The notes under the pieces: model-generated
Database searches by the model: none
The model's input: the letters and a program-made list of their open reading frames with translations, nothing else
What the model was told of the DNA's origin: nothing
Virus record (IMG/VR): IMGVR_UViG_3300035698_022190
Location: 1-64,000 of that record
Direction: 5' to 3' (one strand)
Length of the DNA stretch: 64,000 nt
In this document: piece by piece, positions 1 through 64,000 of the stretch
Layout: every line of letters starts with the position of its first letter
Numbering within the stretch: position 1 is the stretch's first letter
Translations under genes and position numbers: made by a program

Positions 1-870
1 CAGGAACATCGGGTACAGATGGGACATCAGGAACATCGGGAACATCCGCTACAAATGGAACATCGGGAACGTCTGGAACATCCGGAACATCCGCCACAGA
101 CGGAACATCCGCCACAGATGGAACATCAGGAACAGCCGGAACATCCGCCACAGACGGAACATCAGGAACAGCCGGAACATCTGGAACATCGGGTTTAGAT
201 GGAGAAGTGGCAGCACAAGGTCTCCCCGGAACGAACGGAACATCTGGAACATCGGGAACATCGGGAACATCCGCTACAGACGGAACGTCGGGAACATCAG
301 GAACATCCGGAACATCCGCCACAGACGGAACATCAGGAACATCGGGAACATCCGCTACAGATGGGACATCAGGAACATCAGGAACATCCGCTACAGACGG
401 AACATCTGGAACATCGGGAACATCCGGAACATCAGGAACGTCCGCCACAGATGGAACATCGGGAACATCGGGAACATCGGGAACATCCGCCACAGACGGA
501 ACTTCGGGAACATCTGGAACATCAGGAACATCGGGAACATCCGCTACAGACGGAACATCGGGAACATCGGGAACAGACGGAACATCAGGAACATCTGGAA
601 CATCGGGAACTTCGGGAACGTCTGGAACATCCGGAACATCAGGAACGTCCGCCACAGACGGAACAAATGGATCTTCAGGATCATCGGGAACATCAGGAAC
701 ATCTGGAACATCTGGAACATCCGCCACAGATGGAACAAATGGATCATCAGGATCATCTGGAACATCAGGAACGTCTGGAACATCTGGAACATCTGGAACA
801 TCCGCCACAGATGGAACAAATGGATCATCAGGATCTTCAGGATCATCCGCCACAGACGGAACATCGGGAG
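1..870 (+). repeat. Coding 9-nt tandem repeat (GGAACATCN) encoding Gly-Thr-Ser
   Basis: Visible directly; variation falls mainly at wobble positions, so the repeat is coding. Confidence 0.9.
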
Positions 871-1199
871 TTGATATTACCGAGGAGTATACTACTGTTA
901 ACCCAAGTGTAGGAGTAGTAACTTTAAATTTTAATAATGGTCCAAACTTTAAATCATTAATGTCTGGAGTAGTAACTATTAATCCATCAAACGAGGCAAC
1001 CAATTTAGGTAAAAGTGGAAATTTAATAATAACAGGAGATACGGGAGGTATAACTTCTATTACATTAAATGCTGAGTTTAAAACACCTTTAGGTCAAACA
1101 CCTTCATGAGTATTAACACAAGGTGCAATATCTATATTAACATATATAGTAGTAGATGCTTCAACAATTCTAGTTAATTACATGGGTAATTTTAGCTAA
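3..1199 (+). CDS. Collagen-like (Gly-Thr-Ser)n fibre/decoration protein, 5'-partial; one TGA read as Trp
   Basis: Frame 3 is open from the window start with GTS/ATD triplets. Reading TGA 1107-1109 as Trp completes the C-terminal domain ([40 protein letters not shown]) to TAA 1197-1199, which overlaps the next ATG (TAATG). Confidence 0.8.
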
Positions 1200-1843
1200 T
1201 GCAACGTTTTGGTTTTATTCAAAAATATGAGTGAGAAACGAGCTTTAGTACTGATATACAAACTAGTACGACGTCATTATTAAACACTACGACTACTTGA
1301 GAAACTAGTCGCTCTACAACTACTACATATCAAACATCTCATAGCACAACAACGGCTTATGATACAAGCATATCCACGACGACTACGTGACAAACATCTC
1401 ATAGCACTACCACATCATACAATACAGACACGAGTACGACGACTACGTGGGGAACATCTCATAGCACTACCACATCATATAATACAGACACGAGTACAAC
1501 AACTACGTGACAAACATCTCATAGCACTACCACATCATATAATACAGACACGAGTACAACAACTACGTGAGAAACGTCTCGAAGCACAACTACAACTTGA
1601 AATACTAATGTTTCAACGATAACAGTACGAGCGACTCTTAGATCAACGCAAGAGCCAGCTAATACAACAGTGGAAACAAGCAGTAGTTATAATACATATT
1701 GGAATACAACAAGTACCAAAAATACACAAAGAGAAACAAGCACTTATACAGAATATGAGACTGAATGAACAACATACTGAAATACCACAGTTCAAACAAA
1801 TACTGTAATATTTTGAACTAAAGGATCAGGGATAACACAATAA
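1199..1843 (+). CDS. Thr/Ser-rich repeat virion protein 1 (214 aa, 9 TGA=Trp)
   Basis: [16 protein letters not shown]..., with 20-aa repeat STTTTWQTSHSTTTSYNTDT. TAATG coupling at both ends. One repeat copy has TGG (1448) where the others have TGA (1388, 1508, 1568). Confidence 0.8.
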
Positions 1844-2454
1844 TGATTGAATATACATATGAAACTTGGTTAACAGGAACCCTGGTAGAGACATCTAACG
1901 TAACAGATGTTTGAACAGGACGCACAACATATTGGGATACTACTGTTAATACTATTACCCAATGACAAACTAGTAAATCAACTACTGTATATTGAAATAC
2001 TCAAAGAAGTACTAACCATGCAACAAATACATGGGTTAATACCAATGTTAGTACTATTACTTTAAGAAGTACAAATAGGTCTACGACCACATTATTTAAT
2101 ACAAGCGGGTCCACGACGACTACGTGACAAACATCTCATAGTACAACAACGGCTTATGATACAAGCATATCCACGACGACTACGTGACAAACATCTCATA
2201 GCACAACAACGGCTTATGATACAAGCATATCCACGACGACTACGTGACAAACATCTCATAGCACTACCACATCATATAATACAGACACGAGTACAACAAC
2301 TACGTGAGAAACGTCTCGAAGCACAACTACGGCATATAACACTAGCCATAGTACCACCACAGCATTTAATACAAATACATCAACAGGTACTTTCACCACT
2401 TTTAACACAACCACAGCTTGACAAACAAGCAGAACCACAAATTTTTATGAATAA
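1843..2454 (+). CDS. Thr/Ser-rich repeat virion protein 2 (203 aa, 8 TGA=Trp)
   Basis: MIEYTYETWLTG...TTTTWQTSHSTTTAYDTSI repeats...WQTSRTTNFYE*. Shares the 60-nt repeat with the upstream gene. Confidence 0.8.
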
Positions 2455-3376
2455 AAAAATTCAAACACAAATGTTTGATGACAAAGAACAGACTAAACGT
2501 TTAGGTGATTTAAAGAAAAACGTTGTTTTGTTACATCTGGAACAGGTAGAATTATATCTCTTAGAGGTATTAAAAGAATATAAAATTGATTGCGCTTATG
2601 ATGTAACCGCGCGTGAATTGCCATATTTTAAAACTTTAGGTTATACAGAATATGGAACAAACTTAATTTTAAACCCCTTAAACTTAGAGCTTAGATCTAC
2701 ACAAATTAAAGAGGCTATTTTAGATACTCCCGAAACTATATATGATTATACTACATATTTAAAAAATAATATACTTAAAAAACAGGCTAATAAATATCAG
2801 GATAGAGAAAATTTAACAGGCGCTTATCCAGCTGTAAAAAACATTGTTGTTTTGCCCGGATCTAATAAATTAAAAGATAAGACTTGCCTTAACAAATTAA
2901 TATACATAAGTAAATTGCATGAAGGCAATATATATTTTAAACCGCACCCTTTAACTAAGCATTTTATGATTGGGGAGCTAAAAGATCTGTTTGGAGAACA
3001 TGCCATCTTGCCGAGAGAGGCAGATTTATATGAATTTTTAGTGCAAGCAGATAAAGTATATACCACACATATAAGTGAATCAGCTTTATACGCAAGTGTC
3101 CTTGGCAAAGAGATTGAACCTATAGATGTTTATAACCATTTACAAGATGGATCCTTTTATCATATAAATAGGTTTTTATTTGAAGAGCAGTTATATAATA
3201 GAGACCCTTCAATATGAATAAATAAAACTTTTTCCAGTTATAAGTCAGGGATTATAAATCCAACCGTAGATTTAAACTGAAAAGATAAGGTAGATAATTA
3301 TCTCGAGTATATAATGGGTATTCGAAATAGATATAAAAATTGATATATTGAGAAGTCTAAAAAAGAAAAAAAATAG
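2447..3376 (+). CDS. Putative glycosyltransferase-like protein (GT-B/capsule-biosynthesis-like), 309 aa with 3 TGA=Trp
   Basis: Starts MNKKIQTQMF. Motifs VVLPGS, YFKPHP and ADKVYTTHISESALYASVLGK resemble KpsC/KpsS/sialyltransferase-type GT-B domains. Read-through extends it to TAG 3374-3376. Confidence 0.55.
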
Positions 3377-3404
3377 TACCAGTATTTTAATGTAAATAAA
3401 AAAC

Positions 3405-3433
3405 TTGACTATCTTGTCACATAAGTTTATATT
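3405..3433 (+). promoter_or_regulatory. Sigma70-type promoter TTGACT-N17-TATATT, probably leaderless
   Basis: Exact 17-nt spacer; ATG 3439 lies 5 nt after the -10 box. Confidence 0.65.
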
Positions 3434-3438
3434 AAGTT

Positions 3439-3615
3439 ATGAGAATAGTACGGGATCCTTTTGTTGATTTCCCCAGTACGACATTGAATAAAATAAGAGA
3501 AGAAGTAAAAATGCTTGCAGAGCGTTTTTTACGACAAAATGGCCTACCTACATTAGGCATTAATGTTACAGAAAATCTGCAGGATTTTTTATTTCCACGG
3601 GTAAATATTAGATAA
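3439..3615 (+). CDS. Hypothetical protein (58 aa)
   Basis: MRIVRDPFVDFPSTT...FPRVNIR*. Follows the promoter and is TAATG-coupled to the next gene. Confidence 0.6.
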   Translation: MRIVRDPFVDFPSTTLNKIREEVKMLAERFLRQNGLPTLGINVTENLQDFLFPRVNIR

Positions 3616-4478
3616 TGGCTACCACAGGAAATATAAGTTTAGATATAAAATATATCTTCATTAGTTTTGCACAACAATTATTTGCTACACATGGACTGTA
3701 TACATGAAATACAAACCCCATTGAAACAAAGATAATAATTGCTGATAAAAATGCTGTTGATTTAGGTATAGTAGCTAAACGACCTTCAATTATTTTATCT
3801 CGTGGCGGCTTTTCGTTTATGAAATTAGCGATCAACCAACGAGCACCATCCAAAGATTTCGTTCATTTGGACGGAACACAAAATTTAGTAGGACCTTTAG
3901 GATCTGCAGATGCTTCAAAAAACGCTGTTTTTATGGACCAAATACAAGGTTCAGCAACATTTAATGTTTTATCAAAGCAGGGTATACAAGCAGAAACTAT
4001 TGCTAACGAGCTATACATGGCCTTAGTCGGATATAAAGAAGATATAAGGGCTAAGGGTATGGAAATTAAAAATATCTCATTTGGCGAAGAATCCATGCTT
4101 AAACATACTTCAGAAATTGAAGTATCGGCTATAGCCATCGGAGTTCAATTTACTAAAACAGTAAAAGTAGCTCGCGGTGAAAAACAAAATAATTGTTTAG
4201 TTTATCAAGATGGTACGGAAGTTAAAGAAGGTATACATTTTAGAGTGGCAACGGCAGGCACACAAATTGTTTTTGAAGATGCCCCTGCAACGGGAACAGC
4301 TTTAACATTAACATATGTACATGCCATAACATTAGCAACTCATACATCAGTAACTTTAATAGGTACTGTTGACGGATCAAACAAAACTTTTACAGTCCCG
4401 GAAAGTGGAGTAATTTATGGTTATTATACATTATTAGATTCCGTAGACATAACTATTAATGATGCAACTTATGATTAA
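3615..4478 (+). CDS. Putative tail completion/neck protein (287 aa, 1 TGA=Trp at 3705)
   Basis: MATTGNISLDIKYIFISFAQQLFATHGLYTWNTNP... joins the 3819-4478 ORF in frame. Position upstream of the sheath; KRPSIILSRG resembles tail-terminator-like proteins. Confidence 0.55.
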
Positions 4479-5463
4479 ACTTTCAACATATCAAATTGAC
4501 GAAGCCCTGCTTCAAGGTTTTATTGAAGAAATGAATGATATGGAAAAAACTGCTGGACCATCAAGTTTCGCTGCAAAAACACTTTATAAACTACTTGGCA
4601 AAGCTCGCTTAGGCTTACGTAGGGCGGGACGGGGCGGAAAAGCTATGGACGTAATGTTTAGACGCGGACGTGCAGGGTATAAAGCAGGCGGAGGACGAAG
4701 TATGCTAGGGGAAATGGGCAAGTTTAAAAACCCACTTTATTATGCTGGAAGCAAAGAAATACCTAAACATCATGAATTATTAAGACAACGTTATGAAGGT
4801 TTAGGTGCAATGTTTAAATCAATGCCACAAGGCGCAGTTAGAAGTCTTGGAACAACTTCTCAAAAACTTTTTGATTTAACTAAAGGCATGTCAGGTAAAG
4901 GTGGAATTTTTAAAAACACTGGAAGATTTATTAAAAATATGCCAGGTGTAATGGCCAAAGATGTAGGTGCAAATTTTAGATATAAAGAGCTTCTAGGTGT
5001 TTCAGATAAAATAAAATCTGGCAGAATTTTTATGAAAAAAGATGGTATTATTTTAGATGCAAAAAAAGCTTTAAAAATTTATACAAAAAACCCAGATAAA
5101 GCGGTTACTAGTTTACATTTAAGACCAGCATGGAGAAAGAAAGGGGGAACAGCCTTTTCTAGACCATTAAAGGGTAATACAGGAATAGGAGCAGCTGTTA
5201 GAAAGCGTACACAAACAGGTGTAGCAATGGCAGCTTTCTCAGGTCCTGGAATGGCTGCGACCACTTACTTAGGCAGTAAAACTAAAGAAGATGGTACCCA
5301 AAATAGCCAGCTAAAAAGAATTGGAATGTCCGCAGGTGAGTTAGCCTTGTGGGGTGTAAATCCCGCCATAGGAACTGCAGCCATGATTGGACACGGTGCT
5401 CTCAATTTATTGAAAAAACCGAAAAAGCCAAAACAACCAGAAACAATACAACAATTACTTTAA
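4471..5463 (+). CDS. Basic Gly/Lys-rich protein, possibly internal virion/ejection protein
   Basis: Acidic N-terminal leader ending MEKTA, then a very basic G/K/R/M-rich body and hydrophobic C-terminal helices. Function inferred. Confidence 0.5.
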   Translation: MIKLSTYQIDEALLQGFIEEMNDMEKTAGPSSFAAKTLYKLLGKARLGLRRAGRGGKAMDVMFRRGRAGYKAGGGRSMLGEMGKFKNPLYYAGSKEIPKHHELLRQRYEGLGAMFKSMPQGAVRSLGTTSQKLFDLTKGMSGKGGIFKNTGRFIKNMPGVMAKDVGANFRYKELLGVSDKIKSGRIFMKKDGIILDAKKALKIYTKNPDKAVTSLHLRPAWRKKGGTAFSRPLKGNTGIGAAVRKRTQTGVAMAAFSGPGMAATTYLGSKTKEDGTQNSQLKRIGMSAGELALWGVNPAIGTAAMIGHGALNLLKKPKKPKQPETIQQLL

Positions 5464-5510
5464 TAAGTAATTAATAATTAATAAATGCAATATTATTGGA
5501 GGAGTCATTA

Positions 5511-7118
5511 ATGGCGTACACCAAACCGGGAATTGAAGTTTCACAGATACAGGAAAGCACAACGCCGACCCTTATCACGCCCGATTTAGAGGCTGTCGTA
5601 GTTGGAGAATCTAACTACTGGCAACCAATGACAGAAGCAACAGGTACGTACTTAACAGCGGCTCAGACTGAAATTGCTGTAAGTGGTATTAATTCTTCAT
5701 TCCCAGATGTTACTGGACACAATGCCTTAGTGCTTGTTGACCTATTAACAGCAACGGGCGTAAGAAAACCACTCGTAAAAGATACAGATTTTACTATTTC
5801 GACAGTTGAGGGCTATTCTACTATCACTCTTGTTAGTGGTATACAGGTAGCGAGCGCTGATGTTACAACAGCAGCTGCTGTTTATGTAGGATATCGCGCA
5901 GATAATATAACTGGCCGTGGTTTTAAAACTCTTGAATCTTTAACTGATGTTCAGAATTTATATGGAACTATTAATTCGTGGAATCCATTAGCTTATGGCT
6001 CTGCCTTAGCTTTGGATAACGCAGGTTCTTCTATAAATGCTTATGGAATAAGTGGTATAACCTCGTCAGCAAGTATCTCAGCAGCGTTAAGTGACCTAGA
6101 AGCTCGCGAAGTGTATTCAATGTCTTTGTTAGATCAAAAGTATCTTTCAAGTACAGCGACTACATTAAGCACTCACGTTACAACTCAATCTTCAGCAATC
6201 AACAAGAAAGAACGTATTGCGTTTGTATGTAAAGCAACCGAGTTCACCGGTACAGCCTACTATGAGAGTAGTTCTGATAAAGCAACCACGGCAGCCGCCG
6301 TGCAATTAGCTAATATTGCCCATGGCAATAAGCGCTTTTTCAGTGTATTCCCAGATGTAGCCTTTATCGAAGAATCTCGCCACATTTCAACAATAGATCC
6401 AACCTGGATCACTGCAAGTTTTGCAAACACTTCAAGTGTAGGTTTTGGCACTGGAGATCTTGTTTGTATGTTTAGAAACAACACTACCATTAACGGTATT
6501 GCTTATCTAAAAGGACAAAAGATCACCAGCACTGTTTATACCGCCATCAAAGATTACATTTTAAGTGAAGACTTGACATTGTTAGTATGGGCGCCAGTTC
6601 CTGGCTTCTATCTAACTTCAGCGATTGCAGGTCAAGTTGCGGGCAAAGACCCACAACAACCTTTAACCAACGTACCTATCGGCGGTTTTGCCAAAACAAA
6701 AGGATCCAATGACTATTTCTCAGAAGCCAACCTAAACACAATGGCTGAAGGTGGAACTTATATTGTTAATGAACTTACTACAAACTCACTAATATGTAGA
6801 CATCAGGTTGCAACAGATATGTCGAGTATTGCTAAACGTGAATTAAGTGTAACAAATGCACTCGATTATTCTGCAAAGTTTATTCGAACTGCTTTCTCGC
6901 CTTATATAGGGCGATACACAATCAGTCCTTCGTTTATTAAATTAGCTAACACCATTTTAGTTGGTATTGGCATGTATTTAAAACGCGAAAGGAAGATTAA
7001 TGATTTACAGGTATTATCGATAACACAGGACCCAATAAATCCTGACACGTTACTCGTAGAAGTAAATATTCTGGTGAAATATCCAGTTAATTACATAAAA
7101 CTAAAATTATTATTTTAG
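5511..7118 (+). CDS. Tail sheath protein
   Basis: GGAGG RBS; starts MAYTKPGIEV; sheath-type C-terminus (PQQPLTNVPI, RELSV, LVKYPVNYIKLKL); immediately upstream of the tube gene. Confidence 0.9.
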   Translation: MAYTKPGIEVSQIQESTTPTLITPDLEAVVVGESNYWQPMTEATGTYLTAAQTEIAVSGINSSFPDVTGHNALVLVDLLTATGVRKPLVKDTDFTISTVEGYSTITLVSGIQVASADVTTAAAVYVGYRADNITGRGFKTLESLTDVQNLYGTINSWNPLAYGSALALDNAGSSINAYGISGITSSASISAALSDLEAREVYSMSLLDQKYLSSTATTLSTHVTTQSSAINKKERIAFVCKATEFTGTAYYESSSDKATTAAAVQLANIAHGNKRFFSVFPDVAFIEESRHISTIDPTWITASFANTSSVGFGTGDLVCMFRNNTTINGIAYLKGQKITSTVYTAIKDYILSEDLTLLVWAPVPGFYLTSAIAGQVAGKDPQQPLTNVPIGGFAKTKGSNDYFSEANLNTMAEGGTYIVNELTTNSLICRHQVATDMSSIAKRELSVTNALDYSAKFIRTAFSPYIGRYTISPSFIKLANTILVGIGMYLKRERKINDLQVLSITQDPINPDTLLVEVNILVKYPVNYIKLKLLF

Positions 7119-7129
7119 GGAGATAAAAA

Positions 7130-7759
7130 ATGGCTAATGTAAATGTATTAGGTGATTGGAATTTTTTGGACGGTAACGTTCAAAAGATCGACGATGGCAG
7201 CGATTTCTTATCAGCAGAATCTACTGTAATTTGTGCCGGACCACCGGACCTTGGTGCATCAATTCAAAGTGTAAGACCTGTAGGACTAGTGCAGAATGCA
7301 CAAATTACACAAAATAAGCAGATTCAACAGCTGTTCGAAATTGGATCGCGTAAACCGTTCTTCATTCCAGGAAGAACTTTAATACAACTCGGAATGTCAA
7401 GAGTGTTATTTGATGGGGCCTCATTAATGCGTGCGTTATATGAGCACGATGAGCTTCCAGGCGTAACAGACAACTATAATGCCGATGTTATTCCACCAGC
7501 TGAGCCTTACGGTCCAGCAACATCCAGTGATTTTTATATGAATTTAGCTTCTGAATTCTTTAATCGTCCTTTAGGTTTAGCCTTCATATTACATGATGGT
7601 CAAAATCAAAAGTATGGCGGTTTCTATTTAGAAAATTGTTATATTCAAACACACGGAATGTCAATGGCGGGACAGCAAACAGTGTTATTAGAAAATGTAG
7701 GTATCCGAGCAAGTAATTTAGTTCCTTTGGACTATGATGAAAGTGCAAGCGCAACCTAA
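7130..7759 (+). CDS. Tail tube protein
   Basis: Follows the sheath; VGLVQN..QQLFEIGS..FFIPG and LENCYI tube-fold motifs. Confidence 0.85.
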   Translation: MANVNVLGDWNFLDGNVQKIDDGSDFLSAESTVICAGPPDLGASIQSVRPVGLVQNAQITQNKQIQQLFEIGSRKPFFIPGRTLIQLGMSRVLFDGASLMRALYEHDELPGVTDNYNADVIPPAEPYGPATSSDFYMNLASEFFNRPLGLAFILHDGQNQKYGGFYLENCYIQTHGMSMAGQQTVLLENVGIRASNLVPLDYDESASAT

Positions 7760-7769
7760 TTTTTAAGTT

Positions 7770-7802
7770 AAAAAAAATGGGGGATGTTTTACGTCCCCCA
7801 TT
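7770..7802. terminator. Intrinsic terminator at the convergence of the + and - blocks
   Basis: Hairpin AATGGGGGATGT-TTT-ACGTCCCCCATT; the upstream A-run gives a U-tract on the - strand. Confidence 0.75.
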
Positions 7803-7807
7803 CGCAC

Positions 7808-8548
7808 TTAAATTAAGTGCGTATGCTTTAAATCATGTATAAAGTCTTTTACGACTACAGAAAGCTCGTTCACATTATGGGCTTTTAGTATTCGGTCTGG
7901 TTTTGTGTCATTTAAATCAGCTTCGGACGGATGATTAGGATCTCTGTCTGGTGCAACAAAACGTGTATTATCATCGTTTAGTCTGACCACATCAACATAA
8001 ACCCCGCCCGCGTCTTGTACGGCGGAAGCTTCATTTCTAAAGCGAGTATCCGCAACACATATCCACACTAATCCATCATAATTTTTATTTTCTTCAGCAA
8101 TACGATCAATATCTTCAAAGGTTCGCTTCACCCAATAATTATTTCCAAAATAAGTGCGTCGTAAATCTGTACCCCAAAGTTGAAGTAATAAAGGATCTTT
8201 ATCTAACATATATAAATATCTAAAACCATCTCTATTTATATTTCCTAAAACTAGATCTTTAAAATCGGGCAATTCTTTATGTGTAAATTTATCATAAATT
8301 ATTGTTCGAGTTTTACCAACAGTCTTCACACTTTTTAAACACCAAACTTCTTCATTATTTATTTTACACAAAGGCATTTCATGCTCTTCATACTCTTTGT
8401 TTCTAACTTCCTCATACAATTTATCAGCCCAATGAAGAATATGTACATTAGGTTCTAACTTTTTTATTATCTCTGCTGTGGTATCTTTGCCATTTCTTGC
8501 CTTAGATCCTAATCCAAGTAAAACAACATTTTTAGCCAGTTTAGCCAT
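7808..8548 (-). CDS. Deoxynucleoside monophosphate kinase
   Basis: P-loop GLGSKARNGKDT, LLQLWGTDLRR, ADTRFRNE and HPSE motifs of the phage dNMP kinase family. Confidence 0.85.
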   Translation of the reverse strand: MAKLAKNVVLLGLGSKARNGKDTTAEIIKKLEPNVHILHWADKLYEEVRNKEYEEHEMPLCKINNEEVWCLKSVKTVGKTRTIIYDKFTHKELPDFKDLVLGNINRDGFRYLYMLDKDPLLLQLWGTDLRRTYFGNNYWVKRTFEDIDRIAEENKNYDGLVWICVADTRFRNEASAVQDAGGVYVDVVRLNDDNTRFVAPDRDPNHPSEADLNDTKPDRILKAHNVNELSVVVKDFIHDLKHTHLI

Positions 8549-8571
8549 TTTTTATCGTGGTTAATTTTTTA

Positions 8572-10598
8572 TTAGTGAACCCATTCTCTAGCAATTGCTG
8601 GGTCTACTTCCATAGGTACAGAAGGGGCATAGTGATTGAAAGCACCAACCATGGCGGTCTTTACATGCTCTGCAACTTCTTCAGCTTCATCTTTATGTAC
8701 TTCCACTAGTATTTCATCATGAATCGCATTAATGATTTTAGCATCATATTTTTCTTTATCAAAAAGTCTTTTTAATCGACACATAGCTAATTTAGTAGTA
8801 CTAGCACCACATCCTTGGAAAGGAAGGTTCTTCGCAATATTAAATGCGTGTGCAACCTGTCTGGAGTCATCCCAATCAAAAGTTGTTAAGTCCCGACGAC
8901 GACCATCTAATGGTGATAAAGCATATTTATTTCTAGCAGCATCTGTTGTTAGCCCGTCTAAAGTCTTTTTAATATAAGTAAATGTTGCGAAATATTTATT
9001 CATTAAATTACGTGCTTCCTTTATTTCAATACCTAAATTTAAAGATAATTTCATAGGACCAATACCATATATTAATCCAAAGGTTAGAGACTTGGCGGGT
9101 GTTCTATACTTCTTTTTCATATCATCTTTTAATTTTCCTTTATCATCAAAAAATGTGTCATAAGGAATATTATAAATTAAGCTAGCTGAATAGCTATGGA
9201 GATCCATATTGTTTTGTAGAGCATATAAAAACTTAGGCTCTTGTGTTAAATGTGCTAATAATCTTAGTTCTTGCAGTTAATTCTCAGTTTTCACTGAGGA
9301 CTGGACTCTCTCTTCACCCAATAGGGTGCGCCGTATATAGTCTCTACACTTGCCCGGAAAAATACTTTCCTGCTAGCTCGGGATTGCCATATCAAGTGAC
9401 TTAGGTTTCCCCGAATTAGCGGCGTTTTCACTTATAAATTTCTTTATAAGGGAGCCTTGCAAAAATCTTTCATGCTTTCTTTCAAGAAAGTCAAGAAAAA
9501 TCTTTTATGTTGACCCGAAAAGTCTGCTGAGATTATTCTGTAATTTGGATCTTGTGCAATAAATGCTGCACGATATTCTGCTGCTGCGGGAATGTTTGTC
9601 ATATTAGGATTTCGGGAAGCATATCTTCCTGAGTCTGCTCCAAGCTGTACAAAGTTGGAGTGAACGCGTCCATCAATAGTTGAAACATTTTGCTCTAAAA
9701 ACTCTTTTCCATACGTAGTAATTTTCTTTTGTTGGCCTCTGTACTCAAGCAAAGCTTCCACTGCTGGATGTTTTACTTTTTTTAAAGCAGCTTCACTGGT
9801 CGATGTTAAACGCGTACGGGTTAAATCATTTAAAATTGGCAACAATTGTTTAGGTGAGTTATAGTTTATATCTAAATTACCAAACAAATCTTTTTGACAA
9901 AATTTTTCAAAGAATTTGTCCAACTTAGTTTTTGCTATATCTGCCTGTTTAACAGCAATATCTTTTAAAGCAAGCCAGCTGTCCCTATCTAAAAATATAC
10001 CATTTATTTCCATATCAGCCGTTACCTTAGTAGTTTCATATTCTAAAGTAGACAGTTCTTTCATTCCTCGTGCATTTAAAAGTTTTTGGATTTTTTTATA
10101 AATTGGTATTAAATATTGAACATCGTCTCCGGCATATTCTAGCTGGCGTTCAGTAAATTCTTGGCCCCACTTCATTCCAACAAAAGTGGTTTGTTGTGTT
10201 TTATCTAAAGCGTGTCCTAAATACTTTAAAGCAACAGAGTTAAAACTAGCACTTTGTTTTTTACCTTGATTTAGTAACTGCTCTCCAATCATAGTGCACT
10301 TTACTGATGGTAAATCATACCCAAAATTTGTTTTTATCATTCCATAATCAAATTTTGCATTGTGTATTACACAAGTGACATCTTTGTCAACAATCCAATC
10401 TAGCACTTTATAGATATGAGTACCTAGCCTATAAACATCAAAAACAAACTGTTCTTTTTCATCTCCTATTTGCAATAATAAAACTTTTGCTTCTAGGGGA
10501 TCAAGACCCGTTGTTTCCGTATCTAAAGCGACCATAGGCTGTCGACGCAAATAAGTTAAGGCTGCATCTAAGTCACTTTCTGATTTTATATATAACAT
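8572..10598 (-). CDS. polA: Family A DNA polymerase with 3'-5' exonuclease; join(10598..9513, 9273..8572), 595 aa
   Basis: ExoI LDTETTG, HNAKFD, YAGDD; motif A restored as ADFSG|QELR after splicing; motif B KSLTFGLIYG; motif C IHDE. Confidence 0.9.
9274..9512 (-). ncRNA. Group I self-splicing intron (239 nt, no ORF) in polymerase motif A
   Basis: 5' exon ends in U and intron ends in G. P AATTCGGGGAAA, Q AATCCCGAGC, R GAGACTA, S AAGAGAGAGTCC. Stems: P2 CTTATAAA-GAAA-TTTATAAG, P3 CGCCG/CGGCG, P8 CACCC/GGGTG, P9 CTCAGT-GAAA-ACTGAG. Confidence 0.9.
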
Positions 10599-10610
10599 CT
10601 GTTAAAATGG

Positions 10611-11423
10611 TTATTTATTATCACCCATAAAGTATCGTAATTGATCAGATCTCTTTCTATTTTTCAGCTTATCAATAACTTTTTCTTTAATTTGTCTTAC
10701 GCGTTCTCGTGTAAGCCCTATATCTATACCTATTTCTTTTAATGTATATGGTCTAACCTCATTAATTCCAAAATACATATAGATAATATCCCGCTCTCGT
10801 GGCGTAAATTCTTCTAAAACCAATTCCAATTCGTTTTTGAAAAGCTCTATATTACGCTCAATTTCTTCTGAAGACAATTCTGCAGGTATAACTGTTGTTA
10901 AATCTTGCTCATCATCGGTATGTGGCTCGTCCAAAGCAATAACTGTATAATTAAAAATAGCATCTTTAAGAGCTATACCTTCTTCTAAATAATCTTCTAA
11001 TTCCCAATCTGTTGGTTCTCGCTCTAACTCCTGCAATAAAAATTCGCGTGCTTTCGAAATTTTAGTCACATTAGTAATTTTATTTAAGGGCAAACGTATA
11101 AGTTTTGAATTTTCATGGATGGCATTTATAATACTCTGACGAATCCACCAAACTCCATAAGTAATGAATTTGACATTTTTTGCTACGTCAAATTTATGAT
11201 AAGCTTTTACTAATCCATAATTTCCTTCACATATTAATTCTTCTAGAGTAAGCCCTTGATTTTGATATTTTTTTGCTACAGATACAACAAATCTTAGATT
11301 AGCATTCATTAATTGTTCATATGCTAACGTATCCCCAGCTTGTGCCTCAGCAAACAGCTTGTGTTCCTTTTCTTTTGCAAAAGGTTCGTACTGTTTTATA
11401 CTATTTAAATATAATGTTAGCAT
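10611..11423 (-). CDS. Phage-encoded RpoD/SigA-like sigma factor (no region 1.1)
   Basis: Region 2 ANLRFVVSVAKKYQ and KFITYGVWWIRQSI; region 4 HTH TLKEIG..LTRERVRQI. Confidence 0.9.
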   Translation of the reverse strand: MLTLYLNSIKQYEPFAKEKEHKLFAEAQAGDTLAYEQLMNANLRFVVSVAKKYQNQGLTLEELICEGNYGLVKAYHKFDVAKNVKFITYGVWWIRQSIINAIHENSKLIRLPLNKITNVTKISKAREFLLQELEREPTDWELEDYLEEGIALKDAIFNYTVIALDEPHTDDEQDLTTVIPAELSSEEIERNIELFKNELELVLEEFTPRERDIIYMYFGINEVRPYTLKEIGIDIGLTRERVRQIKEKVIDKLKNRKRSDQLRYFMGDNK

Positions 11424-11431
11424 ATTAATTC

Positions 11432-12154
11432 CTATATGGTTAAAGTATAAAAAGATTTATTATTTTTTCCAAAATTTCCTAACCCTATTATAATTGGAAA
11501 TTCATCTTCATGTCTTACGTAATTGTGGTGATGGTGCCCGTGTATATAATATCTAGGCTTTATATAGTCTAATAGCATCCTTAGTTCCCTAGAACCTTCC
11601 TCTCTTTTGACATTGTGCCTAATAGGTAAGCACCCCATCGCAGCTTGATGTGTTACTAAAATATCGATTGGAACTTGATCGTGGGTTTTTCTAATATTTT
11701 CAATATCTTCTAAAGTAAAAAATCTGCGGTCTTTTCCTATTAATGTTTTTGGATCACGGTTTATTTTGATAGCTGAACGAATGCCTCCTAAACAAGAGAT
11801 TTGAACAGTACTATCTATGTGCCCTAAAAGTGCACTACGCGGGGAAAAGTGTATATTTTTTGTTGCTAAATAATCAACATCAATATTATAATCATCGTGT
11901 ATACCGCCCATAAAATATACCGGAACTTTAAATCGAGGTATTTTATCAGTTTCATACATTGTAATGAATGATTCCATATTCACACGTGTATTGGGAATTT
12001 TCCAATCAGCATCTGTTTTGGCTGCGGCTTTGCTTGAAAACAACCCAAAGTCCCCAACCTGTACAAAAAACTTTGTTTTTTTCTTTTTTCTAGTTAATCT
12101 AACAAATTGAGAAAAGTTGCTATGTACATCTCCTACAAAAGTGATTTCTGTCAT
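11432..12154 (-). CDS. Calcineurin-like metallophosphoesterase
   Basis: GDVH, VGDFG, ILVTH and HGHHH motifs; AGGAG RBS before MTEITF. Confidence 0.8.
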   Translation of the reverse strand: MTEITFVGDVHSNFSQFVRLTRKKKKTKFFVQVGDFGLFSSKAAAKTDADWKIPNTRVNMESFITMYETDKIPRFKVPVYFMGGIHDDYNIDVDYLATKNIHFSPRSALLGHIDSTVQISCLGGIRSAIKINRDPKTLIGKDRRFFTLEDIENIRKTHDQVPIDILVTHQAAMGCLPIRHNVKREEGSRELRMLLDYIKPRYYIHGHHHHNYVRHEDEFPIIIGLGNFGKNNKSFYTLTI

Positions 12155-12175
12155 AGTCTTCTCCTGGTTAAATAT

Positions 12176-12205
12176 AAAAAGGGTCAATCATAAGACTGGC
12201 CCTTT
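12176..12205 (-). terminator. Intrinsic terminator downstream of the holin
   Basis: AAAGGGCCAGTC-TTAT-GATTGACCCTTTTT on the - strand. Confidence 0.7.
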
Positions 12206-12229
12206 AAATAAACGTTTATTTAAGTAATA

Positions 12230-12466
12230 CTATCGGTTTTCGTAATAGCGTGTTACACCATCAACAATTCCTTGCCCGCCTATATAAGCGACGCCAATAG
12301 CTACTAATCCGGTCACAACAATATCTAGTTTGTCGGCAGGCATTTTAGAAAATCCAATTGATGTTATAACTGCAATTTCAAGTAGAACAGTTCAAAACTT
12401 GGTTCTAAGTAGCTTGCTCTTCAGTACTTCCTTGACTGTGTCCGGGGTCTTTGATTTTTCTGCCAT
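12230..12466 (-). CDS. Putative holin (78 aa, 2 TM; Trp25 encoded by TGA)
   Basis: MAEKSKTPDTVKEVLKSKLLRTKF(TGA)TVLLEIAVITSIGFSKMPADKLDIVVTGLVAIGVAYIGGQGIVDGVTRYYENR*. KFW and AYIxGQGxxD holin-like motifs; followed by a terminator. Confidence 0.7.
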
Positions 12467-12728
12467 CTTTATTTGTATATACTTTTTCACCTTTCGGCCC
12501 AAGTACATATCCTGGGTAATTATCTTTTTTTAATTGATCACACACAAAACATGTTTTATAAACCCTGTTTTGACTACACTTTTCTGGGTTATGCCAATTA
12601 TGAAAAGTCCAATCAAACTCATCGTCCGAAACATCCATATCTGATTGTGTGCTCCAAATTTCATTAAAGTCCACACTCTGTGCTTTAGGTTTTGTGTCGT
12701 GAATACCTAATTTATCTTTTATATCCAT
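12405..12728 (-). CDS. Hypothetical protein with possible His/Cys metal site
   Basis: 107-aa ORF with H..C..CxxC; its 3' end overlaps the holin start by 62 nt. Confidence 0.5.
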   Translation of the reverse strand: MDIKDKLGIHDTKPKAQSVDFNEIWSTQSDMDVSDDEFDWTFHNWHNPEKCSQNRVYKTCFVCDQLKKDNYPGYVLGPKGEKVYTNKDGRKIKDPGHSQGSTEEQAT

Positions 12729-12760
12729 ACAATTGTACGGTTATCCTATGTCTTTATCCA

Positions 12761-12937
12761 TTACCGAAACCAGCCTTTATGTGTAAACCACGCATAAAAG
12801 CTAAAGCTTCCCGCAGCCACTAAAGATAGATAGGTTAAAGTCTCGGAATTATAATGATCCCCGATTCCGCCTATTATACTAGTGCATACAACTGCTACTA
12901 TGAATCCCATAGTCAGTGTTTTTTTATTTATCTTCAT
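12761..12937 (-). CDS. Small 2-TM membrane protein (58 aa)
   Basis: MKINKKTLTMGFIVAVVCTSIIGGIG...LSLVAAGSFSFYAWFTHKGWFR*; directly behind a promoter. Confidence 0.6.
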   Translation of the reverse strand: MKINKKTLTMGFIVAVVCTSIIGGIGDHYNSETLTYLSLVAAGSFSFYAWFTHKGWFR

Positions 12938-12942
12938 AGTTT

Positions 12943-12971
12943 AATATAACAAATTTTAACGAAAATTACAA
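12943..12971 (-). promoter_or_regulatory. Promoter TTGTAA-N17-TATATT, probably leaderless
   Basis: ATG 12937 lies 5 nt after the -10 box. Confidence 0.5.
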
Positions 12972-13559
12972 TTAAAATTTATGTATAAATGTTGGCGGAT
13001 TCACCTCCCCACGGAGCCAGTTTAATATATATTGAGAACCAATACAGCCAATAATTTTATTACCGTTCTGTACTATACCAGCTTGCTTTTCATATTCGAG
13101 CTGACAACTACCGTCTTTTACATCTTTAGGTATTGTCAACATCATAGCTTCGAGAGTATTATTTTTATTTTTAGTAAAGGCTGCAATAGCGCGCCCCTCA
13201 GAACGAAGGTCTATCCAATAAAAATCGTTTTTTTCTGCGGTTTCAAATAATAATTTTCTAAACTTTGTATTATCTACCGCACATACAACACAGTCATATC
13301 CATCTAATTCTTTTGCTTTTGTAACGCGTTCTGTTTTTCCTGTAAAACCATACCTAGCTGAAATCGATTCAGCTTTTTCATCAGTGACATCTTCCATACC
13401 AAAATTTTGATATGAGAGGTTATCCATGTCCACAGTGTCATCATCTACAAAAGTAATAAAAGCGTCGTTTAATTGGCTATGTTCATTTAAATCATATAAA
13501 TGAAATGCTAACCATGAGCCAATTCCGCCTGCCCCAACAACTAAAATATTCTTAGTCAT
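12972..13559 (-). CDS. ThiF/E1-family ubiquitin-like-protein adenylating enzyme
   Basis: ILVVGAGGIGS, VDDDTVDMDNLSYQNF, KAE, CAVDN..R, YWID motifs; candidate catalytic Cys in GSCQ. Confidence 0.85.
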   Translation of the reverse strand: MTKNILVVGAGGIGSWLAFHLYDLNEHSQLNDAFITFVDDDTVDMDNLSYQNFGMEDVTDEKAESISARYGFTGKTERVTKAKELDGYDCVVCAVDNTKFRKLLFETAEKNDFYWIDLRSEGRAIAAFTKNKNNTLEAMMLTIPKDVKDGSCQLEYEKQAGIVQNGNKIIGCIGSQYILNWLRGEVNPPTFIHKF

Positions 13560-14030
13560 CTAATCTCCTATTAAATTTATTTGTGAAGGTTCAAAACTTC
13601 TATTTATTCCATCATAAAAAAAAACGTTTGTTTTCTTTTCTAGTAATGAAAAGATGGGATAAAATCCAGCGTATCCCGCGCCGTATATATCTGTTACAGA
13701 AGGTTGCGCAATATGGTTTGGATGTGTATGAAAGATGCCAATAAAATCTTTTTTTGCACCTTTATTCATTAATGTAGTCTGTTTTAATACTTGAAAAAAC
13801 TCGTTTGGATCTGGCACATAGTGAACTTCTGTTTTTAAATTTTGTGTTCCTATAAGCTTTTTCTCAAAGTTTTGTCCTGCTACATTTGTCATACTAATAA
13901 ACTCATTACATTCAGAGTTTTTATCATCTGTTTTTAAACCGAGCAAAGCCCCAACCACTTCATGACCAGGACTTGTTTCGCCATATTTATGCATCTCTGT
14001 CCATACAGATTTCTGCATATTTAAAATCAT
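13560..14030 (-). CDS. JAB/MPN+ (JAMM) metallo-isopeptidase
   Basis: Catalytic Glu in HEVVGALLG and JAMM motif HTHPNHIAQPSVTD (HxHx7Sx2D). Confidence 0.85.
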   Translation of the reverse strand: MILNMQKSVWTEMHKYGETSPGHEVVGALLGLKTDDKNSECNEFISMTNVAGQNFEKKLIGTQNLKTEVHYVPDPNEFFQVLKQTTLMNKGAKKDFIGIFHTHPNHIAQPSVTDIYGAGYAGFYPIFSLLEKKTNVFFYDGINRSFEPSQINLIGD

Positions 14031-14031
14031 T

Positions 14032-14838
14032 TTATGCTTGTGCCGTTGAGCCTGGTGTAAATGTAAATCTACACAGCGGGTTTAAACCTAATTCTTTACA
14101 AATTGCATTTTCTGATTTTCTACCGAAACGCATTTTAAAATTGTTTACAACCCAAGCTCTACTTGCATTTACAAGGCGATTGGCACCTAAAACATCTTTT
14201 GAGTTTGGTCCATATATTGCGTATATTAAGCCATTAGATACCCATAAGTCACGCGCAGCATTATCCATAGTTTTATGGCTAGCCTGCTCCATTAAAATAC
14301 CAGGAGTATTTTGCCGCATTGGCCAGAGTTCACCCAATACGGGCAATGCTATGTGCACTAAGTGTGTCTCATTAGTACCAGTTGGGTGATCATTATCTAC
14401 ACGCCCATAAATACCTTTGTGTCTTTTATAATAATTATGTATTTGTACGTTAGTTTTAGAAATACCTAACGTAGCCAAGTGCGCAGAAATATTAACCCAA
14501 CTTAATCCTTTATTTTCAACTAAATCGCATATGTATTCAAAAGGCGTTGTGGGAAGAACCGTAGCGCCCCAGCCTAAATTATGCCAGGTGACTTTTTCTT
14601 CTTTTAATCGTTTACCTAATTTGTGAACAGTAATCCCTAATTTTTCTGCCAATTCTTTTTGCGTTATTTTATTTCCAACGGTGCCTGCAGTAAAAGTAGC
14701 AGTTTGTTTTTTACCAAAAATAACTGTTGCATCTTTTGTCATATGACCCTTTCTTAAAACTTCGCCCAGAACTCTGGAAAATTTTGGTATGCGGGGCAAT
14801 TTCGCGGTTGTCATGTTTGCTTTTGTCTCTTTCTTCAC
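14032..14838 (-). CDS. Basic hypothetical protein with HTH-like segments
   Basis: GTG start with AGGA RBS; TQKELAEKLGIT is HTH-like. Confidence 0.5.
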   Translation of the reverse strand: MKKETKANMTTAKLPRIPKFSRVLGEVLRKGHMTKDATVIFGKKQTATFTAGTVGNKITQKELAEKLGITVHKLGKRLKEEKVTWHNLGWGATVLPTTPFEYICDLVENKGLSWVNISAHLATLGISKTNVQIHNYYKRHKGIYGRVDNDHPTGTNETHLVHIALPVLGELWPMRQNTPGILMEQASHKTMDNAARDLWVSNGLIYAIYGPNSKDVLGANRLVNASRAWVVNNFKMRFGRKSENAICKELGLNPLCRFTFTPGSTAQA

Positions 14839-14861
14839 TTAATTGTTTCCTGTTTAAAATT

Positions 14862-14888
14862 AAAATGGGGGCAAGTTACCCTGCCCCC
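14862..14888 (-). terminator. Intrinsic terminator after the ubiquitin-like gene
   Basis: GGGGGCAGG-GTAA-CTTGCCCCC-ATTTT on the - strand. Confidence 0.65.
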
Positions 14889-14897
14889 TATAATATC

Positions 14898-15149
14898 TTA
14901 ACCGCCTACTAGGGCGTTTGTTAACGTAATGTCTGCTGCGTTGATAAGAATATCAACTGTTAGCTGTACGGGATTCATTTGAATTCCGTCAATATAACAC
15001 CATTTGCTATGATTATTACATTGGTCTAAGACGCGCTCTAAAGCTGCATTTGGGTATTCTTCATACTCATCATGACCACGGCTACTTACTACTTTGATCA
15101 TAATACGTGCTTTTAGTTCTTCCGTTACGTTTACGGGTTTTTGTTTCAT
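14898..15149 (-). CDS. Putative ubiquitin-like protein ending in Gly-Gly (83 aa)
   Basis: C-terminus ITLTNALVGG*; size suits a beta-grasp fold; within about 2 kb of the E1 and JAB genes. Confidence 0.7.
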   Translation of the reverse strand: MKQKPVNVTEELKARIMIKVVSSRGHDEYEEYPNAALERVLDQCNNHSKWCYIDGIQMNPVQLTVDILINAADITLTNALVGG

Positions 15150-15171
15150 TGTCTGTTTTGGTTAAAGTACT

Positions 15172-17379
15172 TTATCCCCTATCAAGGGTATATATCTGTG
15201 TTGCTAACATAGAATCATTATGTAATGCAAATATTCTATTTACTAGTTTGTCCATTCCTACCTGCGTATTACTGCTTTTATCTACTATACAAATATATTG
15301 TCCGGTATTATAATCGTGAACTCCGCACGTGCTTCGCTCAATATCACCGCTATTTAATTCAACAAAATATCTGCGTAATTTACCCTCAATTACATATCCA
15401 AATTTAGTTTTACCATTTCCTAATGTAACAGTCTCCTGTTTTATTTTAAATAGCTTTTCTGTTTCTGTTAGTAATTGTTTAGATTTAGTTATAGCATCCA
15501 CATAAGCTGTTTTTGCATCTGCTATTAAATCTTTTATGTCTTCGGGCTGTATCCCTACAACAACTTCTGGATTTAATAAAACAGTAACAGCTCCTAATAG
15601 ATCATTTTGAGCTTCCAATCTGATTAATTTGTGAGTGTTTCTAACTTTATATTCTTTATCACCTAATACTAGATAGTTTAGATTTTTTGTTCTTTCAAGA
15701 GGAAGCTTAGCTTCAATAGAAACGCCCTCAAAAGCATCACGCAATTTTAAATCAATACCATGCTGTAAATAATTATGTAGCTGTAAACTACAGCTACTAA
15801 CTGATTTTACAAAGAAATTAAAATCTTCTTGTTTTTCGTAACATAAAGCACGTCGTAAACAATCTTCTAATTCAGCTGCATTAATTCGGCAATCATTTAA
15901 ATACGTAAGGGTACTATCTACGCCAAGGCTATTAGTATTTGTGCGCTTTTCAGCTACAAAGGTTACATCACCAATAGTGCCACTATCTTGATATTGGGCT
16001 TTATTTAAGAAAGCATCAAATGCCATTTCAAAGTTAATATCATCAAGGCGCCAACTATAATTTAAAGATCTAACAATATCATAAACCCAATCTGAGGTGC
16101 TTTCAAATGTTAATCGCTGCCCTTCATATTCAATACTACGAGGTTTAAATACAACATTATTTATCTTTAGCTCTGCTTTAGGGTTCTTTTTTGCGCCAGG
16201 TTTTTGAATTAAAATATCCAATTTTTTCTGAATTTTTTCTTTTAAAACCTTTTTGGCTGCCTGTTCTTTTTCTTCTCGTGAGCGTCTTTGATCGTGTCTT
16301 TTTGTAACTAAGCGTAAACGTTCATTGTTAATTAAAGCAAAATCATTCTCACCTTTTTCAGCTTGAAGGGCATGCGCTGCTTTATTGAGTACGTCATTGT
16401 CTGGCAATATAGGGGGCATATCGCTGAAAATAACTGTTCCCAGCTTATGACCCTCTTCTGCAGTATGAGGATTACTTCTATAAAACATTACATAACGCCC
16501 AATATCTAAATAATTATAGGCAGGAAATTCAGAGTCAATCTGAATTAAGTATAGTTTTGTACTATAATAGCTAAAACAGTTTTCACCTATTACAAGCGCA
16601 ACTCTTTTATTATCGTTTCCTTCCCAAACTTTATAGATACCATAGACATCACTATGTCTATCTACTAAATTGCGCATATTTGCTAGACTATCATACGTCG
16701 TAACAACCTCTGAAGGTAAAAATTTATCAAAAGTTTTTATGGCAGTTTTTAATTCACTAGAGCCCCCAATACTTCGTAGAGGAATAGAATTATTTAGGTT
16801 TAAAAAATATGGAAGAAGAGCGTCAATGTCAACACTCAATTCTTCAGCTGTTGTATAAATTTTACTGTACATCGCCCTAATCCTACGATCTGCATCGGGA
16901 GATATTTCTTCTGGTTTTATATAAGCCAAAATTTGTAATAATTTATTCAAGACTTTAATATTAGCCTGAGAAAGTGTAGTCATACAAAAACTTTTGTTAT
17001 GATTATAGTTTTCTACGGCATAGACAAAGGCGGTCTCATTTTCTTTCAAAGAATCAATGCTTTTTGAAACTTGAGGAGACCACCCGTCTTTAGATGTTTT
17101 TGGTGCTTTATGAATGTTTACCTTATAATTTGAGGTGTCCTCTTGAAAAGGGTTAATTTCAATAAGCATGGTTTTTGTACGTAAAACATATGAAATGCGG
17201 TTACGTATTTTATCATAGTGAGAATCACTATCATGATAATTCTTTATTTTAGACTTTAAAGTGTTAAAAACAGCTTTTGCGGAATCATTTTGAGTCCGCA
17301 TCTCTGCTAATTGTTTATCAGAAATACCTAAGTCATATAAAGAATTTATTGCAGGTAGTAATATAAAGCTCGTTTGCAT
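15172..17379 (-). CDS. Large hypothetical protein (735 aa) of the ubiquitin-like module
   Basis: Long ORF with a central coiled coil and a C-terminal domain GKLRRYFV...GQYICIVD...ALHND. Confidence 0.6.
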   Translation of the reverse strand: MQTSFILLPAINSLYDLGISDKQLAEMRTQNDSAKAVFNTLKSKIKNYHDSDSHYDKIRNRISYVLRTKTMLIEINPFQEDTSNYKVNIHKAPKTSKDGWSPQVSKSIDSLKENETAFVYAVENYNHNKSFCMTTLSQANIKVLNKLLQILAYIKPEEISPDADRRIRAMYSKIYTTAEELSVDIDALLPYFLNLNNSIPLRSIGGSSELKTAIKTFDKFLPSEVVTTYDSLANMRNLVDRHSDVYGIYKVWEGNDNKRVALVIGENCFSYYSTKLYLIQIDSEFPAYNYLDIGRYVMFYRSNPHTAEEGHKLGTVIFSDMPPILPDNDVLNKAAHALQAEKGENDFALINNERLRLVTKRHDQRRSREEKEQAAKKVLKEKIQKKLDILIQKPGAKKNPKAELKINNVVFKPRSIEYEGQRLTFESTSDWVYDIVRSLNYSWRLDDINFEMAFDAFLNKAQYQDSGTIGDVTFVAEKRTNTNSLGVDSTLTYLNDCRINAAELEDCLRRALCYEKQEDFNFFVKSVSSCSLQLHNYLQHGIDLKLRDAFEGVSIEAKLPLERTKNLNYLVLGDKEYKVRNTHKLIRLEAQNDLLGAVTVLLNPEVVVGIQPEDIKDLIADAKTAYVDAITKSKQLLTETEKLFKIKQETVTLGNGKTKFGYVIEGKLRRYFVELNSGDIERSTCGVHDYNTGQYICIVDKSSNTQVGMDKLVNRIFALHNDSMLATQIYTLDRG

Positions 17380-17416
17380 AATTTCCTGTTTCCGGTTTTA
17401 GTTTAATTTAAAATGA

Positions 17417-17851
17417 CTAGCTTTTAGAGTTGAGGTCAAACAATGTTCCATCTTCTGTTTTTTTAATATCGCATGCAGCAATTACTAAATAGTTAGATGG
17501 GTCTGGATGAACAACTACTTCCTTGTCAATCATTTCTTTAGGTGACTTTGCGTCATAATGTTTTAACAGTTTAGCTACTGCGGATTGCGGTGCTAACTCT
17601 GTTTTTCCGCTTACGCTTTTAGTTGTTGTTAACCAAAGTCCTTGTATTCGTTGTGCTCCTTTGTGGTCTTCAACCCAAGCATCAGAAATGTTAAATTTTC
17701 GATCATTTCCATTTGTCACTATAAATACAAGTTTATCTGAGTATGTTCCTTTTTTGGGAACGTGTACTGTGTCTGTGATTACGTCTACTACTGTCGCTAA
17801 GCGTGTTTCTGATCCAATCACTAAATCTAAGAAATCTTTCGTCTCATTCAT
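17417..17851 (-). CDS. Hypothetical protein (possible OB-fold)
   Basis: 144-aa beta-rich ORF; no recognisable family. Confidence 0.5.
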   Translation of the reverse strand: MNETKDFLDLVIGSETRLATVVDVITDTVHVPKKGTYSDKLVFIVTNGNDRKFNISDAWVEDHKGAQRIQGLWLTTTKSVSGKTELAPQSAVAKLLKHYDAKSPKEMIDKEVVVHPDPSNYLVIAACDIKKTEDGTLFDLNSKS

Positions 17852-17917
17852 TTGTGTATATTATTTGGTTTGTTTTTCGTTTCTTAGTGTGTCGGTGTGA
17901 TATGTGGTTTGAATCAC

Positions 17918-17944
17918 AAAAGCCCGAGCGAACTCAGGCTTTTA
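17918..17944 (-). terminator. Intrinsic terminator (UUCG loop, possibly bidirectional)
   Basis: AAAAGCCTGAG-TTCG-CTCGGGCTTTT. Confidence 0.75.
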
Positions 17945-17989
17945 ATTTAAAATATGTAGTGTTTATAACTAAATTACTTATACCATGAT

Positions 17990-19966
17990 CTATAAAATTT
18001 CACATGTATCGTTGTTACAGAATTTATCTACTTCTGCTTCTTCGCCCTTAACCCAGCGAAAGTTTAAGTTCTTTAATTCGGCAGAACGCTTGATGTATTG
18101 TTTCTCTGTTATTTCTTCATAAGGCATTTGTCGATAAGCTCCTTGCTTTAAACGAGGCAAAAAGCTAATACCTTTTAATTGATATTGAAAGTAATTTAAG
18201 GCTGTTGCAATCTGAGGTCCTTCTGTATCAGGATCAAACGTAATGGTGCAACTAACTTGATTATCTGCCCAATACTTTTGCATAAAAGCGGCTAAAGATA
18301 GTTGTTCCCACATTGTAAGATCTTTTGTTGTCCGTAACCCTTCTCCTGCGTCAACAGGAATTTCAACTACAAGGGTAGAATCCTCTGATCCATAAGCAGG
18401 TTCAATGTGATATCCTGCTTTTTCTAACGGCTTTATTAAAGCACTATTTATAGACAAACGCATTCGTCTTATATAAAAACGAGATTCTGGGTAATGCAGC
18501 CCAGGCGTTGATCCAGCAACTAAAGACACGGTACCGCTAGGCTTTACACTCGTAGTCTTTATACTTCTAGGAACAGCAAGCCAATCTGAATACATTTTAT
18601 CATAATCTTGTATAGATTTATATCCGCTTGTAAGCCATTCTTTTAGTTCATTTAGCCCACTCTTAGTAATAAATTGAGCTACACCACTAACAGAACATCC
18701 TATTCGTCTGTTCCGTAAAAGAACTCTATTAGTTTCAGCCCAATGGGTTTTCCCAAGTGTAACTGTTTTTGCATATAAATATGCATATTTTAGAGTCTTT
18801 AAGTAATCTTCTAAATCGTCATGATTATTAGGAAACGTTTCCACTAAACAACAAAGCTCATAAGATTCTAAAGTTTGTTCTAAACAGGGGTTCCCTCCTG
18901 CCGCACGATGATCTTTATTATCAGGACCATTTTGTATTCGTGAATATCCGCGCATATTTTCTAACCAAGCTACACCCGGTTCACCATTTATGCGTATACG
19001 TTCAGCTACGGCTTCATAATCCATCCCAAGATCAGCAAAAATACTATTATTTGATGTCCAGCCATATAATTCTCTGTGGGGATTTACTTTATAATTTTTT
19101 AAATCCATATATTCTTCAGAGTCTGAATCACCAAAAACAATTTCTGCTGTTCTTCTAACATTTCCTGCTACAACACATTTGCCTATTAAATTCATAATGT
19201 CGACAATAGTTGTGACAGAAATAGGCTCCCCGACGTTAGTATCTAAAGTTTCCATGATTGCTTGGTGTACTTCCTGAAGAGGATCAGGGCCGGAGCTAAC
19301 TCCACCAAATCCTTTTATAGGTTTCCCCGCTAATCTAATTTGACTGTAGTCAAAATCCATAGGCGCGGTTCCTTGGAAATATGATTCTATTAACAAACGC
19401 ATAGAATCTACCCAGCCTTCTCGGGTATCAGGAATACGAAAAGTTTCAATTGATCTGTTTGCGTTTGGTCCTTTAATTTCAAAAGTTCCTGCACCTTTTG
19501 TATCAAAACCAACACCAACGCCCAACATAGAAGCGTCCATTAAAAAACAAAATGGCGCTGCTAAGTCTTCTTTTAGATTTTTAGTTGATACAAAACCACA
19601 GTTATTTAAAGCTGCAAATAAGCCACGTTCTTCTGTGATAGGAGAACCCATGGCCCATATACCGCGACCAGGCGGTAGGAATTTCATATTAAATATACGT
19701 TCATACATTTCTTGAGCAGATCGCTGGGCTTTATAAGCTCCCCAACCTAAACCATGTTGCTCAATCCAACGTTTCTGCATATTATAAGTACCCTCGACTA
19801 CGCGCTGAATGGTTTCCCACCATTGCTCATTTTTACCGTCTTCTTTTAAACGAGAATAAGTTCGCATATATACAAGCTCTCCTAAGCCGTTAAATCCAAA
19901 CGGAGGTTTTATTTTCTTATACTTTTCTAAAAAAGGTGTTGATAGTCTAAAGGGTTTAATGTCCAT
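17990..19966 (-). CDS. nrdJ: Class II (B12-dependent) monomeric ribonucleoside-triphosphate reductase
   Basis: RTYSR, FLPPGRG, ALNNC, GGNPCLEQ, VKPSGTVS and C-terminal FCNNDTC motifs of the RTPR type. Confidence 0.93.
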   Translation of the reverse strand: MDIKPFRLSTPFLEKYKKIKPPFGFNGLGELVYMRTYSRLKEDGKNEQWWETIQRVVEGTYNMQKRWIEQHGLGWGAYKAQRSAQEMYERIFNMKFLPPGRGIWAMGSPITEERGLFAALNNCGFVSTKNLKEDLAAPFCFLMDASMLGVGVGFDTKGAGTFEIKGPNANRSIETFRIPDTREGWVDSMRLLIESYFQGTAPMDFDYSQIRLAGKPIKGFGGVSSGPDPLQEVHQAIMETLDTNVGEPISVTTIVDIMNLIGKCVVAGNVRRTAEIVFGDSDSEEYMDLKNYKVNPHRELYGWTSNNSIFADLGMDYEAVAERIRINGEPGVAWLENMRGYSRIQNGPDNKDHRAAGGNPCLEQTLESYELCCLVETFPNNHDDLEDYLKTLKYAYLYAKTVTLGKTHWAETNRVLLRNRRIGCSVSGVAQFITKSGLNELKEWLTSGYKSIQDYDKMYSDWLAVPRSIKTTSVKPSGTVSLVAGSTPGLHYPESRFYIRRMRLSINSALIKPLEKAGYHIEPAYGSEDSTLVVEIPVDAGEGLRTTKDLTMWEQLSLAAFMQKYWADNQVSCTITFDPDTEGPQIATALNYFQYQLKGISFLPRLKQGAYRQMPYEEITEKQYIKRSAELKNLNFRWVKGEEAEVDKFCNNDTCEIL

Positions 19967-19971
19967 AACTC

Positions 19972-20415
19972 CTACTTCTTTTTATCTGTTGATCCGAACC
20001 CGTCTTTTTCTCTCGGACTTTTTGTTAATTTCCCTACTTTTTTAAACTCGATGTCGGGCACAGGTAAAATTATCATTTGTGCCACTTTATCGCCTTTGCG
20101 TATTTCTATAGGGTAAGCGCCATGGTTACCCATTACAACGCCAATTTCTCCGCGATATCCGCTATCAATAACGCCCGCTTTTACTTGAAGTGTTTTTGCT
20201 AAAGCAAGCCCACTTCTATCTCGTATTTGGGCATAGTAGCCTTCAGGAATATCTAAGGCAATTCCCGTAGGAATTAAGCCCATAAAGTTTCCGTTTATCT
20301 TAAAAGTTTTAACAGAAAATAGGTCAAAACCTGCATCAGTTTCATAAGCTTTCTCCGGCGCTTTCGCAGAAGGATGTAATGCTTTAAATTTAATGACTAT
20401 AGGATTACTCGTCAT
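19972..20415 (-). CDS. dut: dUTPase (trimeric type)
   Basis: DAGFDL, RSGLA, GVIDSGYRGEI, AQ and R..GFGST motifs. Confidence 0.95.
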   Translation of the reverse strand: MTSNPIVIKFKALHPSAKAPEKAYETDAGFDLFSVKTFKINGNFMGLIPTGIALDIPEGYYAQIRDRSGLALAKTLQVKAGVIDSGYRGEIGVVMGNHGAYPIEIRKGDKVAQMIILPVPDIEFKKVGKLTKSPREKDGFGSTDKKK

Positions 20416-20728
20416 CGTCGTTTGTTTGGTTTGGTGTTAATAAAAATATTAATTTAATATCTTCTATTGCTATAATAACTGTAGTTGGTATTATGGTGGG
20501 CATCGTATTAAATTCCGCATCATCCATGGATTGGACTTGGTCTTTCGGAGGTGCCGGCATATAATTTTTTAAGGTATCTTCGTCAACTGGATCTAAAACC
20601 ATTGTATAAGGGTCTAATCTAATAAGCATTCCTACCCCTGCAATATCGGGAGTAACTACTTGTATAATATCTCCCTCATGTATAGTTACATCTAATTCAG
20701 TTTTTGTATATCTCTTTTTATTCATCAA
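20405..20728 (-). CDS. Hypothetical protein
   Basis: 107-aa ORF overlapping both neighbours. Confidence 0.55.
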   Translation of the reverse strand: MMNKKRYTKTELDVTIHEGDIIQVVTPDIAGVGMLIRLDPYTMVLDPVDEDTLKNYMPAPPKDQVQSMDDAEFNTMPTIIPTTVIIAIEDIKLIFLLTPNQTNDDDE

Positions 20729-21176
20729 TATATTTGATTAAATAATTGTTTAGGTCGACCAACCATGCTTTTTTAAAAGCTTTTAATGGTATGGATTTAC
20801 GGCCCATTTTTCCTTCCCAGTAGTCTGTAACTACGGGAATAGGGGTTATAAAAGCTTTGTCCTTATATACCTTTTTAAAGTGTATTAAGAAAAAAGCTAT
20901 CCCACCTAAACTTTCAACAATTTGTAAGTATGTTAATTGGTGTTGGTGTATGTTTGCTAAAGGAAAACTTGTTTTACTTTGTGTTTCTTTAGCGTCAAAA
21001 GCTAAAAATTTTCCGCCTTTTATAAGTCCCGTGTAGTCTACAGTAGAGCTTTGTGCTATTAAACCTTTCGCTGTCACTAATATAGGAACAGGAACTTTTA
21101 AAATTAAAGCTTTGCCGTCTTTACGGTACTGTAAATTAACTGTTTCGGCTGTTTTTTCTAATTGATTATAAGGCAT
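20718..21176 (-). CDS. recU: RecU-family Holliday junction resolvase
   Basis: STVDYTG, AFDAKET and SFPLANIHQHQ motifs; start MPYNQLE. Confidence 0.85.
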   Translation of the reverse strand: MPYNQLEKTAETVNLQYRKDGKALILKVPVPILVTAKGLIAQSSTVDYTGLIKGGKFLAFDAKETQSKTSFPLANIHQHQLTYLQIVESLGGIAFFLIHFKKVYKDKAFITPIPVVTDYWEGKMGRKSIPLKAFKKAWLVDLNNYLIKYIDE

Positions 21177-21723
21177 CTTCAAAATTTGGGCTGTACCCAA
21201 AGGTTTCAAAATCTAATTTATGGTACTCTTTTATAAGATCCACCAACTCTGGGGTATAATACTGATCTAAAGAGTTCCCCTTAGTTGCCCCAACAATAGG
21301 CAATACTAAGTTGTACTCTTTTAAAAAGGATGTTGTTGTAAAAGAAGTTGGCAAGTGCTCAAAAGGTATAGTATGATCAATACGAAGTTGATGATTTTTG
21401 ATAATAGTTGTAATTGGCCTATCTAAAAGTAATTTTGTTTCTTTTATAGCCAATTTTAAATATTCAGTAAAAGACAACACACCTGCATTTAGTATGTTTT
21501 TTGTTTGCCTATACCTGTAATGAGATATAGCCCTGTGATAAGGATTGCGGACACTACAAAAAGTTGTATAGTTTAGAGCATGTTTTGGGACATCATAGTA
21601 ATGTCTACGAGTTCCTCCAATGACTTCAGTGCCTGAAATAGTAAGTAATGCTTTTTTAATAGATCTAGACGCCGTTCTTGGTATTAATAAGTATACAAAT
21701 TTATCTTTATTTGATATTATCAT
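21166..21723 (-). CDS. Sulfotransferase family 2 protein
   Basis: 5'-PSB-like IPRTASRSI; 3'-PB-like VRNPYHRAISHY; C-terminal DFETFGY. Confidence 0.75.
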   Translation of the reverse strand: MIISNKDKFVYLLIPRTASRSIKKALLTISGTEVIGGTRRHYYDVPKHALNYTTFCSVRNPYHRAISHYRYRQTKNILNAGVLSFTEYLKLAIKETKLLLDRPITTIIKNHQLRIDHTIPFEHLPTSFTTTSFLKEYNLVLPIVGATKGNSLDQYYTPELVDLIKEYHKLDFETFGYSPNFEDAL

Positions 21724-22273
21724 ATTTTTTTAATTCACGAATTATTTCAGTTAAGCTATTCCAGTGGTTTCCGTCTGTCCACATTCCTGTGTGTGCAGCA
21801 GGAAAATCTTGTATCTCGGTATCTATTAATTCTACTTTATTGAAATAAGTGAATGCTCTATCTGCTTCTCTATTAAAAAACTTAGGGTTATCTAACCATT
21901 GCTGGAAAGAAAACATATTTTTAACTAAGTTTTTATTAAAAAGTGAGCCGTATCCTACTAAGGCAACTTTACCATCAGAAATTCTTTGATAATAAGTTCT
22001 CCTTTCTGCCTTACAATTTGCAATAATAGTGCCTTCCTTATAATTATCTATAAGTTCACCTATATTATTAATAAGACAATCATCGTCTTGAGTATATACT
22101 ATGTCATTTTTAGCAGTTAAAATAGCCTCATATCTAGTATATACTTGATTACCTTTATCTTTAGCGATAATAATTTCATCAAAAAAGGGTTTAATATGTT
22201 GAACTATTTGTTTTAGTTCTTGTTCTCTTGTACCCCTGGTTGGGAGTACTGCAGAAATTTTTAAATTAGTCGT
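21707..22273 (-). CDS. GT-A fold glycosyltransferase (188 aa), apparent ACG start
   Basis: Frame is open far upstream of the listed 69-aa ORF: KISAVLPTRG...AKNDIVYTQDDD...LVGYGS. AGGAGG lies 7 nt before ACG 22273. Confidence 0.65.
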   Translation of the reverse strand, partial: TTNLKISAVLPTRGTREQELKQIVQHIKPFFDEIIIAKDKGNQVYTRYEAILTAKNDIVYTQDDDCLINNIGELIDNYKEGTIIANCKAERRTYYQRISDGKVALVGYGSLFNKNLVKNMFSFQQWLDNPKFFNREADRAFTYFNKVELIDTEIQDFPAAHTGMWTDGNHWNSLTEIIRELKKYDNIK

Positions 22274-23103
22274 AGTAATTCCTCCTTTGTATATCTTTCA
22301 GCGTAGGAAGAATCAAGACCATCTGCAGTTAACTTTTCGTGCATATTTTCACCTGGCTGTAAGCCTATCACTTTAATTTTTGGTTTAGTGTTTGCATATT
22401 TTTCTATCATCGCCTCAAGCAAGTCTCCAATTTTAGCCGATTTCATAGAAGTTTTTTGGGGCTCTGCATTTGTTGCATTCTTTAAACATGAAAAAATTAG
22501 ATCTACTGCTTCCTGCACAGTCCAATAAAAACGGGTTGCTTCCATATCAGTTACTATTATCTCTTCATTATTTATAAGACGCTCTTTCCATTTACATAAT
22601 ACAGATCCCGTAGAATAAATAATATTTCCGTATCGTACCGTTCGGTACTTTGTATCAGAATTAAGGCGCTCATAATCCAAAAACATGCGTTCCATTAACA
22701 TCTTTGACGCCCCATATACACCACTAACTTGTGCAACTTTATCAGTACTTATACCTATTATAAACTTAGGTTTATTTTTGCGTGTCCAGTCTAGTAAATT
22801 CATAGTACCTATTACATTACTATTTATACATTCTCTAACATGTGTTTCCGCTAAACCTATATGTTTAAAAGCTGCTAGATGGTAAATTCCCGTGACGCCT
22901 TGACAAGCTTTAGCACACGAATATTCATTAGCAATGTCTCCCGTTATAATTTCTATTTCAGGAAAGTGTTCTTTTAATGTAATTAAATTTCCTTCATTTC
23001 GTGCTATTGTCACTAAATCAACATTATTTTTAGCACGTAATCTCTTTATTAGCTCATATCCTAAAAATCCGGATCCGCCAGTAATTAAATATTTATCCTT
23101 CAT
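22261..23103 (-). CDS. UDP-GlcNAc 4,6-dehydratase-like (PseB/CapD family SDR)
   Basis: ITGGSGFLG, HLAAFKH, STDKV, YGASK, VRYGN..STGSV, TRFY and IGLQPGENMHE motifs. Confidence 0.85.
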   Translation of the reverse strand: MKDKYLITGGSGFLGYELIKRLRAKNNVDLVTIARNEGNLITLKEHFPEIEIITGDIANEYSCAKACQGVTGIYHLAAFKHIGLAETHVRECINSNVIGTMNLLDWTRKNKPKFIIGISTDKVAQVSGVYGASKMLMERMFLDYERLNSDTKYRTVRYGNIIYSTGSVLCKWKERLINNEEIIVTDMEATRFYWTVQEAVDLIFSCLKNATNAEPQKTSMKSAKIGDLLEAMIEKYANTKPKIKVIGLQPGENMHEKLTADGLDSSYAERYTKEELLRLI

Positions 23104-23755
23104 AATTTATTGCTTGTCCCATTGGTTGGCCTACTATTAATTCTTCCTTTATTAAAAACCCCGCATTTATTAAAAAGCCTATATCTTTTTTATCTAAACC
23201 TAAAACACTAACTTTATTTGGGTGTCTGGCGGATAACGCAGAATCGTCGGCATAGCACAACGCTGGCTTCCAAGTTGTTTTTACATTTAAGTGATTTAAA
23301 TATTTTGATCCATCTATTTCAAATTCCCAAGGAGTTTTTATTTGTTTTAAAAGGTTTATAAGAAATTCTCTATTCCAAATTGCATATTGTGTGGTAACGG
23401 AATACATTTTATTGTTTATATCAAAAGCACTACATAAGTTACAAGCTACAGCGTCTTTTAGGTCGAGCGGTATATTTGTTTGGATTGGCCGATTTATAAA
23501 GTAATCGTCTAAAGCAAATATTATAAACTTATCAGTTAGTGTGGTTAAATATTTTATAAGATATTTAGCCCAAGCTTGCGATTTACCTTTTTGCGTATCA
23601 TCTAGTTTTATATATTCACCAATAAATAATTTATCAGTGTACTCACCAAAATTTAAAAATTTAATATCAAAACCTGGCAAATATTTACTTAATAAATATG
23701 AACATGCGGGAAGTATCTTCTTACTTGTATTATATCCTATTAGTATTATCTTCAT
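23093..23755 (-). CDS. Putative glycosyltransferase
   Basis: FALDDYF DxD-like motif, QYAIWNREFL..TPWEFE; cluster context. Confidence 0.55.
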   Translation of the reverse strand: MKIILIGYNTSKKILPACSYLLSKYLPGFDIKFLNFGEYTDKLFIGEYIKLDDTQKGKSQAWAKYLIKYLTTLTDKFIIFALDDYFINRPIQTNIPLDLKDAVACNLCSAFDINNKMYSVTTQYAIWNREFLINLLKQIKTPWEFEIDGSKYLNHLNVKTTWKPALCYADDSALSARHPNKVSVLGLDKKDIGFLINAGFLIKEELIVGQPMGQAINYEG

Positions 23756-24182
23756 ATTTTAGTATGTAGAAACCTACATCGTTTTCAATTTTATGTTCTA
23801 TTGCTTTATAGTCATGCTTTATAAATAAATTCATAGAGGGTATATTTCCATCTACTACTTTTGCTATCAATAGAGGGTATATATCGTTGTATGTGCGCAG
23901 TACCCACGCCCCAACCCCATAACCTCTATATTGCTTGTCAATTTTTATCGCTATTTCATTTCCATTATCTATTCTAACGTCTCCGTAATCCTTTAACCTA
24001 TCGCTAATAATATTTATGTTTTGTAAATTCTTTGCTAACCATTTTAAATGCTTATCAAAATTAATTTTGTCTTTGCTTTCTATAGACCATTTTCTTACAT
24101 CAGGGTCATTCTTCCAATCAAAAAGAAGCTTAGCATCCCCTAAGGTAGCTGGTCTAAGTTCTAGGTAAGGTATATATTTCAT
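23730..24182 (-). CDS. GNAT N-acetyltransferase (PseH-like)
   Basis: LRPATLGD..LFDWKNDPDVR, YRGYGVG and N.PS..LF motifs. Confidence 0.8.
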   Translation of the reverse strand: MKYIPYLELRPATLGDAKLLFDWKNDPDVRKWSIESKDKINFDKHLKWLAKNLQNINIISDRLKDYGDVRIDNGNEIAIKIDKQYRGYGVGAWVLRTYNDIYPLLIAKVVDGNIPSMNLFIKHDYKAIEHKIENDVGFYILKYEDNTNRI

Positions 24183-24765
24183 AGTTACTTAGGTTATGGT
24201 ATCCTTGGTCCTCTATTTTTAAGTCTGCTGTGTTTCTTTGATCAAGAGTAGAAAATAACTGGATCCCCCTTACTGCCTGTTCAGGTGTCATATACATATT
24301 CCATCCAAGCATATCAAAGTAATCATCTTGCATAGGAACTTCCCTACGACCATCGAAGCGCGCCCGTTTAAACCAACTGCGTGCATCCTTATCATCCGTA
24401 AGAATCATCCCGCCCCTACCCATTGGTAGTGCTTTTTTCATATGAAATGAAAGACAATGAAGTCCTCCATTATACATATCTTTTTTAAAACGCAGTGCCC
24501 CATCATAAATTTCATAAGGCTCTAGTTCATATATACCTTCCCAAGTGTTACCATTAAAGTTAACAGTCCCTCCGGCATGTATAATTGAACATGGGACGGA
24601 TGGGTAGGTGTACTTTGGTATTGTAACCGCAGTAACTTTTTTATAAACGCAAGATAAAAAGATCGCGGCTGTACAGCTTTCTAACGCAACTGCATATTTA
24701 CTTCCCGCATAACTTGCTATTATATCTTCGAATTCTGCAACTACATTAAAAGGATTATATGTCAT
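24154..24765 (-). CDS. DegT/DnrJ/StrS-family sugar aminotransferase, compact form
   Basis: YAVALESCTAA, SFHMKK (PLP lysine) and GRGGMILTDD motifs; only 203 aa. Confidence 0.8.
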   Translation of the reverse strand: MTYNPFNVVAEFEDIIASYAGSKYAVALESCTAAIFLSCVYKKVTAVTIPKYTYPSVPCSIIHAGGTVNFNGNTWEGIYELEPYEIYDGALRFKKDMYNGGLHCLSFHMKKALPMGRGGMILTDDKDARSWFKRARFDGRREVPMQDDYFDMLGWNMYMTPEQAVRGIQLFSTLDQRNTADLKIEDQGYHNLSNYEIYTLPRT

Positions 24766-25387
24766 ATCTGTTTATTGGATAAGTTTTTGTTCGTCTAAAG
24801 TGTGCCATCATAATTTCATCATTTCCTTCATATAGCTTGCCGTTTTTATAGTTTACCGTATCAAAGTTATTCCAATCTTTCGTTTGATGTACAGTATAAA
24901 CTATATTACAGTTTTTATTTACTATTTTAGTATAGCTAGTTTCTGCCCATCCAGAAGGAGCTGGGTCTTGCAAAATTTGTTTCCATTGTGGATGTAACCT
25001 AAAAAGATTATTAATTTTCTCATTATTTTTATATAATGTCCAAGCCCCCATTACGTAATCAACATGGTTTGACCATATATCAAATTCTTTGGGCAGATAT
25101 TTATCGACATCACCATATACACAATCAAAGTCGGTATGCCCCCATATATCATAATCTTTTATGATGTCGGCGTATATAGCCCCTAGTGCTGGTCTGTAGT
25201 CCCAAACTTTTCCAGTTCCGCCAACTATGTTAGGCTCGATCCCCAATGTTTCGCGAACACGTTCTTTAAAAAGTTTTAAATTTGAGAAGATTTTATAGTC
25301 GTAATTTAAACATTCCATATTAGCAACCCACTGATCCATCCATTCTGGATAGTGCCCAAAGTAGGGTAGTAAAAATATCTTATTCAT
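24755..25387 (-). CDS. DUF6625-like putative glycosyltransferase
   Basis: LPYFGHYP, DYRPALG and WGHTDFDCVYG motifs. Confidence 0.65.
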   Translation of the reverse strand: MNKIFLLPYFGHYPEWMDQWVANMECLNYDYKIFSNLKLFKERVRETLGIEPNIVGGTGKVWDYRPALGAIYADIIKDYDIWGHTDFDCVYGDVDKYLPKEFDIWSNHVDYVMGAWTLYKNNEKINNLFRLHPQWKQILQDPAPSGWAETSYTKIVNKNCNIVYTVHQTKDWNNFDTVNYKNGKLYEGNDEIMMAHFRRTKTYPINRYDI

Positions 25388-25934
25388 AGCTTTCCCAATT
25401 TAGCACATTTTCGTTTCGAAAATAAGGTGCTACGGTTTTAATTTTTAGTTGACTTGGGTAACAGTCTATCATTTTTCTTTTCAACTCTTTTTCTTCTTTA
25501 GTGGGCGTTATAATCTCACTACCCGTAGTTTTACTACTTTGGCCTGCATAGGTCATATAATGTTTTACGTTAAAAAACATTTTTGTTGTTACTCGACTTA
25601 CAGTGTTATGTATCCAGTTACCGCCCTTTTCAATCGCTGGAGTATAAACAAGATCTGCGCCTATGTAAAATAACAGTTTTTGTCGTAACGCTTCTTCTGT
25701 AAAGCTTTTATCTGGAATGTGTAAAAAGTCTACATCGACACCTATTAAAGCCATAGCTGCTAGGGTTTCGTTAATTCTTTGCTCAGTCGTGGCATCGTCT
25801 CCGCGCTCATGCTCAATGTATGAATCCGTACAGATTACAACGATCGGCTTTTCACGCATTATTGTATAGGCGCCAAAAAGAGCTTCATCGTCGTTATGGG
25901 GAGACAAAAAAACAACGTTTTTTATCGTGGACAT
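25380..25934 (-). CDS. PIG-L/LmbE-family N-deacetylase
   Basis: SPHNDDE, R..E and K..CYPSQ motifs. Confidence 0.8.
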   Translation of the reverse strand: MSTIKNVVFLSPHNDDEALFGAYTIMREKPIVVICTDSYIEHERGDDATTEQRINETLAAMALIGVDVDFLHIPDKSFTEEALRQKLLFYIGADLVYTPAIEKGGNWIHNTVSRVTTKMFFNVKHYMTYAGQSSKTTGSEIITPTKEEKELKRKMIDCYPSQLKIKTVAPYFRNENVLNWESYE

Positions 25935-26608
25935 GTTGAATTCCTCTCGTAACCTTTCCAAGCTAAATCAAAAGGCATATCTCGTTTCTGGCCCCCACCC
26001 TGTCGCAATACAGGATTAGTAGAAGCTAATATTTCACGTGTCCATCTTAGCTTTGGGTGATTCCAGTCACCCTCATAATTATTTTGAACAACTTGGTTTA
26101 TAAATTGAAAGTCCCCTCCACAAGAGTGTGGAAATTTTGCATCTTTAACTGCATCTGTAGTCATCACAAATCCTATCATTGAGAGCTGCCCAAAAACTAA
26201 TTCTCTTTGGCCTGCTTTCATTCTATTGTCTGTGGGAACTATTCCACCCGCGGCACGAACTTTGCTGAAAACAATGTCACCATCTCCTAATGTTCTTACA
26301 AAGCGAGATAAAGATGTGGGCATTGTATAAAAATCATCATCATCTATAACACAAAACAACTCGTTTTTTGGTAAAATTTTTAGAGCTAAGTTTAAATATA
26401 AATTATAATGTGGAACTTCGCTAGCTTTAATATAAATAGTTTGATATAGCTTATTTTCATATTGTTTGACATAGTTATTATCATAGTTATCGTCCACTAA
26501 AACAATGTGTTTTATGGTTGGGTAATCTTGAGCTTCTATACTATGGCGACATATTTTAAAGAAATTAGGTCGTCCTGATGTACGTGTTATTATAGTTAAA
26601 GGTTTCAT
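25922..26608 (-). CDS. Glycosyltransferase family 2
   Basis: IITRTSGRP, SIEAQDY, VLVDD, VIDDDD and GGDF motifs. Confidence 0.8.
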   Translation of the reverse strand: MKPLTIITRTSGRPNFFKICRHSIEAQDYPTIKHIVLVDDNYDNNYVKQYENKLYQTIYIKASEVPHYNLYLNLALKILPKNELFCVIDDDDFYTMPTSLSRFVRTLGDGDIVFSKVRAAGGIVPTDNRMKAGQRELVFGQLSMIGFVMTTDAVKDAKFPHSCGGDFQFINQVVQNNYEGDWNHPKLRWTREILASTNPVLRQGGGQKRDMPFDLAWKGYERNSTCPR

Positions 26609-27265
26609 TTATTTACCAAAGGGTGTTGTAAATTTTTCTTCTCCTGGATCTCCGCCCCACTTCTTTTTAAAGTACATGTGGTTTTTATGTGATCCGCGCC
26701 TTAAGCTACTATCTTTTTCTATGCTCTGTGAATTTAAGTATATTACTGGATCTAAAGCTGGGCAATTCATCAAGTGCTTAACGTTTGCCAACTTTACTCT
26801 ATAATGATAATCATTGTCCTCGTAATAAGCAGGAAAAAATTTCTCATCAAAAAATCCCACAGTGTTAAGAATTGATTTATGCATTAAGAAAGCACACCAA
26901 TTTTGTGGCCCTACAAATAGGCTTACATCCGGATTGCTGCCAATTAATTCTAAAATATCTTTTTTGGTTTTACCCAAAACAATGTCATCGTTTAAAATAA
27001 GAAGGTAATCAATGTCGGATAACTTAAAAGCAGTTTTCATCATATGATTCCAGCTCTTCGAAACCCCTAAATTTTTCTCACTTTGAAAGAATGCCACTTT
27101 TTTAAACTCAGTGGGTACTGTAATGTTCTGGCTGCCGTTGTCTACTAATAATAGTAGGTCCATGTCAGACATATTTTTTGCTAAATCTTTTAAAGCTCCG
27201 TCTAAAAGATCTGCTCTATTTATTGTAGGAATACCTACAGCTATTTTTAAATTTTTATTTATCAT
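26609..27265 (-). CDS. Glycosyltransferase family 2
   Basis: VDNGS, NLGVSKSWN, LNDD and GFFDEKFFPAYYEDNDY motifs. Confidence 0.85.
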   Translation of the reverse strand: MINKNLKIAVGIPTINRADLLDGALKDLAKNMSDMDLLLLVDNGSQNITVPTEFKKVAFFQSEKNLGVSKSWNHMMKTAFKLSDIDYLLILNDDIVLGKTKKDILELIGSNPDVSLFVGPQNWCAFLMHKSILNTVGFFDEKFFPAYYEDNDYHYRVKLANVKHLMNCPALDPVIYLNSQSIEKDSSLRRGSHKNHMYFKKKWGGDPGEEKFTTPFGK

Positions 27266-27269
27266 AATA

Positions 27270-27300
27270 GAAAGCGGAGAGGCCCGAAGACCTCCCCGCT
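27270..27300 (-). terminator. Intrinsic terminator (UUCG loop)
   Basis: AGCGGGGAGGTC-TTCG-GGCCTCTCCGCT-TTC. Confidence 0.7.
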
Positions 27301-27311
27301 ACTTATATTAG

Positions 27312-27725
27312 TTAGCTAAATAAATCGCTATCTGATTTAACAGCAGGTTTCCACTGTGTTAAAGTATTCTTTGGATTACCGGATGGTGTTTGACCCGGCT
27401 CTGTGTAAGCATTAACCTCAAGACCAATCATTTCTTTGACAAGATCTTCAGGATTAACATCATCATTTTCGATGAGTTTGCTTCCTGCAGCCTTTAAGAA
27501 CTGATGCAAAAATACCATTGCTTTTGGTACTAAGGAAAAATTATTCCATGCTTTACGATTTTTGTAATCCCCTTCGGCCACTACAAAAGTTACAGCGATC
27601 ATTTCGCTGCCCGTAGAAGCTGTCTTCATTTCTGCATCTTCTACTTTTAAGTTATAACGATTCATAGGCAGAGCGTCAAAACTTGCTGCTGATTCTTCGC
27701 CTATTTTTTTAAAATTAATTCCCAT
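27312..27725 (-). CDS. DUF669-like single-stranded DNA-binding protein
   Basis: FDALP..Y.LKVEDAE..TASTGSEM...GDYKNRK.WNN pattern; next to the AAA recombinase. Confidence 0.7.
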   Translation of the reverse strand: MGINFKKIGEESAASFDALPMNRYNLKVEDAEMKTASTGSEMIAVTFVVAEGDYKNRKAWNNFSLVPKAMVFLHQFLKAAGSKLIENDDVNPEDLVKEMIGLEVNAYTEPGQTPSGNPKNTLTQWKPAVKSDSDLFS

Positions 27726-27746
27726 TAATTATATTACGGTTTCCGT

Positions 27747-28664
27747 TTATTTTATTGCTTTTAGATCATTTATTAATAGCGATGCCTCATCGTTACGTAA
27801 GTCGAATAAGCTGTCTACCATATAATCGTCGCGCAATTTATCCTTAACTATTGTTTCACTTAGTTTACTAGCTAGTTTAGTTAAGATTTGTAAGTTTTCT
27901 GCACTAACTCCGGCAGTCATTACTTCTTTTTCATTTAACACAATTTTGAAAGTTCTCCCCGATCTCTGAACAAAAGCTTCCTCTTGTTTAAACTCTACAG
28001 GTTCTCTTTCTAATCCTTCAATTCCTAAGTACCCAGTAAGGGCTTTATAGGTGAAGGTGAAGGGTTCTTTTGGTAATTTATTTGTACGATCTTTATCAAC
28101 CGTAGCTATAAAAGTTTCTCCTTCTTGAGTAAGCTCCAAAACTACATCAAACATATGAGGCAGGTATTTAGGACACTCAGGAGCAGTACCAATAATCTTC
28201 ATGAATTCCTCAGGACTATACAATACTTTAGAATGTGCTGTTACAATAACATTCATATCTAAAGAAAGCATCTTTGCCATTAAACGTTTAACATCAGATT
28301 TAATAAATTTATAATCCAATGGTTGTATCTCGTAACTCGAGTTTCCTGTTTTTAGTCGTTTTCTTAAAAGCTGTCTATCCATAATGACATCATAAAGGAC
28401 GGTAATGGGGTCTAAAACAAAAGTTTTAAAACCATTTGGGTCTCTTAATAGCTCATCAATAGCTTTATCTACTACGTCCGGATCAACTGTTTTAATTAAA
28501 GAAAAGTCGAATAGCGGTCCGTAGTGTTCTGTTCCTCGTTCGCAGTCTACTACAACTGGATTTGGAAAATGCAAAGAGGTGACTGTTTTACCTGCACCTG
28601 TTCCACCATAGATTAACATTTTTAACCTATCTGGAGATTTCGTTGCTTTTTCGAATAATGACAT
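27747..28664 (-). CDS. AAA_24/Sak4-like ATPase (single-strand annealing recombinase)
   Basis: LIYGGTGAGKT, VDCERG, VLDP, VTAH and KDRT motifs. Confidence 0.75.
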   Translation of the reverse strand: MSLFEKATKSPDRLKMLIYGGTGAGKTVTSLHFPNPVVVDCERGTEHYGPLFDFSLIKTVDPDVVDKAIDELLRDPNGFKTFVLDPITVLYDVIMDRQLLRKRLKTGNSSYEIQPLDYKFIKSDVKRLMAKMLSLDMNVIVTAHSKVLYSPEEFMKIIGTAPECPKYLPHMFDVVLELTQEGETFIATVDKDRTNKLPKEPFTFTYKALTGYLGIEGLEREPVEFKQEEAFVQRSGRTFKIVLNEKEVMTAGVSAENLQILTKLASKLSETIVKDKLRDDYMVDSLFDLRNDEASLLINDLKAIK

Positions 28665-28675
28665 ATTATTTTTGG

Positions 28676-29344
28676 TTAGTATTTTTCCATATATACGTAT
28701 TGACGTACAACTTGGTAAACTTTAAATGTTGCCTTTACGTCGCGTAAGCAATAGTCAGAAATCTCTTTTATTCGTCCGTCTAAATATGCTTTTTCTACGT
28801 CCTTAGCTTTTATCTCGCCCTCTTTAGGAGACTTAACCCCTAAGCGATCACAAGCTAAATCTAATGTAACTGAGTTACCAATATTCCAATCTGACAGGAT
28901 TTGCATCACGTCAAAATGCGGGTATTTTTGAAAACGTCTTGTATTAGTAAAATATCCATTAGTTGAGGGTAAGCTGTGCACCATAGATCTTTTTAAGATA
29001 AAGGGCACGTCAAAGCCTAAACCGTTGAACGAAATATACATTCCGTTTCCGAACTTCTGTAGCAATTTCCAGAAAGGCTCTAGAATGCCTGTTACTTCGT
29101 CCCCAACTAAAGAGAAGGAGTCAAAGTTGTTGCTGTTGGTTTGGCGCATTAAACCTATGCAGATAATCTTTCCTAAGAAAGGATTAGTCCCCATAAGCAT
29201 TCGCGTCGCCTCTTTTTCTGCCTCTTCAGTGCGCTCTTTATTCCAGAAATAACGATTTAATTTCTTATCGAGTTCGGCTTGCTGGGCGTTTGAGAGAGGT
29301 TCTTCTTGAGGTATTGTTTCTATGTCGAAAGTTAATGTTTCCAT
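28676..29344 (-). CDS. PolB-related 3'-5' exonuclease (DEDD)
   Basis: FDIETIP, FNGLGFDVPF and YCLRDV motifs. Confidence 0.85.
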   Translation of the reverse strand: METLTFDIETIPQEEPLSNAQQAELDKKLNRYFWNKERTEEAEKEATRMLMGTNPFLGKIICIGLMRQTNSNNFDSFSLVGDEVTGILEPFWKLLQKFGNGMYISFNGLGFDVPFILKRSMVHSLPSTNGYFTNTRRFQKYPHFDVMQILSDWNIGNSVTLDLACDRLGVKSPKEGEIKAKDVEKAYLDGRIKEISDYCLRDVKATFKVYQVVRQYVYMEKY

Positions 29345-29349
29345 TATTA

Positions 29350-29378
29350 AATATAACTGATTTCGAGTTTAAAGTCAA
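29350..29378 (-). promoter_or_regulatory. Promoter TTGACT-N17-TATATT, probably leaderless
   Basis: Same hexamers as 3405-3433; ATG 29344 lies 5 nt after the -10 box. Confidence 0.65.
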
Positions 29379-29388
29379 TTAAATAACA

Positions 29389-30144
29389 TTAACTTAGTAA
29401 CAAAGGTTCAGTCGTCGGAGCAATAATAAATTTATTTTTGATCGTCGGAAACCGTTGTTTTAATTGAGTTTGTAGAAGTTCTGGAGAATTGGTTCTTGGA
29501 GACAAATGACCTAAGAGGACCCATTTAACTGTTTTTAAATTGATAAATTCTTCAATGAAGTCAAGGGTTTGTTGGTTGCTCATGTGGCCCCACGGACTGT
29601 CTACTCTTTCTTTATGTTCTTGCACATAATCTTCGTAATTCCAAAGAGATTGGTAGTCATAATCTGCTTCTAAAAAGTATGCGTCACAGTCTTTCAAAGC
29701 GTTCACCATAATAGGGCTAAAGCTTCCGCTGTCAGCCATCATACCAAGTTTTTTCTTGGTTGATTTTTCATAAATAGTAAAGCCGTTACTTGCCTGTGAA
29801 TCATGCCTTGTGCTAAAAGCGCTTATCTTAAAGTCTCCTATTTCTATAGTGTCTCCGCCTTCCATATAATTAATGACGCAGTTTTTAAACTTTGCTTCTT
29901 TAATTAAATAAGAGGCTTGTGGCATATAGATAGGACACTGAACTTTTCTTCCTAAAACTCCTGCCCCTGCGATATGGTCGCCATGCTCGTGTGTAATAAA
30001 TAAGGCATCTGGTTCTAATTCTTCAGCTGCAGCCACGGTTAATTTTTTATAACTAACCCCCGCATCAATTAAAATAGACGTTTTATTATTATATATTAAG
30101 CATGCGTTTCCCTGTGAGGAGCTGTATAAAGAATGTATATACAT
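29389..30144 (-). CDS. MBL-fold metallo-hydrolase (YycJ/WalJ-like nuclease)
   Basis: SSSQGNA, IDAG, THEHGDH, GHMSN and GHLS motifs. Confidence 0.85.
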   Translation of the reverse strand: MYIHSLYSSSQGNACLIYNNKTSILIDAGVSYKKLTVAAAEELEPDALFITHEHGDHIAGAGVLGRKVQCPIYMPQASYLIKEAKFKNCVINYMEGGDTIEIGDFKISAFSTRHDSQASNGFTIYEKSTKKKLGMMADSGSFSPIMVNALKDCDAYFLEADYDYQSLWNYEDYVQEHKERVDSPWGHMSNQQTLDFIEEFINLKTVKWVLLGHLSPRTNSPELLQTQLKQRFPTIKNKFIIAPTTEPLLLS

Positions 30145-32876
30145 TAGAGAAATTCTGGTTTTATTCTTAAGACTTTTACGCTTTTACCGTTCATTTTACG
30201 AACTACGCAGTCTTTATCATATAGTTTTTCGTTGTCTGCTAATTCAGAAATAACCGCTTTCCTAGCATGTGATAATTGTCCCTCTGCTGAAGACCTAAGA
30301 AAACTTTGGACTTCTTTGAAGGCAGTTGTGGCTAAGATATGAGGAACTTCATCATCAGGATTTTCATCTATCCGGGTGTAATATCCCACAACCGGTACAC
30401 GTAAATCGTCCTCAATGTCTGTTGTTTTGCCCGACTGTAGTCTAACCTTGCCTGTTGTAAGTAGTTCTTGTAAAATCATTAAGAACCTTTCTGAGGCTAG
30501 CTCCGATGAAGCTTCAGTTATAATTGAAAGCAACTGAACTTCAAGCATTGCGTTAAATCGGTCTATCTCTTGTTTTGCATCACGCGGTGTCCATAAAAAC
30601 TCTGCTACTGATTGAAAGCTTGTAGCCAATAGAGCTATATTACGGGCAACGCGAACATCATTGGATGAGCCTTCCACTTTTGGATAAAAGTTATTAATAT
30701 GGTCATCCAGCGTTTTATGTAACATAATAGGATTAAACGACAGCGCCTTATGTATGTAACGTGCCGTAAAGCCTGAATACAAATGTTTCATATTCATTAC
30801 TCTTCGTCCCCGTACTAAATCTTTAGAAGACATTTTAAAAGTAATTGGAACCATTCGTGCTAAATTAGAAGCTTCTCCGCCAGGGGTGTCTTCGCCGGTT
30901 GAGGCTATCCACCCACGTACTACATACGTTGGGGCTGTTTCTAATGTTTGCGTCATACGAGAACGAGCCGTATTATCAGCAAAGTTCTGCAGTAAGGTTA
31001 ACGCCGCACTTTCTGCACTTTGTTTTCCAAACATACGTTTTTTAAAGTCATCAATTAAGAATAAAGCATCTTTAAAGAAGTATCCGATACGTCCTAGCAC
31101 GTTAGCTGTAGAACTCCATGAAGCTATAGATTCAAAGTCACCAAAGAAGTTTTGAAAAGCTGCCATAATATATGACTTACCCTTACCAGATTCACCGCGA
31201 ACAAAGAATGAAAAACGTGTTTTGTCTCCCTTTATAAATGGAAAGATAATACCTAAAAAGGTATAGGCTAGTGCCATTCGCGTCATTTCATAATTTCCTA
31301 AATTAAGTAAATCTTCTTTTATATGAGTCTTTAAATCTTCAAACTCTTCGTCCGTAATAATTTGTAAGTCTAAGGAACTTGCGAACTCTTCGCCTGATAA
31401 ATCAACTTCAATATCGTCGTTTTTTTGAACACCTTTATTACTTATTAAAACAGAAGGAGATCTATATACATCGGGGTAAACAAGGTCTGGGTCTGTTTTA
31501 TCATACCCAAATTGTTTCAATACAATAATTTCCTTAGTCTTTGAAAACTTATTTATAGCATGCCTAATTGTATTAATATTATCAATTAGTAAACCGTCTG
31601 GTCCTAATATTTGATATATTACTGCCTTAAACTTGTTATCATCTACATAGTCTTCATGATTAATTTGAAACCCTGTTTCAAAACCATCTTTCTGTAAAGT
31701 ACCTTTATATACATCAATGTGCTGAATACCGTCACTCACTTTTAAACGCTCATTTAACTGCATATGAAACGATGAAATTTGACGAGTAATGGTATGTCCT
31801 TTTTGAGTGTTTATGTGCTCATAATAACAATTACCATTTTTAAACAAAAAGTCAAGTTTATTAGTAGCATTTACATCAGCTGTTGTCTCTTTTGTTTTCC
31901 AATGATAAAAAGCAATAGGACTCTTTCCTGCACCAATTTCGGCACAAGTTTTTGGACAGATATTATCATATTTAGAATCTTGTAATTTTTCGCAAGTGAT
32001 GGGACAGTAGCCTGTTCCTCCATCATCATTGTCGCGAATCTTTCCCTTCATATGGTTGATAGAATCCATTGTTTTTTGAGCACTATAGTTTTTCATTTTC
32101 TTAAAAAACTGCTCAACAATAAACTCTTCTCCGCCCTCAGTATTTAAAAACAAATACCCTAAGACTTCTCTAAAGAAATTAGGCGCTTCCCGTGCATCTA
32201 AGCACCTGTCCCATGTTGTTTTAATAGCAGAACATCTGTGTAAAATATCTAAATAAGGCTCATTAATTTGTTTTAGATCCTGTAAGATGGAATACTCTAC
32301 TACAGTTAAATCAATAGGGTCTATGAAATTGCTAAATGCTTTCGCTTTGTGGTGATATCCTGCAGGACCTTTTACAAGGCTTCCTAAGTTTGTTTTGGAA
32401 ATCTTTCCTTGTTTTGGAAAAAGTTCCCAAGCAATTCCTTCATCTACAGCAGTCATGTCTTTAAAAATAGTATCTAAACCTTTTTTGACTGTAGTGGCAC
32501 TTACAGGTTTATCAAAAAAGATCCAAACGTGATATCCCTTAAACCCAGAAAACTCAATATATGAGGCCATGCCATGTTGTTTAAATAAATTTTTAACAAT
32601 GTTTGCTTGCTGCAGAAGACGCTCTTTCCAAACTTCTAATTTGAAACCATCCGCGGAATATACGTTTTTTGTAATATCAATATCGACAACGGCCCATTTA
32701 ACTGTGCTTTCTAAATCCAGTTGATAGAGCCCGATAGTTTGACGTCCCTGTAGATGCGCATCAATTACTGTATCATCAATTTGTGCCTTCTCCGGATTGT
32801 ATGTCCCGTTAGGACGCTGTATAGCATAAACATCATCACGATGCACAAAAAGTTTTTTAAAAGTTTTTACGTCCAT
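30144..32876 (-). CDS. AEP primase fused to a P-loop helicase
   Basis: VDID and FSGFKGYHVWIFF AEP motifs; Cys cluster CPITC..CPKTC; Walker A GESGKGKS; Walker B FLIDD. Confidence 0.8.
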   Translation of the reverse strand: MDVKTFKKLFVHRDDVYAIQRPNGTYNPEKAQIDDTVIDAHLQGRQTIGLYQLDLESTVKWAVVDIDITKNVYSADGFKLEVWKERLLQQANIVKNLFKQHGMASYIEFSGFKGYHVWIFFDKPVSATTVKKGLDTIFKDMTAVDEGIAWELFPKQGKISKTNLGSLVKGPAGYHHKAKAFSNFIDPIDLTVVEYSILQDLKQINEPYLDILHRCSAIKTTWDRCLDAREAPNFFREVLGYLFLNTEGGEEFIVEQFFKKMKNYSAQKTMDSINHMKGKIRDNDDGGTGYCPITCEKLQDSKYDNICPKTCAEIGAGKSPIAFYHWKTKETTADVNATNKLDFLFKNGNCYYEHINTQKGHTITRQISSFHMQLNERLKVSDGIQHIDVYKGTLQKDGFETGFQINHEDYVDDNKFKAVIYQILGPDGLLIDNINTIRHAINKFSKTKEIIVLKQFGYDKTDPDLVYPDVYRSPSVLISNKGVQKNDDIEVDLSGEEFASSLDLQIITDEEFEDLKTHIKEDLLNLGNYEMTRMALAYTFLGIIFPFIKGDKTRFSFFVRGESGKGKSYIMAAFQNFFGDFESIASWSSTANVLGRIGYFFKDALFLIDDFKKRMFGKQSAESAALTLLQNFADNTARSRMTQTLETAPTYVVRGWIASTGEDTPGGEASNLARMVPITFKMSSKDLVRGRRVMNMKHLYSGFTARYIHKALSFNPIMLHKTLDDHINNFYPKVEGSSNDVRVARNIALLATSFQSVAEFLWTPRDAKQEIDRFNAMLEVQLLSIITEASSELASERFLMILQELLTTGKVRLQSGKTTDIEDDLRVPVVGYYTRIDENPDDEVPHILATTAFKEVQSFLRSSAEGQLSHARKAVISELADNEKLYDKDCVVRKMNGKSVKVLRIKPEFL

Positions 32877-32882
32877 AAGTTA

Positions 32883-33260
32883 TTATTTGATATTAATTTC
32901 ATGCCATTCCACTTTCTTATCTACAACAAGTTTGCGAATGTCACGTTGTTTTTTAGTTAGCCTAGCATTGCCAGACTTTATTTCTACAAAAGTTATTTTT
33001 TTATCACCAAAGACCATATAGTCTATGGGCATCCCTAAAAAAGTAGACTGCCTTGGATTATAAGGGAAGTCCTTTAAAAAAGGGGCCACTTTTTCAGTGA
33101 CGTGTCCTAGTAAAACTTCACTAGATTTTTTTTGGCTTAGTAATTTACTATACTTTTCGCTAGCATTTCTTTGTATTTTAAGCAAAGCACCAAATAGCCC
33201 AATTACCATTGCCAGTAATCCTAAAAATAAAATAAGACCCGTTGTTGTTAAGGGTTCCAT
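32883..33260 (-). CDS. Holliday-junction-resolvase-like PD-(D/E)XK endonuclease with N-terminal TM
   Basis: EKVAPFL..F.FLGMPIDY..F....FVEIKSG...LT..Q pattern. Confidence 0.8.
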   Translation of the reverse strand: MEPLTTTGLILFLGLLAMVIGLFGALLKIQRNASEKYSKLLSQKKSSEVLLGHVTEKVAPFLKDFPYNPRQSTFLGMPIDYMVFGDKKITFVEIKSGNARLTKKQRDIRKLVVDKKVEWHEINIK

Positions 33261-33646
33261 TATAGTTCCTCTTCATTAATAAGTGATCCGTCAGTACCAA
33301 AAACTTTTCCTACCCAGTCTGAAACAAGCCCAATACTCTGATATTTTGATTGGAATTTATGTTTATCGCAGGTATTTGTGGTGTGGGAGTGTAGCCAATT
33401 AGTCTTTATATCATGTATATCGTAGCTTTCTCCGCCCTTGGTGTTTATGGCACGCTCTTTAGCAAAAGGTTGCTTACAGTAGCCTCGCCTGGTTTTTCCG
33501 GGTTCGTACCAAAAGAATTTACAATTTCCGCAACACCTAATTATTCGATAGTTAGGTCTTGCGGGAATTTTTTCTTCTTCTATTTCGTGCTCGTCTAAAT
33601 TACTGTTTTTTAAAAAATCAAAGTCATAAGGAGATTTTTTTGTCAT
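33260..33646 (-). CDS. Cys-rich hypothetical protein
   Basis: CCGNCKF..GYC..TCDKH motif. Confidence 0.6.
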   Translation of the reverse strand: MTKKSPYDFDFLKNSNLDEHEIEEEKIPARPNYRIIRCCGNCKFFWYEPGKTRRGYCKQPFAKERAINTKGGESYDIHDIKTNWLHSHTTNTCDKHKFQSKYQSIGLVSDWVGKVFGTDGSLINEEEL

Positions 33647-33668
33647 AAAATTTTATTGGTTATACTTA

Positions 33669-33697
33669 AGTATAAAACTAATTGAACCGAAATCCAA
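33669..33697 (-). promoter_or_regulatory. Promoter TTGGAT-N17-TATACT
   Basis: Intergenic, 17-nt spacer; same -35 as 36452. Confidence 0.55.
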
Positions 33698-33702
33698 TTA
33701 GT

Positions 33703-34302
33703 TTATATATGTTTTCCCAACAAATGGTCCATTTCATGTTGCACTATTTGTGGATGGTTACCCTGTATCTCCCGTAAATGTGTTGTCTGCACATTATAAT
33801 GATCTTCAGGCTGCCATTCCATAACTACATTTTTTCCTCGAGAAACTTTTTTTTCTTTCCCAGGAACACTTAAGCATGCCTCAACACGCCTTAAAGTTTT
33901 ACCGGTAGGCTTTACAACTGGATTTAAAATAGCTTTCCAATTCCACTGCCTAGCTTGAGAAGCGTCCGGCCACCTCATTATAAAAACGGCCGGAGGGGGT
34001 GTATTTGGGGGCAAATCATAGTTTTCAGCAACCCATATTTGGTTAGATGCAAGACCCAAACAATTATCGGCTATTGCTTCTGCAGTGTCTTTTAAATCTT
34101 GTATTAAGTCAACAACATATTTTAACCAAGGTTGCTCCGCTTCAGGTTGCTCTTCTACTTCCTCTTTTAGCTCAACAACACTTGTTAAACTGTCACTGAT
34201 AACTTTTTTTGGTTCCTTAGTTTTATCTAACAAGATTGGAACACAACCAGAAGCTCTCTGGGTTAATACTGGTTCATTGTTAGTATGTATTGTGCGTATC
34301 AT
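33703..34302 (-). CDS. def: Peptide deformylase
   Basis: GLASNQI, EACLSVPG and QHEMDHL motifs. Confidence 0.88.
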   Translation of the reverse strand: MIRTIHTNNEPVLTQRASGCVPILLDKTKEPKKVISDSLTSVVELKEEVEEQPEAEQPWLKYVVDLIQDLKDTAEAIADNCLGLASNQIWVAENYDLPPNTPPPAVFIMRWPDASQARQWNWKAILNPVVKPTGKTLRRVEACLSVPGKEKKVSRGKNVVMEWQPEDHYNVQTTHLREIQGNHPQIVQHEMDHLLGKHI

Positions 34303-34310
34303 TTTTTTTC

Positions 34311-34994
34311 CTATTTAGTTTTTAAATTTTTGTGGCCACGATTTACTCTTTCTTTTGAAATTATTAAAGCTTCGTCGAACTTTGCTTTCTTTCTTGATAA
34401 ATATATTGTTGCGTCTTTGTATAAATAGTGGTGTATGTTTATGATTGATTTTGTTTGGGTTGTTTGAAGTTTATAACCATTTTTATTAGTTATATATTGA
34501 ACAATGGTTCCAGAAATTTTTAAATGTTGTTTTAACCACTGTAGCATTTCTAAAGTTCCTAATATAGTAAAATGACAAGATTTTCGTTTATATTTTAGTG
34601 TTGTTTGGTATATAGATATACATCCGTCACCATCAAAATATCCTCGAATAAAGTGCCTAATTAAGCTTTTTGGGACCCCTACAGGGGGCTTTAATATAAG
34701 TGATTTTGCTGGAACACATCCATGTTGGATAAGGTCTTGTTTTAATTTATAATTGTCTGGTCCTATACGTACTGAATCATAAGGCTTTGTATATCTACTG
34801 ATATTATTGGTTAACTTTAAATCTTTTTTAAAAGCTTTTAAGTGCTCAATATCTTGACTTTGGATTTGCAATACTACCTGATTTCTTGTTTTACTAACAT
34901 TGCCGTCTGCAAACATAAAACCTAAATGATATGCTTTGTTTTCTGTGTTTATGTTGTCAAAGAAATTATTATCTTTGTTCATTTTAAATACCAT
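34311..34994 (-). CDS. Free-standing LAGLIDADG homing endonuclease
   Basis: AYHLGFMFADG and HFIRGYFDGDGCI motifs; LSRK C-terminus. Confidence 0.85.
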   Translation of the reverse strand: MVFKMNKDNNFFDNINTENKAYHLGFMFADGNVSKTRNQVVLQIQSQDIEHLKAFKKDLKLTNNISRYTKPYDSVRIGPDNYKLKQDLIQHGCVPAKSLILKPPVGVPKSLIRHFIRGYFDGDGCISIYQTTLKYKRKSCHFTILGTLEMLQWLKQHLKISGTIVQYITNKNGYKLQTTQTKSIINIHHYLYKDATIYLSRKKAKFDEALIISKERVNRGHKNLKTK

Positions 34995-35006
34995 TTAGGC
35001 TTAGTG

Positions 35007-36374
35007 TTAAAGTTTCTTAAAAATTCTTTTTCGTTGGTAGCCCTGCACTTTTAACAGGCCCACTCTTGGGTCAACAAAGTCTACAATTGTAGCAGATGTT
35101 TTGCCTTTTGCCATGCGCATTAAACGTCCCGCTGCTTGCCTTAACTTTATTTCTGATCGTATAGGTGCGGCTAAAAATAAAACCTCTAGTTTGGGAAGGT
35201 CGATTCCAACTGCAAATAAACCATACGTGGATACTACTATAGTTTTTTTACCTTCCTGTAAATCTTTCATTGCCTGTAATCGGTCTTTTTTCTTCATTTG
35301 CGAATGAAGAAAGACTGCCTGTTCACCAAGATGTTTTGCCAAATATTCAACCTGGCTCCGTCTATTACACAAAAAAACTGTTGTTTTTCCTTTATAATCG
35401 GTTTGAAATGTTTTTAAAATTAAAGCATTTCTAGGCTCATCAATAGATAAGTCATTAATCAATTGAATATACTCTTGCGATGATATTAGGGGAAAATAGT
35501 AAGGTGTGTTTATGTAACGTACGTCAGGCGTTATTAAGACGTCTTTTAGTTTGCTTTTTTCTACAGTGTGTATCTTCGGTCCGGACGCAAAATGAATAAC
35601 TTTCGTTAATCCATCCTCACGTTTGGGCGTAGCACTAAATCCATATTTATACTTTGCATTTAAGTGTGACACTGTTTTATACCAAGTGTTAGCTGCGACG
35701 ATATGAATCTCATCACCTATAATTTGTCCGATTATACCATTCAATAAACTAAAACGATTTTTTTCCATTTTAGCTAAGGTTTGGTGTAATCCGACGGTGA
35801 TTGGTTTTACTTCAAATCGTCCATCGCCGATAAAACCAATGTCGTCTTTTTCTATGTTTGTAAACTTTTCAAAAGCTGCGATCGTTTGGTTTGCCAGTTC
35901 AAGTGTATGTACTAGTATAAGAGTGGGCTCTTTACGTAGTAAAGTTAAAGCTACAAAAGTAATGGTTTTGCCACTACCCGTCATTGCCTCTACAACCCCC
36001 ATATCTGTTGCCATACAACTGTCTACTATTTCTTGTTGATAGTCACGGAGTTTTCCTTTGAACTTCAACTTAGAAAAATAGTCAGGTTTCTTATTAGATA
36101 CTCGCTGATCCATTATATCTTTCTCGGTAATCTTGTTTCCATGTTTTCGTAAGATGTCAATGACTTCTGACAAAGCTCCTATAGGAACTTCGATGGTTAT
36201 GTCACTTGTTTGTTCGTAATATTCAAGATCTTGTGGGATATCCCAGGTTGAAAGTCCCAAATCCATTTTTTTAAAAAAGAGAGGATTACTTACAGTCAAG
36301 TATTTACATAGAGCCACCATGCCATCTTCATTTACACCGGTGATTATTGCACTGTTCTTTAATACGATTAACAT
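35007..36374 (-). CDS. SF2 DEAD/DEAH-box DNA helicase (UvsW/ResIII-like)
   Basis: LRDYQ, TGSGKT, DEIH, SATP, GIDLP and QAAGRLMR motifs. Confidence 0.9.
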   Translation of the reverse strand: MLIVLKNSAIITGVNEDGMVALCKYLTVSNPLFFKKMDLGLSTWDIPQDLEYYEQTSDITIEVPIGALSEVIDILRKHGNKITEKDIMDQRVSNKKPDYFSKLKFKGKLRDYQQEIVDSCMATDMGVVEAMTGSGKTITFVALTLLRKEPTLILVHTLELANQTIAAFEKFTNIEKDDIGFIGDGRFEVKPITVGLHQTLAKMEKNRFSLLNGIIGQIIGDEIHIVAANTWYKTVSHLNAKYKYGFSATPKREDGLTKVIHFASGPKIHTVEKSKLKDVLITPDVRYINTPYYFPLISSQEYIQLINDLSIDEPRNALILKTFQTDYKGKTTVFLCNRRSQVEYLAKHLGEQAVFLHSQMKKKDRLQAMKDLQEGKKTIVVSTYGLFAVGIDLPKLEVLFLAAPIRSEIKLRQAAGRLMRMAKGKTSATIVDFVDPRVGLLKVQGYQRKRIFKKL

Positions 36375-36451
36375 AGGTGTTTATGATTTATTATTTAAAA
36401 ACGTGGGCTTATTAAGCTTTTTTCTTATACCAAAAAACAGAAAGATTCTCA

Positions 36452-36480
36452 TTGGATGTTCCCCTAATTTATGTTATATT
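36452..36480 (+). promoter_or_regulatory. Promoter TTGGAT-N17-TATATT for the tail operon
   Basis: Lies in the divergent intergenic region; 17-nt spacer. Confidence 0.6.
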
Positions 36481-36532
36481 TAAAGTAGATACTTAATATA
36501 CTAAACATTTTAAAATAAACCAAATTAAAAAA

Positions 36533-36988
36533 ATGCCCGAAGACAAAAAAAACGCTCCCGAACCTTTACAAGTTAATGTAAAAGTTACAGATGAGCAAAA
36601 AAATAAAATTCTTGAAGAGTTATTTACAAATGGATATACAACCATAGATTTTGAAGTTATACCTGGGAAAGTTTCAGTAACACTAAAAAGTTTAAGCGCT
36701 GCAGACCAAATGACCGTCGAACGTTTTATGAGTGATCTTCAAGGTAGCACCACCTTTATCTTACATGCTTATACTATAGAAGTATTAGCGTGTACTATGT
36801 TAAAATATGGGGATAGTGAATTTAAACAAGTCGCAGATGCTAAGCAGTTCCTAGAAAAATTACCAAGCATAGTTTTAGACAAATTAATTAAAATTCAAAA
36901 CTCTTTTGAACAACAATTAAGATCCGTTTTACAGTTCGAAGAAATCAATAACTATTTTTTCGAAACACCCTCAACGCAGAAAAAGTAA
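36533..36988 (+). CDS. Tail assembly chaperone (gpG-like)
   Basis: Upstream of the tape measure; slippery T TTT TTC at 36955-36961 near its end. Confidence 0.7.
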   Translation: MPEDKKNAPEPLQVNVKVTDEQKNKILEELFTNGYTTIDFEVIPGKVSVTLKSLSAADQMTVERFMSDLQGSTTFILHAYTIEVLACTMLKYGDSEFKQVADAKQFLEKLPSIVLDKLIKIQNSFEQQLRSVLQFEEINNYFFETPSTQKK

Positions 36989-37383
36989 GAGCCGCAATTA
37001 AGGGAGTAGATTTAGGTACTTCCGGTAGTTTGAGGGAAGCTGTAATTTTAAAAGCGTTAGCCTTTGATAGAAAATTAGATTTTTTAAAAACGATTTTGGT
37101 AGCTCAGGCTGCTACTTTAGACACTTCGTCACAAGATCAAATAGATAATTATAAAAAAGTTATTCAAGAATTTGAGGATACCTTTTATTATAAGCTTACA
37201 AATGTTGTTGCTACACAAGGTAAGCCTGCACAGAAAGGAGAAATTACTCCAGAGTTACTTGGAAAGTATGTGGGTAAAAACCGAGGTAAAATGAAAAAAC
37301 TGACTTTCACAACTGGTAAGAAATTTACCCAAGATGTAAAAGAGACAAGTCTAACTGATTTAGCAAAACAAAGAATGAAATAG
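36955..37383 (+). CDS. Tail assembly chaperone -1 frameshift extension (gpGT-like)
   Basis: The -1 frame opens after TAA 36949 and runs from the slippery site (FRNTLNAEKVRAAIKG...) through the 37030-37383 ORF. Confidence 0.75.
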   Translation, partial: FFRNTLNAEKVRAAIKGVDLGTSGSLREAVILKALAFDRKLDFLKTILVAQAATLDTSSQDQIDNYKKVIQEFEDTFYYKLTNVVATQGKPAQKGEITPELLGKYVGKNRGKMKKLTFTTGKKFTQDVKETSLTDLAKQRMK

Positions 37384-37392
37384 GAAATTTAA

Positions 37393-40300
37393 ATGGCTGA
37401 AGAAACCCTAAAATATCGTGTAGAGATTGACTCTTCTGATGTTGGTGCTCAATTAGATCAAATCAGAAATCAAATAGATTCCGCTGTTGGTGCAAGTGCT
37501 GCTTCAGCTGTTGCTCCTCCAGGCCTATCTCAATTTTTAGGAGCAGGTTTTACTCCAGCTTTAGATGGAAGTTTTGCCTCCCCAGATTTAACAGGACGAA
37601 TAAGTTCTGGTATGACCAAAACTCTAGACTTCTTAGAAAGAACAAGCGAACGAGCACAGCTTGGATACTCTAGATTTGTCGATGATGCTAGACGTGTAGG
37701 TCTTTTATCTTCTCCTGATTTTTCACTTTATTCTCCACCACCAAGTGCGGCACAGTCCCAGCTTAACCAAGGTATAACTGGTAATGTTGGGGGTATGTTC
37801 GGATTTGGGTATGATGCTAGGGGATCATTAACTGTAGGCGAATTTAAAAGCATGTCTGCGAGCAGTTTAGCTGGCTTTGCTGGTGATTTGGCCGGCACAG
37901 CTCCAGCAACAATAATAGGGTCCACATTAGCGATGGCTACGCCCTTAGGTTGGGGGACTGTAGGGCTCAGTTTCGGTGCGGACATAGTCGGCGGAATATT
38001 AGCAGGTAATGCAAAGGACCGCAACGCTTTTGCAGAAAGTTTACAAACATTTACTGATCCTATTTTCGGGGGAATGAATCGAAGCACTTCTCGAAACGTA
38101 GCCGAAAATTTAATAGCTCGTACAAAGTCCTATGACGGTTACCTGCAAGGAATGGGAATGAATGATGTTGAAGAAATTATGGCTACTTTCGGAAAAGCTG
38201 GTGGCTATAGTGGTGTAGGAAATGCTCAAGAATTTCAACAAAGAACAAACGAAGTTTTAGACAATGTTAGACAGGTAGCGCATTCTTTAAATGTTTTTCA
38301 AGAAGAGGCTGCACAAATTATGGGTGAGCTTCAACAACGTGGTATTACTTCAGGCGGAAGTATGGGCGGTTTTGCTGCTAAGCAACAAATAGGAGGATCC
38401 ATGGTAGGTATGACCGGAATGGAATTTATCCAAGCTGGTTTACAGGGAGCTCAAATGGTTCAAGGAACAGGAATTGGAGCTACAAATGGTTTTAATATGG
38501 TACAGGGGGCCCTACTAAATGTAGGGGCTGTGCAACAAATGCCCGGTGGAGCTCAACTAGTTAATGACATGGGAGGACAAAACGCCGCCGCTCTTGCCGC
38601 AACTGAAAATGTTTTGCGCCATATGCAAGGTAGTCTTGGACTAGTTAAAACGGCAGGTGTTCTGGGGGGAGGAGACTTCTTTGAGGGCAACGTAACCAAC
38701 CAATTATTAAATGCCGCAACATTTTTTGATGCAGACCCATTAAATTACTTTAGAGCAGTGGGGATGCAAGGGCAGGCAACCGGAACTTTAGGTAGTATGT
38801 ACGGCACACAAGGCATGCAAATAAATATGGTAAACAGTGCTGTGGAAAGAATGCGACAGATGGGGATGATAGCCCCAGGACAAAAAGTGGACAGTACTAT
38901 CTTACAAGGATTTATGCCCGATCTTTATGGTGGTTCGGTTAATGACTCTGCTTTAGCAATACAAGGGGCTTTTCAAGACCCAATGATGGCACGAGCTCGA
39001 ATATTAGAAGGAACAATAGATCAAATCGAAGCAGAAAATGCTTATAGTCCCTGACGAAGGGGTATAGCTTCTTTAAGATCTAATATATCGTCTGTATGAG
39101 GATCTGCAACATATGGTTTCGGCGATGTTCATACAAGACTTCAAGATTTTGGACATGATGTAGTTCAAAAAGAATTGGATTCCTGAAGAGGAAAAACAAC
39201 AACTTCATACAGTGGTGTAAGTGACGGAATCAAATTAATAACTCCTGATGTATCTCAAAGAGCTACTAATGCCGATCTGACAAACCAAGGACGAGAGTAT
39301 TTAGACAACTTAGGAAGAGGCAAAAGTGCACATCTTTACAGAGGAATGGAACGCACTGTAGGTGGTATGATGGCTGAGGGAGGTAATTTAGCAGACTTGC
39401 GCACATTAAATCCTTTAATTATGGACGCAATGTTATATATGCGCGAACCGGCTGAAGTCGCTGGGCAGCTCGCAGAGGATTATATTCTCGGAGAATCACT
39501 TAATTTAACGGGCGATCCTTTGGCAAAAGCCAATCGAGAATATTTAAGACTAAATAATATATGATCTGAAGATAAAACAGGTTTTTTACAAACTAATCCA
39601 GGCGAAAGTCCTTATGACACCTTTGCACAAACGCAGTATGGGGTCGATTCCTATGAGCAATTAGAGGGATGGCAAGCACAAGCCATGCACCAAATGTTCC
39701 GAAATAAAAAACAAGATTTTCATGTTCCTGATAAAGCTTTAAAAAGTATGAGTGCTACAGTGTCTCTCGAAGAAATTGACTTTGGTAATTGGGAAAGCAG
39801 TAAAAACGATTTTTATGAAAGACTAGGCGGTAGTAAGCGTAAAGCGAAACGATTTACTAGAAAGATGGAAGGTATGCCAGGCACTTATTTAGAAAACCTT
39901 GACGCTATACTTTTAGATAAGAATTCTAATGATTATGAATTAGATGCCGCTCAAAATGCAAAAGATGATATTGCTTTCTTCGAAAAGGATTATAATCAAT
40001 TTATTTCAGCAAGAGAGTCTACCAAAATAAAAGACGCAACAATGCAGGAAATACGTTCGTTAGAGCAAAAACTTGGTAAGGATGCCAGCCCTAATATGAT
40101 TAGTGCTGTAATTAGTAGACAAATGGAAGCGGCTAGAAATGGCGAAACAGTTCAGTCACAGGTTCTTTATGGATCAAACTTAACAGCAGCAAAAATAGAA
40201 TTTGATGCAGCAAACGTAGAAGGCCTGTTCGGAGAAGACTTTGATAAATTATATGAAAAGTATGCTGAGACCTTATCTAACGTAGAACTAAAAGATATTA

Positions 40301-40464
40301 CAACTGATGAAAATATAGCTCCTGCATTTAGAGAAAAAGCAGCACAAGCACTTTATGGTACCTCCGCAGAAGAACACGCTAGGGTTGCAGCAGAGGCTAT
40401 GGTTAAATTAGCAAGAACTGTAAATGAAACAAATCAAATAAGAATCACTTATACAAAAGATTAA
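37393..40464 (+). CDS. Tape measure protein (1023 aa, 4 TGA=Trp)
   Basis: Fragments 37393, 39346 and 39685 share one frame and are separated only by TGA; Gly/Ala/Gln-rich helical; MAEETLKYRVEID start; follows the chaperone. Confidence 0.8.
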
Positions 40465-40465
40465 T

Positions 40466-43400
40466 ATGCAATTAGACCACCCAAAAGTACAAACTTATAA
40501 AACTGATTCAAAACATTCTTTTGAACTGTATTTAGAAGGACTTCAAATTCCCTTCTCGTCGATCACTATAAATGAATCAGAGAACGCTTACCCAACAGCT
40601 AGCATTTCTTTTCCTGCTTCTTCTGGAGTGTTACGTATTTTAGCGGGCACTATTGTGCAAATTTTTGGTCCCGGTTTATTAGAGGTAGATAAAACACAAA
40701 ATAAGACACCCGGAAAAATTTTATTATTTGAAGGACGAGTAAAAAGTTTAACCTACCAAAAACAATCTTTTGGCAGAATAATTATGATAGAGTGTGAAAG
40801 CCTATTAAGTAGTTTTGAAGATGCCAAATTACTTCCTGTTGATTCTTTTGTAACAACACAGGTATCTTCGGCGTTAGGTATAAATAAAGTGGACATCAGA
40901 AACAACCCAGATTTTTCTCCGGACCATATGTCCGATCCAGACGAGCTAGAAGCTTATAAAAATTCAGCTAAAAACTGGTCAGGAGATTTAAAAGATATTG
41001 CCTTAAAAAATACTTTAGGTGGTTTAGCCGTAGAAATTTCTAAACTTTTAAGAAGACCTAATGCCAAAGAAGGCGATTATTTTGAAATCTTTCATAAAAT
41101 GGAGTCTTATTTTGAAGTATATGATCTAATGTACGGAGTAACTGCTTCTGCTTTTAATATGCGGGCTTCTTTGTTAGCCATGCCTAATCCTAAAACTGGA
41201 CTACATAATGCCTTTCGAGCTAAGCTAACGGAAGCGGCTTTAGCAAATTATAAAGCTACTTATGGCAGTGCCGGAGAAATAGGGAACACAGAACAATTTA
41301 CTTTAAAAAACATTTTTGATTCGATCCTTAGTATTCTTAATTATAAATTAATACGTCCCGCTGCAATGCCTTATGCATCTAGATTTTATGCAGGTGCTGG
41401 GAACAAAGGGCCTATTAGAGCCATTATGTCCCCAGAGCTTGATATGAGTCCTCCTGCTTTATGCAATGTATTCTTTCCAGACCAAGTACAAGACTTTCAA
41501 TTTGCTAAAAATTTAAAAAATGAGCCAACAAGGGTTATTGCACAAGCACCTATTGGAAATATAGAGAAATCTGTTTTTAAAATGTATTACCCAATTTATA
41601 TAGCACCAGGGTTACCTTTAAAGCCAAGCGACACTACTAATTCTTACCAAGCAGCACTAACTGTTGAAGAGTCTTACAGGGGAGTTGTTCCAAAATATGT
41701 TGAACTAGACTATACTTTTTATGCAGCCTTAGAAGCTGATATGAACGAGTCAAAGAAGAACAAAGAACAAGGAAAAGAAACATCCTCTACAAAGTCTACC
41801 GAAGATATTACTGTAGATGAATTATATGATTCCGTATTTACTCACGAAGAGGGGTTATCTATAGATATGAGCAGCAGAGTCCGAAAACATAATAACCCAG
41901 GCGCACATATATTTTGTCCGGATGCTGTAGTTTTTGGCGCTACACAAGGCGACCCATTTCCAGATTCAAATGGTGATATATGTTATACGGCTAAATATGA
42001 GACTTGGGAAGAAGGAGTGAAAGCTTCTAAATTTTTTATTGACCGTATTTGGAGACGAAGTGGGTATAATGTCGATAGCTTTGTTCGTACTTATTCAGAC
42101 AATGAGGTAGGAACTGCTAAGCATAACTCATATAGAAAAAGAATCTATGAGAACGCAGGAATAAAAAATCCTGTAACTACTCCAACTTTTAATGAAGCCG
42201 GTGCGCCAGAAGGCTTGTCAATAAAACCAGAAGAATGGGATATAAAAAATGGTCAACTTGGTCAACTATTTAATGAATTAACAACTCTTGAATATGCAAA
42301 AGCTAAAATGGCTCACAAAATGTTTTCTATGAGCTGTGAATGGAGTCCTTATAGAATGATAGGAACTCCCGCTCTGTTTATTGATAGAAAAGGGCCGTCT
42401 ATAACAGGAGTTATAAACTCAATATCAACTACTTTAGATTCTCGAGGGCAGGCTAAAAGCTCTGTAACCTTTAGAAATTCAAAACTAGTTTTTGATCATG
42501 AATTTAATTCTATCTTCTTTTCTTTACCAGAAAACTCAGAGCAAACAGTTGGAGTTTCTTCACAAGTATTAAAAGATTTTGTTTCAGAAAATTTTGTAGG
42601 TGCATCTTCATTAATTTATGATGAAGGGCTTTATGGTCCGTATACAATAGGGCTAGATGCTTATAGTCTTATGTTTTATGGGAAAGGGCATAAGCGTAAA
42701 GAGTTGTCAACCTTTTCAAAAAAGCTTGATGAGAAATCTTTATGAAAAAACGTTAATTCTTTGGAGGGCAACTGACCCGCAAGATATGATCAATCAATAT
42801 TTTCTGTTATTAGGGAGAAGGAAGACTTTTCCCTTAATATACCCAAAGATTACGCCAAGTATATAGACAAATTAATAGCTAAAGGCCTAAACTATAAAAA
42901 CATTTTATATAATATTCAGATGTACCATGCAATACATACGCTAAGACAACAGTATACTGAGATGACCACGGTACAGACTGCATATGGAATAAAACAGCAA
43001 ATACCAAAAAATATGCAACTTTATATAGACGCTATTACATGAAGACCTATTATATCCAAAGAAGCTTATTTAGCTGATCTAGGTGTAGATAATTTAGGAG
43101 ATCTTGTTGATTATGTTGATACAAAAAAACTGTTTACTTCTACTGATTTTGTAGAAAAAATTTATAGTGAAGCTAAAATCGATTCGGAATTATTACTGAA
43201 AGCAGAGAGCGGTTCAACAGAAAATCTTGAAACACATACGAAAAGATTACGCGCTTTGCAACGCTACATGAACGATAATATAGTAGACTGGATGGATTGG
43301 CTGAGAGGGCATATAGTTAAGTCTGGGGTATCTTATGATCTTACAACAAGAGTGGGTATGCAATTTTTAGGTGATCCAAGTAAGGAAAAACAAGAAAAAG

Positions 43401-43897
43401 ATATTTTTGGCAAAATAATTACAAAATATACTCATATTATTGAAACACTTATTTATGATGGTTTGGATGCTGTTAAAGCAGATGTACAAGGTTTACTAAG
43501 TACAATAAATGAAACTCTTACCCAAGTTTCTCCTAAGAACGTAGACTCTTTATTGTTTGCCTTTAATTATCAAGATGCACATAGTCTTGGAACTCCTTTT
43601 CATAGTTTCTTTACTCGAGGTCAACGATTTACACCAAATGATATTATTACGGCAGATGGTTATACATTTACTCTTAATATGCTTAGAAATTTAGAAGGTA
43701 TAAATGAAATGTCAGATCGCCTTGATGAGGAAAAAGAAAAAGAAGGTATTTCTGATAAACCTGAACAAAAACTTAAAGCAGCACAAAAACTAAAAGCAAT
43801 TACAAGACCTTATGCTCTGATTAGAAGAGCACATGTGTTAGAAGGGTTAAAAGAATATATTATTCAAGCAAATAAAAATACAATGGTAACGACATAA
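40466..43897 (+). CDS. Baseplate hub-like protein with embedded lysozyme-like domain (1143 aa, 3 TGA=Trp)
   Basis: ELYLEG..PFSSITI...LLFEG hub-like N-terminus; RKHNNPG...YETWEEGVKA...TYS muramidase-like motif; in frame with the 43256 ORF. Confidence 0.65.
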
Positions 43898-45048
43898 TGG
43901 GAACAGATAAAATTAGTAGTGATACTTCGAAAGATACTGTAGATGGTGGATCAAACACAGGTGTAGATAACTTTCCAGATCAGCCAACTACTAACATAGG
44001 CGATAAGCAAATTTTTATTCAGCCTAATGAAAAAAAAGCTCCAGATGATTTAAGAGAAAACATCAATGCAGCCGTAGATGCAGGAGCACAGCTTTATGTT
44101 CAAACTGCAGATGGACAAATCGTAGCACAAACAAACAAGTTTTTTCTAAATTCATTTTCTTTCGTTACAAAAGAACGAACACAATTGATGGAAACCTTTA
44201 GCGCCCCGTCAATAGCTTTCTTTGGGGAAAGCGCAAGAGTATATACCTTTTCTGGAACGGCGGTAGACTATGCTGGATCAAGAGGACATCGCTTTTATCA
44301 AAGTAGTTTAATAAAACTCTATAATGATATGCTTCGCGGAACTCTTTTAGCGGAGTCTAAACAAATAGCTATTTTAACAATATTAAACCATACAATTTAT
44401 GGGTATCCCCTTTCATTTTCTTCACAATATAATGCACGAAATGATAAAGTAGCTACTTTCGCAATGAGTTGATTAGTAACAGAACATAAATTAGACTTAC
44501 CAGGAATAATAGATGAGCCGCAGCTTGAGTCAACTTATAAATTCAATGCAGTTATCCCTACGGGCGATGCTAAAGATTTACCACCATTAACCGCAACTTT
44601 GCAAGTATTGTCAGACTTTTTTAACTTTACTTCATGGGCTACTGATGCTCCAAAATTTTCTTTTTTGATAGGACGTGATTTTGCTTCTGTGGTCCCATAT
44701 GAATTACAAGCAGCTTTTGGAGAAGACCCAAGTGTATTCACTGACAAATTAACAAAAAAATTAGAAGAAGTGGAAAATGTTTTAAGGGGTGTTGCTAATC
44801 ACCATCATTTCTCTCCGTTATTAAACACACTTTTTGCAGATTCACAAAACCCAGATGAAGATTTAAAAGAGTTAATAGGTCTCGCCTTTAATACATGACT
44901 AGAAAATGCTGCAGCGCTATGGTCAGACAATGTATTAGGGTCAGGCAAGTGGAGCGCATTTAAAGGCGATATGACTCGTCTTGGTTTGTTATATAATAAG
45001 TTATTAACTTTACAACGAGCACAGCTGGCAAAAGCTAGCGTGATTTAA
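43897..45048 (+). CDS. Baseplate/tube-initiator-like protein (383 aa, 2 TGA=Trp)
   Basis: KERTQLMETF..FFGE..RVYTFSG tube-fold-like motif; joins the 44599 ORF; ends at TAA 45046-45048. Confidence 0.6.
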
Positions 45049-45050
45049 TT

Positions 45051-45767
45051 ATGAGCACTTTAAAAGAAAAAGAAATGACGCTTTTTGAAGCCTATAGACA
45101 AGGGGATAATAAAGCAAAATCCGAGTTATTAACTTCACTGGATCCTTTAGTGTACCAACAGGTAAATAAATATAAAGGATCGGGATTGCCAGACATGGCT
45201 TTAAAATTGGAAGCACGTCGTTTAACGTCGAATGCCATAGATACATATGATCCGAGCCGAGCGCAGTTAAATACGCATGTGACCAACTCCTTAAAAAAAC
45301 TAAGTCGTTTTGTAATGAACTATCAAAACATAGGACACATTCCGGAACCAAGAATTTTAATGATCGGCAAGTATAATACTATATTTGATAACCTTCAAGC
45401 AGATCTTGGAAGAGACCCAACCGTTATTGAGTTGGCAGATGCTATGCAAGTTAATTTAGCTGAGATAGAAAGACTTCAACTAGAGCTTAGAAAAGATCTA
45501 TCGATGACTGTTCAGGAAGACGACGAAGAGGGTGGATTTTATTTTTACCAGCCTAATGCAGAACTAGATCAAAAAACAAAACAAATCATTGAGTTTGTTT
45601 ATTTTGACGCAGATTCGATTGATAAAAAAATTATGGAATATATGTTTGGTATGGCAGGAGTACAAAAATTAACTTCAAAAGATATTGGTATGAAATTAAG
45701 ACTAAGCCCAAACCAACTTAAAAAAAGACAGTTACACATAGCTAATGAAATTAAACAATTAATTTAA
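45051..45767 (+). CDS. Second sigma-70-family factor (SigF/FliA-like)
   Basis: YRQGDNKAKSELL, AIDTYDPSR, LGRDPTVIELAD and C-terminal HTH TSKDIGMKL. Confidence 0.8.
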   Translation: MSTLKEKEMTLFEAYRQGDNKAKSELLTSLDPLVYQQVNKYKGSGLPDMALKLEARRLTSNAIDTYDPSRAQLNTHVTNSLKKLSRFVMNYQNIGHIPEPRILMIGKYNTIFDNLQADLGRDPTVIELADAMQVNLAEIERLQLELRKDLSMTVQEDDEEGGFYFYQPNAELDQKTKQIIEFVYFDADSIDKKIMEYMFGMAGVQKLTSKDIGMKLRLSPNQLKKRQLHIANEIKQLI

Positions 45768-47944
45768 TGCCAGATAGACAAGAAATAATAAAAGAATTTA
45801 AAGATAAAGTTACAAGTTCCTTAGCTCCTTTTGGGATTGCTTTAGAAGACCCATGTGATCTAAGTTTATTAAAAGATAAAATAACAGAGCTTAGTGAGGA
45901 TTTTTTAAAAGAAGCAAAAGAATCTATTAATGCCATGTCAGCAGAGGCTATAAGTGCTCAGTTCTGGCCTATCGTCACTCAAGTCTTGGTTGAAGTTTTT
46001 GGAGTAGCAGAAGGAATGGCTGCTGCTTATGTAGATAAAATTGTAGGAGACCTAATGTCTAAGGGTCTCGGAATTGTATATGCAGTATTGGCTTTAGTTT
46101 TAACTTCTATGGACGGGGCTCGTATTGTATTAGATTATTTATCTGTTGTGGCTTTAAAAAAGGCTTTGGAAAAACGTATTGAAATGAACCGTGTTGTGGA
46201 AGTCGATATTAGAATTTTAATAGGTTTTATTAAAAATTTACAAAAGGTAATAGATATTAAAACTGCCAAAGCTGGGCAACTTGGATCTTTAACCTTGGCT
46301 AAAAATAGATTAGATGTCGTATTACAAATACTTGGCGTAGAAATATCGAAACTAAATAATCGAGAAGGGTATGCTGTATCAAAATCAGCTATAGATAGTG
46401 CAGTAATTGGTATTAAAGAAACCATTGCCGACTTAACACAAGGATCATCAAAAGCTTCCGAAACCTTATTAAATAAAGCAGCACAAAAAGCTAGCGAAAG
46501 ACTAAACAAAAAGAATCCTTTTAGTGGTTCACTAAAACCTGTTGCGAATGCGGCAGATCTTGTCACTACTATAAATAAAAATATAAAAGATGTTATTTTC
46601 CAGGACATATCTTCAAACGCGTCGTCAGCACATAATTATGATGCAGCACTAAAGTCACAAATGCGTGTTTTTGATTTATATTTATCAGAAGTATTTCCTT
46701 TGATTCCTGATGCTTTACAGTTAATTTTAGCTCAAGAGTTAGTGGGAAGTTCGGTAAACAGGCTTGTAACTCGTATGCCTATTTTAGGAGGCATTTCCGC
46801 AGAGATTACTAAAAAAGCGACAGAGTGGTTATCAGGACCATCAAAAGAATTGCAAAAAGTATTTCCAGTTACGCCTTCAATTTTAAATGAGCCACCTATT
46901 TTAAAGCAAGAGCCTAAATTAACATGAAAAAGGGTAATGACTGCTGGGAAACTAGCTAAGTCTGGGGTTTTATTAACACCCGATTATTTCGCCTTTTTAC
47001 AAACCGTAGGGTACATAGCAAGTGTCTATTTAAAACCTGCACAAGCTTTAGTAAAAGATGTACGTGATGAAGTACAAGAGGCCATCGAAGGAGTAGAATC
47101 AAAAGTTGTCGAACTTGGGTCTATTCAGAGACAAAAAGCAAAATGGATATCTAGTCTATTAACAGCAAAAGGCTTATTAGAAAGTACCACACCTACTATT
47201 AATTTTGAGTCTGGGAAGTCAATAAACGTAGCGGAATCTTTACAATTACAACAATTTTCTGATACTTTATTAAGTGAAATAAAACTAAAAATACAAAAAT
47301 TTAGTTATGACGGGGACTCGGCACAAGCTATATTAGAGCCTGGAGATAAAGTACATGCTTTAGCACAAAAGTATTTGTCCCCATTAATGGCTACACAAGC
47401 TGTTTTGTTTAATCCAAAAGTTTTACATCGAATGGCTCCGGGATTAATTGGAATAAAAACTTTATTAGGTCAACAGCATGCCCAAGATTTAGAAATTTTA
47501 AATCTATGTAATCGTTATATTGCTAGTATGCAGGGGTCTCCTGTGTTTCGATTAATTAAGGCTGAATATGATGCAATTTTTAATACAATAGGAAAAGTTG
47601 ATAGTGTTATAGATAAAGTAAAAAACGGTGATCTGTCTGATTTAGTGGCTGTCTTAGACACTTCAAGACTTTTAAGCGATATTTCACACATGGCTGCATG
47701 TTTTAGTCAAGACTTAAAGCTAAACAATATTCCTTCTATTGAAGATGGTATTTGAGATGCTTTATCAGAGCACTGGGGGTCTGCAAAGAAATTTAAAGAA
47801 TGGGAAAAAAATAAAGATAAAATGATTACTGATCTAAAAGACAAATTAACTGACTTAACAGATCTCACTAATGTAGCTGATTTTATCATTGCTCAATTTA
47901 CACAATTAAGTAAAATTAAAGATTTTATTGGAGGAGAAGGATAA
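45767..47944 (+). CDS. Helical virion-associated hypothetical protein (725 aa, 2 TGA=Trp)
   Basis: The 45767 and 46937 ORFs are in frame; TAATG coupling at both ends once TGA is read through. Confidence 0.6.
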
Positions 47945-48468
47945 TGGCTAATATCTTTTATAACAAAGACGAAAACGGTAATTACACCGAACAAGGGGCT
48001 TTATATGTAACTTTAGGGAATGTTACTTTTGCTGATATTGCCGTAATTAATTTCAGTAATGTAAATAGTACTGGAGACGTGTCCTACAGATTAAGTCCTT
48101 CTGGAGATTATGTTACCGGCAGCAATAACTTGCTTCAAAGGATAATAAAAAGTATATTAACAGTACAGGGGTCTAGTGCTTATGATCCAAAATTTGGAAG
48201 TCAATTTTATGGGATGTATCAAACGATTAGTCTTGATGAAATTGATGATATCAAATCTAAATTCCCTTTGTTTTTAAAAATACTAACAGATACTTTAATA
48301 GAAGAAGATTTAACAGCCATTGCTAATGGCTATACTATAAAACCAGAGGAACGCTTACAAGACTTAGTTCTTGAAAATATAGAATATGACGACACTTTTA
48401 GTGGATGATTAATAACTATACGTGTAAAAACACTGGCTAATACCTCATTAATAATTACATTACCATAG
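47944..48468 (+). CDS. Baseplate wedge protein, gp25/GpW-like (174 aa, 1 TGA=Trp)
   Basis: VTG...LLQRIIKSILT..GS..YDPKFGS motif; precedes the baseplate J gene. Confidence 0.75.
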
Positions 48469-48477
48469 GGTAGACTT

Positions 48478-51400
48478 ATGCTAGATATAAAAAACTTTAT
48501 TATAGAACAAATAAAAACCACCAATCCAAACGCTGATGTTAGAACAGGATCAGTTTTTAAGGACTTAGTGCTAAACCCCCTTAGCTCAATTTTAGCGGGA
48601 TACCAACAAGAGCATGAAAGTTTCTTACAAAGAGAGGCCGTTACAAATCTTACAGAACTGGCTTCATCCGAACTAGACTCTGTTGCTTCTAACTTCTTGA
48701 TTACAAGAAACGAAGGATCCTACTCTGTTGGTGAAGTTAAAATTTATTTTAGCGATCCAAGAGCAATTTCATTTCCAGCTGGGACAATTTTTACTACAAA
48801 CACTGGTTTAGAATATCAGACTTTAGCAACATTTACCTTAAGTAAATTTCAAATGGAACAAAATGTTGTTGATTTTCCTAACTATGATACAGGATCTATT
48901 GCTTTAAGAGCAATGTTACCTGGCATAAAGCACAACATCCCAGAAGGAACTATTTTAACTTTTTCTAGTAGTGTAAATTTATCTCCAGTAAGAATAACGG
49001 CTGTCTCTGGATTTACTGGTGGAACTGCTCATGAAGACAATGATTCCTTATTTAGACGTTTAAAAGATACAGTTCACAACAAATCACTTGCAAGTGCCTA
49101 TGCTATAAAAGCTAAAATTGTTGATAACTACGATGACGTAAAAAACGTTAAGGTCGTTGGTTCTGGACACCCACTAATGATTAGAGATTTAACGACAATG
49201 GTTTCAGATATAGCAAGTTATAAATCAGAAGATTTTTATCTTGTATACTCAGGGCAACATTCAGAGCTTTATGATAAAAGTCATGAAGCATATCTAAATT
49301 TCTTTAATGACCCGCTACCAGGAATTCTACCAACTATGCCGGCCGTATCAGGATGATTATCAGAACTAACAACTGCGCAGTATCAAAGTGTATATAAATC
49401 TACTGATGCTTATTACTTAGAAGAAAATAACCAAGCCCTTATTCATGAATCTTTTGCAGAATTGATTGATCCGGACAACCCACAAGCAGCTTTACAGCTT
49501 ATTATTGATAATAATAAGTGGTATGTAAGTGATGGCGCTAATCCAACAAATGAAGTTTTTTATATTGATGAAATTAATGTAGAGGGCGGAAAACTAAGAT
49601 TAGGAAAATATCTAGATCCGGATGCTGAAGATAAACTGCTACATTTACCTTACTCAGAGATGGCTCTTTTAAATGATTTAGCTACCTCTAGATTACCTGG
49701 AACGACCGAGCGACTTGAGCTAGCTATTTCGGGAATGACTTCTACAGAACAATATAATAATACTGCACCAATATTTCATCGTGAGCTTTCAGAGCACACA
49801 GGAATTCAAATAACTTTTAATTTTGAAACAACTGATGATACTGTAAATGGTGAGATGGCATATGCCACTGTATTTAGAAATTCAAATTTTTATCAGCCAC
49901 AGGATGGTTATGGTGTTGCCTTTAGAAAACAGCCAGACTATTTAATTCGTATGGCTGCCGAAACACACACAGCCGCTGATATTGCCACCTTTACCGAACA
50001 GTACGGAGTGGCTCCTACCAAATTTGGTGCAGCTTTATTAGCAGATAACACACTATGAAAATATAATGTTTATTTAGTTGATAACGATGTACTTCAAGAA
50101 GAAATTTGGGTGGGCGGAGAACAACTTTGAGATCAAACATCTGGGAAGAACCAATTCATTGTTGCTGGAAAAGCATGGATAGAAAACGATGTAACTTATA
50201 ATGTAAAAATGAATATATATAGTACTATGGCTACTGAAGTATGACTATATGAAGTAGGACAAGCGCAAGGCTCCGCTATTATTAGTCGTGGCGCAACTGA
50301 TCCGAGATATGTTCCAATTGCTAATGAAGATATAGATGCAATAAATGGTGTAATTACTCAACGAAATCATTTTGGATTGGCTGTGGCTCAAACACGTAAC
50401 AATGAGTGGTATTTTGACGATTTAAATATTACAAGTTTTGCCTCTAAATCTCCAAAACATTTATTTAGAATCAATGTTGCAGATACAGAAATAGCGGCTG
50501 ATGACGACTTTGAAGTCAATTATTATGGAGCTGGATATGATCCAGTCTTATATTTAGCGGACGGAAATACCGGCCATAGCAAGACACTTGCACAAGTATG
50601 AAATGAAAATAGCAGCGCATGGGAAGATATAGGTACACATACTTATACAATTGCGGATTCAAAAGCAAACCAGTTAATTACAGATCAATTTACTCCATTA
50701 AGTAACTATACAGACGCAGGTGGTTTTTTAAATATTGCGGCCTTGGCACATAACTTTGGAGCAGCTTTTCCTAGTGACACGCAACACGGATTAAGAACCC
50801 ACTATGTTGAAGTAAATAATATAACCCCAGACACAGTACATCGTGGTAATGCAATGGACATATATGTTCAAGACCCAGATAATATAATAAAAGGGTCTAC
50901 AGCACAGGTAATGACTTCTAATACCTTGTTAGTACACAATATGCCAAGCATTCCAGGGTTTATCCAAGAGATACTTGAAGTGCGGGAGGGCATTTCTAAA
51001 GTAGCTTATGATGCATCGACATATTCAATTACGAATTTAGCAGACGGAGATAGCTACTCAGCAGATCAACAATATTCTATTGCTTTTGCTTCTGGTGATA
51101 TGACCGGGACTTTAATTGAAGTTGTTTATAGATATTGAAGCAACGGTGTTGCTGTGGCAACCTTATTAACGCAAGATGATGTGCGCTTCCCATTAGCCGA
51201 TAATAAAGTTAAAGTAATGGCCCCAACAATTATGAATATTACTAGCTTAATTTATTCAGGCGGATTACCAGCTGCCGAAATGAAGACATCTATTGCTACA
51301 TATTTGAACGGGTTAACAACAACCCAATTTGATAAGTCTGATCTTATTAATCATATGTATGACCAAGGTGCTAATTATGTAGATACTGATATTAAAATCA

Positions 51401-51534
51401 CTATCAGAGAATACGATACAGAGGCGACAAAGACTACTCGTAAAATGACGGATAGTCGATATACACTTCGTACAGATGTTGTAAGTCACTTCTACACTAA
51501 CGAAGATGAACTTTCAGGAGTTGTACAAATATAA
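48478..51534 (+). CDS. Baseplate J/gp47-like wedge protein (1018 aa, 6 TGA=Trp)
   Basis: GSVFKDL, LDSVASNF.ITR, FPAGT.F and FTGG..HEDNDSL..R motifs; five listed fragments in one frame with no TAA/TAG until 51532. Confidence 0.8.
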
Positions 51535-52979
51535 TGTTTAATACTACATCACCAGTTAATCCTTCTTATATTTGGCAGTTACTAGGCTCATTTTATAGTC
51601 TATTAGATAGCGACAGTAAAGAACTTATTGAAGCTTACTGACAAGGATTGTTAAATGGTACAGAAGGGCTATTTTATAATTTAGCACAAACACATTTATC
51701 TATGTACTTAGAAAAAACCCCAGGTTACATCGAGCACGGCTATGAAACTTTCGACTTCCGGTTCTCTGGTTTGGACCCAAACTATTCGTCCCGAGTTCGG
51801 TTTGAACCGCCAGTCGTTGTCGCGGAGCCGGACACACCGAGCGGCGATAACGAATTATACAGCTATGTAGTAACCAGTGTTTATGATACTGGTGAGTCTA
51901 CACCTTCATTACCCGCACTACTTGTGAGTGGTGCAAGTGACCTTTCAGCTACACCAAACAACCTAAGTTGGTCGGCAGTATCTGGGGTGGATAGTTATAA
52001 TATATACGGAAACACACAAAACAGTTTTTTCTATTTAGGAAATACTACAGGAGCCACTTTTATTGATAATGGTATAACAGCCACTACTGCTGTACCCCCA
52101 ACAGTAAATACAGCCATTAAATCTTATTTGTTTGACCTCCCGGCTAACAGAAATTATTTAACAATGCCTGTACTTAGTGGGATAGACTCTGCTCAAATTT
52201 TAGCTGAAAATACTGATTTTACTATAGAGCAATTAACAAAAATAAAGTTTTTAAATACTTTAACACTTACAGAAGAAGTAGATAAAATTCAAATAACAGA
52301 ACCAGTGAGTGGGGAATATTCTTTAAAAGTGTTGAACCCATCAAGTTTGACTATCTTACCTTCTCTGACATCTATATACTTTCCGGCATTTGGTCAAGAA
52401 AATAATCCATCTTCAATAATAACTAGTGGTTTTTATAACCCACAATTAAGTGGCTATTATGATGCAGAAACAAGTTATTTTGATAAGAGGGCGATGTATG
52501 GGAAACACTTATCACGCTGAACACATGCGATGGTTTCTGGGTTAAGAGCCGCACCTACTATTGTAAATATTACAAATATAACTGGCCTATTATATAACTT
52601 ACCATTTTCCTATGAATCTGGAACTTTAACAGGGGTAGTTTTAGCCGGAGAATACAATTATGCTACAATTGAAGGAACAGAAACCGCTTGTTATCGTGTC
52701 CCTAGTGGGTTATATTTAAAGTATGAAGTAGGCGATACTGTCGGTCAGTATAATATCTTATGTTCAGGTATACAAGTCAACGATTACTTAAGTGATGAAA
52801 TAATAATTTCAGGACTAATGGATAGAGAAGGATCAACCACAGATTTAGATGTTTTTGCTCACCATAAAGGCGGAGCGAATCCTTATTTTCATATAGCAAA
52901 AAGTGTAGAAGAAGACACAGTTACCGCGCCACTCACTTCACCAATAGTATTAAATTACGAGGGGGGAGAAAATGGCTAA
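51534..52979 (+). CDS. Baseplate wedge/structural protein (481 aa, 2 TGA=Trp)
   Basis: MFNTTSPVNPSYIWQLLGSFY... joins the 51648 and 52530 ORFs; FN3-like LSWSAVSGVDSYNIY segment. Confidence 0.6.
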
Positions 52980-53493
52980 TTTCCTTTCAATTATTATTGG
53001 AACTGAGTATACATTAAAAATTTATAATCGTCTATTTGCAGAACATCCGTGCATAATAACAAGCAGTAGTACAGGTGGAAGTTATGATGATATAATCACC
53101 GATGGCGTAGTTTATCATTATGTAAATTCGGACGGGGAGACTTATGAGGGAGCTGTTAATTACGATCTTGACACCGGAGATATTTATTCTTTAAGTGTTT
53201 TTGATAAAGATAATTCAGTAAAACTAGATATCATAAAAATCGTTTTTACACCCGATGCTTCAGCTACTTGATTAACTCCTTACATACAATCTGGAAAAGA
53301 CGCTACTATGGGAAGACCTTTATATAGAATAAGTGAAGCAGGGGCTATTTTAAATGCACAACAATTTTACTATATATTAGGAATTGGGCACCAATCAGAA
53401 GTGGAAAATTTTAATTACGCAAACACATTTATAGACTTTTACACAAAACAAGTTTTACCTGCAAGTGTAGATGCTAAACTATACACAATTTAA
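52972..53493 (+). CDS. Baseplate-associated protein (173 aa, 1 TGA=Trp)
   Basis: The 52972 and 53308 ORFs are in frame; ends KQVLPASVDAKLYTI. Confidence 0.55.
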
Positions 53494-53508
53494 TGAGGAA
53501 AGAAAAAA

Positions 53509-55563
53509 ATGGCTAACGAATCAGGTCGTATAAAAGTACCATCAGGAACTAAACAAAACTTAGAAACGGTTTTTGATGATCTCCAATCCTATGCAGCCGA
53601 AAACTTAGAGCGACGTATACTAAAAATCTTTGATACTTTTGGCCCCGTAGTCTCCGTAAATGCTGGAATAGTTACCGGCACAGATTTACAATTAAGTAAA
53701 GGATCCGGTTTAAATATAACAGTTGCAGCCGGAGAAGCGCTTTTAACAGATGGAACTTTAATTCGTCTAGATTCTGGAGGGGCGGAAACATTAACAAGTG
53801 TCTCAGCTGCAACAGAATATGTAATTACTTTAAAATACGCTGAAGCAGGAGAGACTCCTATAACTGCACAAAATGCCTTCTTATATGACACTACCGGTGC
53901 AACTTTATATTCCACAAAATATACACGCTATACAGATAGTTACTCAATAGAACATACTGAAGTAGCAGATTTTGCAGCAATTGCCACGCACATAGCTTCA
54001 AATCCGGATGAAGTTCCAGTTGGTATTGTAAAAACTAATGTCGGGGGAGATGGTTTTGAGACTGTCTTTACATTTGATACAAAAGCAGCTGTTAGTGGTG
54101 TGGTTGAGGCACGACATATATACTCTTTAAAAATTAATCCAGAAGTTATAGATGATGCCGATATTGTATTTACAGATAGAGATTCAGATATTGATGGTGA
54201 CGTAACAGTAAATGCTTTAACAGCTGACTCCGCCTCAATAACAGGGGCATTGGCAGCAGGAAGTATTTCATCTGCAAGTGTGCATGGAACAGCATTAACT
54301 GGAAATACAGCAACTGTATCCGGGCTAGGAAATTTTGGAAGCTTACAAGTGGGTGGAGTAAGTGTTCAATTAGACGAAGGAACCCCAACCGTTCCTGCTA
54401 ACTTAAGAATTTGAGATATCTGACCAACAGATAATCCTTCAGAACCTTGCGGAAATATATGGTTTCGCTGAAATTACGATGAGTTACTTACAGGAGGAAC
54501 TGCTGTATATGGTGGAGTATCTACCATTGTAAAAATTTCTGTACTAACTGGAGATGATGAAGCTTTTAGTCCGACTTCTGATGATGTAGTGGGAAAATAT
54601 TTAAAATTTGCAACAAACTCTTATCCCATCACGGCAAAAGGAACAGCTACGGATGTCTATGTACCAATTACGGTAACCGGAGATGCGTCTGGCGAAAGTT
54701 GGGTAACTCGTCCTAAAATAATTGATAACAATGTAGATGGCTATTATATAACTATCGCCCGAAATCCAGATAGTGCCTATAAATTAGTTTCTAACTTGGA
54801 TTCTTCTTTTGTTACCGCGCCTGAATTTAAAACTAAGCTAGACTTGGGCCAACAATATAATGTTAGTATTAAAACTTATAATGACACTGCGAAGTCAGCA
54901 GACTCTGATTTAATAACAGGAACTTTTGACCCTGATCAAGGAGGTACTGATCAAGCTGATGTTTCATTCGCTAACCCATTTACAATGCAACTTCCTGATA
55001 TATATGATGATGGTAGTTTAAATATTAGTACCACTGCAAACGGAGTAGTATTAACCGTTGGTGGATGAAATAGGGGCGGACAGCAAGATGTACATGAATA
55101 TGAATATGTATATAAAACCGGATTGACAGAATCTTTGTCAGCTTTAGCGGATGTGGGCCGAAACTACACCCATGTTATATCCCCTTCACCTACACACAGT
55201 ATAGTTGCGAATGAAGCAACAACCTTTTCATGTGGTGTTAGAGGGCTTCAAAATAAACAAGTTGTAACTGAAGATGTTTTTACAGAATCTACCGCAGGTG
55301 GTTTTGCAGGAGAACCTGTACAAGATAAAGTATTACTACAAAAAGTAAATGCCGAAGTTAAAGTAAGGCGAGGCACAATAGGAGGGCCAGGGGCAACATC
55401 TGGCTCTAGTGATGAATGAACCGCAGTTGTTGAGGATCCCGTTAATCCATTATTGTTTGTTTCTGTCGGGGACGGTTTTTTAGAAGGTGAATATTTAAAT
55501 ATTAATGGTGAAGATTCACGAGATTATAAAATTACTAGACAAAGCTTAAATATTACTGAATAA
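53509..55563 (+). CDS. Tail fibre/baseplate attachment protein (684 aa, 5 TGA=Trp)
   Basis: LNITVAAGEAL..DG fibre N-terminal motif; the 53509, 54589 and 55123 ORFs are in frame to TAA 55561. Confidence 0.65.
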
Positions 55564-55569
55564 TAAAAA

Positions 55570-56121
55570 ATGGCTATTACACATCCAATGACTCTAGATG
55601 GATCATCTTCTTTTCAGCCGGGCGAAGATAAGCCCTTTACAATAGGAATGAGACAACCTGGTAGGGTTATAATGAAAAAGCAGTTAGACAGAGACTACAC
55701 TTTAACAAGGCTAGATTTTGAATTAAAAGCTGGGAAGTTTATAACTGATTTAATTCCAGCGGTTATTAGGATATATCAAAAAGACCATGAAACAGATGCA
55801 GCATATTTAATTTTACCAAGTGGCGTACAGCGAACTTATGTATCTGGTGCAGATCCAGATAGTGTAGTTCATGATGATACTTTAAATCAATACTCTCTTA
55901 CCTTAAGTTTAGAAATTACATCTAAAGAAGCCACTCGTGAGGTCATTGTGGATGCTTTCTGCCCTTTAACGTGATCTGGTTGAACTGCCAATGGAGGAAG
56001 CTATGGAGTTTTTGGCCCTGATCATGACGATGGGCCACTAGTAGGATTGCACATAAATTCACAACCCATTAAAGGAGATTTACAAATTTTCGGTAGACCT
56101 TTACACGATATACCAACTTAA
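55570..56121 (+). CDS. Virion protein, paralogue A (183 aa, 2 TGA=Trp)
   Basis: Aligns with the next gene (KPFTIGM, LTRLDFE, VIVDA, HINSQP..G.LQIFGR) once TGAs are read through. Confidence 0.7.
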
Positions 56122-56142
56122 ATTTATTTATAGGAAAAAACA

Positions 56143-56622
56143 ATGGCATTAAATATTGAACATCGAATTAATTTAGGCGGATCTGAAAGCTATGTGCCTA
56201 CTACAGAAAAACCATTCTCAATAGGTATGACACAGCGTGGTCGCCGAATTATGCATAAAACTTTTGAGCAGGACCAAGTGTTAACTAGAATAGACTTTGA
56301 GGTTATGAGTGGTAAATTTTTATCGGCCGCTACACCTGCAGTTCTGCGTGTATATCAATCTGGCACCGCAACCGATGCAAGATACTTGGCATTAACAGGA
56401 ACTGGGTCTTTTTCAACAGAAATTACTCTAAATATTGTTGATCGTGGGTATAATCGCACAGTAATAGTTGATGCTTGGGCGCCGGTTTCATGGCCAGGCT
56501 GGGGATCAGAATATACTCAAATAGATGCGTCAACACAAGCTGTGGGTGGACATATAAATGCACAACCTTTCACAGGACATCTACAAGTATTTGGTAGAGC
56601 GCTGACTTCAACCGTTTCATAA
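56143..56622 (+). CDS. Virion protein, paralogue B (159 aa)
   Basis: KPFSIGM, LTRIDFE, VIVDA and HINAQPFTGHLQVFGR shared with the upstream paralogue. Confidence 0.7.
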   Translation: MALNIEHRINLGGSESYVPTTEKPFSIGMTQRGRRIMHKTFEQDQVLTRIDFEVMSGKFLSAATPAVLRVYQSGTATDARYLALTGTGSFSTEITLNIVDRGYNRTVIVDAWAPVSWPGWGSEYTQIDASTQAVGGHINAQPFTGHLQVFGRALTSTVS

Positions 56623-56631
56623 TTTTAATCT

Positions 56632-59600
56632 ATGGCAACTTATAAAGGCAGATTAGATCCCGAAAAGACAAAAGCTTATCGAGGAATATTAACTTACATC
56701 TTTGACATTAATGGTCATCGTGTAGGTGTAGATGCAACTGATGACTATGGTATATATGAGTTCTCAGGACTTGAAACGGGTTGACATCGTATTACCTTCT
56801 TAGGGGGCAATTATGATGAAAAGGATACCATCGATGTTTTTGTAACTTCTACTCCCGGAGATCCAGATTCTGTTGGTCGCTTTAGTGGAACTCCCACCTT
56901 AGAAGTATATGAGGAAGGTTATACTTATACAAGTGGAAATAATATTGATTCAGCGGAATCCTATGCTCGTGTTAATATATCAAACCTAGCTCTGTCTCAA
57001 GGTACTTTATCCGATGTAGTTTTACATTACCGTGATAGTAACCAATCCCTCCCAAGTTTAGAAGGTCTGACTATTGCTTGTGTTGGAGATAGTATTACTG
57101 TAGGTATGGATCCTGCACAAGAAGCAGACGAAGATTATCCTTCCCAATTAGAAGCTTTAATATCTGGTGGCACTACTGTCAGTAATTATGGCGTCTCTGC
57201 CAAAACAATGACTACAACCTTATCAGGTATCTCTTATAGAGAAACCGATAGCTACACAAATGCTTTAGCTGCAGAAGCTGATGTGTATATTGTTGGGCTT
57301 GGAATGGGTGATGCTAATCATTGATCTGAGGTTAGCGCGGATTTTTTAACTGACACAATTTCCTTATATGAATCTCTAAAAACTCCAACAAACGTTGTTT
57401 TATTTAATAAATTAACTCCTTCTTTTTACACGGGTATTACTAATACCACTATAGGGTATGCAAACAGTTTCTTAGCTAATGCAATGGCTTCTGTAGGAGC
57501 TCCCGCCCCTATAGATTTACACAGTGATATGATGGAGCATGAAGACGATTGATTTATTCCTGGTGATATACTACATCCAAATGTTGCGGGCAACACTTTT
57601 ATGGCCGGAAAAGTATATGAAAAATTAGAAAGTCTTGTTGTTTTAGATCGTCCTGCTGTCTCTGGATTAGGAACACCTGCGACTATTTCTGGTTGGACTG
57701 AATGATTTACAATGGCCTATAGCACAAATTCAGACGATGTAGAATCTAACGGGGATATAATAGTATCAAAATCTTTAACACTACCAACAATTCCCTTTAA
57801 TTCTGATTTTAGGGCAACCTTTATAGATGACACAGGGAGCTGAATTGAGGATGAAGATACCGATGAAATAGTACATGCGTACGACTATGATGTAACCTTT
57901 GGTCAAGTATTAGACAATACTCCTCCCGAAATTGATTCTGATAAATTCTATATAGACGCTGATAATAATCCAGATACGCCTGCTATTAGAAGCATCAACA
58001 CATCAACTGGATTTTTAATTAGTAAGCAAGGGGCAATAACGGATTCAATTTCAGAGGTCACGAAAATTTTTGCTCAACCCGCTTTATTTAGCTATAGCAC
58101 GGTAATCACTTCTACAAATGAGGGAAATACTTCTTGAAATGATTCTGATTTAGTTGATTGAAATGTAGGAGATTTAGCAGGATATTATATTCTTGATAAA
58201 AATTATGAGACATGAAAAATTATTAGTTTTGCATCTGGAGCAGGAACCATTACTGTTGCGGGAACTGGCGTAGTAATAAATAGTTTCTATGCTATTATTA
58301 AATGACTTGGAACAGACCATGATCTAATTAGCTCCTTATGAGATTATGAATGAACTTATAATGATGGTGGTGGATACCCGATTGCTTTTAGCGGACCTGA
58401 CATACTATCAAGACCTACTGAATGATTAAAACCAGGATTTGCTACTTCAAAATATGGTTTTATAGTTACTGGGGCGGATAAACATAAGAATATCGTAACT
58501 AGTTTTGCAGATATGGCGATGCCCGACATTAAAGTGGGGAATCCTGCTTTCGGCGGCACCACCGAAATGAAATGATATTTTTGGGATGGAAGCGAAATCG
58601 CTAGGCCCAACTCTTACGATCCAGTATATGGGTGGTACAATGACGCCGATTTATATTTACGATTAGAGGCCCGAGTGGGTTATGAGTTGGCTCATGCTGC
58701 ATATCAAATTTCTGAAGCTGATGGAAGTTGGGACCCCGATGTGTTCTACCCTGTGGCCGCGATAGATGGATATTGTGACATACCATTATTTGAAGGTGTT
58801 AGGACTATTCAATTTACTTATGCGTTGACCGGGGTAAATGGTGTTGATGAGCATTTAACGTGATATACAAAACCGTACCAATGGGACAAAACAGCTCCAG
58901 AATGGAGTCCTACTGGAAAATCGTTATCAGCCGGATTTAATGAATTACTGGTTTCTTGGACTGGGGATCCGCCTTCAGACCCTGAGCCAAGTGTTGGAGG
59001 AAGCGGGGAAGCTAGTGGTCACAAAGGTTTTAGGGTATACTATGGTCCCGGTGGTTTTGAAGGTACTACCATTCTGGATTATGGAAGCTCCACTACATCA
59101 TTGACTATCCCGGCAAATTATAATACACCCACATGTGTCTGGGTAGCTGCAAGGGATCACGCAGATAATTTTGGAACACCCGAAGAATTTGGATGTGCTA
59201 CGGCAGCCCCAATTGTACGTGCAGATGTAGATGGGGCTCTTAGAATATTTTCTTCAAGTTATCCTTTAATATCAGGACAAGATGCCCATGTTTGGCAAGA
59301 TAGGTACGGTATAGCTGTTCCTATAGAAAGTTGTTCTATTACAATGCCAGCCGGATTAACAGGGGCACCAGAATTGTTAAGTATCCAGTATGCTGCAAAA
59401 GCTGATGCACTAGACCCAGTTATTAGTGGGCTGGGCTGAACAGATGTTACTGATGACAACATGACAGATGGAACAGGAAATCCTGGCGACGTAATGCATT
59501 TTGATGTGGACCGGGGGGAAGATGTTGAAAAACATTTAACAGGAACTACTGGTTTTTCTTTCGAAACAGGAGCTGTTGCAAGGGTATATACTTTCCGATT

Positions 59601-62600
59601 CGATCCTGTACAAGACAAATATTTCTGAAGAGCGGTCTTTAAGCCAGGACAAGTTTTAGTTGATGTAGGTACTAGCACAGGAATTTCAACAGAATTGAGT
59701 GAAGTTTATGATGTGCATTTTAATAGTATTCTCGCAGCAGATTTAATTGTTGGTGGAGTATTACGTTTGGAAACAGGCCTATCTATATGAGGCAAGACCG
59801 GTGAAGTAGGGATGACTATATCTCAAGATGGTTTATCTTTTTATGACCATTTAGATTCTTCGGCTGGAACTGCCGGTCCCGGCGCAACAAAAACAGTTGA
59901 TATTGATGGAAATACGGGAGATTTTGTTTTCGGAAAAGATTACGGAGCTTACGAAGACCAATCTTATTTGAAATGGGTTGATGGGGCTGTTGAATTACGT
60001 GGTAATTTACGACTATTAAATGGCTCGGAAATAATAAGCCCTATTAACTATGTAGGGGCCTGGAGCGCTACATATACTGCAGATAACGGTATCAATTATT
60101 TAGTAAATGATGCAGTTTCTTTTTGAGACTCAGAGACAGAAATAACAAATCAATATATTTGTATTGAAGAGCATGAATCAGCTTTGCTAAAAGATCCTTC
60201 TAATGCAACATATTGAGAACAATTAACTGGATCTACACCTGTATTCTCTTATTTTATAAAACCAGAGGGTGGAACTGCAATTAAGAATGGTATAGGAACT
60301 CTTCCTTTAGTTGCCACACAACATGGAGCTTTAGGCCAGTTTCCTATAGAACCCGATCACAACCCGTTAGCATTACAGCTTTATACAGATGATGATGAGA
60401 GTCATGGTACGGAGTGGACGGTAAGTGGGATAGATATAGATAATAGTTTAGTAGTATACTTAGCAGATGCTATCATTTCAGCGCCCGGTGCTACTATTTA
60501 TGACACCATAACTCTTTCAGATATTTTAGATGGGGATGACCCTACACAGGGGTCTATCATAACAAATAATGGTCTTGCTTTTACAAAAGGATTAGATCAC
60601 GAATGGGTGCCCGCGGCTGCTTCTACAAATTTAGCTTCTGTATTTTATAGAGCAGGGGTTCAAATTGACACATACTTAAGAACCGTGACACTGACTGAAG
60701 GGGACGGAACATTAGATGCCGTCGAAGGTACCAGCTCTAGTGGTTTTATTACAATGACTAAAGAGAATGGCGGAACTTCTACCATAACTTTAACATTTAC
60801 ATATAATGATGGTGTGCATAGTCCGGTTTCTGTTTCTGAGAATGTAATATCTGTTCAAGCTGGAGAAGATGCCCAATCAATGAGTATAACTGCCGAAAGA
60901 CAAGTTTTTACTTACCATACTGACGATCAGTTATATACAATTGGTACATCTATAATTACAGCGACAGCGCGTATTATAAATTTATTTGCCCCAATTCCAA
61001 CATTTTATTACACCTTTAAAAAAGGTGTAACTGTCCTTCAAGCAAGTTCAGTCGATAATACATATCAATATACAGCACAGGCAGATTATGGAGACATGCC
61101 CGAAACGATAACTGTGGAAGCTGCATTGTCAGCGGGCGGGGAGGTAATGGTTACCGAAGAAATAGACATGTTTGGAGTAAAAAATGGCTCAGATGCGGTT
61201 ACAGTGGTACTTACTAATCCAACACATACTTTTGCTGTTTTCGGAAACGGTGATATTGAATATGCAGGATCGGGTACAGATATTCGGGTATTTCTTGGGG
61301 CATTAGCATTGGATTATGATGCGGCTTTATCGGTCGCCAATACATTTAAAGTTACTGTAACAGACGACACTGATATAACAGTTGATTCAAGTCCAACACC
61401 TGTTGGCGATTATACTATTCGATATGGGCCTGCTAGTGGTTTTAATACCAATGCTGATACTGCTTCCATCACTTTTGAAATAACTATTTCAGATGAAAAT
61501 AAATATCAAAGAGGCCCATTCACACAAATACAAACATTTGCACCTGCCAGAGAAGTAACTTATAAATACTTTTTGAAGCCACTTAATGGTACGGCCATAA
61601 AAAATGGTACTGACACATTAGACGTTCAAGCTTTTCGTGTGACTCCGAGTGGGGAAGAAGAGCTTGAAGCAGGAAACCCCGAAGGCTTAGCTTTATATGC
61701 ATCGGATAGTGATACACCGCACGCAGAGGGCTCTCCTAGTGTAATTAAATGGACTGGCATCGACGATACCGACATTAATGGTAATATAGACCTATGGCTA
61801 GCTGATGGCGTACCATCCAGCGTTCCTACGAAATATGATACAATTACATTGGTGGATATCACTGACGGGGATGATGCTACAACAGGTTTTATCGAAGGTC
61901 TTCCATTAGCTTACTCACAGGAACCAAATGGTGGTGATTGGTCAAATGCTGGGCCAACAACTTTAACGGCTTATTTCTATAGATCCGGAGTAGAGCTACA
62001 AACCATGATTAAAAGTGTTGTTTTAAATCAGGGTGACGGAACTTTGTCTGCAACTGGGGGCACTGTTGGTTATATTACTTGTATAGTCCATAATAATGCT
62101 TCAACAGCTATTACGCTAGAATTTCAATTTGATGATAGTATTGGAAACCCAGTTACTGTCGCAGAAACAGTTTCAACTGTTGTTGGGGGAACTGACGGAT
62201 CTTCGGGATCTTCTGGCTCAAGTGGGTTGGCTGGAGCAGAGGGTGCAGAAGGAGCTGCAGGCGTGGACGCAAGGACAGTATCTTTAACAACAGACAAGCA
62301 AGCTTTTGAATATTTAACAAGTAATGTACTAACTGGGACTACTACATGTACATTGACTGCAACTGCATTAAATACTACAGGAACAGTCTACTATCAATTT
62401 TATAAAACACCAAAGGGCGGTGCCGCCAGCTCAGTTCAAAATTCAGCAAGCGCTACATATATATATACAGCTAATAGTTGGTACCCTGATATGCCCGAAA
62501 CAATGGAAGTACAAATACGCGAGGGTGCGGTTACTGGACCAATATTAGCGCGTGATTCAATGACTATGATGGCCATTAAACCGGGTACAGATGGCGACGA

Positions 62601-63999
62601 TGGTCTAGATGGTACAACTGTTTTAGTAACTAACGAAGCCCATTCTTTACCGACGACTAGCGCAGGCGCAGTAACTTATACAGGTTCCAGTACTTATATT
62701 AAAGTTTGAATAGGAACTACTGCAATCCCAGTTGATCTTGTATCTAGCTATGCTTCCCCATCATTTAGAGTTACTGCAGCAGGTACAGGTATTACAGCGG
62801 GAGGAATCTGACAGGATAGCACTTATGTTGTTGGTGTTGGTAATGCAAGTGCGGTAACCACAAACCCAGCCACAGTAAATTTAACTATAACAGTAAAAGA
62901 TGCAGCAGGCACAGAAATTGTATATACCAAAATTCAGTCCCTTTCTCAATCTATTGAGGGTGATACGGGCGGAGCAGGAACTGCGGGCGATCCAGGTACT
63001 AGAGGGTCCTTACATTTTGAGGGCAACACTACAGAGATTTTGTGAACAAACGCCGCAGCAGAAGTAGTTATTGCTGATGCTATTGACGATGGTATTATTA
63101 CCGCAAAACAGAATCTAGATTCAGTTACTTTAAAAAATTCTGGTGTTGGGAGTTGAGACGGTTTTTGGGACACTACACAAAGTCCGGACGATTGAACTGT
63201 AGTTGAATACTATATGAATGGAAGTTTACTTGTGCAAGGAACTGTAACTGCCGCAGCACTAAACGCTGATAGTATTTTTTCAAAAGATTATACTCTAGGT
63301 ACTAATGGCTCTATTAAAACCAGCGGACGCGCTTATGGTGCAGCTTCAGCTGGTATATATTTAGGTAATGCTAGTAGTACGAGTAAATTAGATGTAACAA
63401 GTGCGAGTGGTACAAATTACATGCGCTGAGATGGGGCAAAATTTTCAGTTTATGGCGACGGTATGTGAATAATTGATTCATCGTCGGGACTAGTTGATGG
63501 TCCCATGTTAACTAGACATGTAGGAGATAGTCAAGGAGAGATCTTTACAAGCACTTCTACATCTTATGCTAAAAAAATGCAAGGTTCCTGTATATTAAAT
63601 TCTTTAGATACTAAAATTACTTGCGCTTATAGAGGATATAATTTAACTAATGATGCTGAAGGAAGGGTATGATTTAAAGTTTACTCTATTAACAACACCG
63701 TAACAGGATATAATACTGAGGTTGCAGCTGAAAGTGGTTGATTTGGAAACGGGGAAAGCACTACTAGCTGTTTTGTTGGAAATACACCAATTACTTTAGC
63801 TAGCGGAGAACAAGAATATATTAAATTTATAAAACCTGGAGATCTAGTACTTGGAAAGGATAATCAAATTAATGAAGTACAATCTATTCTAACCCCTACC
63901 CTTGGAACACAAACCTTATATAGAATAAATAAAAGTTTTCCTTTTGTAACAGGAGGACACCCATTTTGAACACAAAACGGCTGAAAAGTTATTGATCTA
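56632..63999 (+). CDS. Giant multidomain tail fibre/adhesin (>2450 aa, about 30 TGA=Trp, 3'-partial) with SGNH esterase, FN3/Ig-like repeats and a Hint domain
   Basis: Frame 1 has no TAA/TAG from ATG 56632 to the window end. GDSIT..YP..NYGVS..DILHPN near 57070-57600; CFVGNT Hint start at 63769. Confidence 0.8.
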
Positions 64000-64000
64000 G

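What the first reader, a model, noticed from the sequence alone, without database searches (positions are those of the whole stretch)
1..64000. TGA is reassigned to Trp, but only in virion and lysis genes; replication genes are code-neutral
Seen: about 80 in-frame TGAs join fragments into coherent structural genes on the + strand, which then couple by TAATG overlaps. Three internal controls identify Trp. (a) One 60-nt repeat copy has TGG at 1448 where the others have TGA (1388, 1508, 1568). (b) Paralogue A CPLT*SG* (55972, 55981) aligns with paralogue B APVSWPGW (TGG 56491, 56500). (c) The Hint motif HPF*TQNG*K matches HPFWT..GWK. In the 28-kb minus-strand block every gene I checked ends in TAA/TAG and uses TGG for Trp, except the holin. 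Known: stop-codon-recoded phages infecting standard-code hosts, with recoded codons enriched in structural/lysis genes, have been reported. Inference: the host uses code 11 and the phage switches code late in infection.
Basis: partly seen in the sequence, partly recalled or inferred. Interest (0 to 1): 0.85.

Follow-up and report, generated by a model that had tools for sequence, protein, structure and literature searches.

The report
TGA-to-Trp recoding in phage virion genes
A 210-kb salt-lake phage spells about 60% of the tryptophans in its virion genes with the stop codon TGA while its replication genes stay readable in the standard code (a known phage strategy), and it reads TGA with an unusual tRNA that carries a second, tryptophan-type anticodon arm.

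Summary
The window is the first 64 kb of a 210,208-bp IMG/VR phage genome from salt-lake metagenomes. About 82 in-frame TGAs lie in + strand virion-module genes (3-4478 and 37393-64000). The 28-kb minus-strand replication and nucleotide-metabolism block has none inside genes, against 112 TGG. In orthologues from two related phages, 13 of 14 discordant TGA sites face TGG (Trp) and one faces Tyr, so TGA means Trp. The genome has no RF1/RF2 and no TrpRS. It does encode a tRNA(UCA) at 65786-65883, 1.8 kb past the window and directly upstream of a TGA-free endolysin. All of this matches the late-gene recoding that Borges et al. described, so the finding as written is a new member of a known kind.

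The new element is the tRNA. It is a tRNA-Trp derivative with a 22-nt insertion that adds a second hairpin, whose 7-nt loop reproduces the CCA anticodon loop. About 40 IMG/VR phage contigs carry this architecture with strong covariation. Many long phage tRNA(CUA) carry a CUG/UUG (Gln-like) loop in the same position. I found no description of either in the literature I could search. That the extra arm works as a decoy for the host synthetase is my inference and is untested.

The parts
3..1199 (+). 3' part of a collagen-like (G-T-S repeat) protein gene that runs off the contig start; 1 in-frame TGA
   Evidence: Translation. The same repeat is at the other contig end.
1196..1843 (+). Ser/Thr-rich protein made of 60-nt repeats; 9 in-frame TGA, one per repeat, with TGG at 1448 in the same register
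1822..2454 (+). Second Ser/Thr-rich repeat protein; 8 in-frame TGA
2447..3376 (+). Protein of unknown function (the start is approximate); 3 in-frame TGA near the C-terminus
   Evidence: No Pfam hit.
3612..4478 (+). Gene with 1 in-frame TGA
4459..7759 (+). Three + strand genes (4459-5463, 5496-7118, 7130-7759) without TGA (7 TGG); function unknown
7808..36380 (-). Early, replication and nucleotide-metabolism block. It has no in-frame TGA inside any gene examined, 112 TGG, and all stops are TAA/TAG. Genes: dNMP kinase 7811-8551, DNA pol A part 9447-10601, sigma-70 factor 10614-11456, RNR 17990-19978, epimerase 22264-23106, AAA_24 27750-28721, MBL 29392-30183, AEP primase 30144-32876, deformylase 33706-34314, LAGLIDADG 34314-34994, helicase 35007-36377.
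37393..40464 (+). 1024-codon virion gene, tape-measure-like (language-model lead only); 4 in-frame TGA
40466..43897 (+). 1143-codon virion gene; 3 in-frame TGA. This is the orthologue pair used to identify the amino acid.
43897..45048 (+). Gene with 2 in-frame TGA; its start overlaps the previous stop (TAATG)
45051..45767 (+). Sigma factor (Sigma70_r3, phrog_351) inside the tail module; no TGA and no TGG at all
45767..48468 (+). Two genes (45767-47944 with 2 TGA; 47944-48468 with 1 TGA)
48478..51534 (+). Baseplate J-like wedge protein; 6 in-frame TGA. This is the second orthologue pair.
51501..55563 (+). Three genes (51501-52979 with 3 TGA; 52954-53493 with 1; 53494-55563 with 6 and a weak fn3 hit)
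55570..56622 (+). Paralogue pair: A (55570-56121) has TGA at 55972 and 55981; B (56143-56622) has TGG at 56491 and 56500
56629..64000 (+). Giant fibre-like protein with a GDSL/SGNH-like motif, repeats and a C-terminal Hint domain from about 63742. It has 30 in-frame TGA inside the window. The gene ends at 64398, outside the window. The decoding tRNA(UCA) lies at 65786-65883, outside the window (= L030:9786-9883).
   Evidence: tRNA

Best explanation
The window belongs to a roughly 210-kb tailed phage written in two dialects.

Genes needed before and during replication contain neither sense nor stop TGA, so a standard-code host can translate them. These are the minus block 7.8-36.4 kb, both sigma factors, the RNA polymerase subunits and the endolysin.

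Virion-module genes spell about 60% of their Trp codons as TGA. A full-length product can only be made once UGA is decoded.

Decoding is by a phage tRNA(UCA) encoded 1.8 kb beyond the window, between the virion module and the endolysin gene. The phage has no TrpRS and no release factor. The host TrpRS must therefore charge this tRNA, and the tRNA must outcompete host RF2.

The tRNA is a tRNA-Trp derivative. It has A1-U72, G73, a Trp-like D arm, and resembles the phage's own tRNA-Trp(CCA). A 22-nt insertion duplicates the anticodon arm. Arm 1, in the anticodon position, has the loop CUUCAAA. Arm 2, in the variable-arm position, keeps a 7-nt N-U-CCA-A-A loop.

My inference is that arm 2 presents the cognate CCA identity element to TrpRS, either in place or after the two arms swap. 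That would let the UCA suppressor be charged efficiently with Trp.

Shown: TGA = Trp, the module distribution, the tRNA and its conserved architecture, and the absence of RF and TrpRS.
Inferred: a standard-code host, the temporal switch, and the role of arm 2.
For: - TGA distribution.
- Trp identity: 13 sites with TGA opposite TGG in two relatives, plus the paralogue and repeat controls.
- Functions.
- tRNA(UCA). It scores below the Rfam gathering thresholds for both tRNA (24.2 bits against 29) and tRNA-Sec (32.5 against 47).
- No RF-1 domain and no class-Ib synthetase.
- The tRNA equals tRNA-Trp(CCA) plus 22 nt.
- Family of about 40 phage contigs.
- Covariation: 94.7% of cells paired against 68.4% in shuffles; score 0.687 against 0.184, with 0/500 shuffles reaching it; the extra arm has 5/5 pairs with double changes.
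- Less biased scan: all of about 36 non-selC long tRNA(UCA) keep U-CCA in the extra loop.
- Parallel in amber suppressors: 26 of 38 long tRNA(CUA) have [C/U]UG-A in the extra hairpin loop.
- Literature: the same module-biased TGA-to-W recoding, with only 35% of code-4 phages having a detectable suppressor tRNA. 13 of 13 tested phage tRNA(UCA) inserted Trp in E. coli extract.
Against: - The host is unknown. The nearest GenBank phages, by RNAP beta at about 33% identity, infect Salmonella and Vibrio. The host's code and the timing of expression are therefore not observed.
- The only identifiable lysis gene is not recoded, so a 'lysis timer' is not evident here.
- A long variable arm with G73 is also the SerRS identity set. 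Charging with Ser, or dual charging, cannot be excluded from sequence.
- The CCA loop was required by my first search pattern. The unbiased sample is small, and many sequences are related.
- In the Gln-type tRNAs the extra stem is only 3-5 bp, which fits a simple arm swap poorly.
- One TGA site faces Tyr in the relative.
Confidence: 0.8

Rival explanations
1. The phage and its host both use code 4 throughout (for example a Mycoplasmatota-like host), and the uneven TGA use is a composition or expression effect.
For: TGA aligns with Trp. No gene ends in TGA anywhere I looked. GC is low at 36.7%.
Against: In 28 kb of early genes, 0 of 112 Trp codons are TGA, against about 82 of 136 in the virion genes. 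A code-4 host gives no reason to avoid TGA there. The phage carries its own tRNA(UCA) as well as a tRNA-Trp(CCA). [quoted passage not shown]
Confidence: 0.05
2. TGA stands for another amino acid. It could be Gly (code 25, CPR hosts), or Ser, Sec or Cys because the tRNA(UCA) has a long variable arm and G73 like tRNA-Ser, tRNA-Sec and allo-tRNAs.
For: ARAGORN calls the tRNA SeC, and Rfam tRNA-Sec is its best though sub-threshold model. The long arm plus G73 is the SerRS identity set (Mukai et al.).
Against: 13 of 14 discordant sites face Trp and none faces Gly, Ser or Cys. The tRNA has a 7/5 acceptor/T architecture, A1-U72, and a D arm and T arm like tRNA-Trp. Genuine selC genes form a separate group. 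About 80 sites with no sign of SECIS-dependent insertion do not fit Sec.
Confidence: 0.04
3. The second hairpin of the tRNA(UCA) is not a synthetase decoy. It could be a tolerated relic of a duplication. It could also serve another role: structural stabilisation, an anti-determinant, a site for a modification enzyme, protection from anticodon nucleases, or a second functional anticodon reached by alternative folding.
For: tRNA-Trp(UCA) suppressors without an extra arm are charged with Trp in E. coli (Borges discussion; Seki et al.). About 19 class-I-length phage tRNA(UCA) hits exist. No geometry for recognition of a variable-arm loop by TrpRS is known.
Against: The stem sequence turns over completely while the CCA loop is kept, so selection acts on the loop. 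The retained triplet matches the reassigned amino acid in two independent systems: CCA with UCA suppressors, and CUG/UUG with CUA suppressors. TrpRS and GlnRS are both synthetases that read the anticodon.
Confidence: 0.4
4. The TGAs are true stops: decayed or fragmented genes, assembly errors, or low-level programmed read-through.
For: None beyond the formal possibility.
Against: All interruptions are TGA and in frame. They are conserved, or exchanged with TGG, in two diverged relatives at 61% aa identity. The joined ORFs couple by overlapping stop/start. Related DNA is present in 13 independent sequencing runs.
Confidence: 0.01

Closest known systems
TGA-recoded (code 4) phages with recoding biased to structural and lysis genes (Borges et al. 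2021/2022; clades such as Jade and Agate)
   Same: In-frame TGA = Trp is concentrated in virion genes. Replication genes are in standard-compatible code. The genome has low GC and a phage suppressor tRNA(UCA), and the tRNA sits next to the lysis gene.
   Different: The source is a salt lake, not a gut. The genome is 210 kb with its own multisubunit RNAP. It has no RF1/TrpRS 'code change module'. The endolysin is not recoded. There is no detectable protein similarity to GenBank phages for the virion gene tested.
Dual-coded crAss-like phages and Mgcod 'blocks' (Yutin 2021; Pfennig preprint 2022; Peters 2022)
   Same: The genome is divided into blocks that use, or do not use, a reassigned stop (abstracts).
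   Different: Those phages mostly reassign TAG to Gln and infect Bacteroidota. Here the reassignment is TGA to Trp in an unrelated lineage.
Ordinary tRNA-Trp-derived opal suppressors (class I, about 75 nt; for example Mycoplasma tRNA-Trp(UCA), E. coli trpT suppressors, many phage Sup-TCA)
   Same: UCA anticodon in a CUUCAAA loop, A1-U72, G73 and a Trp-like body.
   Different: A 22-nt insertion creates a second, covarying hairpin with a CCA anticodon-like loop. The total length is 93-100 nt, and the tRNA falls below the Rfam tRNA threshold.
tRNA-Sec (selC) and allo-tRNAs / selC* tRNAs (Mukai et al. 2017)
   Same: Long extra arm, UCA anticodon, G73. ARAGORN labels it SeC.
   Different: It has a 7/5 acceptor/T arrangement, not 8/5, 8/4 or 9/3. 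It has a Trp-like D arm rather than a 6-bp D stem. Its extra-arm loop is a 7-nt anticodon mimic, whereas true selC hits have stem-closed tetraloops.
AP1 TrpRS:tRNA-Trp(UCA) and the 31 phage tRNA(UCA) screened by Seki et al. 2025
   Same: Phage-borne UGA suppressors that insert Trp.
   Different: That work relies on a phage TrpRS for its orthogonal pair, and the text does not mention an extra arm. This genome has no TrpRS.

Membership tests
Stop-codon-recoded (TGA to Trp) phage with module-restricted recoding | Multiple in-frame TGAs inside otherwise intact, conserved genes | tested here: met
   About 82 sites. They are conserved or exchanged in relatives.
Stop-codon-recoded (TGA to Trp) phage with module-restricted recoding | TGA positions align with Trp in homologues | tested here: met
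   13 sites have TGA opposite TGG and 1 has TGA opposite Tyr. Paralogue control.
Stop-codon-recoded (TGA to Trp) phage with module-restricted recoding | Recoded codons enriched in structural genes and absent from replication genes | tested here: met
   The TGA share of Trp codons is 0/112 in the early block and about 82/136 in the virion genes. Functions.
Stop-codon-recoded (TGA to Trp) phage with module-restricted recoding | Lysis genes recoded | tested here: not met
   The Amidase_2 endolysin 65901-66503 has no TGA. No holin was identified.
Stop-codon-recoded (TGA to Trp) phage with module-restricted recoding | Phage-encoded suppressor tRNA for the recoded stop | tested here: met
   tRNA(UCA) at 65786-65883. 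Also present in the relatives.
Stop-codon-recoded (TGA to Trp) phage with module-restricted recoding | Host uses the standard code | not testable with these tools
   The host is unknown. The only evidence is indirect: the early genes avoid TGA entirely.
Jade-type 'code change module' (tRNA + TrpRS + RF1) | Phage-encoded TrpRS and RF1 | tested here: not met
   No PF00579 or PF00472 match in the 210-kb genome; the controls were positive.
tRNA-Sec (Rfam RF01852) | Score at or above the gathering threshold; 8-bp acceptor plus 5-bp T stem; 6-bp D stem | tested here: not met
   32.5 bits against a threshold of 47. The acceptor is 7 bp. It groups apart from true selC.
Canonical class-I tRNA-Trp | A1-U72, G73 and a Trp-like body | tested here: met
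   G73 is invariant and A1-U72 is present in 26 of 35 distinct family members.
Canonical class-I tRNA-Trp | 4-5-nt variable loop; CCA anticodon in the anticodon arm | tested here: not met
   The variable region is about 26 nt with a hairpin. The anticodon arm carries UCA.
allo-tRNA (Mukai 2017) | 8/4 or 9/3 acceptor/T-stem arrangement | tested here: not met
   The consensus structure is 7/5.

The most novel reading that the evidence does not exclude
Phage stop-codon suppressor tRNAs commonly carry an extra arm whose loop reproduces the anticodon of the amino acid being assigned. UCA suppressors carry CCA (Trp), and CUA suppressors carry CUG/UUG (Gln). This would be a built-in identity decoy, or an alternative anticodon arm, that lets the host's anticodon-reading TrpRS or GlnRS charge a tRNA whose real anticodon is a stop anticodon. 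It would be a general and so far undescribed molecular device behind phage code switching. It would also explain why standard tRNA finders miss many suppressors in recoded phages.
Probability: 0.35. Interest if true: 0.9.

Novelty: new variant of a known kind. Interest (0 to 1): 0.65.

Why it matters
The recoding itself extends a phenomenon known mainly from gut phages to a salt-lake jumbo phage. It gives a clean natural example in which early genes avoid TGA both as sense and as stop.

The tRNA bears on an open question stated by Borges et al.: how do recoded phages without their own synthetase get suppressor tRNAs charged by host enzymes that read the anticodon, and why are suppressor tRNAs undetectable in most recoded genomes?

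If the two-arm architecture acts as an identity decoy, it offers three things:
- a testable mechanism;
- a search model that should recover missed suppressors;
- a natural design principle for efficient suppressor tRNAs in genetic-code engineering.

Tried and rejected
- The Python box was lost. I therefore made no whole-genome gene call, no per-gene TGA map for 64-210 kb and no formal statistics. Counts come and from reading translations.
- Pfam and PHROGs gave no hit for most virion-gene pieces.
- tblastn of a 759-aa piece against GenBank phages found nothing.
- Terminase_6C and Phage_sheath_1 were not found in the genome, so the capsid and packaging genes remain unlocated.
- The promoter/terminator scan around the tRNA was uninformative.
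- The first amber-suppressor pattern was confounded by the TCTAA D-loop of ordinary tRNA-Gln. I replaced it with an unconstrained scan.
- The genome contigs pattern also caught true selC genes, where TCC-AAAA-GG is a stem plus tetraloop. I set these aside.
- Hint alignments end before the HPF*TQNG*K motif.
- The supplementary tRNA table of Seki et al. is not held.
- Six literature searches and checks of five papers found no description of an anticodon-like extra arm in suppressor tRNAs. This is absence in an open-access library only.
- Read laying was not used, because without scripts the variant table could not be mapped onto codons.
Full report
WHAT THE WINDOW IS

The window is bases 1-64000 of a single 210,208-bp IMG/VR virus record. 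CheckV rates it 100% complete, and its GC is 36.7%. Both contig ends lie in the same collagen-like G-T-S repeat, so the assembly broke inside a repeat gene. DNA close to it is held by 12 salt-lake metagenome runs and one marine run.

The genome carries about 27-29 tRNA genes and a tmRNA in a cluster at 95-108 kb. It also has two sigma factors and multisubunit RNA polymerase beta/beta'-like genes at 84-89.5 kb. By the RNAP beta-like protein, the nearest GenBank phages are Salmonella phage Arash and Vibrio phages D69, D181 and D148, at about 33% identity. The host is unknown.

CHECK OF THE OBSERVATION

With TGA read as sense, the longest ORF grows from 912 to more than 2457 codons, and same-frame fragments on the + strand join.

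Stop-to-stop ORFs bounded by TAA/TAG give these counts:
- + strand genes at 37393-64000: 60 in-frame TGA and 49 TGG.
- + strand genes at 3-4478: about 22 TGA and 5 TGG.

Neighbouring genes overlap stop and start at 43897, 45767, 47944 and 66503.

In the minus block 7808-36380, 33 ORFs of 120 aa or more hold 112 TGG. Six TGAs fall inside four of those ORFs, and all six lie upstream of the evident start codons. The small genes in the gaps also end in TAA or TAG. These genes therefore use TGA neither as sense nor as stop. I could not find the 'holin' exception.

The division follows modules rather than strands. These + strand genes have no TGA: 4459-7759, 36533-37383, the sigma factor 45051-45767 (which has no Trp codon at all) and paralogue B.

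WHICH AMINO ACID

Control (c) lies in a genuine Hint domain, but the database alignments end before the motif.

The stronger test came from relatives. One IMG/VR contig (L039/L085, 61% aa identity) is syntenic and likewise interrupted by TGA. A second relative, L043, is syntenic around the tRNA.

Results by gene:
- Gene 40466-43897: three of our TGAs face TGG in the relative, five of the relative's TGAs face our TGG, and one site is TGA in both.
- Baseplate J gene: four more TGA/TGG sites, five shared TGAs, and one TGA facing Tyr.
- Gene 66503-67585: its TGA faces Trp in L043.

In total, 13 of 14 discordant sites are Trp and the exception is another aromatic residue. None is Gly or Ser. TGG means Trp in every code, so this result does not depend on any assumption about the relatives' code.

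WHAT THE GENES ARE

The TGA-free minus block encodes an SF2 helicase, an AEP primase, a B12-dependent ribonucleotide reductase, a DNA polymerase A fragment with its 3'-5' exonuclease, a sigma-70 factor, an AAA_24 ATPase, a dNMP kinase, a peptide deformylase, a LAGLIDADG endonuclease and sugar-modifying enzymes.

The TGA-rich genes include:
- a Baseplate J wedge protein;
- a tape-measure-like protein, as a language-model lead only;
- collagen-like and Ser/Thr-repeat proteins;
- a 2589-codon protein with a GDSL-type motif, a tail-fibre PHROG hit and a C-terminal Hint domain.

Most of the other virion genes have no database match.

THE DECODING MACHINERY

The genome has no protein with an RF-1 domain and no TrpRS/TyrRS-class synthetase, and the control genomes were positive. 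It has an ordinary tRNA-Trp(CCA) at 102186-102257.

At 65786-65883 on the + strand it has a 98-nt tRNA with anticodon UCA. This gene lies between the virion module and an Amidase_2 endolysin gene (65901-66503), which itself has no TGA. ARAGORN labels the tRNA SeC. Rfam scores it below threshold for both tRNA (24.2 bits against 29) and tRNA-Sec (32.5 against 47).

Its features are:
- a 7-bp acceptor stem with A1-U72, G73 and an encoded CCA end;
- an anticodon arm with the loop CUUCAAA;
- a second hairpin in the variable-arm position, with a 5-6 bp stem and a 7-nt loop G-U-CCA-A-A, which is the anticodon loop of tRNA-Trp.

When aligned with co-resident tRNA-Trp(CCA) genes in six phages, the long tRNA equals tRNA-Trp plus a 22-nt insertion. 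That is the size of one anticodon arm plus a variable loop.

A CONSERVED FAMILY

A pattern requiring both loops found 48 IMG/VR stretches. ARAGORN reports a 93-100-nt tRNA(UCA) in about 42 of them, often beside a normal tRNA-Trp(CCA) and within large tRNA arrays.

In the 41-sequence alignment (35 distinct rows):
- the acceptor stems are very diverse;
- 94.7% of cells pair, against 68.4% after shuffling;
- the covariation score is 0.687, against 0.184 in shuffles (0 of 500 reach it) and 0.06-0.14 for slid partners;
- all five pairs of the extra arm show double changes.

The hits were:
- about 19 of class-I length;
- about 54 long ones. Of these, 31 were the earlier set, about 16 were true selC-type tRNAs with unrelated extra loops, 2 were chance, and 5 were new members of our type with loops UCCAAC or UCCAUA.

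So every non-selC long tRNA(UCA) seen keeps U-CCA.

The same type occurs in MAG contigs labelled Bacteroides, Prevotella, Treponema, Coriobacteriia and Bacilli. These are probably binned phage contigs or prophages. The bacterial selC genes that matched the pattern have TCC-AAAA-GG as a stem plus tetraloop.

A PARALLEL IN AMBER SUPPRESSORS

A scan constraining only a CUA loop and the T arm, at long spacing, found 93 stretches, mostly in 80-400-kb phage contigs.

Of 38 that I aligned:
- 26 have [C/U]UG followed by A in the loop of a short, variable-sequence hairpin in the extra-arm position. Examples are GCC-UUCUGAG-GGC and CACGG-CUCUGAC-CCGUG.
- 6 form a separate family with a UUG-containing segment.
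- 6 have nothing of the kind.

CUG and UUG are the Gln anticodons, and TAG to Gln is the usual phage amber reassignment.

MECHANISM

Shown: TGA = Trp, the module-restricted use, the tRNA, its architecture and conservation, and the lack of RF and TrpRS genes.

Inferred from the known biology of recoded phages:
- the host terminates at UGA;
- early genes are translated at once;
- virion proteins are completed only when the suppressor accumulates.

Inferred by me: arm 2 supplies the CCA identity element that bacterial TrpRS reads. It could do so where it sits, or after swapping places with arm 1. The junctions allow a swap: arm 1 has the canonical one-nucleotide junction to the D arm, and arm 2 has a canonical 4-nt spacer to the T arm.

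Support for the decoy idea:
- selection acts on the loop while the stems turn over;
- the retained triplet matches the reassigned amino acid in two systems.

Against the decoy idea:
- plain tRNA-Trp(UCA) can be charged;
- no structural precedent is known;
- the Gln-type extra stems are short;
- SerRS recognition of long arms cannot be excluded.

COMPARISON WITH WHAT IS KNOWN, AND NOVELTY

It is a new member of a known kind.

That paper notes that only 35% of code-4 phages had a detectable suppressor tRNA and suspected non-canonical structures. The two-arm tRNA, which falls below the Rfam thresholds, fits that gap.

I found no description of an anticodon-like extra arm in Borges et al., Seki et al., Mukai et al. 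or two crAss-related papers, nor in six full-text searches. This covers open-access text only. I therefore rate the whole as a new variant of a known kind, and I treat the decoy function as a hypothesis with about one chance in three of being both true and new.

Noticed in passing
G000:C1:65786-65883 (= L030:9786-9883), 1.8 kb beyond the window: A 98-nt tRNA(UCA) with two anticodon-arm-like hairpins: UCA in the anticodon position and a CCA mimic in the variable-arm position. It equals tRNA-Trp plus a 22-nt insertion. About 40 IMG/VR phage contigs carry the same architecture with strong covariation.
   Followed up: yes
IMG/VR loci, e.g. L237:1226-1316(-), L214:3000-3090(+), L228:7931-8021(-), L344:8337-8395(+); alignment A7: Long (about 90 nt) phage tRNA(CUA) often carry a short extra hairpin whose loop reads U-CUG-A or U-UUG-A (the Gln anticodons). 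26 of 38 sequences from a scan that did not constrain that region show this.
   Followed up: partly
G000:C1:65901-66503 (L030:9901-10503): The Amidase_2 endolysin immediately downstream of the tRNA(UCA) has no in-frame TGA and uses TGG for Trp. The next gene (66503-67585) has one TGA, which faces Trp in relative L043.
   Followed up: yes
G000:C1:67939-69537 (L030:11939-13537): A Volactin-family actin-like gene (Pfam E 2e-70) is followed by a gene with a mitochondrial-carrier (Mito_carr) repeat (E 2.9e-10). Both are unusual for a phage, and the pair is syntenic in relative L043.
   Followed up: no
window 45051-45767: A sigma-factor gene sits in the middle of the TGA-rich tail module and has no Trp codon at all (neither TGA nor TGG). 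It can therefore be translated in either code.
   Followed up: partly
G000:C1:84018-89465 (L031:9018-14465): Multisubunit RNA polymerase beta/beta'-like genes without TGA. The nearest GenBank relatives are Salmonella phage Arash and Vibrio phages D69/D181/D148, at about 33% identity.
   Followed up: partly
G000:C1:95541-107601 and 148557-148622: A tmRNA gene plus a cluster of about 27 tRNA genes on the minus strand. There is also an isolated tRNA-like element with a shortened anticodon arm at 148557-148622.
   Followed up: no
window 1-1199 and G000:C1:210149-210208: Both contig ends lie in the same collagen-like G-T-S repeat. The 'linear' record is probably a circular or permuted genome broken by the assembler inside this repeat gene.
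   Followed up: no
window 8572-10601 and 34314-34994: DNA polymerase A appears to be split: 9447-10601 holds the exonuclease and only the first part of the polymerase domain. A LAGLIDADG homing endonuclease gene lies between the helicase and deformylase genes.
   Followed up: no
window 49900-50000 region against L039 (Baseplate J orthologues): One TGA in the relative faces Tyr (KYN) in this phage. It is the only non-Trp counterpart among 14 discordant sites.
   Followed up: yes
IMG/VR loci L095, L096, L104, L113, L115, L120, L122 and others: Genuine bacterial selC-type tRNA-Sec genes occur on IMG/VR 'viral' contigs, presumably at prophage borders. They are easily confused with phage opal suppressors because ARAGORN labels both SeC.
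   Followed up: partly

What the first reader, a model, noticed from the sequence alone, without database searches (positions are those of the whole stretch)
1199..3376. Two Thr-ladder repeat proteins coupled to a GT-like gene next to a (GTS)n collagen fibre
Seen only with TGA=Trp: two ~200-aa proteins with a 10-residue period (STTTT-W/Y-xTSx, aromatic every 10th residue), sharing near-identical 60-nt units. The first has its repeats near the N-terminus and the second near the C-terminus. Their genes overlap with the GTS-collagen gene and a KPHP-type GT-B gene. Inference: a mucin-like, O-glycosylated or beta-solenoid virion appendage modified by its own neighbouring transferase. A flat Thr array could alternatively bind ice or polysaccharide.
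Basis: partly seen in the sequence, partly recalled or inferred. Interest (0 to 1): 0.6.

Follow-up and report, generated by a model that had tools for sequence, protein, structure and literature searches.

The report
Phage tail-fibre Thr-ladder glycosylation cassette
Two threonine-rich, 10-residue-repeat proteins lie between a collagen-like tail-fibre gene and a sugar-transferase-fold gene in a TGA-recoded 210-kb salt-lake/marine phage, and this three-part module recurs in most of the related aquatic phage contigs examined (82 of 91), so it is most likely an undescribed sugar-decorated fibre attachment.

Summary
With TGA=Trp, window 1199-1843 and 1843-2454 encode 214- and 203-aa proteins (39% Thr) with a 10-residue period (S-T-T-T-x-[WYF]-x-T-S-x) and shared 60-nt repeat arrays. 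Stop/start overlaps link them to the collagen gene and to the 2447-3376 gene. The genome supports the code: TGA falls on Trp columns conserved in standard-code homologs, a tRNA(UCA) is present, and early genes avoid TGA.

The family does not depend on recoding. In 82 of 91 related loci, standard-code Thr-ladder ORFs of 200-1850 aa sit directly upstream of a homolog of the 2447-3376 product. In 32 loci a fibre with the same C-terminal domain lies upstream. Caulobacter phages Lullwater and Cr30 have degenerate versions next to fibre genes.

The 2447-3376 product is confidently GT-B (pLDDT 90). Its nearest folds are CMP-Kdo transferases, and it has an invariant KxHP motif, but it lacks their QxxxD nucleophile motif. 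A TibC-type protein O-heptosyltransferase fusion and a GT1 gene lie just upstream of the fibre gene.

Best reading: a fibre-attached Ser/Thr-ladder protein pair glycosylated by dedicated transferases. Glycosylation, virion location and ladder fold remain unproven. AF2 gave no ladder fold (pLDDT 29).

The parts
3..1199 (+). 3' part of the collagen-like (GTS)n fibre gene. Its 5' part lies at the other end of the contig (genome 209607-210208), so the assembly broke inside the repeat.
   Evidence: PF01391 Collagen scores 3e-31 and phrog_1806 'collagen like minor tail' scores 2e-35. The contig end carries the same repeat and an N-terminal part with PF01391.
870..1196 (+). Conserved non-collagen C-terminal domain of the fibre, ending ..[10 protein letters not shown]. 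It is the likely docking site for ladder A.
   Evidence: tblastn finds this domain directly upstream of ladder genes in 32 related loci at 31-40% identity. The same ending..ILVNYIGDFA, occurs in podophage fibres P0129 and P0130. Docking is an inference.
1199..1843 (+). Ladder A (P0001, 214 aa, 9 in-frame TGA). It has an N-terminal motif ([12 protein letters not shown]), about 11 decapeptide units, and then a less regular Thr/aromatic-rich part.
   Evidence: The N-terminus resembles that of ladder A or single-chain relatives (M..[IL]GF...[FW]).
1315..1594 (+). 60-nt tandem array inside ladder A (two decapeptides per unit: a W-unit and a Y-unit).
   Evidence: TRF: period 60, 4.7 copies, 84% matches. 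It falls in the same repeat family as the array in ladder B.
1843..2454 (+). Ladder B (P0002, 203 aa, 8 in-frame TGA). An irregular N-part is followed by about 12 decapeptide units, and the protein ends ..RTTNFYE.
   Evidence: The C-terminus matches the ..RTTNFYA/S ending of single-chain relatives and the ..NYY/TFYY endings of others.
2097..2346 (+). 60-nt tandem array inside ladder B.
   Evidence: TRF: period 60, 4.2 copies, 83% matches. Copies are up to 83% identical to the ladder A reference copy over 260 nt.
2447..3376 (+). GT-B-fold transferase-like gene (P0003, 309 aa, 3 TGA) with an invariant K165-P-H167-P168 motif. Its start overlaps the end of ladder B by 8 nt.
   Evidence: AF2 pLDDT 90.1, pTM 0.88. 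Foldseek top hits are KpsC and WbbB (E 7e-6 to 1e-5). VIA gives KpsC Z 10.7 over 227 residues and WbbB Z 9.1. It matches phrog_26179 at 2e-35 and has more than 539 homologs.
1197..1201 (+). TAATG stop/start overlap between the fibre gene and ladder A. The same TAATG occurs at 1841-1845 between ladder A and ladder B.
   Evidence: Read from the sequence. Independent contigs span these places without differences. Translational coupling is inferred.

Best explanation
The stretch is the core of a tail-fibre accessory cassette, expressed late from TGA-recoded genes.

The parts are a fibre (here collagen-like) with a conserved C-terminal domain, two Thr-ladder proteins, and a dedicated GT-B transferase. 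The two ladder proteins correspond to the N-terminal and C-terminal halves of single-chain relatives.

Proposed working, all inferred:
1. Ladder A docks by its conserved N-terminus on the fibre's C-terminal domain.
2. Ladders A and B, which have matched repeat numbers, associate side by side into a stalk whose far end is the variable tip.
3. The many Ser/Thr hydroxyls are O-glycosylated in the cytoplasm before assembly. The enzymes would be the downstream GT-B enzyme (probably using a CMP-activated ulosonic acid such as Kdo, or a related host nucleotide sugar) and, in this phage, also the upstream TibC-type heptosyltransferase and GT1 enzymes.
4. The result is a sugar-coated distal fibre used for adhesion to the host surface or for shielding.

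Shown here: the genes, the code, the repeat architecture, the conserved synteny, the GT-B fold with its nucleotide-binding motif, and the intact TibC-type enzyme next door.

Inferred: virion location, docking, A-B pairing, the identity of the acceptor and the donor sugar.
For: Genes and code.

Conserved module:
- 82 of 91 loci have ladder ORFs directly upstream of the P0003 homolog, all under the standard code.
- The fibre C-terminal domain lies upstream in 32 loci.
- In SU10-like podophage contigs the order is capsid, a 145-aa gene, fibre, ladder, then a P0003 homolog at 35% identity, E 1e-45 to 9e-55.
- In cultured Caulobacter phage Lullwater the order is annotated tail fiber gp40, degenerate ladder gp41, P0003-like gp42. 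Cr30 has the same order.

Split-gene reading: single-chain relatives have an N-ladder, a central domain and a C-ladder, with termini like P0001's start and P0002's end.

Pairing hints:
- The window has 10 versus 9 regular units.
- Ladder A and B lengths co-vary across 13 distinct loci (r = 0.69, p = 0.009; r = 0.84 with the window pair added).
- The two arrays share near-identical DNA units.
- P0124 and P0125 have near-identical ladders but unrelated central domains.

Enzyme:
- GT-B fold nearest the CMP-Kdo transferases, with invariant KxHP and T207-H208..E211.
- Three TGA codons on conserved Trp columns show the gene is under selection.

Glycosylation context:
- TIGR04414 'autotransporter strand-loop-strand O-heptosyltransferase' scores 332 bits against a cut-off of 200.
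- The match to TibC (4rap) is E 5e-64, with the catalytic Asp and four iron-finger Cys kept.
- GT1 and FkbM methyltransferase domains are adjacent.
- GT4, GT25, methyltransferase and radical-SAM genes occur in related modules.
Against: - There is no experimental or proteomic evidence that the ladder proteins are in virions or are modified.
- AF2 gave no fold for a ladder homolog (pLDDT 29, 5-sequence alignment), so stalk formation and pairing are untested.
- A simple spacing test did not separate mirror from parallel register.
- The length correlation uses related loci.
- P0003 lacks the QxxxD nucleophile motif of the Kdo transferases it most resembles. The equivalent loop is a conserved LPGSNKLK, so donor and mechanism are open.
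- The genome has no CMP-sugar synthetase or heptose-pathway SIS gene, so donors would have to come from the host.
- The TibC-like and GT1 genes were not found in the flanks of related loci, so they are not part of the conserved core.
Confidence: 0.5

Rival explanations
1. The ladder proteins are a purely proteinaceous distal adhesin or stalk of the tail fibre. They would be beta-rich, perhaps an obligate oligomer. The P0003-type protein would then not modify them. It would act as a fibre-assembly factor, or it would modify a host envelope glycan during infection.
For: - The position directly after tail-fibre genes is where assembly chaperones and adhesins usually lie.
- Central domains are swappable between near-identical ladders.
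- Pro is nearly absent, and about 90% of the listed aromatic spacings are even numbers, which fits beta strands.
- P0003 lacks the Kdo-transferase nucleophile motif.
Against: - The nucleotide-binding KxHP and T-H..E residues are invariant across the family, which argues for an enzyme.
- Related modules repeatedly contain other modifying enzymes.
- The strict adjacency to ladder genes holds whatever the fibre type.
Confidence: 0.22
2. P0001 and P0002 are one gene read through a programmed or accidental frameshift at 1820-1845, or a decaying, split pseudogene of a single-chain ladder.
For: - The relatives closest in terminal motifs (L012, L015, L030) have a single ladder ORF.
- The two ORFs are in different frames and meet at TAATG.
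Against: - Thirteen distinct related loci also have two separate ladder ORFs.
- The junction is identical in contigs from three other runs.
- Both ORFs keep intact repeats, and their 17 TGA codons sit at aromatic positions.
- The P0002 frame is open for only 7 codons upstream of its ATG.
Confidence: 0.08
3. The flat Thr arrays bind ice or polysaccharide directly, in the manner of insect TxT antifreeze beta-solenoids, without glycosylation.
For: - The unit has TxTx[aromatic]xT on one face and SxTxTxNxS on the other.
- The habitat is saline lakes and sea.
Against: - No fold was obtained.
- The repeats lack the Cys ladders typical of some insect antifreeze proteins.
- The module occurs in Caulobacter phages from pond water.
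- It is tied to transferases in all settings examined.
Confidence: 0.04
4. The ORFs are artefacts of forcing TGA=Trp onto repetitive non-coding DNA.
For: They are invisible under table 11.
Against: - 98 distinct standard-code homologous ORFs up to 1850 aa exist.
- TGA falls on conserved Trp columns.
- A tRNA(UCA) is present.
- Termini are conserved.
Confidence: 0.01

Closest known systems
Retaining beta-Kdo glycosyltransferases KpsC (GT107), WbbB (GT99) and KrkA (GT140)
   Same: They are the best structural matches to P0003 over both domains (KpsC Z 10.7 over 227 residues; Foldseek E 7e-6). They share the (K/R)xHP CMP-binding motif and a Ser/Thr..Glu phosphate/ribose contact region.
   Different: - P0003 has no QxxxD nucleophile motif. 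The equivalent loop is a conserved LPGSNKLK.
- There is no detectable sequence similarity (Pfam PF05159 and a profile-versus-PDB search both found nothing).
- The known enzymes act on glycolipid or glycan acceptors, not on proteins.
AIDA-I/TibA autotransporter adhesins with their heptosyltransferases AAH/TibC (BAHT family)
   Same: A repeat-rich Ser/Thr-bearing adhesin is glycosylated in the cytoplasm by a dedicated neighbouring GT-B enzyme. This phage encodes a true BAHT-family domain three genes upstream (TIGR04414 at 332 bits; catalytic Asp and iron-finger Cys kept) (PMC4358343).
   Different: - The ladder unit is 10 residues, not the roughly 19-residue units I recall for the AIDA-type beta-helix (own knowledge), and matches no Pfam repeat.
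- The proteins have no autotransporter barrel.
- The BAHT gene is fused to FkbM and GT9 domains and is not part of the conserved core.
Serine-rich repeat glycoproteins (GspB, Fap1, PsrP) with GtfA/GtfB (own knowledge)
   Same: Very long Ser/Thr-rich short-period repeats flank a binding region and are O-glycosylated by dedicated GT-B enzymes encoded beside them. GtfA and Asp1-3 appear among weaker fold matches.
   Different: - SRRPs have dipeptide repeats, a special signal peptide, an LPXTG anchor and an accessory Sec system. None of these is present here.
- The ladder has a conserved aromatic residue every 10 residues.
Glycosylated collagen-like Thr-rich fibres (Bacillus BclA) and glycosylated mycobacteriophage virions (own knowledge)
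   Same: In BclA a collagen-like GxT fibre carries O-glycans on Thr. Phage-encoded GTs beside structural genes are thought to glycosylate mycobacteriophage capsid proteins (mentioned in PMC11256854).
   Different: - Those phage cases concern short C-terminal tails of capsid or tail-tube proteins in phages of Actinobacteria.
- Here a separate repeat protein pair, a different GT family and an aquatic phage are involved. ADP-heptose and CMP-Kdo would come from a Gram-negative host (inference).
Stop-codon-recoded phages (TGA or TAG reassigned in late genes)
   Same: In-frame TGA is confined to late structural genes, a suppressor tRNA is present, and early genes are compatible with the standard code (bioRxiv 10.1101/2021.08.26.457843).
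   Different: - The described cases are mostly from gut microbiomes. This one is from salt-lake and marine samples.
- Its tRNA(UCA) has a long variable arm.

Membership tests
Retaining beta-Kdo glycosyltransferases (GT99/GT107/GT140) | Modified GT-B fold | tested here: met
   AF2 pLDDT 90. KpsC 6mgb gives Z 10.7 over 227 aligned residues, and WbbB 5fa0 gives Z 9.1 over 211.
Retaining beta-Kdo glycosyltransferases (GT99/GT107/GT140) | [quoted passage not shown] | tested here: met
   K165, H167 and P168 are invariant in 30 aligned family members. The motif is defined in PMC12887879.
Retaining beta-Kdo glycosyltransferases (GT99/GT107/GT140) | QxxxD motif carrying the nucleophilic Asp, on the loop after the first strand of the C-terminal domain | tested here: not met
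   The topologically equivalent loop (residues 137-143) is a conserved PGSNKLK. No conserved Gln or Asp lies between strand 132-135 and KPHP. This was judged from sequence and secondary structure, not from a residue-level superposition.
Retaining beta-Kdo glycosyltransferases (GT99/GT107/GT140) | Transfer of Kdo from CMP-Kdo | not testable with these tools
   This needs an enzyme assay.
Bacterial sialyltransferase-type GT-B enzymes (HP-motif families) | HP motif plus an acidic catalytic base in the N-terminal domain | tested here: inconclusive
   The HP motif is present. E35, D52 and E57 are invariant in the N-domain, but their positions relative to the active site were not mapped. Polysialyltransferase 5wc6 matches the C-domain only, at Z 9.5.
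BAHT family (TibC/AAH protein O-heptosyltransferases): applies to the neighbouring 929-aa protein, not to P0003 | Family HMM above cut-off, catalytic Asp110, sugar-binding Thr/Lys/Trp, four iron-finger Cys | tested here: met
   TIGR04414 scores 332 bits against a cut-off of 200. The match to 4rap is E 5e-64 over residues 26-379. The alignment keeps LGD, T..K, W and C-x2-C..C..C.
Collagen triple-helix proteins (the fibre) | Long run of G-x-y triplets matching PF01391 | tested here: met
   PF01391 scores 3e-31 against a cut-off of 27.2 bits. TRF finds a 9-nt period over 24-804.
Serine-rich repeat glycoproteins | Special signal peptide, SRR1-BR-SRR2 layout, LPXTG anchor, accessory Sec genes | tested here: not met
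   The sequences show no signal peptide or LPXTG. No such neighbouring genes are present. Only the layout of repeat, variable region, repeat in single-chain relatives is alike.
Beta-solenoid antifreeze or adhesin repeats | A predicted or solved solenoid fold built from the repeats | tested here: inconclusive
   AF2 of homolog P0125 gave pLDDT 29 with no secondary structure.
TGA-to-Trp recoded phage genome | In-frame TGA at conserved Trp positions, a cognate tRNA(UCA), and a gain in coding density | tested here: met

The most novel reading that the evidence does not exclude
The Thr-ladder proteins are a new kind of phage fibre element. A matched pair (or a single hairpin chain) of decapeptide ladders would form a stalk with a swappable tip. 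That stalk would be densely O-modified with an anionic ulosonic acid (Kdo-like) by a new GT family that keeps the CMP-binding KxHP site but uses a mechanism without the Asp nucleophile. To my knowledge this would be the first protein O-ulosonylation by a Kdo-transferase-like enzyme, and an early case of tail-fibre glycosylation in phages of Gram-negative bacteria. The module appears widespread in marine and lake viromes.
Probability: 0.15. Interest if true: 0.85.

Novelty: new variant of a known kind. Interest (0 to 1): 0.62.

Why it matters
If the reading is right, many aquatic phages, from 40-kb podophages to jumbo myophages of more than 200 kb, carry a portable cassette that builds sugar-coated fibre tips. 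Three things would follow.

- It would add a post-translational layer to phage host recognition and to evasion of host or grazer recognition.
- It would define two unannotated protein families: the Thr ladder, and a GT-B family with more than 500 members.
- It would offer a tractable test system in Caulobacter phages Lullwater and Cr30.

The locus is also a clean internal proof of TGA-to-Trp recoding in a non-gut phage. Invariant Trp columns are encoded by TGA here and by standard Trp codons in homologs read under the standard code.

Tried and rejected
- **Complex prediction:** I therefore did not send these two proteins to any other folding tool, and the A-B pairing was not tested by structure prediction.
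- **Ladder fold:** AF2 of the standard-code ladder homolog P0125 with a 5-sequence alignment gave no usable model (pLDDT 29). This is not evidence for disorder.
- **Family scans:** Pfam and PHROGs found nothing for P0001 and P0002. Pfam and NCBIfam found nothing for P0003, and NCBIfam found nothing for the ladder homolog P0125. tblastn of P0002 against cultured phages found nothing, possibly because of low-complexity masking.
- **P0003 by sequence:** a profile of the P0003 family against PDB sequences found nothing, so only fold comparison links it to Kdo transferases.
- **ESM Atlas:** the feature search on P0125 gave only weak unnamed viral clusters, score 0.78. The Atlas fold search failed twice because the machine did not answer.
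- **Register test:** a spacing-series test of mirror versus parallel register was uninformative.
- **Pathway genes:** searches of the genome for a CMP-sugar synthetase (PF02348), Capsule_synth (PF05159) and a heptose-pathway SIS domain (PF13580) found none.
- **Cultured relatives:** the tail sheath finds no close cultured relative.
- **Literature:** searches found no description of the ladder family.
- **Searches not used:** the large representative-protein search and the third homology search were left unused, because 98 distinct ladder relatives had already been recovered from loci.
Full report
**1. What is in the sequence**

Under table 11 the stretch 1199-2454 holds only short ORF fragments. 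With TGA read as Trp it resolves into two ORFs:
- 1199-1843 encodes P0001 (214 aa, nine in-frame TGA).
- 1843-2454 encodes P0002 (203 aa, eight in-frame TGA).

Both proteins are 39% Thr and 13-15% Ser. Both show a clear 10-residue period, with aromatic and Thr autocorrelation of 0.38-0.55 at lags 10 and 20. The unit is S-T-T-T-x-[W/Y/F]-x-T-[S/D]-x. In this phage a W-unit alternates with a Y-unit, which gives the 60-nt DNA period.

Tandem Repeats Finder reports arrays at 1315-1594 and 2097-2346 with 83-84% matches. The repeat finder places copies from both genes in one family, up to 83% identical over 260 nt.

The regular units sit near the N-terminus of P0001 and near the C-terminus of P0002.

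The genes are chained by overlaps: TAATG at 1197-1201 (fibre stop, P0001 start), TAATG at 1841-1845 (P0001 stop, P0002 start), and the ATG at 2447 of the next gene lies 8 nt inside P0002. Contigs from three to four other public runs cover all three junctions without a single difference or gap. The two-ORF arrangement is therefore not an assembly frameshift peculiar to this contig.

**2. Is TGA=Trp justified?**

Yes, on evidence from the genome itself.
- Long-ORF coverage of the window rises from 79% to 93%.
- In-frame TGA is confined to the + strand structural blocks (1-4475 and 37393-64000). It is almost absent from the - strand block at 7.8-36.4 kb. This is the pattern described for recoded phages (bioRxiv 10.1101/2021.08.26.457843).
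- The three TGA codons of the 2447-3376 gene fall on alignment columns where homologs read under the standard code have Trp in 22/29, 29/29 and 27/29 sequences.
- In the ladders, TGA always sits at the aromatic position. In 98 distinct standard-code relatives that position is F, Y or W, and their W codons are TGG.
- The 210,208-bp genome is one contig, which CheckV rates 100% complete. It carries a tRNA with anticodon UCA at 65786-65883 besides a normal tRNA-Trp(CCA).
- The UCA tRNA is 92-98 nt with a long variable arm. It scores as tRNA-Sec-like below Rfam's threshold. It shares A1-U72, G2-C71, G3-C70 and G73 with the phage's tRNA-Trp.

**3. The family is widespread and not tied to recoding**

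A word-based homology search with P0002 returned five proteins of 216-250 aa. Each is a single chain with an N-terminal ladder, a central Gly/aromatic-rich part of about 80 aa, and a C-terminal ladder ending ..RTTNFYA. P0001 begins like their N-termini and P0002 ends like their C-termini. The window's two proteins therefore correspond to the two halves of these single chains.

These five lie in SU10-like podophage contigs from Tara samples. The gene order there is capsid, a 145-aa gene, a fibre of 508-726 aa, the ladder (start overlapping the fibre stop), then a 292-310 aa protein. That last protein is 35% identical to the 2447-3376 product (P0003), with E 1e-45 to 9e-55. The fibres end ..ILVNYIGDFA and the window's collagen protein ends ..[10 protein letters not shown].

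P0003 itself has more than 539 homologs from marine, lake and other metagenomes, some on contigs of 170-260 kb. I fetched 80 loci from IMG/VR with a P0003-family alignment, plus 11 loci by exact look-up. The results were:
- In 82 of 91 loci, one or two ladder ORFs lie directly upstream of the P0003 homolog. They are 200-1850 aa with Ser+Thr fractions of 0.42-0.69, and all are open under table 11.
- The fibre C-terminal domain is found upstream of the ladder in 32 loci, wherever the flank reaches far enough.

The same order occurs in cultured phages. In Caulobacter phage Lullwater (T7-like) it is annotated tail fiber gp40, gp41 (216 aa, Ser+Thr 0.40, a degenerate ladder), P0003-like gp42 with IKPHP, then holin. 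In the T4-like Cr30 it is a fibre-like 315-aa protein, a 116-aa Tyr/Thr-rich protein, a P0003-like protein, then neck proteins.

The conserved core is therefore: fibre C-terminal domain, ladder(s), P0003-type gene.

**4. The transferase-like gene**

AF2 with a 30-sequence alignment gave a confident model (pLDDT 90.1, pTM 0.88).
- Foldseek against the PDB ranks the retaining beta-Kdo transferases first: KpsC 6mgd at E 7e-6, WbbB at 1e-5, then KrkA. Other GT-B enzymes follow, including polysialyltransferase, GtfA and TagF.
- The Foldseek-independent search agrees: KpsC at Z 10.7 over 227 residues, WbbB at Z 9.1 over 211 residues, and polysialyltransferase at Z 9.5 on the C-domain only.
- In BFVD the only close matches are uncharacterised phage proteins. 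Next come Tetraselmis virus 1 proteins, two uncharacterised and one named capsule polysaccharide biosynthesis protein.

The papers on KrkA and KpsC define the group by three features (PMC12887879, PMC10148158):
- **(K/R)xHP.** This is a CMP-binding motif shared with sialyltransferases. P0003 has invariant K165, H167 and P168.
- **Ser-Ser..Glu.** This contacts the CMP phosphate and ribose. P0003 has a conserved T207-H208..E211, which may be equivalent.
- **QxxxD.** This motif carries the nucleophilic Asp and lies on the loop after the first strand of the C-terminal domain. The loop after strand 132-135 in P0003 is a conserved LPGSNKLK with no conserved Gln or Asp.

P0003 thus resembles a CMP-sugar GT-B enzyme, but it is not a member of the double-displacement Kdo-transferase families as defined. 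Sequence methods see no relation.

The genome encodes no CMP-sugar synthetase, so any such donor would come from the host.

**5. More glycosylation genes next door**

The contig broke inside the collagen repeat. Its 3' end carries the N-terminal part of the same fibre gene. Immediately upstream of that lie three genes:
- a GT1-family gene (PF00534, 4e-10);
- a 929-aa fusion protein;
- a DUF6165 gene.

The fusion's first 380 residues are a TibC/AAH-type protein O-heptosyltransferase. It scores 332 bits for TIGR04414 against a cut-off of 200. It matches the TibC structure 4rap at E 5e-64 over almost the whole chain. It retains the catalytic Asp (LGD), the Thr/Lys/Trp sugar contacts and the four iron-finger cysteines (PMC4358343). 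An FkbM methyltransferase domain and a second GT9 domain follow.

TibC and AAH glycosylate Ser residues in repeat-rich adhesins in the cytoplasm.

Related modules carry other modifying enzymes between or after the ladder genes: SAM methyltransferases (one with a weak Hint/intein-like C-terminal part), a radical-SAM protein, and GT4 and GT25 genes. The TibC-like and GT1 genes were not seen within the 6-kb flanks of the related loci. They are therefore an addition in this phage, not part of the core.

**6. How it most likely works**

Shown: the genes, the code, the repeat design, the conserved three-part synteny next to tail-fibre genes, the GT-B fold with a conserved nucleotide site, and an intact protein O-heptosyltransferase nearby.

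Inferred:
- (a) Ladder A docks through its conserved N-terminus on the conserved fibre C-terminal domain, because the two always travel together.
- (b) Ladders A and B associate along their length.
- (c) The Ser/Thr ladder is the acceptor of the P0003-type enzyme and, here, also of the heptosyltransferase.

Evidence for (b):
- The window has ten versus nine regular units.
- Ladder A and B lengths co-vary over 13 distinct loci (r = 0.69, p = 0.009; r = 0.84 with the window pair added). These loci are related, so this is only suggestive.
- The two arrays share near-identical DNA units, as expected if they are homogenised together.
- The irregular elements are placed mirror-wise. NVSTITVR follows the ladder in P0001 and NVSTITLR precedes it in P0002. 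A 14-residue unit lies second from each outer end in P0128.
- P0124 and P0125 have almost identical ladders but unrelated central domains. This fits a stalk presenting a swappable tip.

Evidence against or missing:
- AF2 produced no fold for P0125 (pLDDT 29).
- My spacing test could not tell mirror from parallel register.

Whether the ladder is beta-structured or a disordered, mucin-like brush is open. Three features argue for extended strands rather than a classical Pro-rich mucin: near absence of Pro, a strictly placed aromatic residue, and mostly even aromatic spacings (about 90% of the listed spacings). About 60% of units in standard-code relatives also contain N-T-[S/T], so N-linked modification cannot be excluded.

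**7. Comparison with known systems, and novelty**

The closest functional analogues are bacterial repeat adhesins with dedicated cytoplasmic glycosyltransferases: AIDA-I/TibA with AAH/TibC, and serine-rich repeat proteins with GtfA/B. Also comparable are glycosylated collagen-like fibres (BclA) and the proposed glycosylation of mycobacteriophage capsid proteins.

None of their defining features other than 'repeat substrate plus adjacent GT-B' is met by the ladder proteins. P0003 fails the nucleophile-motif test of the Kdo-transferase families.

The ladder family and the P0003 family carry no functional annotation in Pfam, PHROGs or NCBIfam. P0003 does match phrog_26179, whose function is unknown. 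I found no paper describing either family.

I rate this a new variant of a known kind (a glycosylated repeat adhesin with its own transferase, here as a phage tail-fibre cassette), with moderate to high interest. Its main weakness is that modification and virion location are inferred from context only.

The phage is found in salt-lake and marine metagenomes and has no close cultured relative.

Noticed in passing
genome G000 65786-65883 (1.8 kb beyond the window end; locus L095 1786-1883): The only UCA-anticodon tRNA is 92-98 nt with a long variable arm. It scores as tRNA-Sec-like below Rfam's threshold (32.5 against 47 bits). It shares A1-U72, G2-C71, G3-C70 and G73 with the phage's 72-nt tRNA-Trp(CCA). 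Which amino acid it carries is not settled by its shape.
   Followed up: partly
genome G000 205467-209595 (locus L094 7467-11595), adjacent to the window start across the contig junction: Three genes lie directly upstream of the collagen fibre gene: a GT1 gene, a 929-aa fusion of a TibC/AAH-type protein O-heptosyltransferase with FkbM methyltransferase and GT9 domains, and DUF6165. I have not seen a phage-borne BAHT-family enzyme described.
   Followed up: yes
L042 2080-4430; L062 4273-5391; L086 3528-4502: In related loci ladder A often ends in a Gly run followed by C-[FMSA]-R-G-C. It is followed by, or fused to, a protein with a methyltransferase N-part and a weak Hint/intein-like C-part ending ..YFANGLLTHN. 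The Pfam scores are below cut-off. This hints at autoprocessing or ligation of ladder A. The window lacks this element.
   Followed up: partly
L086 4979-6004; L036 4991-5560: A radical-SAM protein (PF04055, 3e-9) or a SAM methyltransferase is inserted between ladder B and the P0003-type gene in some loci.
   Followed up: no
window 1-4475 and 37393-64000 versus 7800-36400: In-frame TGA is restricted to the + strand structural genes. The - strand block has almost none. This fits code switching between early and late genes.
   Followed up: partly
window 56629-64000 (+): A very long ORF of at least 2457 aa with 30 in-frame TGA runs off the window end, just upstream of the tRNA(UCA). It follows a baseplate wedge homolog at 48469-51531 (phrog_6, 4e-25), so it may be a giant fibre or baseplate protein.
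   Followed up: no
window 1 and genome end 210208: The contig starts and ends inside the same (GTS)n collagen repeat. The record is probably a circularly closed or permuted genome broken by the repeat, and the true number of collagen triplets is unknown.
   Followed up: partly
genome G000 95541-95943 and 98145-107601: The phage carries a tmRNA-like gene and a cluster of 25 tRNA genes.
   Followed up: no
P0124 versus P0125 (Tara podophage contigs, L007-L009): The two ladder proteins are 70% identical overall. Their ladders are almost identical, but their central parts of about 85 aa are unrelated. This is the pattern expected of an exchanged receptor-binding tip.
   Followed up: partly

What the first reader, a model, noticed from the sequence alone, without database searches (positions are those of the whole stretch)
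12230..12466. Hidden holin is the only TGA-recoded gene seen in the early block: a translational lysis timer
Seen: a 78-aa two-TM ORF absent from the ORF track. Its TGA (12392-12394) falls at the W of a KFW motif just before the first TM helix; it also has AYIGGQGIVD and its own terminator. In code 11 only a 24-aa soluble peptide is made. Inference: the holin shares the strand and region of the early genes but cannot be made full-length until TGA suppression starts, which would prevent premature lysis.
Basis: partly seen in the sequence, partly recalled or inferred. Interest (0 to 1): 0.75.

Follow-up and report, generated by a model that had tools for sequence, protein, structure and literature searches.

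The report
TGA-interrupted small phage membrane protein
A real, conserved 78-codon gene for a two-helix membrane protein sits among the early genes of a 210-kb phage and can be read in full only once the phage reads TGA as tryptophan, but nothing shows it is the holin.

Summary
On the minus strand, 12466..12230 is a 78-codon frame with one in-frame TGA (12394..12392, codon 25), two hydrophobic helices and a TAG stop.

It is a real gene. Six related phage lineages keep the frame, with many synonymous changes on both sides of the TGA. Five carry exactly one TGA: four at this codon and one 11 codons later, with Ala at the first site. One lineage has no TGA (Phe there) and its own Shine-Dalgarno site.

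The phage does read TGA as Trp in plus-strand structural genes and carries a tRNA(UCA). The 35 ORFs of 80 aa or more in the surrounding minus-strand replication block have 111 TGG and no TGA, as sense or as stop. A translational gate is therefore plausible, and it is an idea already published for recoded phages.

"Holin" is not supported:
- No holin family matches.
- The gene is missing from two sister lineages, one of them shown to be recoded.
- Trp is not conserved at the site.
- The lysis cassette lies about 53 kb away and has no TGA in its spanin, amidase or 116-aa ORF. It holds an Rz-like spanin, the suppressor tRNA, an Amidase_2 endolysin and a 116-aa single-helix protein.

Verdict: a new member of a known kind, and an accessory membrane protein of unknown function.

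The parts
12230..12466 (-). 78-codon gene for a small two-helix membrane protein. It starts at ATG 12466 and stops at TAG 12232..12230.
   Evidence: Translation is. The frame is conserved in six lineages. Its codon-usage score of 0.339 per codon equals the real-gene mean of 0.348, against -0.25 for off-frames.
12392..12394 (-). In-frame TGA at codon 25, read as Trp under the phage's late code.
   Evidence: TGA aligns with TGA or TGG in late-gene orthologues. Independent contigs carry the same base.
12395..12466 (-). Lys-rich N-terminal 24 codons. Codons 1-20 overlap the tail of the upstream 107-aa gene in another frame.
   Evidence: The length and the KL..(R/T/S)K(F/L) motif are kept in this frame, while the upstream gene's tail varies in length and sequence. 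The ATG coincides with the conserved KDG codons of the upstream gene. No clear Shine-Dalgarno site is present.
12344..12391 (-). First hydrophobic helix (TVLLEIAVITSIGFSK), with no start codon between the TGA and Met42.
   Evidence: Between window and L010 this stretch has 7 synonymous and 4 non-synonymous codon differences. The codon score is 0.371. Met42 is Leu in L012, L015 and L023.
12233..12343 (-). Loop, second Gly-rich hydrophobic helix (LDIVVTGLVAIGVAYIGGQGIV) and short C-terminal tail. This is the 37-aa fragment that code-11 gene callers report.
12176..12206 (-). Intrinsic terminator that closes the six-gene operon 14838..12230.
   Evidence: Fold energy is -14.6 kcal/mol with z -4.6. 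The hairpin is conserved with compensating changes in L010, L002 and L006, and is present whether or not the gene is.
12405..12728 (-). Upstream 107-aa gene of unknown function. Its tail overlaps the start of the membrane-protein gene.
   Evidence: Homologues P0003-P0008 are 71-77% identical. Where the membrane gene is absent, this protein ends straight after the KDGRKIK motif.
12761..12937 (-). Second accessory 58-aa two-helix membrane protein in the same operon, free of TGA.
   Evidence: It is present in the window, L002 and L015 lineages only.

Best explanation
This is a genuine accessory gene for a small N-in/C-in two-helix membrane protein. It is the last cistron of a six-gene operon on the replication (early or middle) strand of a 210-kb marine or salt-lake phage. 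The operon runs HTH protein, JAB, ThiF-like protein, 58-aa membrane protein, 107-aa protein, then this gene.

The phage reads TGA as Trp in its plus-strand structural genes and carries a tRNA with anticodon UCA inside its lysis cassette. This cistron holds one TGA ahead of its first helix. Under the host's standard code, ribosomes starting at 12466 release a 24-aa peptide. The full-length membrane protein is made only when the suppressor is present, so it is translated like a late protein although it is transcribed with TGA-free neighbours.

Shown: the gene is real, TGA means Trp in this clade, the suppressor tRNA gene exists, and the TGA is unique on this strand.

Inferred: the timing of suppressor expression, and that the gate is adaptive. 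The protein's job is unknown. A membrane-active role harmful if made early is the best guess, such as a holin or lysis-timing factor or a late exclusion factor. It is not shown to be the holin.
For: The ORF and its TGA are in the sequence.

Comparative evidence:
- Six lineages keep a gap-free 55-residue core.
- Five carry exactly one TGA, at two different columns. All true stops are TAA or TAG.
- In L002 the N-terminal part and helix 1 run through the window's TGA position with a sense codon. The window runs through L002's TGA position. The two halves therefore form one reading frame.
- The juxtamembrane (R/T/S)K(F/L) motif just upstream of the TGA is kept in all six lineages, including L023, where it lies inside an ORF that has a Shine-Dalgarno site.
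- Codon usage is gene-like on both sides of the TGA.

Recoding evidence:
- The ORF 56629-64398 has 2,589 codons with 32 TGA and no TAA or TAG.
- Orthologue alignments run through TGAs. TGA pairs with TGA 30 times and with TGG 35 times. The remaining pairings are scattered over many residues.
- The tRNA(UCA) lies at genome 65786-65883.

The minus-strand block has 111 TGG, no TGA and no TGA stops. The block encodes polA, a sigma factor, class II RNR and a dNMP kinase. The concept is precedented in Borges et al..
Against: - There are no expression data, and no RNA run was shown to hold the sequence.
- The start codon has no clear Shine-Dalgarno site and lies 60 nt inside the upstream gene. In the overlap, codon usage favours the upstream frame (0.58 against 0.16).
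- One lineage (L023) has no TGA, so the TGA is not essential to the family.
- Keeping TGA rather than TGG in four lineages is not significant against the late-gene rate of TGA/TGG exchange.
- The suppressor must already be active for the structural genes, so the gate can only separate early from late. It cannot set the moment of lysis.
- UGA is a leaky stop, so some host-driven read-through cannot be excluded.
Confidence: 0.7

Rival explanations
1. It is the phage's holin. The TGA would keep it from being made until the suppressor is on, which would prevent premature lysis.
For: - It is small, with two helices and an N-in/C-in topology like class II holins, and its second helix is Gly-rich.
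- The amidase has no signal or SAR sequence, so a hole-forming holin is needed somewhere.
- No holin family was recognised in the lysis cassette.
- The suppressor tRNA sits inside that cassette.
- TGA-rich membrane proteins in lysis cassettes are reported for Agate phages.
Against: - No holin family hit is significant, either for the pieces or for the intact homologue P0015.
- A profile search of 1.84 billion proteins finds only this clade.
- The gene is absent from two sister lineages that keep every flanking gene. One of them is shown to be TGA-recoded.
- It lies about 53 kb from the endolysin, and the 116-aa single-helix protein with a charged tail at 67587-67937 is better placed.
- The C-terminal tail is only 10 residues with net charge 0.
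- At least 21 other small membrane ORFs exist in the genome.
Confidence: 0.15
2. It is an accessory membrane protein unrelated to lysis, such as a superinfection-exclusion or host-takeover factor of the T4 Imm type. On this reading the TGA is a neutral Trp codon in a gene that happens to be translated when suppression is available.
For: - Its presence is patchy among equally related phages.
- It sits like an inserted accessory gene (a 'moron'), between a gene and a conserved terminator.
- A second accessory membrane gene lies next to it.
- The L023 form has no TGA.
- The persistence of TGA is not statistically distinguishable from late-gene drift.
Against: - It has the only TGA among roughly 9,000 codons of this block, next to cistrons on the same mRNA that use TGG.
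- Two different TGA positions have arisen in the family, and the family has no TGG at all.
Confidence: 0.3
3. The real product is the 37-aa single-helix peptide from the internal ATG at 12343, or the locus is a decaying pseudogene. On this reading the TGA is a true stop.
For: Code-11 gene callers report the 37-aa ORF. Met42 is present in the window, L010 and L002.
Against: - Met42 is Leu in L012, L015 and L023.
- No start codon follows the TGA in the window or in L010.
- The helix-1 stretch between the TGA and Met42 shows substitutions biased toward synonymous changes and gene-like codon usage.
- L002 and L023 read straight through the window's TGA position.
Confidence: 0.05

Closest known systems
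Stop-codon-recoded late and lysis genes of code-4 phages (Borges et al., bioRxiv 10.1101/2021.08.26.457843)
   Same: The phage infects a standard-code host and carries a suppressor tRNA next to its lysis cassette. Its replication genes are in standard code and its structural genes carry in-frame TGA read as Trp. That paper also proposes that in-frame stops block early or accidental translation. It reports a TGA-rich transmembrane protein in Agate lysis cassettes and a recoded homing endonuclease placed inside an early gene.
   Different: Here the recoded cistron is a small membrane protein inside an otherwise TGA-free replication-strand operon, far from the lysis cassette. The cassette's spanin, amidase and 116-aa ORF carry no TGA. 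The phage comes from marine or salt-lake samples, not from guts. The suppressor tRNA has a long variable arm.
Class II holins, such as the phage 21 S pinholin (Pfam PF04971) and T7 gp17.5
   Same: They are about 70 residues long with two helices and an N-in/C-in topology, and they have Gly-, Ala- and Ser-rich helices. This comparison rests on my own knowledge of these families.
   Different: No sequence match was found. The atlas similarity to PF04971 scores 0.70, which is noise level. The charge layout is inverted, with a long basic N-terminus and a short neutral C-terminus. The gene is not next to an endolysin and is not conserved among sister phages.
T4 Imm-type small early membrane proteins (superinfection immunity)
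   Same: These are small two-helix accessory membrane proteins encoded among early genes. This comparison rests on my own knowledge, and no homology was tested.
   Different: Imm is made early. This gene's TGA should delay or limit its translation. No sequence relationship is known.

Membership tests
Holin (functional class) | Small protein with at least one transmembrane helix | tested here: met
   The protein has 78 residues and two hydrophobic segments. The model of the homologue is a helical hairpin with pLDDT 85.
Holin (functional class) | Sequence membership of a described holin family | tested here: not met
   Pfam, PHROGs and NCBIfam give no hit at E<0.1 for the pieces or for P0015, apart from phrog_9987 at E 0.11-0.16, which P0015 does not reproduce.
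Holin (functional class) | Encoded in or next to the lysis cassette | tested here: not met
   The Amidase_2 endolysin lies at genome 65901-66503 and the Rz-like spanin at 64793-65554, about 53 kb away on the other strand.
Holin (functional class) | Highly charged hydrophilic C-terminal tail | tested here: inconclusive
   The tail DGVTRYYENR has 10 residues and net charge 0. The charged domain is at the N-terminus instead.
Holin (functional class) | Retained in close relatives, as expected for an essential lysis gene | tested here: not met
   The gene is absent from the L006/L007 and L013/L014 lineages, which keep the flanking genes and the terminator. Only parts of those genomes were available.
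Holin (functional class) | Forms membrane holes and releases endolysin | not testable with these tools
   This needs expression with the amidase.
Recoded (code 4) late-type phage gene | The phage reads TGA as Trp in other genes | tested here: met
   Orthologue alignments run through TGAs. TGA pairs with TGA 30 times and with TGG 35 times. One 2,589-codon ORF holds 32 TGA.
Recoded (code 4) late-type phage gene | The phage carries a suppressor tRNA(UCA) | tested here: met
   ARAGORN finds the tRNA at 65786-65883 with anticodon UCA. Its acceptor stem (A1-U72, G73) resembles that of the phage's tRNA-Trp. The Rfam score is below the family's gathering score.
Recoded (code 4) late-type phage gene | The in-frame TGA has conserved coding sequence on both sides | tested here: met
   
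Recoded (code 4) late-type phage gene | Full-length product appears only after suppressor expression | not testable with these tools
   No RNA or proteome data are available.

The most novel reading that the evidence does not exclude
Selection keeps one opal codon in this membrane protein as a single-cistron translational gate. When the first TGA was lost (Ala in L002), a new one arose 11 codons downstream. One cistron of an early-strand operon would then be switched on by a suppressor tRNA that is co-transcribed with the lysis cassette, tying a membrane-active (possibly holin-like) protein to the code switch.
Probability: 0.25. Interest if true: 0.7.

Novelty: new member of a known kind. Interest (0 to 1): 0.42.

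Why it matters
This is a clean natural case where one operon mixes code-neutral cistrons with a single cistron that can only be read in full after the phage changes the cell's genetic code. The hypothesis that recoding works as a translational timer can therefore be tested on a 78-codon gene with two alleles (TGA and TGG) and one tRNA. It also shows that standard-code gene calling hides small membrane proteins in recoded phages. The case extends recoding of this kind to marine and salt-lake jumbo phages.

Tried and rejected
Searches that found no further relatives:
- Word-index protein search with the 53-aa piece: only the window's own 37-aa fragment.
- tblastn and blastn against GenBank phages: nothing for the gene or the region.
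- IMG/VR scans: nothing.
- JGI metagenome scans: only another copy of the L002 type.
- Profile search of 1.84 billion representatives: one new homologue, P0015.

Searches that gave no functional lead:
- ESM Atlas: noise-level scores.
- BFVD fold search: no hit below E=1.
- Paralogue search in the phage's own genome: none.
- Searching the relatives' records through the genome search: those records are not held.

Readings considered and rejected:
- Selenocysteine or serine at TGA was suggested by the tRNA's Sec-like long variable arm. I rejected it because TGA exchanges with TGG in orthologues.
- A +1 frameshift fusion with the upstream 107-aa protein has no conserved slippery site, and L023 has an independent start.
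- A second minus-strand gene with a supposed in-frame TGA (151476-152159) is a lipoprotein whose TGA lies upstream of its start.

PF00959 and PF01464 lysozyme families are absent from the genome.

Full report
**1. What is in the sequence**

The feature lies on the minus strand. The reverse complement of 12466..12230 reads as 78 codons:

MAEKSKTPDTVKEVLKSKLLRTKF-TGA-TVLLEIAVITSIGFSKMPADKLDIVVTGLVAIGVAYIGGQGIVDGVTRYYENR-TAG.

- The TGA is at 12394..12392.
- The mechanical ORF list shows only a 38-aa fragment before the TGA and a 37-aa fragment from the internal ATG at 12343.
- The ATG at 12466 lies 60 nt inside the upstream 107-aa gene (12728..12405), in another frame.
- Downstream, a hairpin followed by a T-run at about 12206..12176 folds at -14.6 kcal/mol (z -4.6). 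A good AGGAG site for the metallophosphoesterase gene follows it.
- An independent ENA contig is identical over 926 nt.
- Logan contigs from two further salt-lake runs cover the TGA with no differences. The TGA is therefore not an assembly error.

**2. The genome and its code**

The window is the first 64 kb of a single 210,208-bp phage contig. CheckV rates it 100% complete.

Reading TGA as sense fuses the plus-strand ORFs from 37 kb onward into long frames. One frame, 56629-64398, has 2,589 codons with 32 TGA and no TAA or TAG. One piece of this block matches a baseplate wedge family.

I aligned these frames, with X at each TGA, to orthologues from three related contigs (L017, L018, L020):
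- The alignments run straight through the TGAs. For example, 48469-51531 is 76% identical to L017 over 1,022 residues.
- TGA pairs with TGA 30 times and with TGG 35 times.
- The remaining pairings are scattered over many residues.

So TGA is Trp in this clade.

The genome carries 25 ordinary tRNAs, a predicted tmRNA, and one tRNA with anticodon UCA at 65786-65883.
- This tRNA has a long variable arm and scores best as tRNA-Sec, at 32.5 bits against a gathering score of 47.
- Its acceptor stem (A1-U72, G73) resembles that of the phage's own tRNA-Trp.

**3. The surrounding block avoids TGA entirely**

In 7808-36374 (minus strand):
- The 35 ORFs of 80 aa or more contain 8,971 codons, with 111 TGG and no in-frame TGA.
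- All 34 ORFs of 90 aa or more end in TAA (26) or TAG (8).

The block encodes a split DNA polymerase A, a sigma-70-family factor, a metallophosphoesterase, a class II ribonucleotide reductase, a dNMP kinase, and JAB and ThiF-like proteins. It is a replication and nucleotide-metabolism block.

Genome-wide, in-frame TGAs with coding-like sequence on both sides are confined to plus-strand genes. The one apparent minus-strand exception has its TGA upstream of a lipoprotein start. The anomaly is real: 1 TGA and 0 TGG here, against 0 TGA and 111 TGG in the block.

**4. Is it a gene?**

The gene has no homologues in cultured phages or by word search. The upstream 107-aa gene, however, has relatives at 71-77% identity, and their contigs are syntenic. 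A profile search of 1.84 billion proteins added one more homologue, P0015 on locus L023.

Six lineages carry the gene. The 55-residue core aligns without gaps:

| Lineage | Core sequence (X = TGA) |
|---|---|
| window | FXTVLLEIAVITSIGFSKMPADKLDIVV... |
| L010 | LXVVLLETAVITSIAFTKMPSDKLDIVV... |
| L012 | LXIVMLEIGIITGLGFTGLKADILDIVV... |
| L015 | FXIVMIEIGIITGLSFAGLKADILDIIV... |
| L002 | FAIVILGFALIAXLGFTSMVTPRLDIVV... |
| L023 | FFVALLALGLIIGISFTGLATARLDLAI... |

Every X is TGA, and every true stop is TAA or TAG.

Four points establish one continuous reading frame:
- **Mutual read-through.** L002 and L023 read through the window's TGA position with sense codons (Ala, Phe). The window reads through L002's TGA position (Ser).
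- **No alternative start.** No start codon follows the TGA in the window or in L010. The internal Met42 is Leu in three lineages.
- **Substitution pattern.** Between window and L010, the stretch from the TGA to Met42 has 7 synonymous and 4 non-synonymous codon differences. The rest of the gene has 15 and 3.
- **Conserved upstream motif.** The basic motif just upstream of the TGA, (R/T/S)K(F/L), is kept in all six lineages. In L023 it lies inside an ORF with its own AGGAG site.

Codon usage in this frame scores 0.339 per codon. The mean for real genes is 0.348 and for off-frames -0.25. The stretch between the TGA and Met42 scores 0.371.

The N-terminal 20 codons are dual-coding. There the upstream gene's frame has the better codon score (0.58 against 0.16). 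Across lineages, though, the upstream protein's tail varies in length and sequence, while this frame keeps its length and pattern.

The start codon coincides with conserved KDG codons of the upstream gene and has no clear Shine-Dalgarno site. Initiation is therefore the weakest link in the gene model.

**5. What kind of protein is it?**

- It has two hydrophobic segments.
- AlphaFold models the TGA-free homologue as a helical hairpin, with helices at residues 2-18 and 24-56 and pLDDT 85.
- With the Lys-rich N-terminus inside the cell, the topology is N-in/C-in.
- No Pfam, PHROG or NCBIfam family matches. The only holin hit, phrog_9987 at E 0.11-0.16, is not reproduced by the intact homologue.
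- The atlas search and the BFVD fold search are at noise level.
- There is no paralogue in the genome.

**6. Evidence bearing on "holin"**

The genome has a recognisable lysis cassette elsewhere, on the plus strand:

| Genome coordinates | Feature | Evidence |
|---|---|---|
| 64793-65554 | Rz-like i-spanin: N-terminal helix plus coiled coil | phrog_739, E 1.5e-4 |
| 65597-65782 | 61-aa ORF | |
| 65786-65883 | tRNA(UCA) | |
| 65901-66503 | Amidase_2 endolysin with no signal or SAR sequence | PF01510, E 3.7e-16 |
| 67587-67937 | 116-aa ORF, two genes downstream of the amidase, with one helix and a long charged tail | |

The spanin, the amidase and the 116-aa ORF carry no TGA. The intervening 360-aa ORF (66503-67585) has one. 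The 116-aa protein is the better positional candidate for the holin.

The gene studied here is about 53 kb away, on the other strand. It is also accessory:
- Two lineages (L006/L007 and L013/L014) keep JAB, the ThiF-like gene, the upstream gene, the terminator and the metallophosphoesterase gene, but lack it. There the upstream protein ends straight after its KDGRKIK motif.
- These lineages are no more distant from the window than those that carry the gene.
- The L007 contig is itself TGA-recoded.
- At least 21 other small membrane ORFs exist in the genome.

Trp is not conserved at the site.

**7. The gate**

The mechanism follows from what is shown. The cistron shares an operon, bounded by terminators near 14888..14867 and 12206..12176, with five TGA-free cistrons whose Trp codons are all TGG. 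It alone needs TGA decoding.

What is not shown is when the tRNA(UCA) is made. It sits inside the plus-strand lysis cassette with no obvious promoter of its own, which suggests late expression.

Is the TGA kept by selection?
- In late genes TGA and TGG exchange freely. Four lineages sharing TGA is therefore not significant.
- The relocated TGA in L002 and the complete absence of TGG in the family are suggestive only.
- L023 manages without any TGA.
- The structural genes need the suppressor well before lysis. The gate could separate early from late, but it could not time lysis itself.

**8. Relation to what is known**

Borges et al. (bioRxiv 10.1101/2021.08.26.457843) already proposed that recoded stops block premature translation of late and lysis genes. 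They also described:
- a TGA-rich transmembrane protein in Agate lysis cassettes;
- a recoded homing endonuclease inside an early gene, expected to be made only late.

The present case is a further instance in a different environment, marine and salt lake. It has a tidy single-cistron arrangement, but it is not a new principle.

**9. Verdict**

- **Observation:** confirmed.
- **Interpretation:** partly supported. The recoded membrane protein is real and the gate is plausible, but the holin identity is unsupported and several expected holin features fail.
- **Novelty:** new member of a known kind.
- **Interest:** moderate.

Noticed in passing
window 8575-10598 (minus strand): The DNA polymerase A gene is split at motif A into two ORFs: 10598..9447 (exonuclease plus pol profile 25-161) and 9276..8575 (pol profile 163-380). 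A spacer of about 170 nt separates them. Relatives L002 and L023 have one 595-aa gene, and L006 has a LAGLIDADG ORF after the break. This looks like an intron or a remnant of a homing element.
   Followed up: partly
genome 65786-65883 (L016:1786-1883), outside the window: The opal-suppressor tRNA(UCA) has a long variable arm and scores best as tRNA-Sec (32.5 bits, below the gathering score). Yet TGA behaves as Trp in orthologue alignments. The tRNA sits between an Rz-like spanin and the Amidase_2 endolysin, neither of which contains a TGA.
   Followed up: partly
window 12761-12937 (minus strand): A second accessory 58-aa two-helix membrane protein lies in the same operon and has no TGA. It is present only in the window, L002 and L015 lineages and has no family match.
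   Followed up: partly
window 12975-14030 (minus strand): A JAB/MPN peptidase and a short ThiF/E1-like protein lie side by side, after an HTH protein, at the head of the operon that ends with the membrane gene. The pair is kept in all relatives. Its role in the phage is unknown.
   Followed up: no
window 207-1843 (plus strand): A Gly-Thr-Ser collagen-like repeat protein (207-1199) is followed by a Thr/Ser-rich ORF (1199-1843) with repeats of about 17 residues. Most repeats carry a TGA (one a TGG), giving 9 TGA in 214 codons.
   Followed up: no
genome 80-185 kb (minus strand), outside the window: Nineteen minus-strand ORFs end in TGA, with a TAA or TAG 0-41 codons later. Some early or middle genes therefore still seem to use TGA as a stop with a backup stop. 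The block 7808-36374 avoids TGA altogether.
   Followed up: no
window 12233-12391 compared with L010: The membrane protein core is more conserved between the window and L010 (87%) than the flanking genes are (64-75%). This hints at strong constraint or at recent exchange of this small module.
   Followed up: no

What the first reader, a model, noticed from the sequence alone, without database searches (positions are those of the whole stretch)
12972..17379. Phage-encoded ubiquitin-like conjugation module: GG-ending Ubl + E1/ThiF + JAB isopeptidase + two unknown partners
Seen: five consecutive co-oriented genes, namely a 735-aa unknown, an 83-aa protein ending LVGG, a 268-aa basic HTH-like protein, a JAB with intact HxHx7Sx2D, and a minimal 195-aa ThiF/E1 with a GSCQ Cys. 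Known: E1/JAB/Ubl sets drive protein conjugation in bacterial defence (CBASS Cap2/Cap3; Bil systems that tag phage tail proteins) and occur in PRTRC/ParB-associated loci. ThiS/MoaD sulfur carriers need ThiG, MoaE or a similar acceptor, and none is visible in this window. Inference: a lytic phage carries its own writer/eraser tagging system. It could modify host or phage proteins, or strip and compete with host defensive Ubl conjugates. The Ubl already ends in GG, so the JAB is not needed for maturation and is more plausibly a deconjugase. A terminator right after the Ubl gene would make Ubl more abundant than the enzymes.
Basis: partly seen in the sequence, partly recalled or inferred. Interest (0 to 1): 0.9.

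Follow-up and report, generated by a model that had tools for sequence, protein, structure and literature searches.

The report
Phage-encoded ubiquitin-like protein-tagging gene set
A clade of uncultured ~200-kb phages carries its own conserved set of genes for a ubiquitin-like tag, the enzyme that activates it, a protease that trims or removes it, and a large new protein whose tail resembles a ubiquitin-conjugating enzyme; bacteria are known to use such systems against phages, but I found no description of a phage owning a complete one.

Summary
The five co-oriented minus-strand genes lie at 12972-17379, in the first 64 kb of a 210-kb IMG/VR phage record.

Comparison with 22 other distinct loci changes the composition:
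- The core is four genes in fixed order: ~700-aa protein, ~80-aa Ubl, JAB, minimal ~196-aa ThiF/E1. All four are present in every locus.
- A conserved ~140-aa gene usually lies upstream.
- The 268-aa HTH-like gene is not core. It fills a variable slot between Ubl and JAB that is empty or holds unrelated genes in other lineages.

Supporting points:
- The Ubl models as a beta-grasp, and LTNAL[VA]GG is kept in about 115 of 118 homologues.
- About a third of those homologues carry 1-3 residues after GG, so JAB is probably also the maturation peptidase.
- JAB and E1 active-site residues are conserved, including an SCQ cysteine in E1.
- The whole phage genome has no recognisable sulfur-transfer partner.
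- The family is found in phages only.

Best reading: a self-contained phage Ubl-conjugation cascade with an unknown target (confidence about 0.5). No description was found in the literature searched.

The parts
17417..17851 (-). Conserved upstream 144-aa gene of unknown function, a possible fifth module member
   Evidence: A homologue lies directly upstream of the large gene in all but two of the distinct full loci (L038/L041), E 6e-29 to 4e-64. No Pfam, NCBIfam, PHROG or PADLOC family matches.
15172..17379 (-). 735-aa core protein of a new phage-only family; N-terminal and middle domains have no family assignment
   Evidence: 425 representatives at 50% clustering with E<=1e-3. AF2 with 132 sequences gives pLDDT 89.9 and pTM 0.74. 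Invariant residues are D292, Y671, C697 and D722. There is one hit among 185,579 species genomes, a 204-kb phage-like contig labelled as a Bacteroidales MAG, and 30 loci in IMG/VR.
15175..15564 (-). C-terminal domain (residues 606-735) with a UBC/UEV-like fold, a candidate E2; invariant Cys697 is the codon at 15289-15291
14898..15149 (-). 83-aa ubiquitin-like protein ending in GG
   Evidence: The AF2 model has beta-beta-alpha-beta-beta-(alpha) secondary structure, consistent with a beta-grasp; the final ~13 residues, where the last strand would lie, are unassigned, and pLDDT is 66. All top Foldseek and VIA hits are beta-grasp Ub/SUMO/UBL domains, including a bacterial Ubl in an E1-E2-Ubl complex. 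72 of 118 homologues end at GG, 42 have short extensions and one a 9-residue extension.
14867..14888 (-). GC-rich hairpin with a T-rich tail directly after the Ubl stop codon (terminator- or attenuator-like)
   Evidence: 9-bp stem with 7 G-C pairs, -19.8 kcal/mol. Hairpins of different sequence sit at the same place in 11 of 15 diverse loci.
14032..14838 (-). 268-aa basic HTH-like protein, a lineage-variable insert and not core
   Evidence: Present only in the window's close relatives and in L027-L029 (E 2e-19). Absent from most loci. L019, L020 and L024 hold unrelated genes of similar size at the same junction. Only weak HTH hits.
13560..14030 (-). JAB/JAMM metallopeptidase, 156 aa
   Evidence: Prok-JAB E 3.9e-10. 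The best NCBIfam hit is desampylase, E 3.5e-10 but below the cut-off. E24, H101xH103, S111 and D114 are at least 95% conserved in 21 distinct sequences.
12972..13559 (-). Minimal 195-aa ThiF/E1-type adenylyltransferase; conserved Cys152 is the codon at 13104-13106
   Evidence: PF00899 E 4.3e-15. It is the only ThiF match in the genome. GxGGIGS, DxDxV, VD96, FR, DLRSEG and S151-C152-Q153 are at least 95% conserved in 118 homologues. 264 homologues at E<=1e-5.

Best explanation
This is a self-contained, phage-encoded ubiquitin-like conjugation cascade. The proposed steps are:
1. The ~80-aa beta-grasp protein is the tag. In many relatives it is made with 1-3 extra C-terminal residues, which the JAB peptidase trims to expose GG.
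2. The minimal ThiF-type E1 adenylates the terminal glycine. It may then hold the tag on its conserved crossover-loop cysteine (C152).
3. The tag passes to the invariant Cys697 in the UBC/UEV-like C-terminal domain of the ~700-aa protein.
4. The large N-terminal and middle domains of that protein select the target, and the tag is joined to a target lysine.
5. JAB can also remove the tag.
6. The hairpin after the Ubl gene would make the large protein and the tag more abundant than JAB and E1.

Shown here: the gene set, its strict co-occurrence, the conserved catalytic residues and the predicted folds. Inferred: every chemical step, the E2 role, and the target, which could be a host or a phage protein.
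For: - The four genes co-occur in fixed order in all 23 distinct loci, which are 28-59% identical in the large protein.
- The Ubl models as a beta-grasp, and the LTNAL[VA]GG tail is kept in about 115 of 118 homologues.
- Short post-GG extensions occur in 42 of 118, as in Ubl precursors.
- The JAMM catalytic residues are conserved.
- The E1 nucleotide and Mg motifs and the SCQ cysteine are conserved.
- The large protein is confidently modelled. Its C-terminal domain hits the UBC superfamily in 15 or so of the top 50 VIA rows and in the top 4 of the second look. These include the bacterial E2s BubB and Cap2, which also lack the C-terminal helix pair (paper 10.1101/2024.11.21.623953).
- Cys697 is invariant in 132 sequences and lies in the loop after the fourth strand, where E2 cysteines lie.
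- The genome has no ThiG, MoaE, TtuA/Ncs6-type PP-loop, rhodanese or cysteine desulfurase.
Against: - Foldseek against PDB, AFDB and Swiss-Prot finds no E2.
- The UQ_con and Prok-E2_B HMMs find nothing in the genome, and no E2-type Pfam family recurs among the C-terminal domains.
- I could not check residue by residue that Cys697 superposes on an E2 catalytic cysteine.
- The E1 is of the minimal MoeB/ThiF type, which classically serves sulfur transfer. It lacks the separate Cys domain and the ubiquitin-fold domain of conjugating E1s.
- No target is known and no expression data exist.
Confidence: 0.5

Rival explanations
1. Sulfur-carrier system. E1 adenylates the Ubl, which becomes a C-terminal thiocarboxylate using a host sulfur donor. 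The ~700-aa protein is a new sulfurtransferase that uses Cys697 and other conserved residues to thiolate a nucleotide, DNA, tRNA or small molecule. JAB only trims the precursor, as in the CysO/Mec+ and QbsE/QbsD systems.
For: - The E1 is a minimal single-domain MoeB/ThiF type.
- JAB-E1-Ubl triads in which JAB trims residues after GG are classic for sulfur pathways (Iyer et al. 2006, PMC1779556), and post-GG extensions are common here.
- The module sits among nucleotide-metabolism and replication genes: RNR, dUTPase, dNMP kinase, PolA.
Against: - The whole genome has no rhodanese, cysteine desulfurase, ThiG, MoaE or PP-loop thiolase.
- The Ubl is not recognised by the ThiS HMM.
- The partner's conserved Cys lies in a UBC/UEV-like fold, not in a known sulfurtransferase fold.
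- Host enzymes could still supply the missing parts.
Confidence: 0.2
2. E2-independent tagging, as in archaeal SAMPylation, in which the ~700-aa protein is the main substrate or a non-catalytic Ubl-binding scaffold. Its C-terminal domain would be a UEV/RWD-like binding module rather than an enzyme. E1 would transfer the tag directly to lysines such as K701, next to Cys697.
For: - The best structural matches are the non-catalytic UEV domains of Vps23 and Tsg101.
- The best NCBIfam hit for JAB is the archaeal desampylase.
- K701 is at least 90% conserved.
- The large gene and the Ubl gene lie upstream of the hairpin, consistent with stoichiometric partners.
Against: Cys697 is invariant in 132 diverged sequences while the neighbouring lysine is replaceable by R, T or E-K variants. 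That pattern is more typical of a catalytic residue than of a binding surface.
Confidence: 0.15
3. Counter-defence by deconjugation or decoy. The JAB strips host defensive conjugates (Bil or CBASS type), and the phage Ubl and E1 compete with or poison the host pathway.
For: JAB and E1 weakly resemble the CBASS Cap3 and Cap2 E1 models (PADLOC E 1.6e-6 and 2.5e-8; NCBIfam Cap3 E 0.0097).
Against: - A lone JAB would be enough for stripping, yet the four genes are never separated.
- The module sits at a fixed place in the replication region in every locus, rather than varying as anti-defence genes usually do.
- The hosts and their defences are unknown.
Confidence: 0.1

Closest known systems
Bil (BilABCD) bacterial ISG15-like anti-phage systems
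   Different: This module is encoded by a phage, not a bacterium. The E1 is a single 195-aa adenylation domain without the inactive-domain/active-domain/Cys-domain layout of BilD. The candidate E2 is the tail of a ~700-aa multidomain protein. There is no sequence-level match to any defence-system E2 or Ubl model.
CBASS type II Cap2/Cap3
   Different: Cap2 is an E2-E1 fusion that conjugates the CD-NTase C-terminus and has no separate Ubl. This module has a separate Ubl and E1, and no CD-NTase neighbour among the called genes.
Bub (6E/DUF6527) pathways
   Different: Bub uses serine and tyrosine oxyester chemistry, with Ubl-E2 and JAB-E1 fusions plus DUF6527. This module has invariant cysteines and separate genes. 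DUF6527 was not searched for.
Archaeal SAMP/UbaA/HvJAMM1 and bacterial JAB-E1-ThiS/MoaD sulfur systems (CysO/Mec+, QbsCDE, TtuBCD)
   Same: All combine a small GG-ended beta-grasp protein, a MoeB-like single-domain E1 and a JAMM peptidase that can trim or deconjugate. The best JAB hit is the desampylase model.
   Different: The scores are far below the family cut-offs (39.9 against 130 bits). The phage genome has no sulfur acceptors or donors. The ~700-aa partner, always present here, is absent from those systems.
PRTRC (ParB-related, ThiF-related cassette) of plasmids and ICEs
   Same: The best NCBIfam match of the E1 is PRTRC_ThiF (E 1.3e-12), and tblastn finds PRTRC ThiF genes on plasmids at 27-33% identity.
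   Different: The score is 47.5 bits against a cut-off of 144.75. The genome has no ParB. PRTRC protein C ends in KTKG and shows no similarity to this Ubl.

Membership tests
Prokaryotic Ubl-conjugation systems in general (E1 + E2 + Ubl + JAB) | Beta-grasp Ubl with a conserved C-terminal glycine | tested here: met
   The AF2 model and all top fold hits are beta-grasp Ubls. The GG motif is kept in about 115 of 118 homologues.
Prokaryotic Ubl-conjugation systems in general (E1 + E2 + Ubl + JAB) | E1 adenylation domain with intact nucleotide-binding motifs | tested here: met
   PF00899 above the cut-off. GxGGIGS, DxDxV, VD, FR and DLRSEG are at least 95% conserved.
Prokaryotic Ubl-conjugation systems in general (E1 + E2 + Ubl + JAB) | E2 with a UBC fold and a catalytic Cys (or Ser) | tested here: inconclusive
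   [not shown]
Prokaryotic Ubl-conjugation systems in general (E1 + E2 + Ubl + JAB) | JAMM peptidase with E...HxH...S..D | tested here: met
Prokaryotic Ubl-conjugation systems in general (E1 + E2 + Ubl + JAB) | ATP-dependent isopeptide conjugates that JAB reverses | not testable with these tools
   Needs biochemistry.
Bil (BilABCD) | [quoted passage not shown] | tested here: not met
   The E1 is 195 aa with a single ThiF domain covering residues 4-189. The whole family is about 192-215 aa.
CBASS Cap2/Cap3 | E2-E1 fusion protein next to a CD-NTase | tested here: not met
   The E1 stands alone. PADLOC E1-E2 models match only through their E1 part. No nucleotidyltransferase is among the neighbours.
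Bub (6E) | Ubl-E2 and JAB-E1 fusions, a DUF6527 protease, and Ser/Tyr in place of the catalytic Cys | tested here: not met
   The genes are separate. Conserved Cys152 and invariant Cys697 are present. DUF6527 itself was not searched for.
PRTRC | ThiF above the TIGR03736 cut-off, with a ParB-family protein and PRTRC proteins A-E | tested here: not met
   47.5 bits against a cut-off of 144.75. No ParB_N in the genome. No similarity to PRTRC protein C.
ThiS/MoaD-type sulfur-carrier pathways | A cognate acceptor or donor: ThiG, MoaE, TtuA/Ncs6, rhodanese or cysteine desulfurase | tested here: not met
   None in the 210-kb genome at E<=1, and every control search worked. The ThiS HMM does not match the Ubl. 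Host-encoded partners cannot be excluded.
Archaeal SAMPylation (SAMP/UbaA/HvJAMM1) | Equivalog-level match to the desampylase and UbaA models | tested here: not met
   Desampylase 39.9 bits against 130; SAMP E1 20.9 bits against 450.

The most novel reading that the evidence does not exclude
A widespread clade of ~200-kb aquatic phages encodes, in every locus examined, a complete ubiquitination-like cascade: Ubl, minimal E1, a new giant E2-type enzyme with its own target-recognition domains, and a JAB writer-eraser. With it the phage tags host or phage proteins during infection. This would be the first Ubl-conjugation system owned by a virus of prokaryotes, the mirror image of the bacterial Bil, CBASS and Bub defences.
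Probability: 0.4. Interest if true: 0.85.

Novelty: new variant of a known kind. Interest (0 to 1): 0.75.

Why it matters
Ubiquitin-like conjugation in prokaryotes has so far been described as a bacterial anti-phage weapon (CBASS Cap2/Cap3, Bil, Bub) or as archaeal SAMPylation. A conserved, complete set on the phage side would show that viruses of bacteria also write and erase protein tags, as many eukaryotic viruses manipulate ubiquitin.

It would also add three things to the field:
- a new family of very small E1s;
- a new E2-type architecture, in which a UBC-like tail sits on a 600-residue recognition body, with hundreds of diverged members;
- a tractable four-gene system for asking how E1-E2 transfer works without an E1 Cys domain or ubiquitin-fold domain.

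If the sulfur-carrier rival is right instead, the large protein would be a new sulfurtransferase in a phage replication module, which would also be new.

Tried and rejected
- Close DNA and protein relatives in GenBank phages: none for the module. The PolA is at most 31% identical to any named phage.
- PRTRC membership: rejected.
- The crAss-like and Bacillus jumbo-phage JAB+ThiF pairs as relatives of this module: no relative of the large protein there.
- Sequence-level E2 detection: UQ_con, Prok-E2_B, the Pfam scan of 63 C-terminal domains, the PADLOC models and PDB profile searches all found no E2.
- Foldseek of the full-length model against PDB, AFDB clusters, Swiss-Prot, BFVD and the ESM Atlas: only uncharacterised family members, or noise.
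- Atlas feature searches for the large protein: uninformative, because the Atlas's own model is poor.
- Pfam scans of the N-terminal and middle domains across 63 members: no recurrent family.
- RNA evidence: only DNA runs from salt-lake and marine metagenomes hold the sequence.
- Homology between the 268-aa protein and the inserts in L019 and L020: none.

Full report
**Observation**

The window is the first 64 kb of a 210,208-bp IMG/VR virus record that CheckV rates complete. On the minus strand lie five tightly packed ORFs:
- 735 aa at 15172-17379;
- 83 aa at 14898-15149, ending NALVGG;
- 268 aa at 14032-14838;
- 156 aa at 13560-14030;
- 195 aa at 12972-13559.

Pfam places the 195-aa protein in ThiF (E 4.3e-15) and the 156-aa protein in Prok-JAB (E 3.9e-10), both above their cut-offs. 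The 268-aa protein has only weak HTH hits. The 83-aa and 735-aa proteins have no family. A strong hairpin (9 bp, 7 G-C pairs, T-rich tail) follows the Ubl stop codon at 14888-14867.

**Distribution and synteny**

No GenBank phage holds the module, and the PolA is at most 31% identical to any named phage. Metagenomes hold many relatives:
- 264 ThiF homologues of ~196 aa at E<=1e-5;
- 118 Ubl homologues;
- 425 representatives (50% clusters) of the large protein, mostly 600-790 aa.

Pattern scans found 30 IMG/VR loci. Among 185,579 prokaryotic species genomes there was a single hit, a 204-kb contig labelled as a Bacteroidales MAG that is evidently the same kind of phage.

I searched all fetched loci with HMMs of each gene. 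There are 23 distinct loci, including the window, and their large proteins are 28-59% identical to the window's. The order ~140-aa gene, large protein, Ubl, JAB, ThiF is invariant, and the last four genes are always present. The block always lies between the class II RNR and the sigma-70/PolA genes.

The 268-aa gene is found only in the window's near relatives and, as a distant homologue (E 2e-19), in L027-L029. Most loci have nothing between Ubl and JAB. L019, L020 and L024 carry unrelated basic HTH-like genes of 226-273 aa there. The core is therefore four genes, perhaps five with the upstream gene, and the HTH-like gene occupies a variable slot.

**The tag**

The tail LTNAL[VA]GG is kept in about 115 of 118 homologues:
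- 72 end exactly at GG;
- 42 carry 1-3 further residues (N in 25; also Q, VG, LG, NVN and others);
- one carries 9 further residues;
- three lack the tail and may be truncated.

Post-GG extensions mark precursors that a peptidase must trim.

**The enzymes**

The JAMM residues are at least 95% conserved in 21 distinct JAB sequences. In 118 E1 homologues the nucleotide-binding and Mg motifs and S151-C152-Q153 are at least 95% conserved. From general knowledge of ThiF and MoeB, I infer that this cysteine lies in the crossover-loop region, where ThiF Cys184 and the E1 catalytic cysteines sit. I could not confirm this by alignment to a solved structure, because PDB sequence hits are too weak.

The nearest named models are all far below their cut-offs: PRTRC_ThiF, the desampylase, and the CBASS E1-E2 and JAB models.

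**The large protein**

With 132 aligned homologues AF2 gives a confident model (pLDDT 89.9, pTM 0.74). D292, Y671, C697 and D722 are invariant, and about 20 further positions are at least 90% conserved.

The C-terminal motif VYxYPxGxYIC(697)IVDK...VNRxYALxND recurs through the family. In secondary structure, the last ~125 residues are a long helix, four strands, a loop holding Cys697 (pLDDT 90), then a helix. That is the order of elements in a UBC fold without the last two helices.

- the UEV domains of VPS37A, Vps23 and Tsg101;
- BubB;
- E2S, UBE2F, Ubc9, UBE2O and E2 J2;
- the Cap2 E2 domain;
- several RWD domains.

The second-look run puts four UEV structures on top. The Bub paper describes BubB and the Cap2 E2 as diverged UBC folds that lack the C-terminal helix pair, which fits.

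Several things weigh against this reading:
- Foldseek finds no E2 in any library.
- The E2 HMMs find nothing.

The only Pfam family touched is DUF7737, in 14 of 63 members, best E 4.3e-5. The N-terminal and middle domains have no recurrent family. They give only weak OB-, START- or clamp-like structural hints.

I therefore call the C-terminal domain a candidate E2, at roughly even odds.

**Sulfur-transfer alternative**

Across the whole genome there is no ThiG, MoaE, TtuA/Ncs6-type PP-loop domain, rhodanese or cysteine desulfurase. Each control search found these families in most of the control genomes, and three of the five in all 14. Host enzymes could still be used, and the E1 is of the minimal type typical of sulfur carriers, so this rival keeps about 0.2.

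**Regulation**

GC-rich hairpins of unrelated sequence follow the Ubl gene in 11 of 15 diverse loci, including loci without the HTH insert. This is consistent with partial termination, or RNA stabilisation, that separates the large-protein and Ubl genes from the JAB and E1 genes. No RNA data exist to test it; only DNA runs from salt-lake and marine metagenomes hold the sequence.

**Comparison with known systems, and novelty**

The parts list is that of the Bil systems: Ubl, E2, JAB, E1 and no E3. Membership of each named family fails on a defining feature:
- Bil: fails on the E1 architecture.
- CBASS: fails on the missing E2-E1 fusion and CD-NTase.
- Bub: fails on the fusions and the Ser/Tyr chemistry.
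- PRTRC: fails on score, ParB and protein C.
- SAMP and the sulfur systems: fail on scores and partners.

Full-text searches found no description of such a phage module. These included the 2021 comparative overview and the 2026 review of jumbo phages, and the Bil, Bub and CBASS papers. The closest mention is of lone E1-like genes in Asgard archaeal viruses.

I rate the module a new variant of a known kind: a prokaryotic Ubl-conjugation system with a new architecture, in a new owner.

**Verdict**

This is a real, conserved, phage-specific module.
- four core genes rather than five;
- the large 'unknown' is a candidate E2;
- JAB is probably both the maturase and the eraser;
- the HTH-like gene is accessory.

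Function and target remain inferred. Interest 0.75.

Noticed in passing
window 9282-9474 (-), between ORFs 9444-10598 and 8572-9207: The DNA polymerase A gene is split by a group I intron (Rfam RF00028, 74 bits, E 4.6e-19), inserted right after the 'DFSGQ' motif. The intron has no ORF here. Relatives L002-L004 and L009 carry a LAGLIDADG homing endonuclease at the same place, and L005 and L011 have an uninterrupted gene.
   Followed up: partly
L006 3268-5657 (Kehishuvirus 'tikkala'), L008 (cr85_1), L007 3507-5816 (Bacillus phage vB_BceM_WH1): Other phages also carry adjacent JAB-containing and ThiF genes: crAss-like phages (in their replication module) and a Bacillus jumbo phage. The architectures differ (JAB inside 411-460-aa proteins, ThiF of 285-383 aa with an N-terminal extension). 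No relative of the 735-aa protein is present, and no Ubl was identified there. These may be further, separate phage E1/JAB systems.
   Followed up: partly
window 14032-14838 and the same junction in L019 9925-10746, L020 10474-11154, L024 9889-10578, L027 9650-10429: The Ubl-JAB junction is an insertion hot spot. Different lineages hold different, mutually unrelated basic HTH-like genes of 226-273 aa there.
   Followed up: partly
L010 3461-3706: An 81-aa WGR-domain (PF05406) gene lies two genes upstream of the large protein in one distant relative. DUF7737, the only Pfam family that the large protein's C-terminal domain touches, occurs together with DUF4132 in the one Atlas cluster where both were seen.
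   Followed up: no
[not shown]
   Followed up: no
window 17417-17851 (-): A 144-aa gene with no family assignment lies directly upstream of the large gene in nearly all loci, so it may be an unrecognised module member.
   Followed up: partly
whole window: No tRNA genes and no Rfam family at gathering threshold in the 64 kb (the intron surfaced only in the more permissive search of its own region). The phage sequence is held by salt-lake and marine metagenome DNA runs only.
   Followed up: yes
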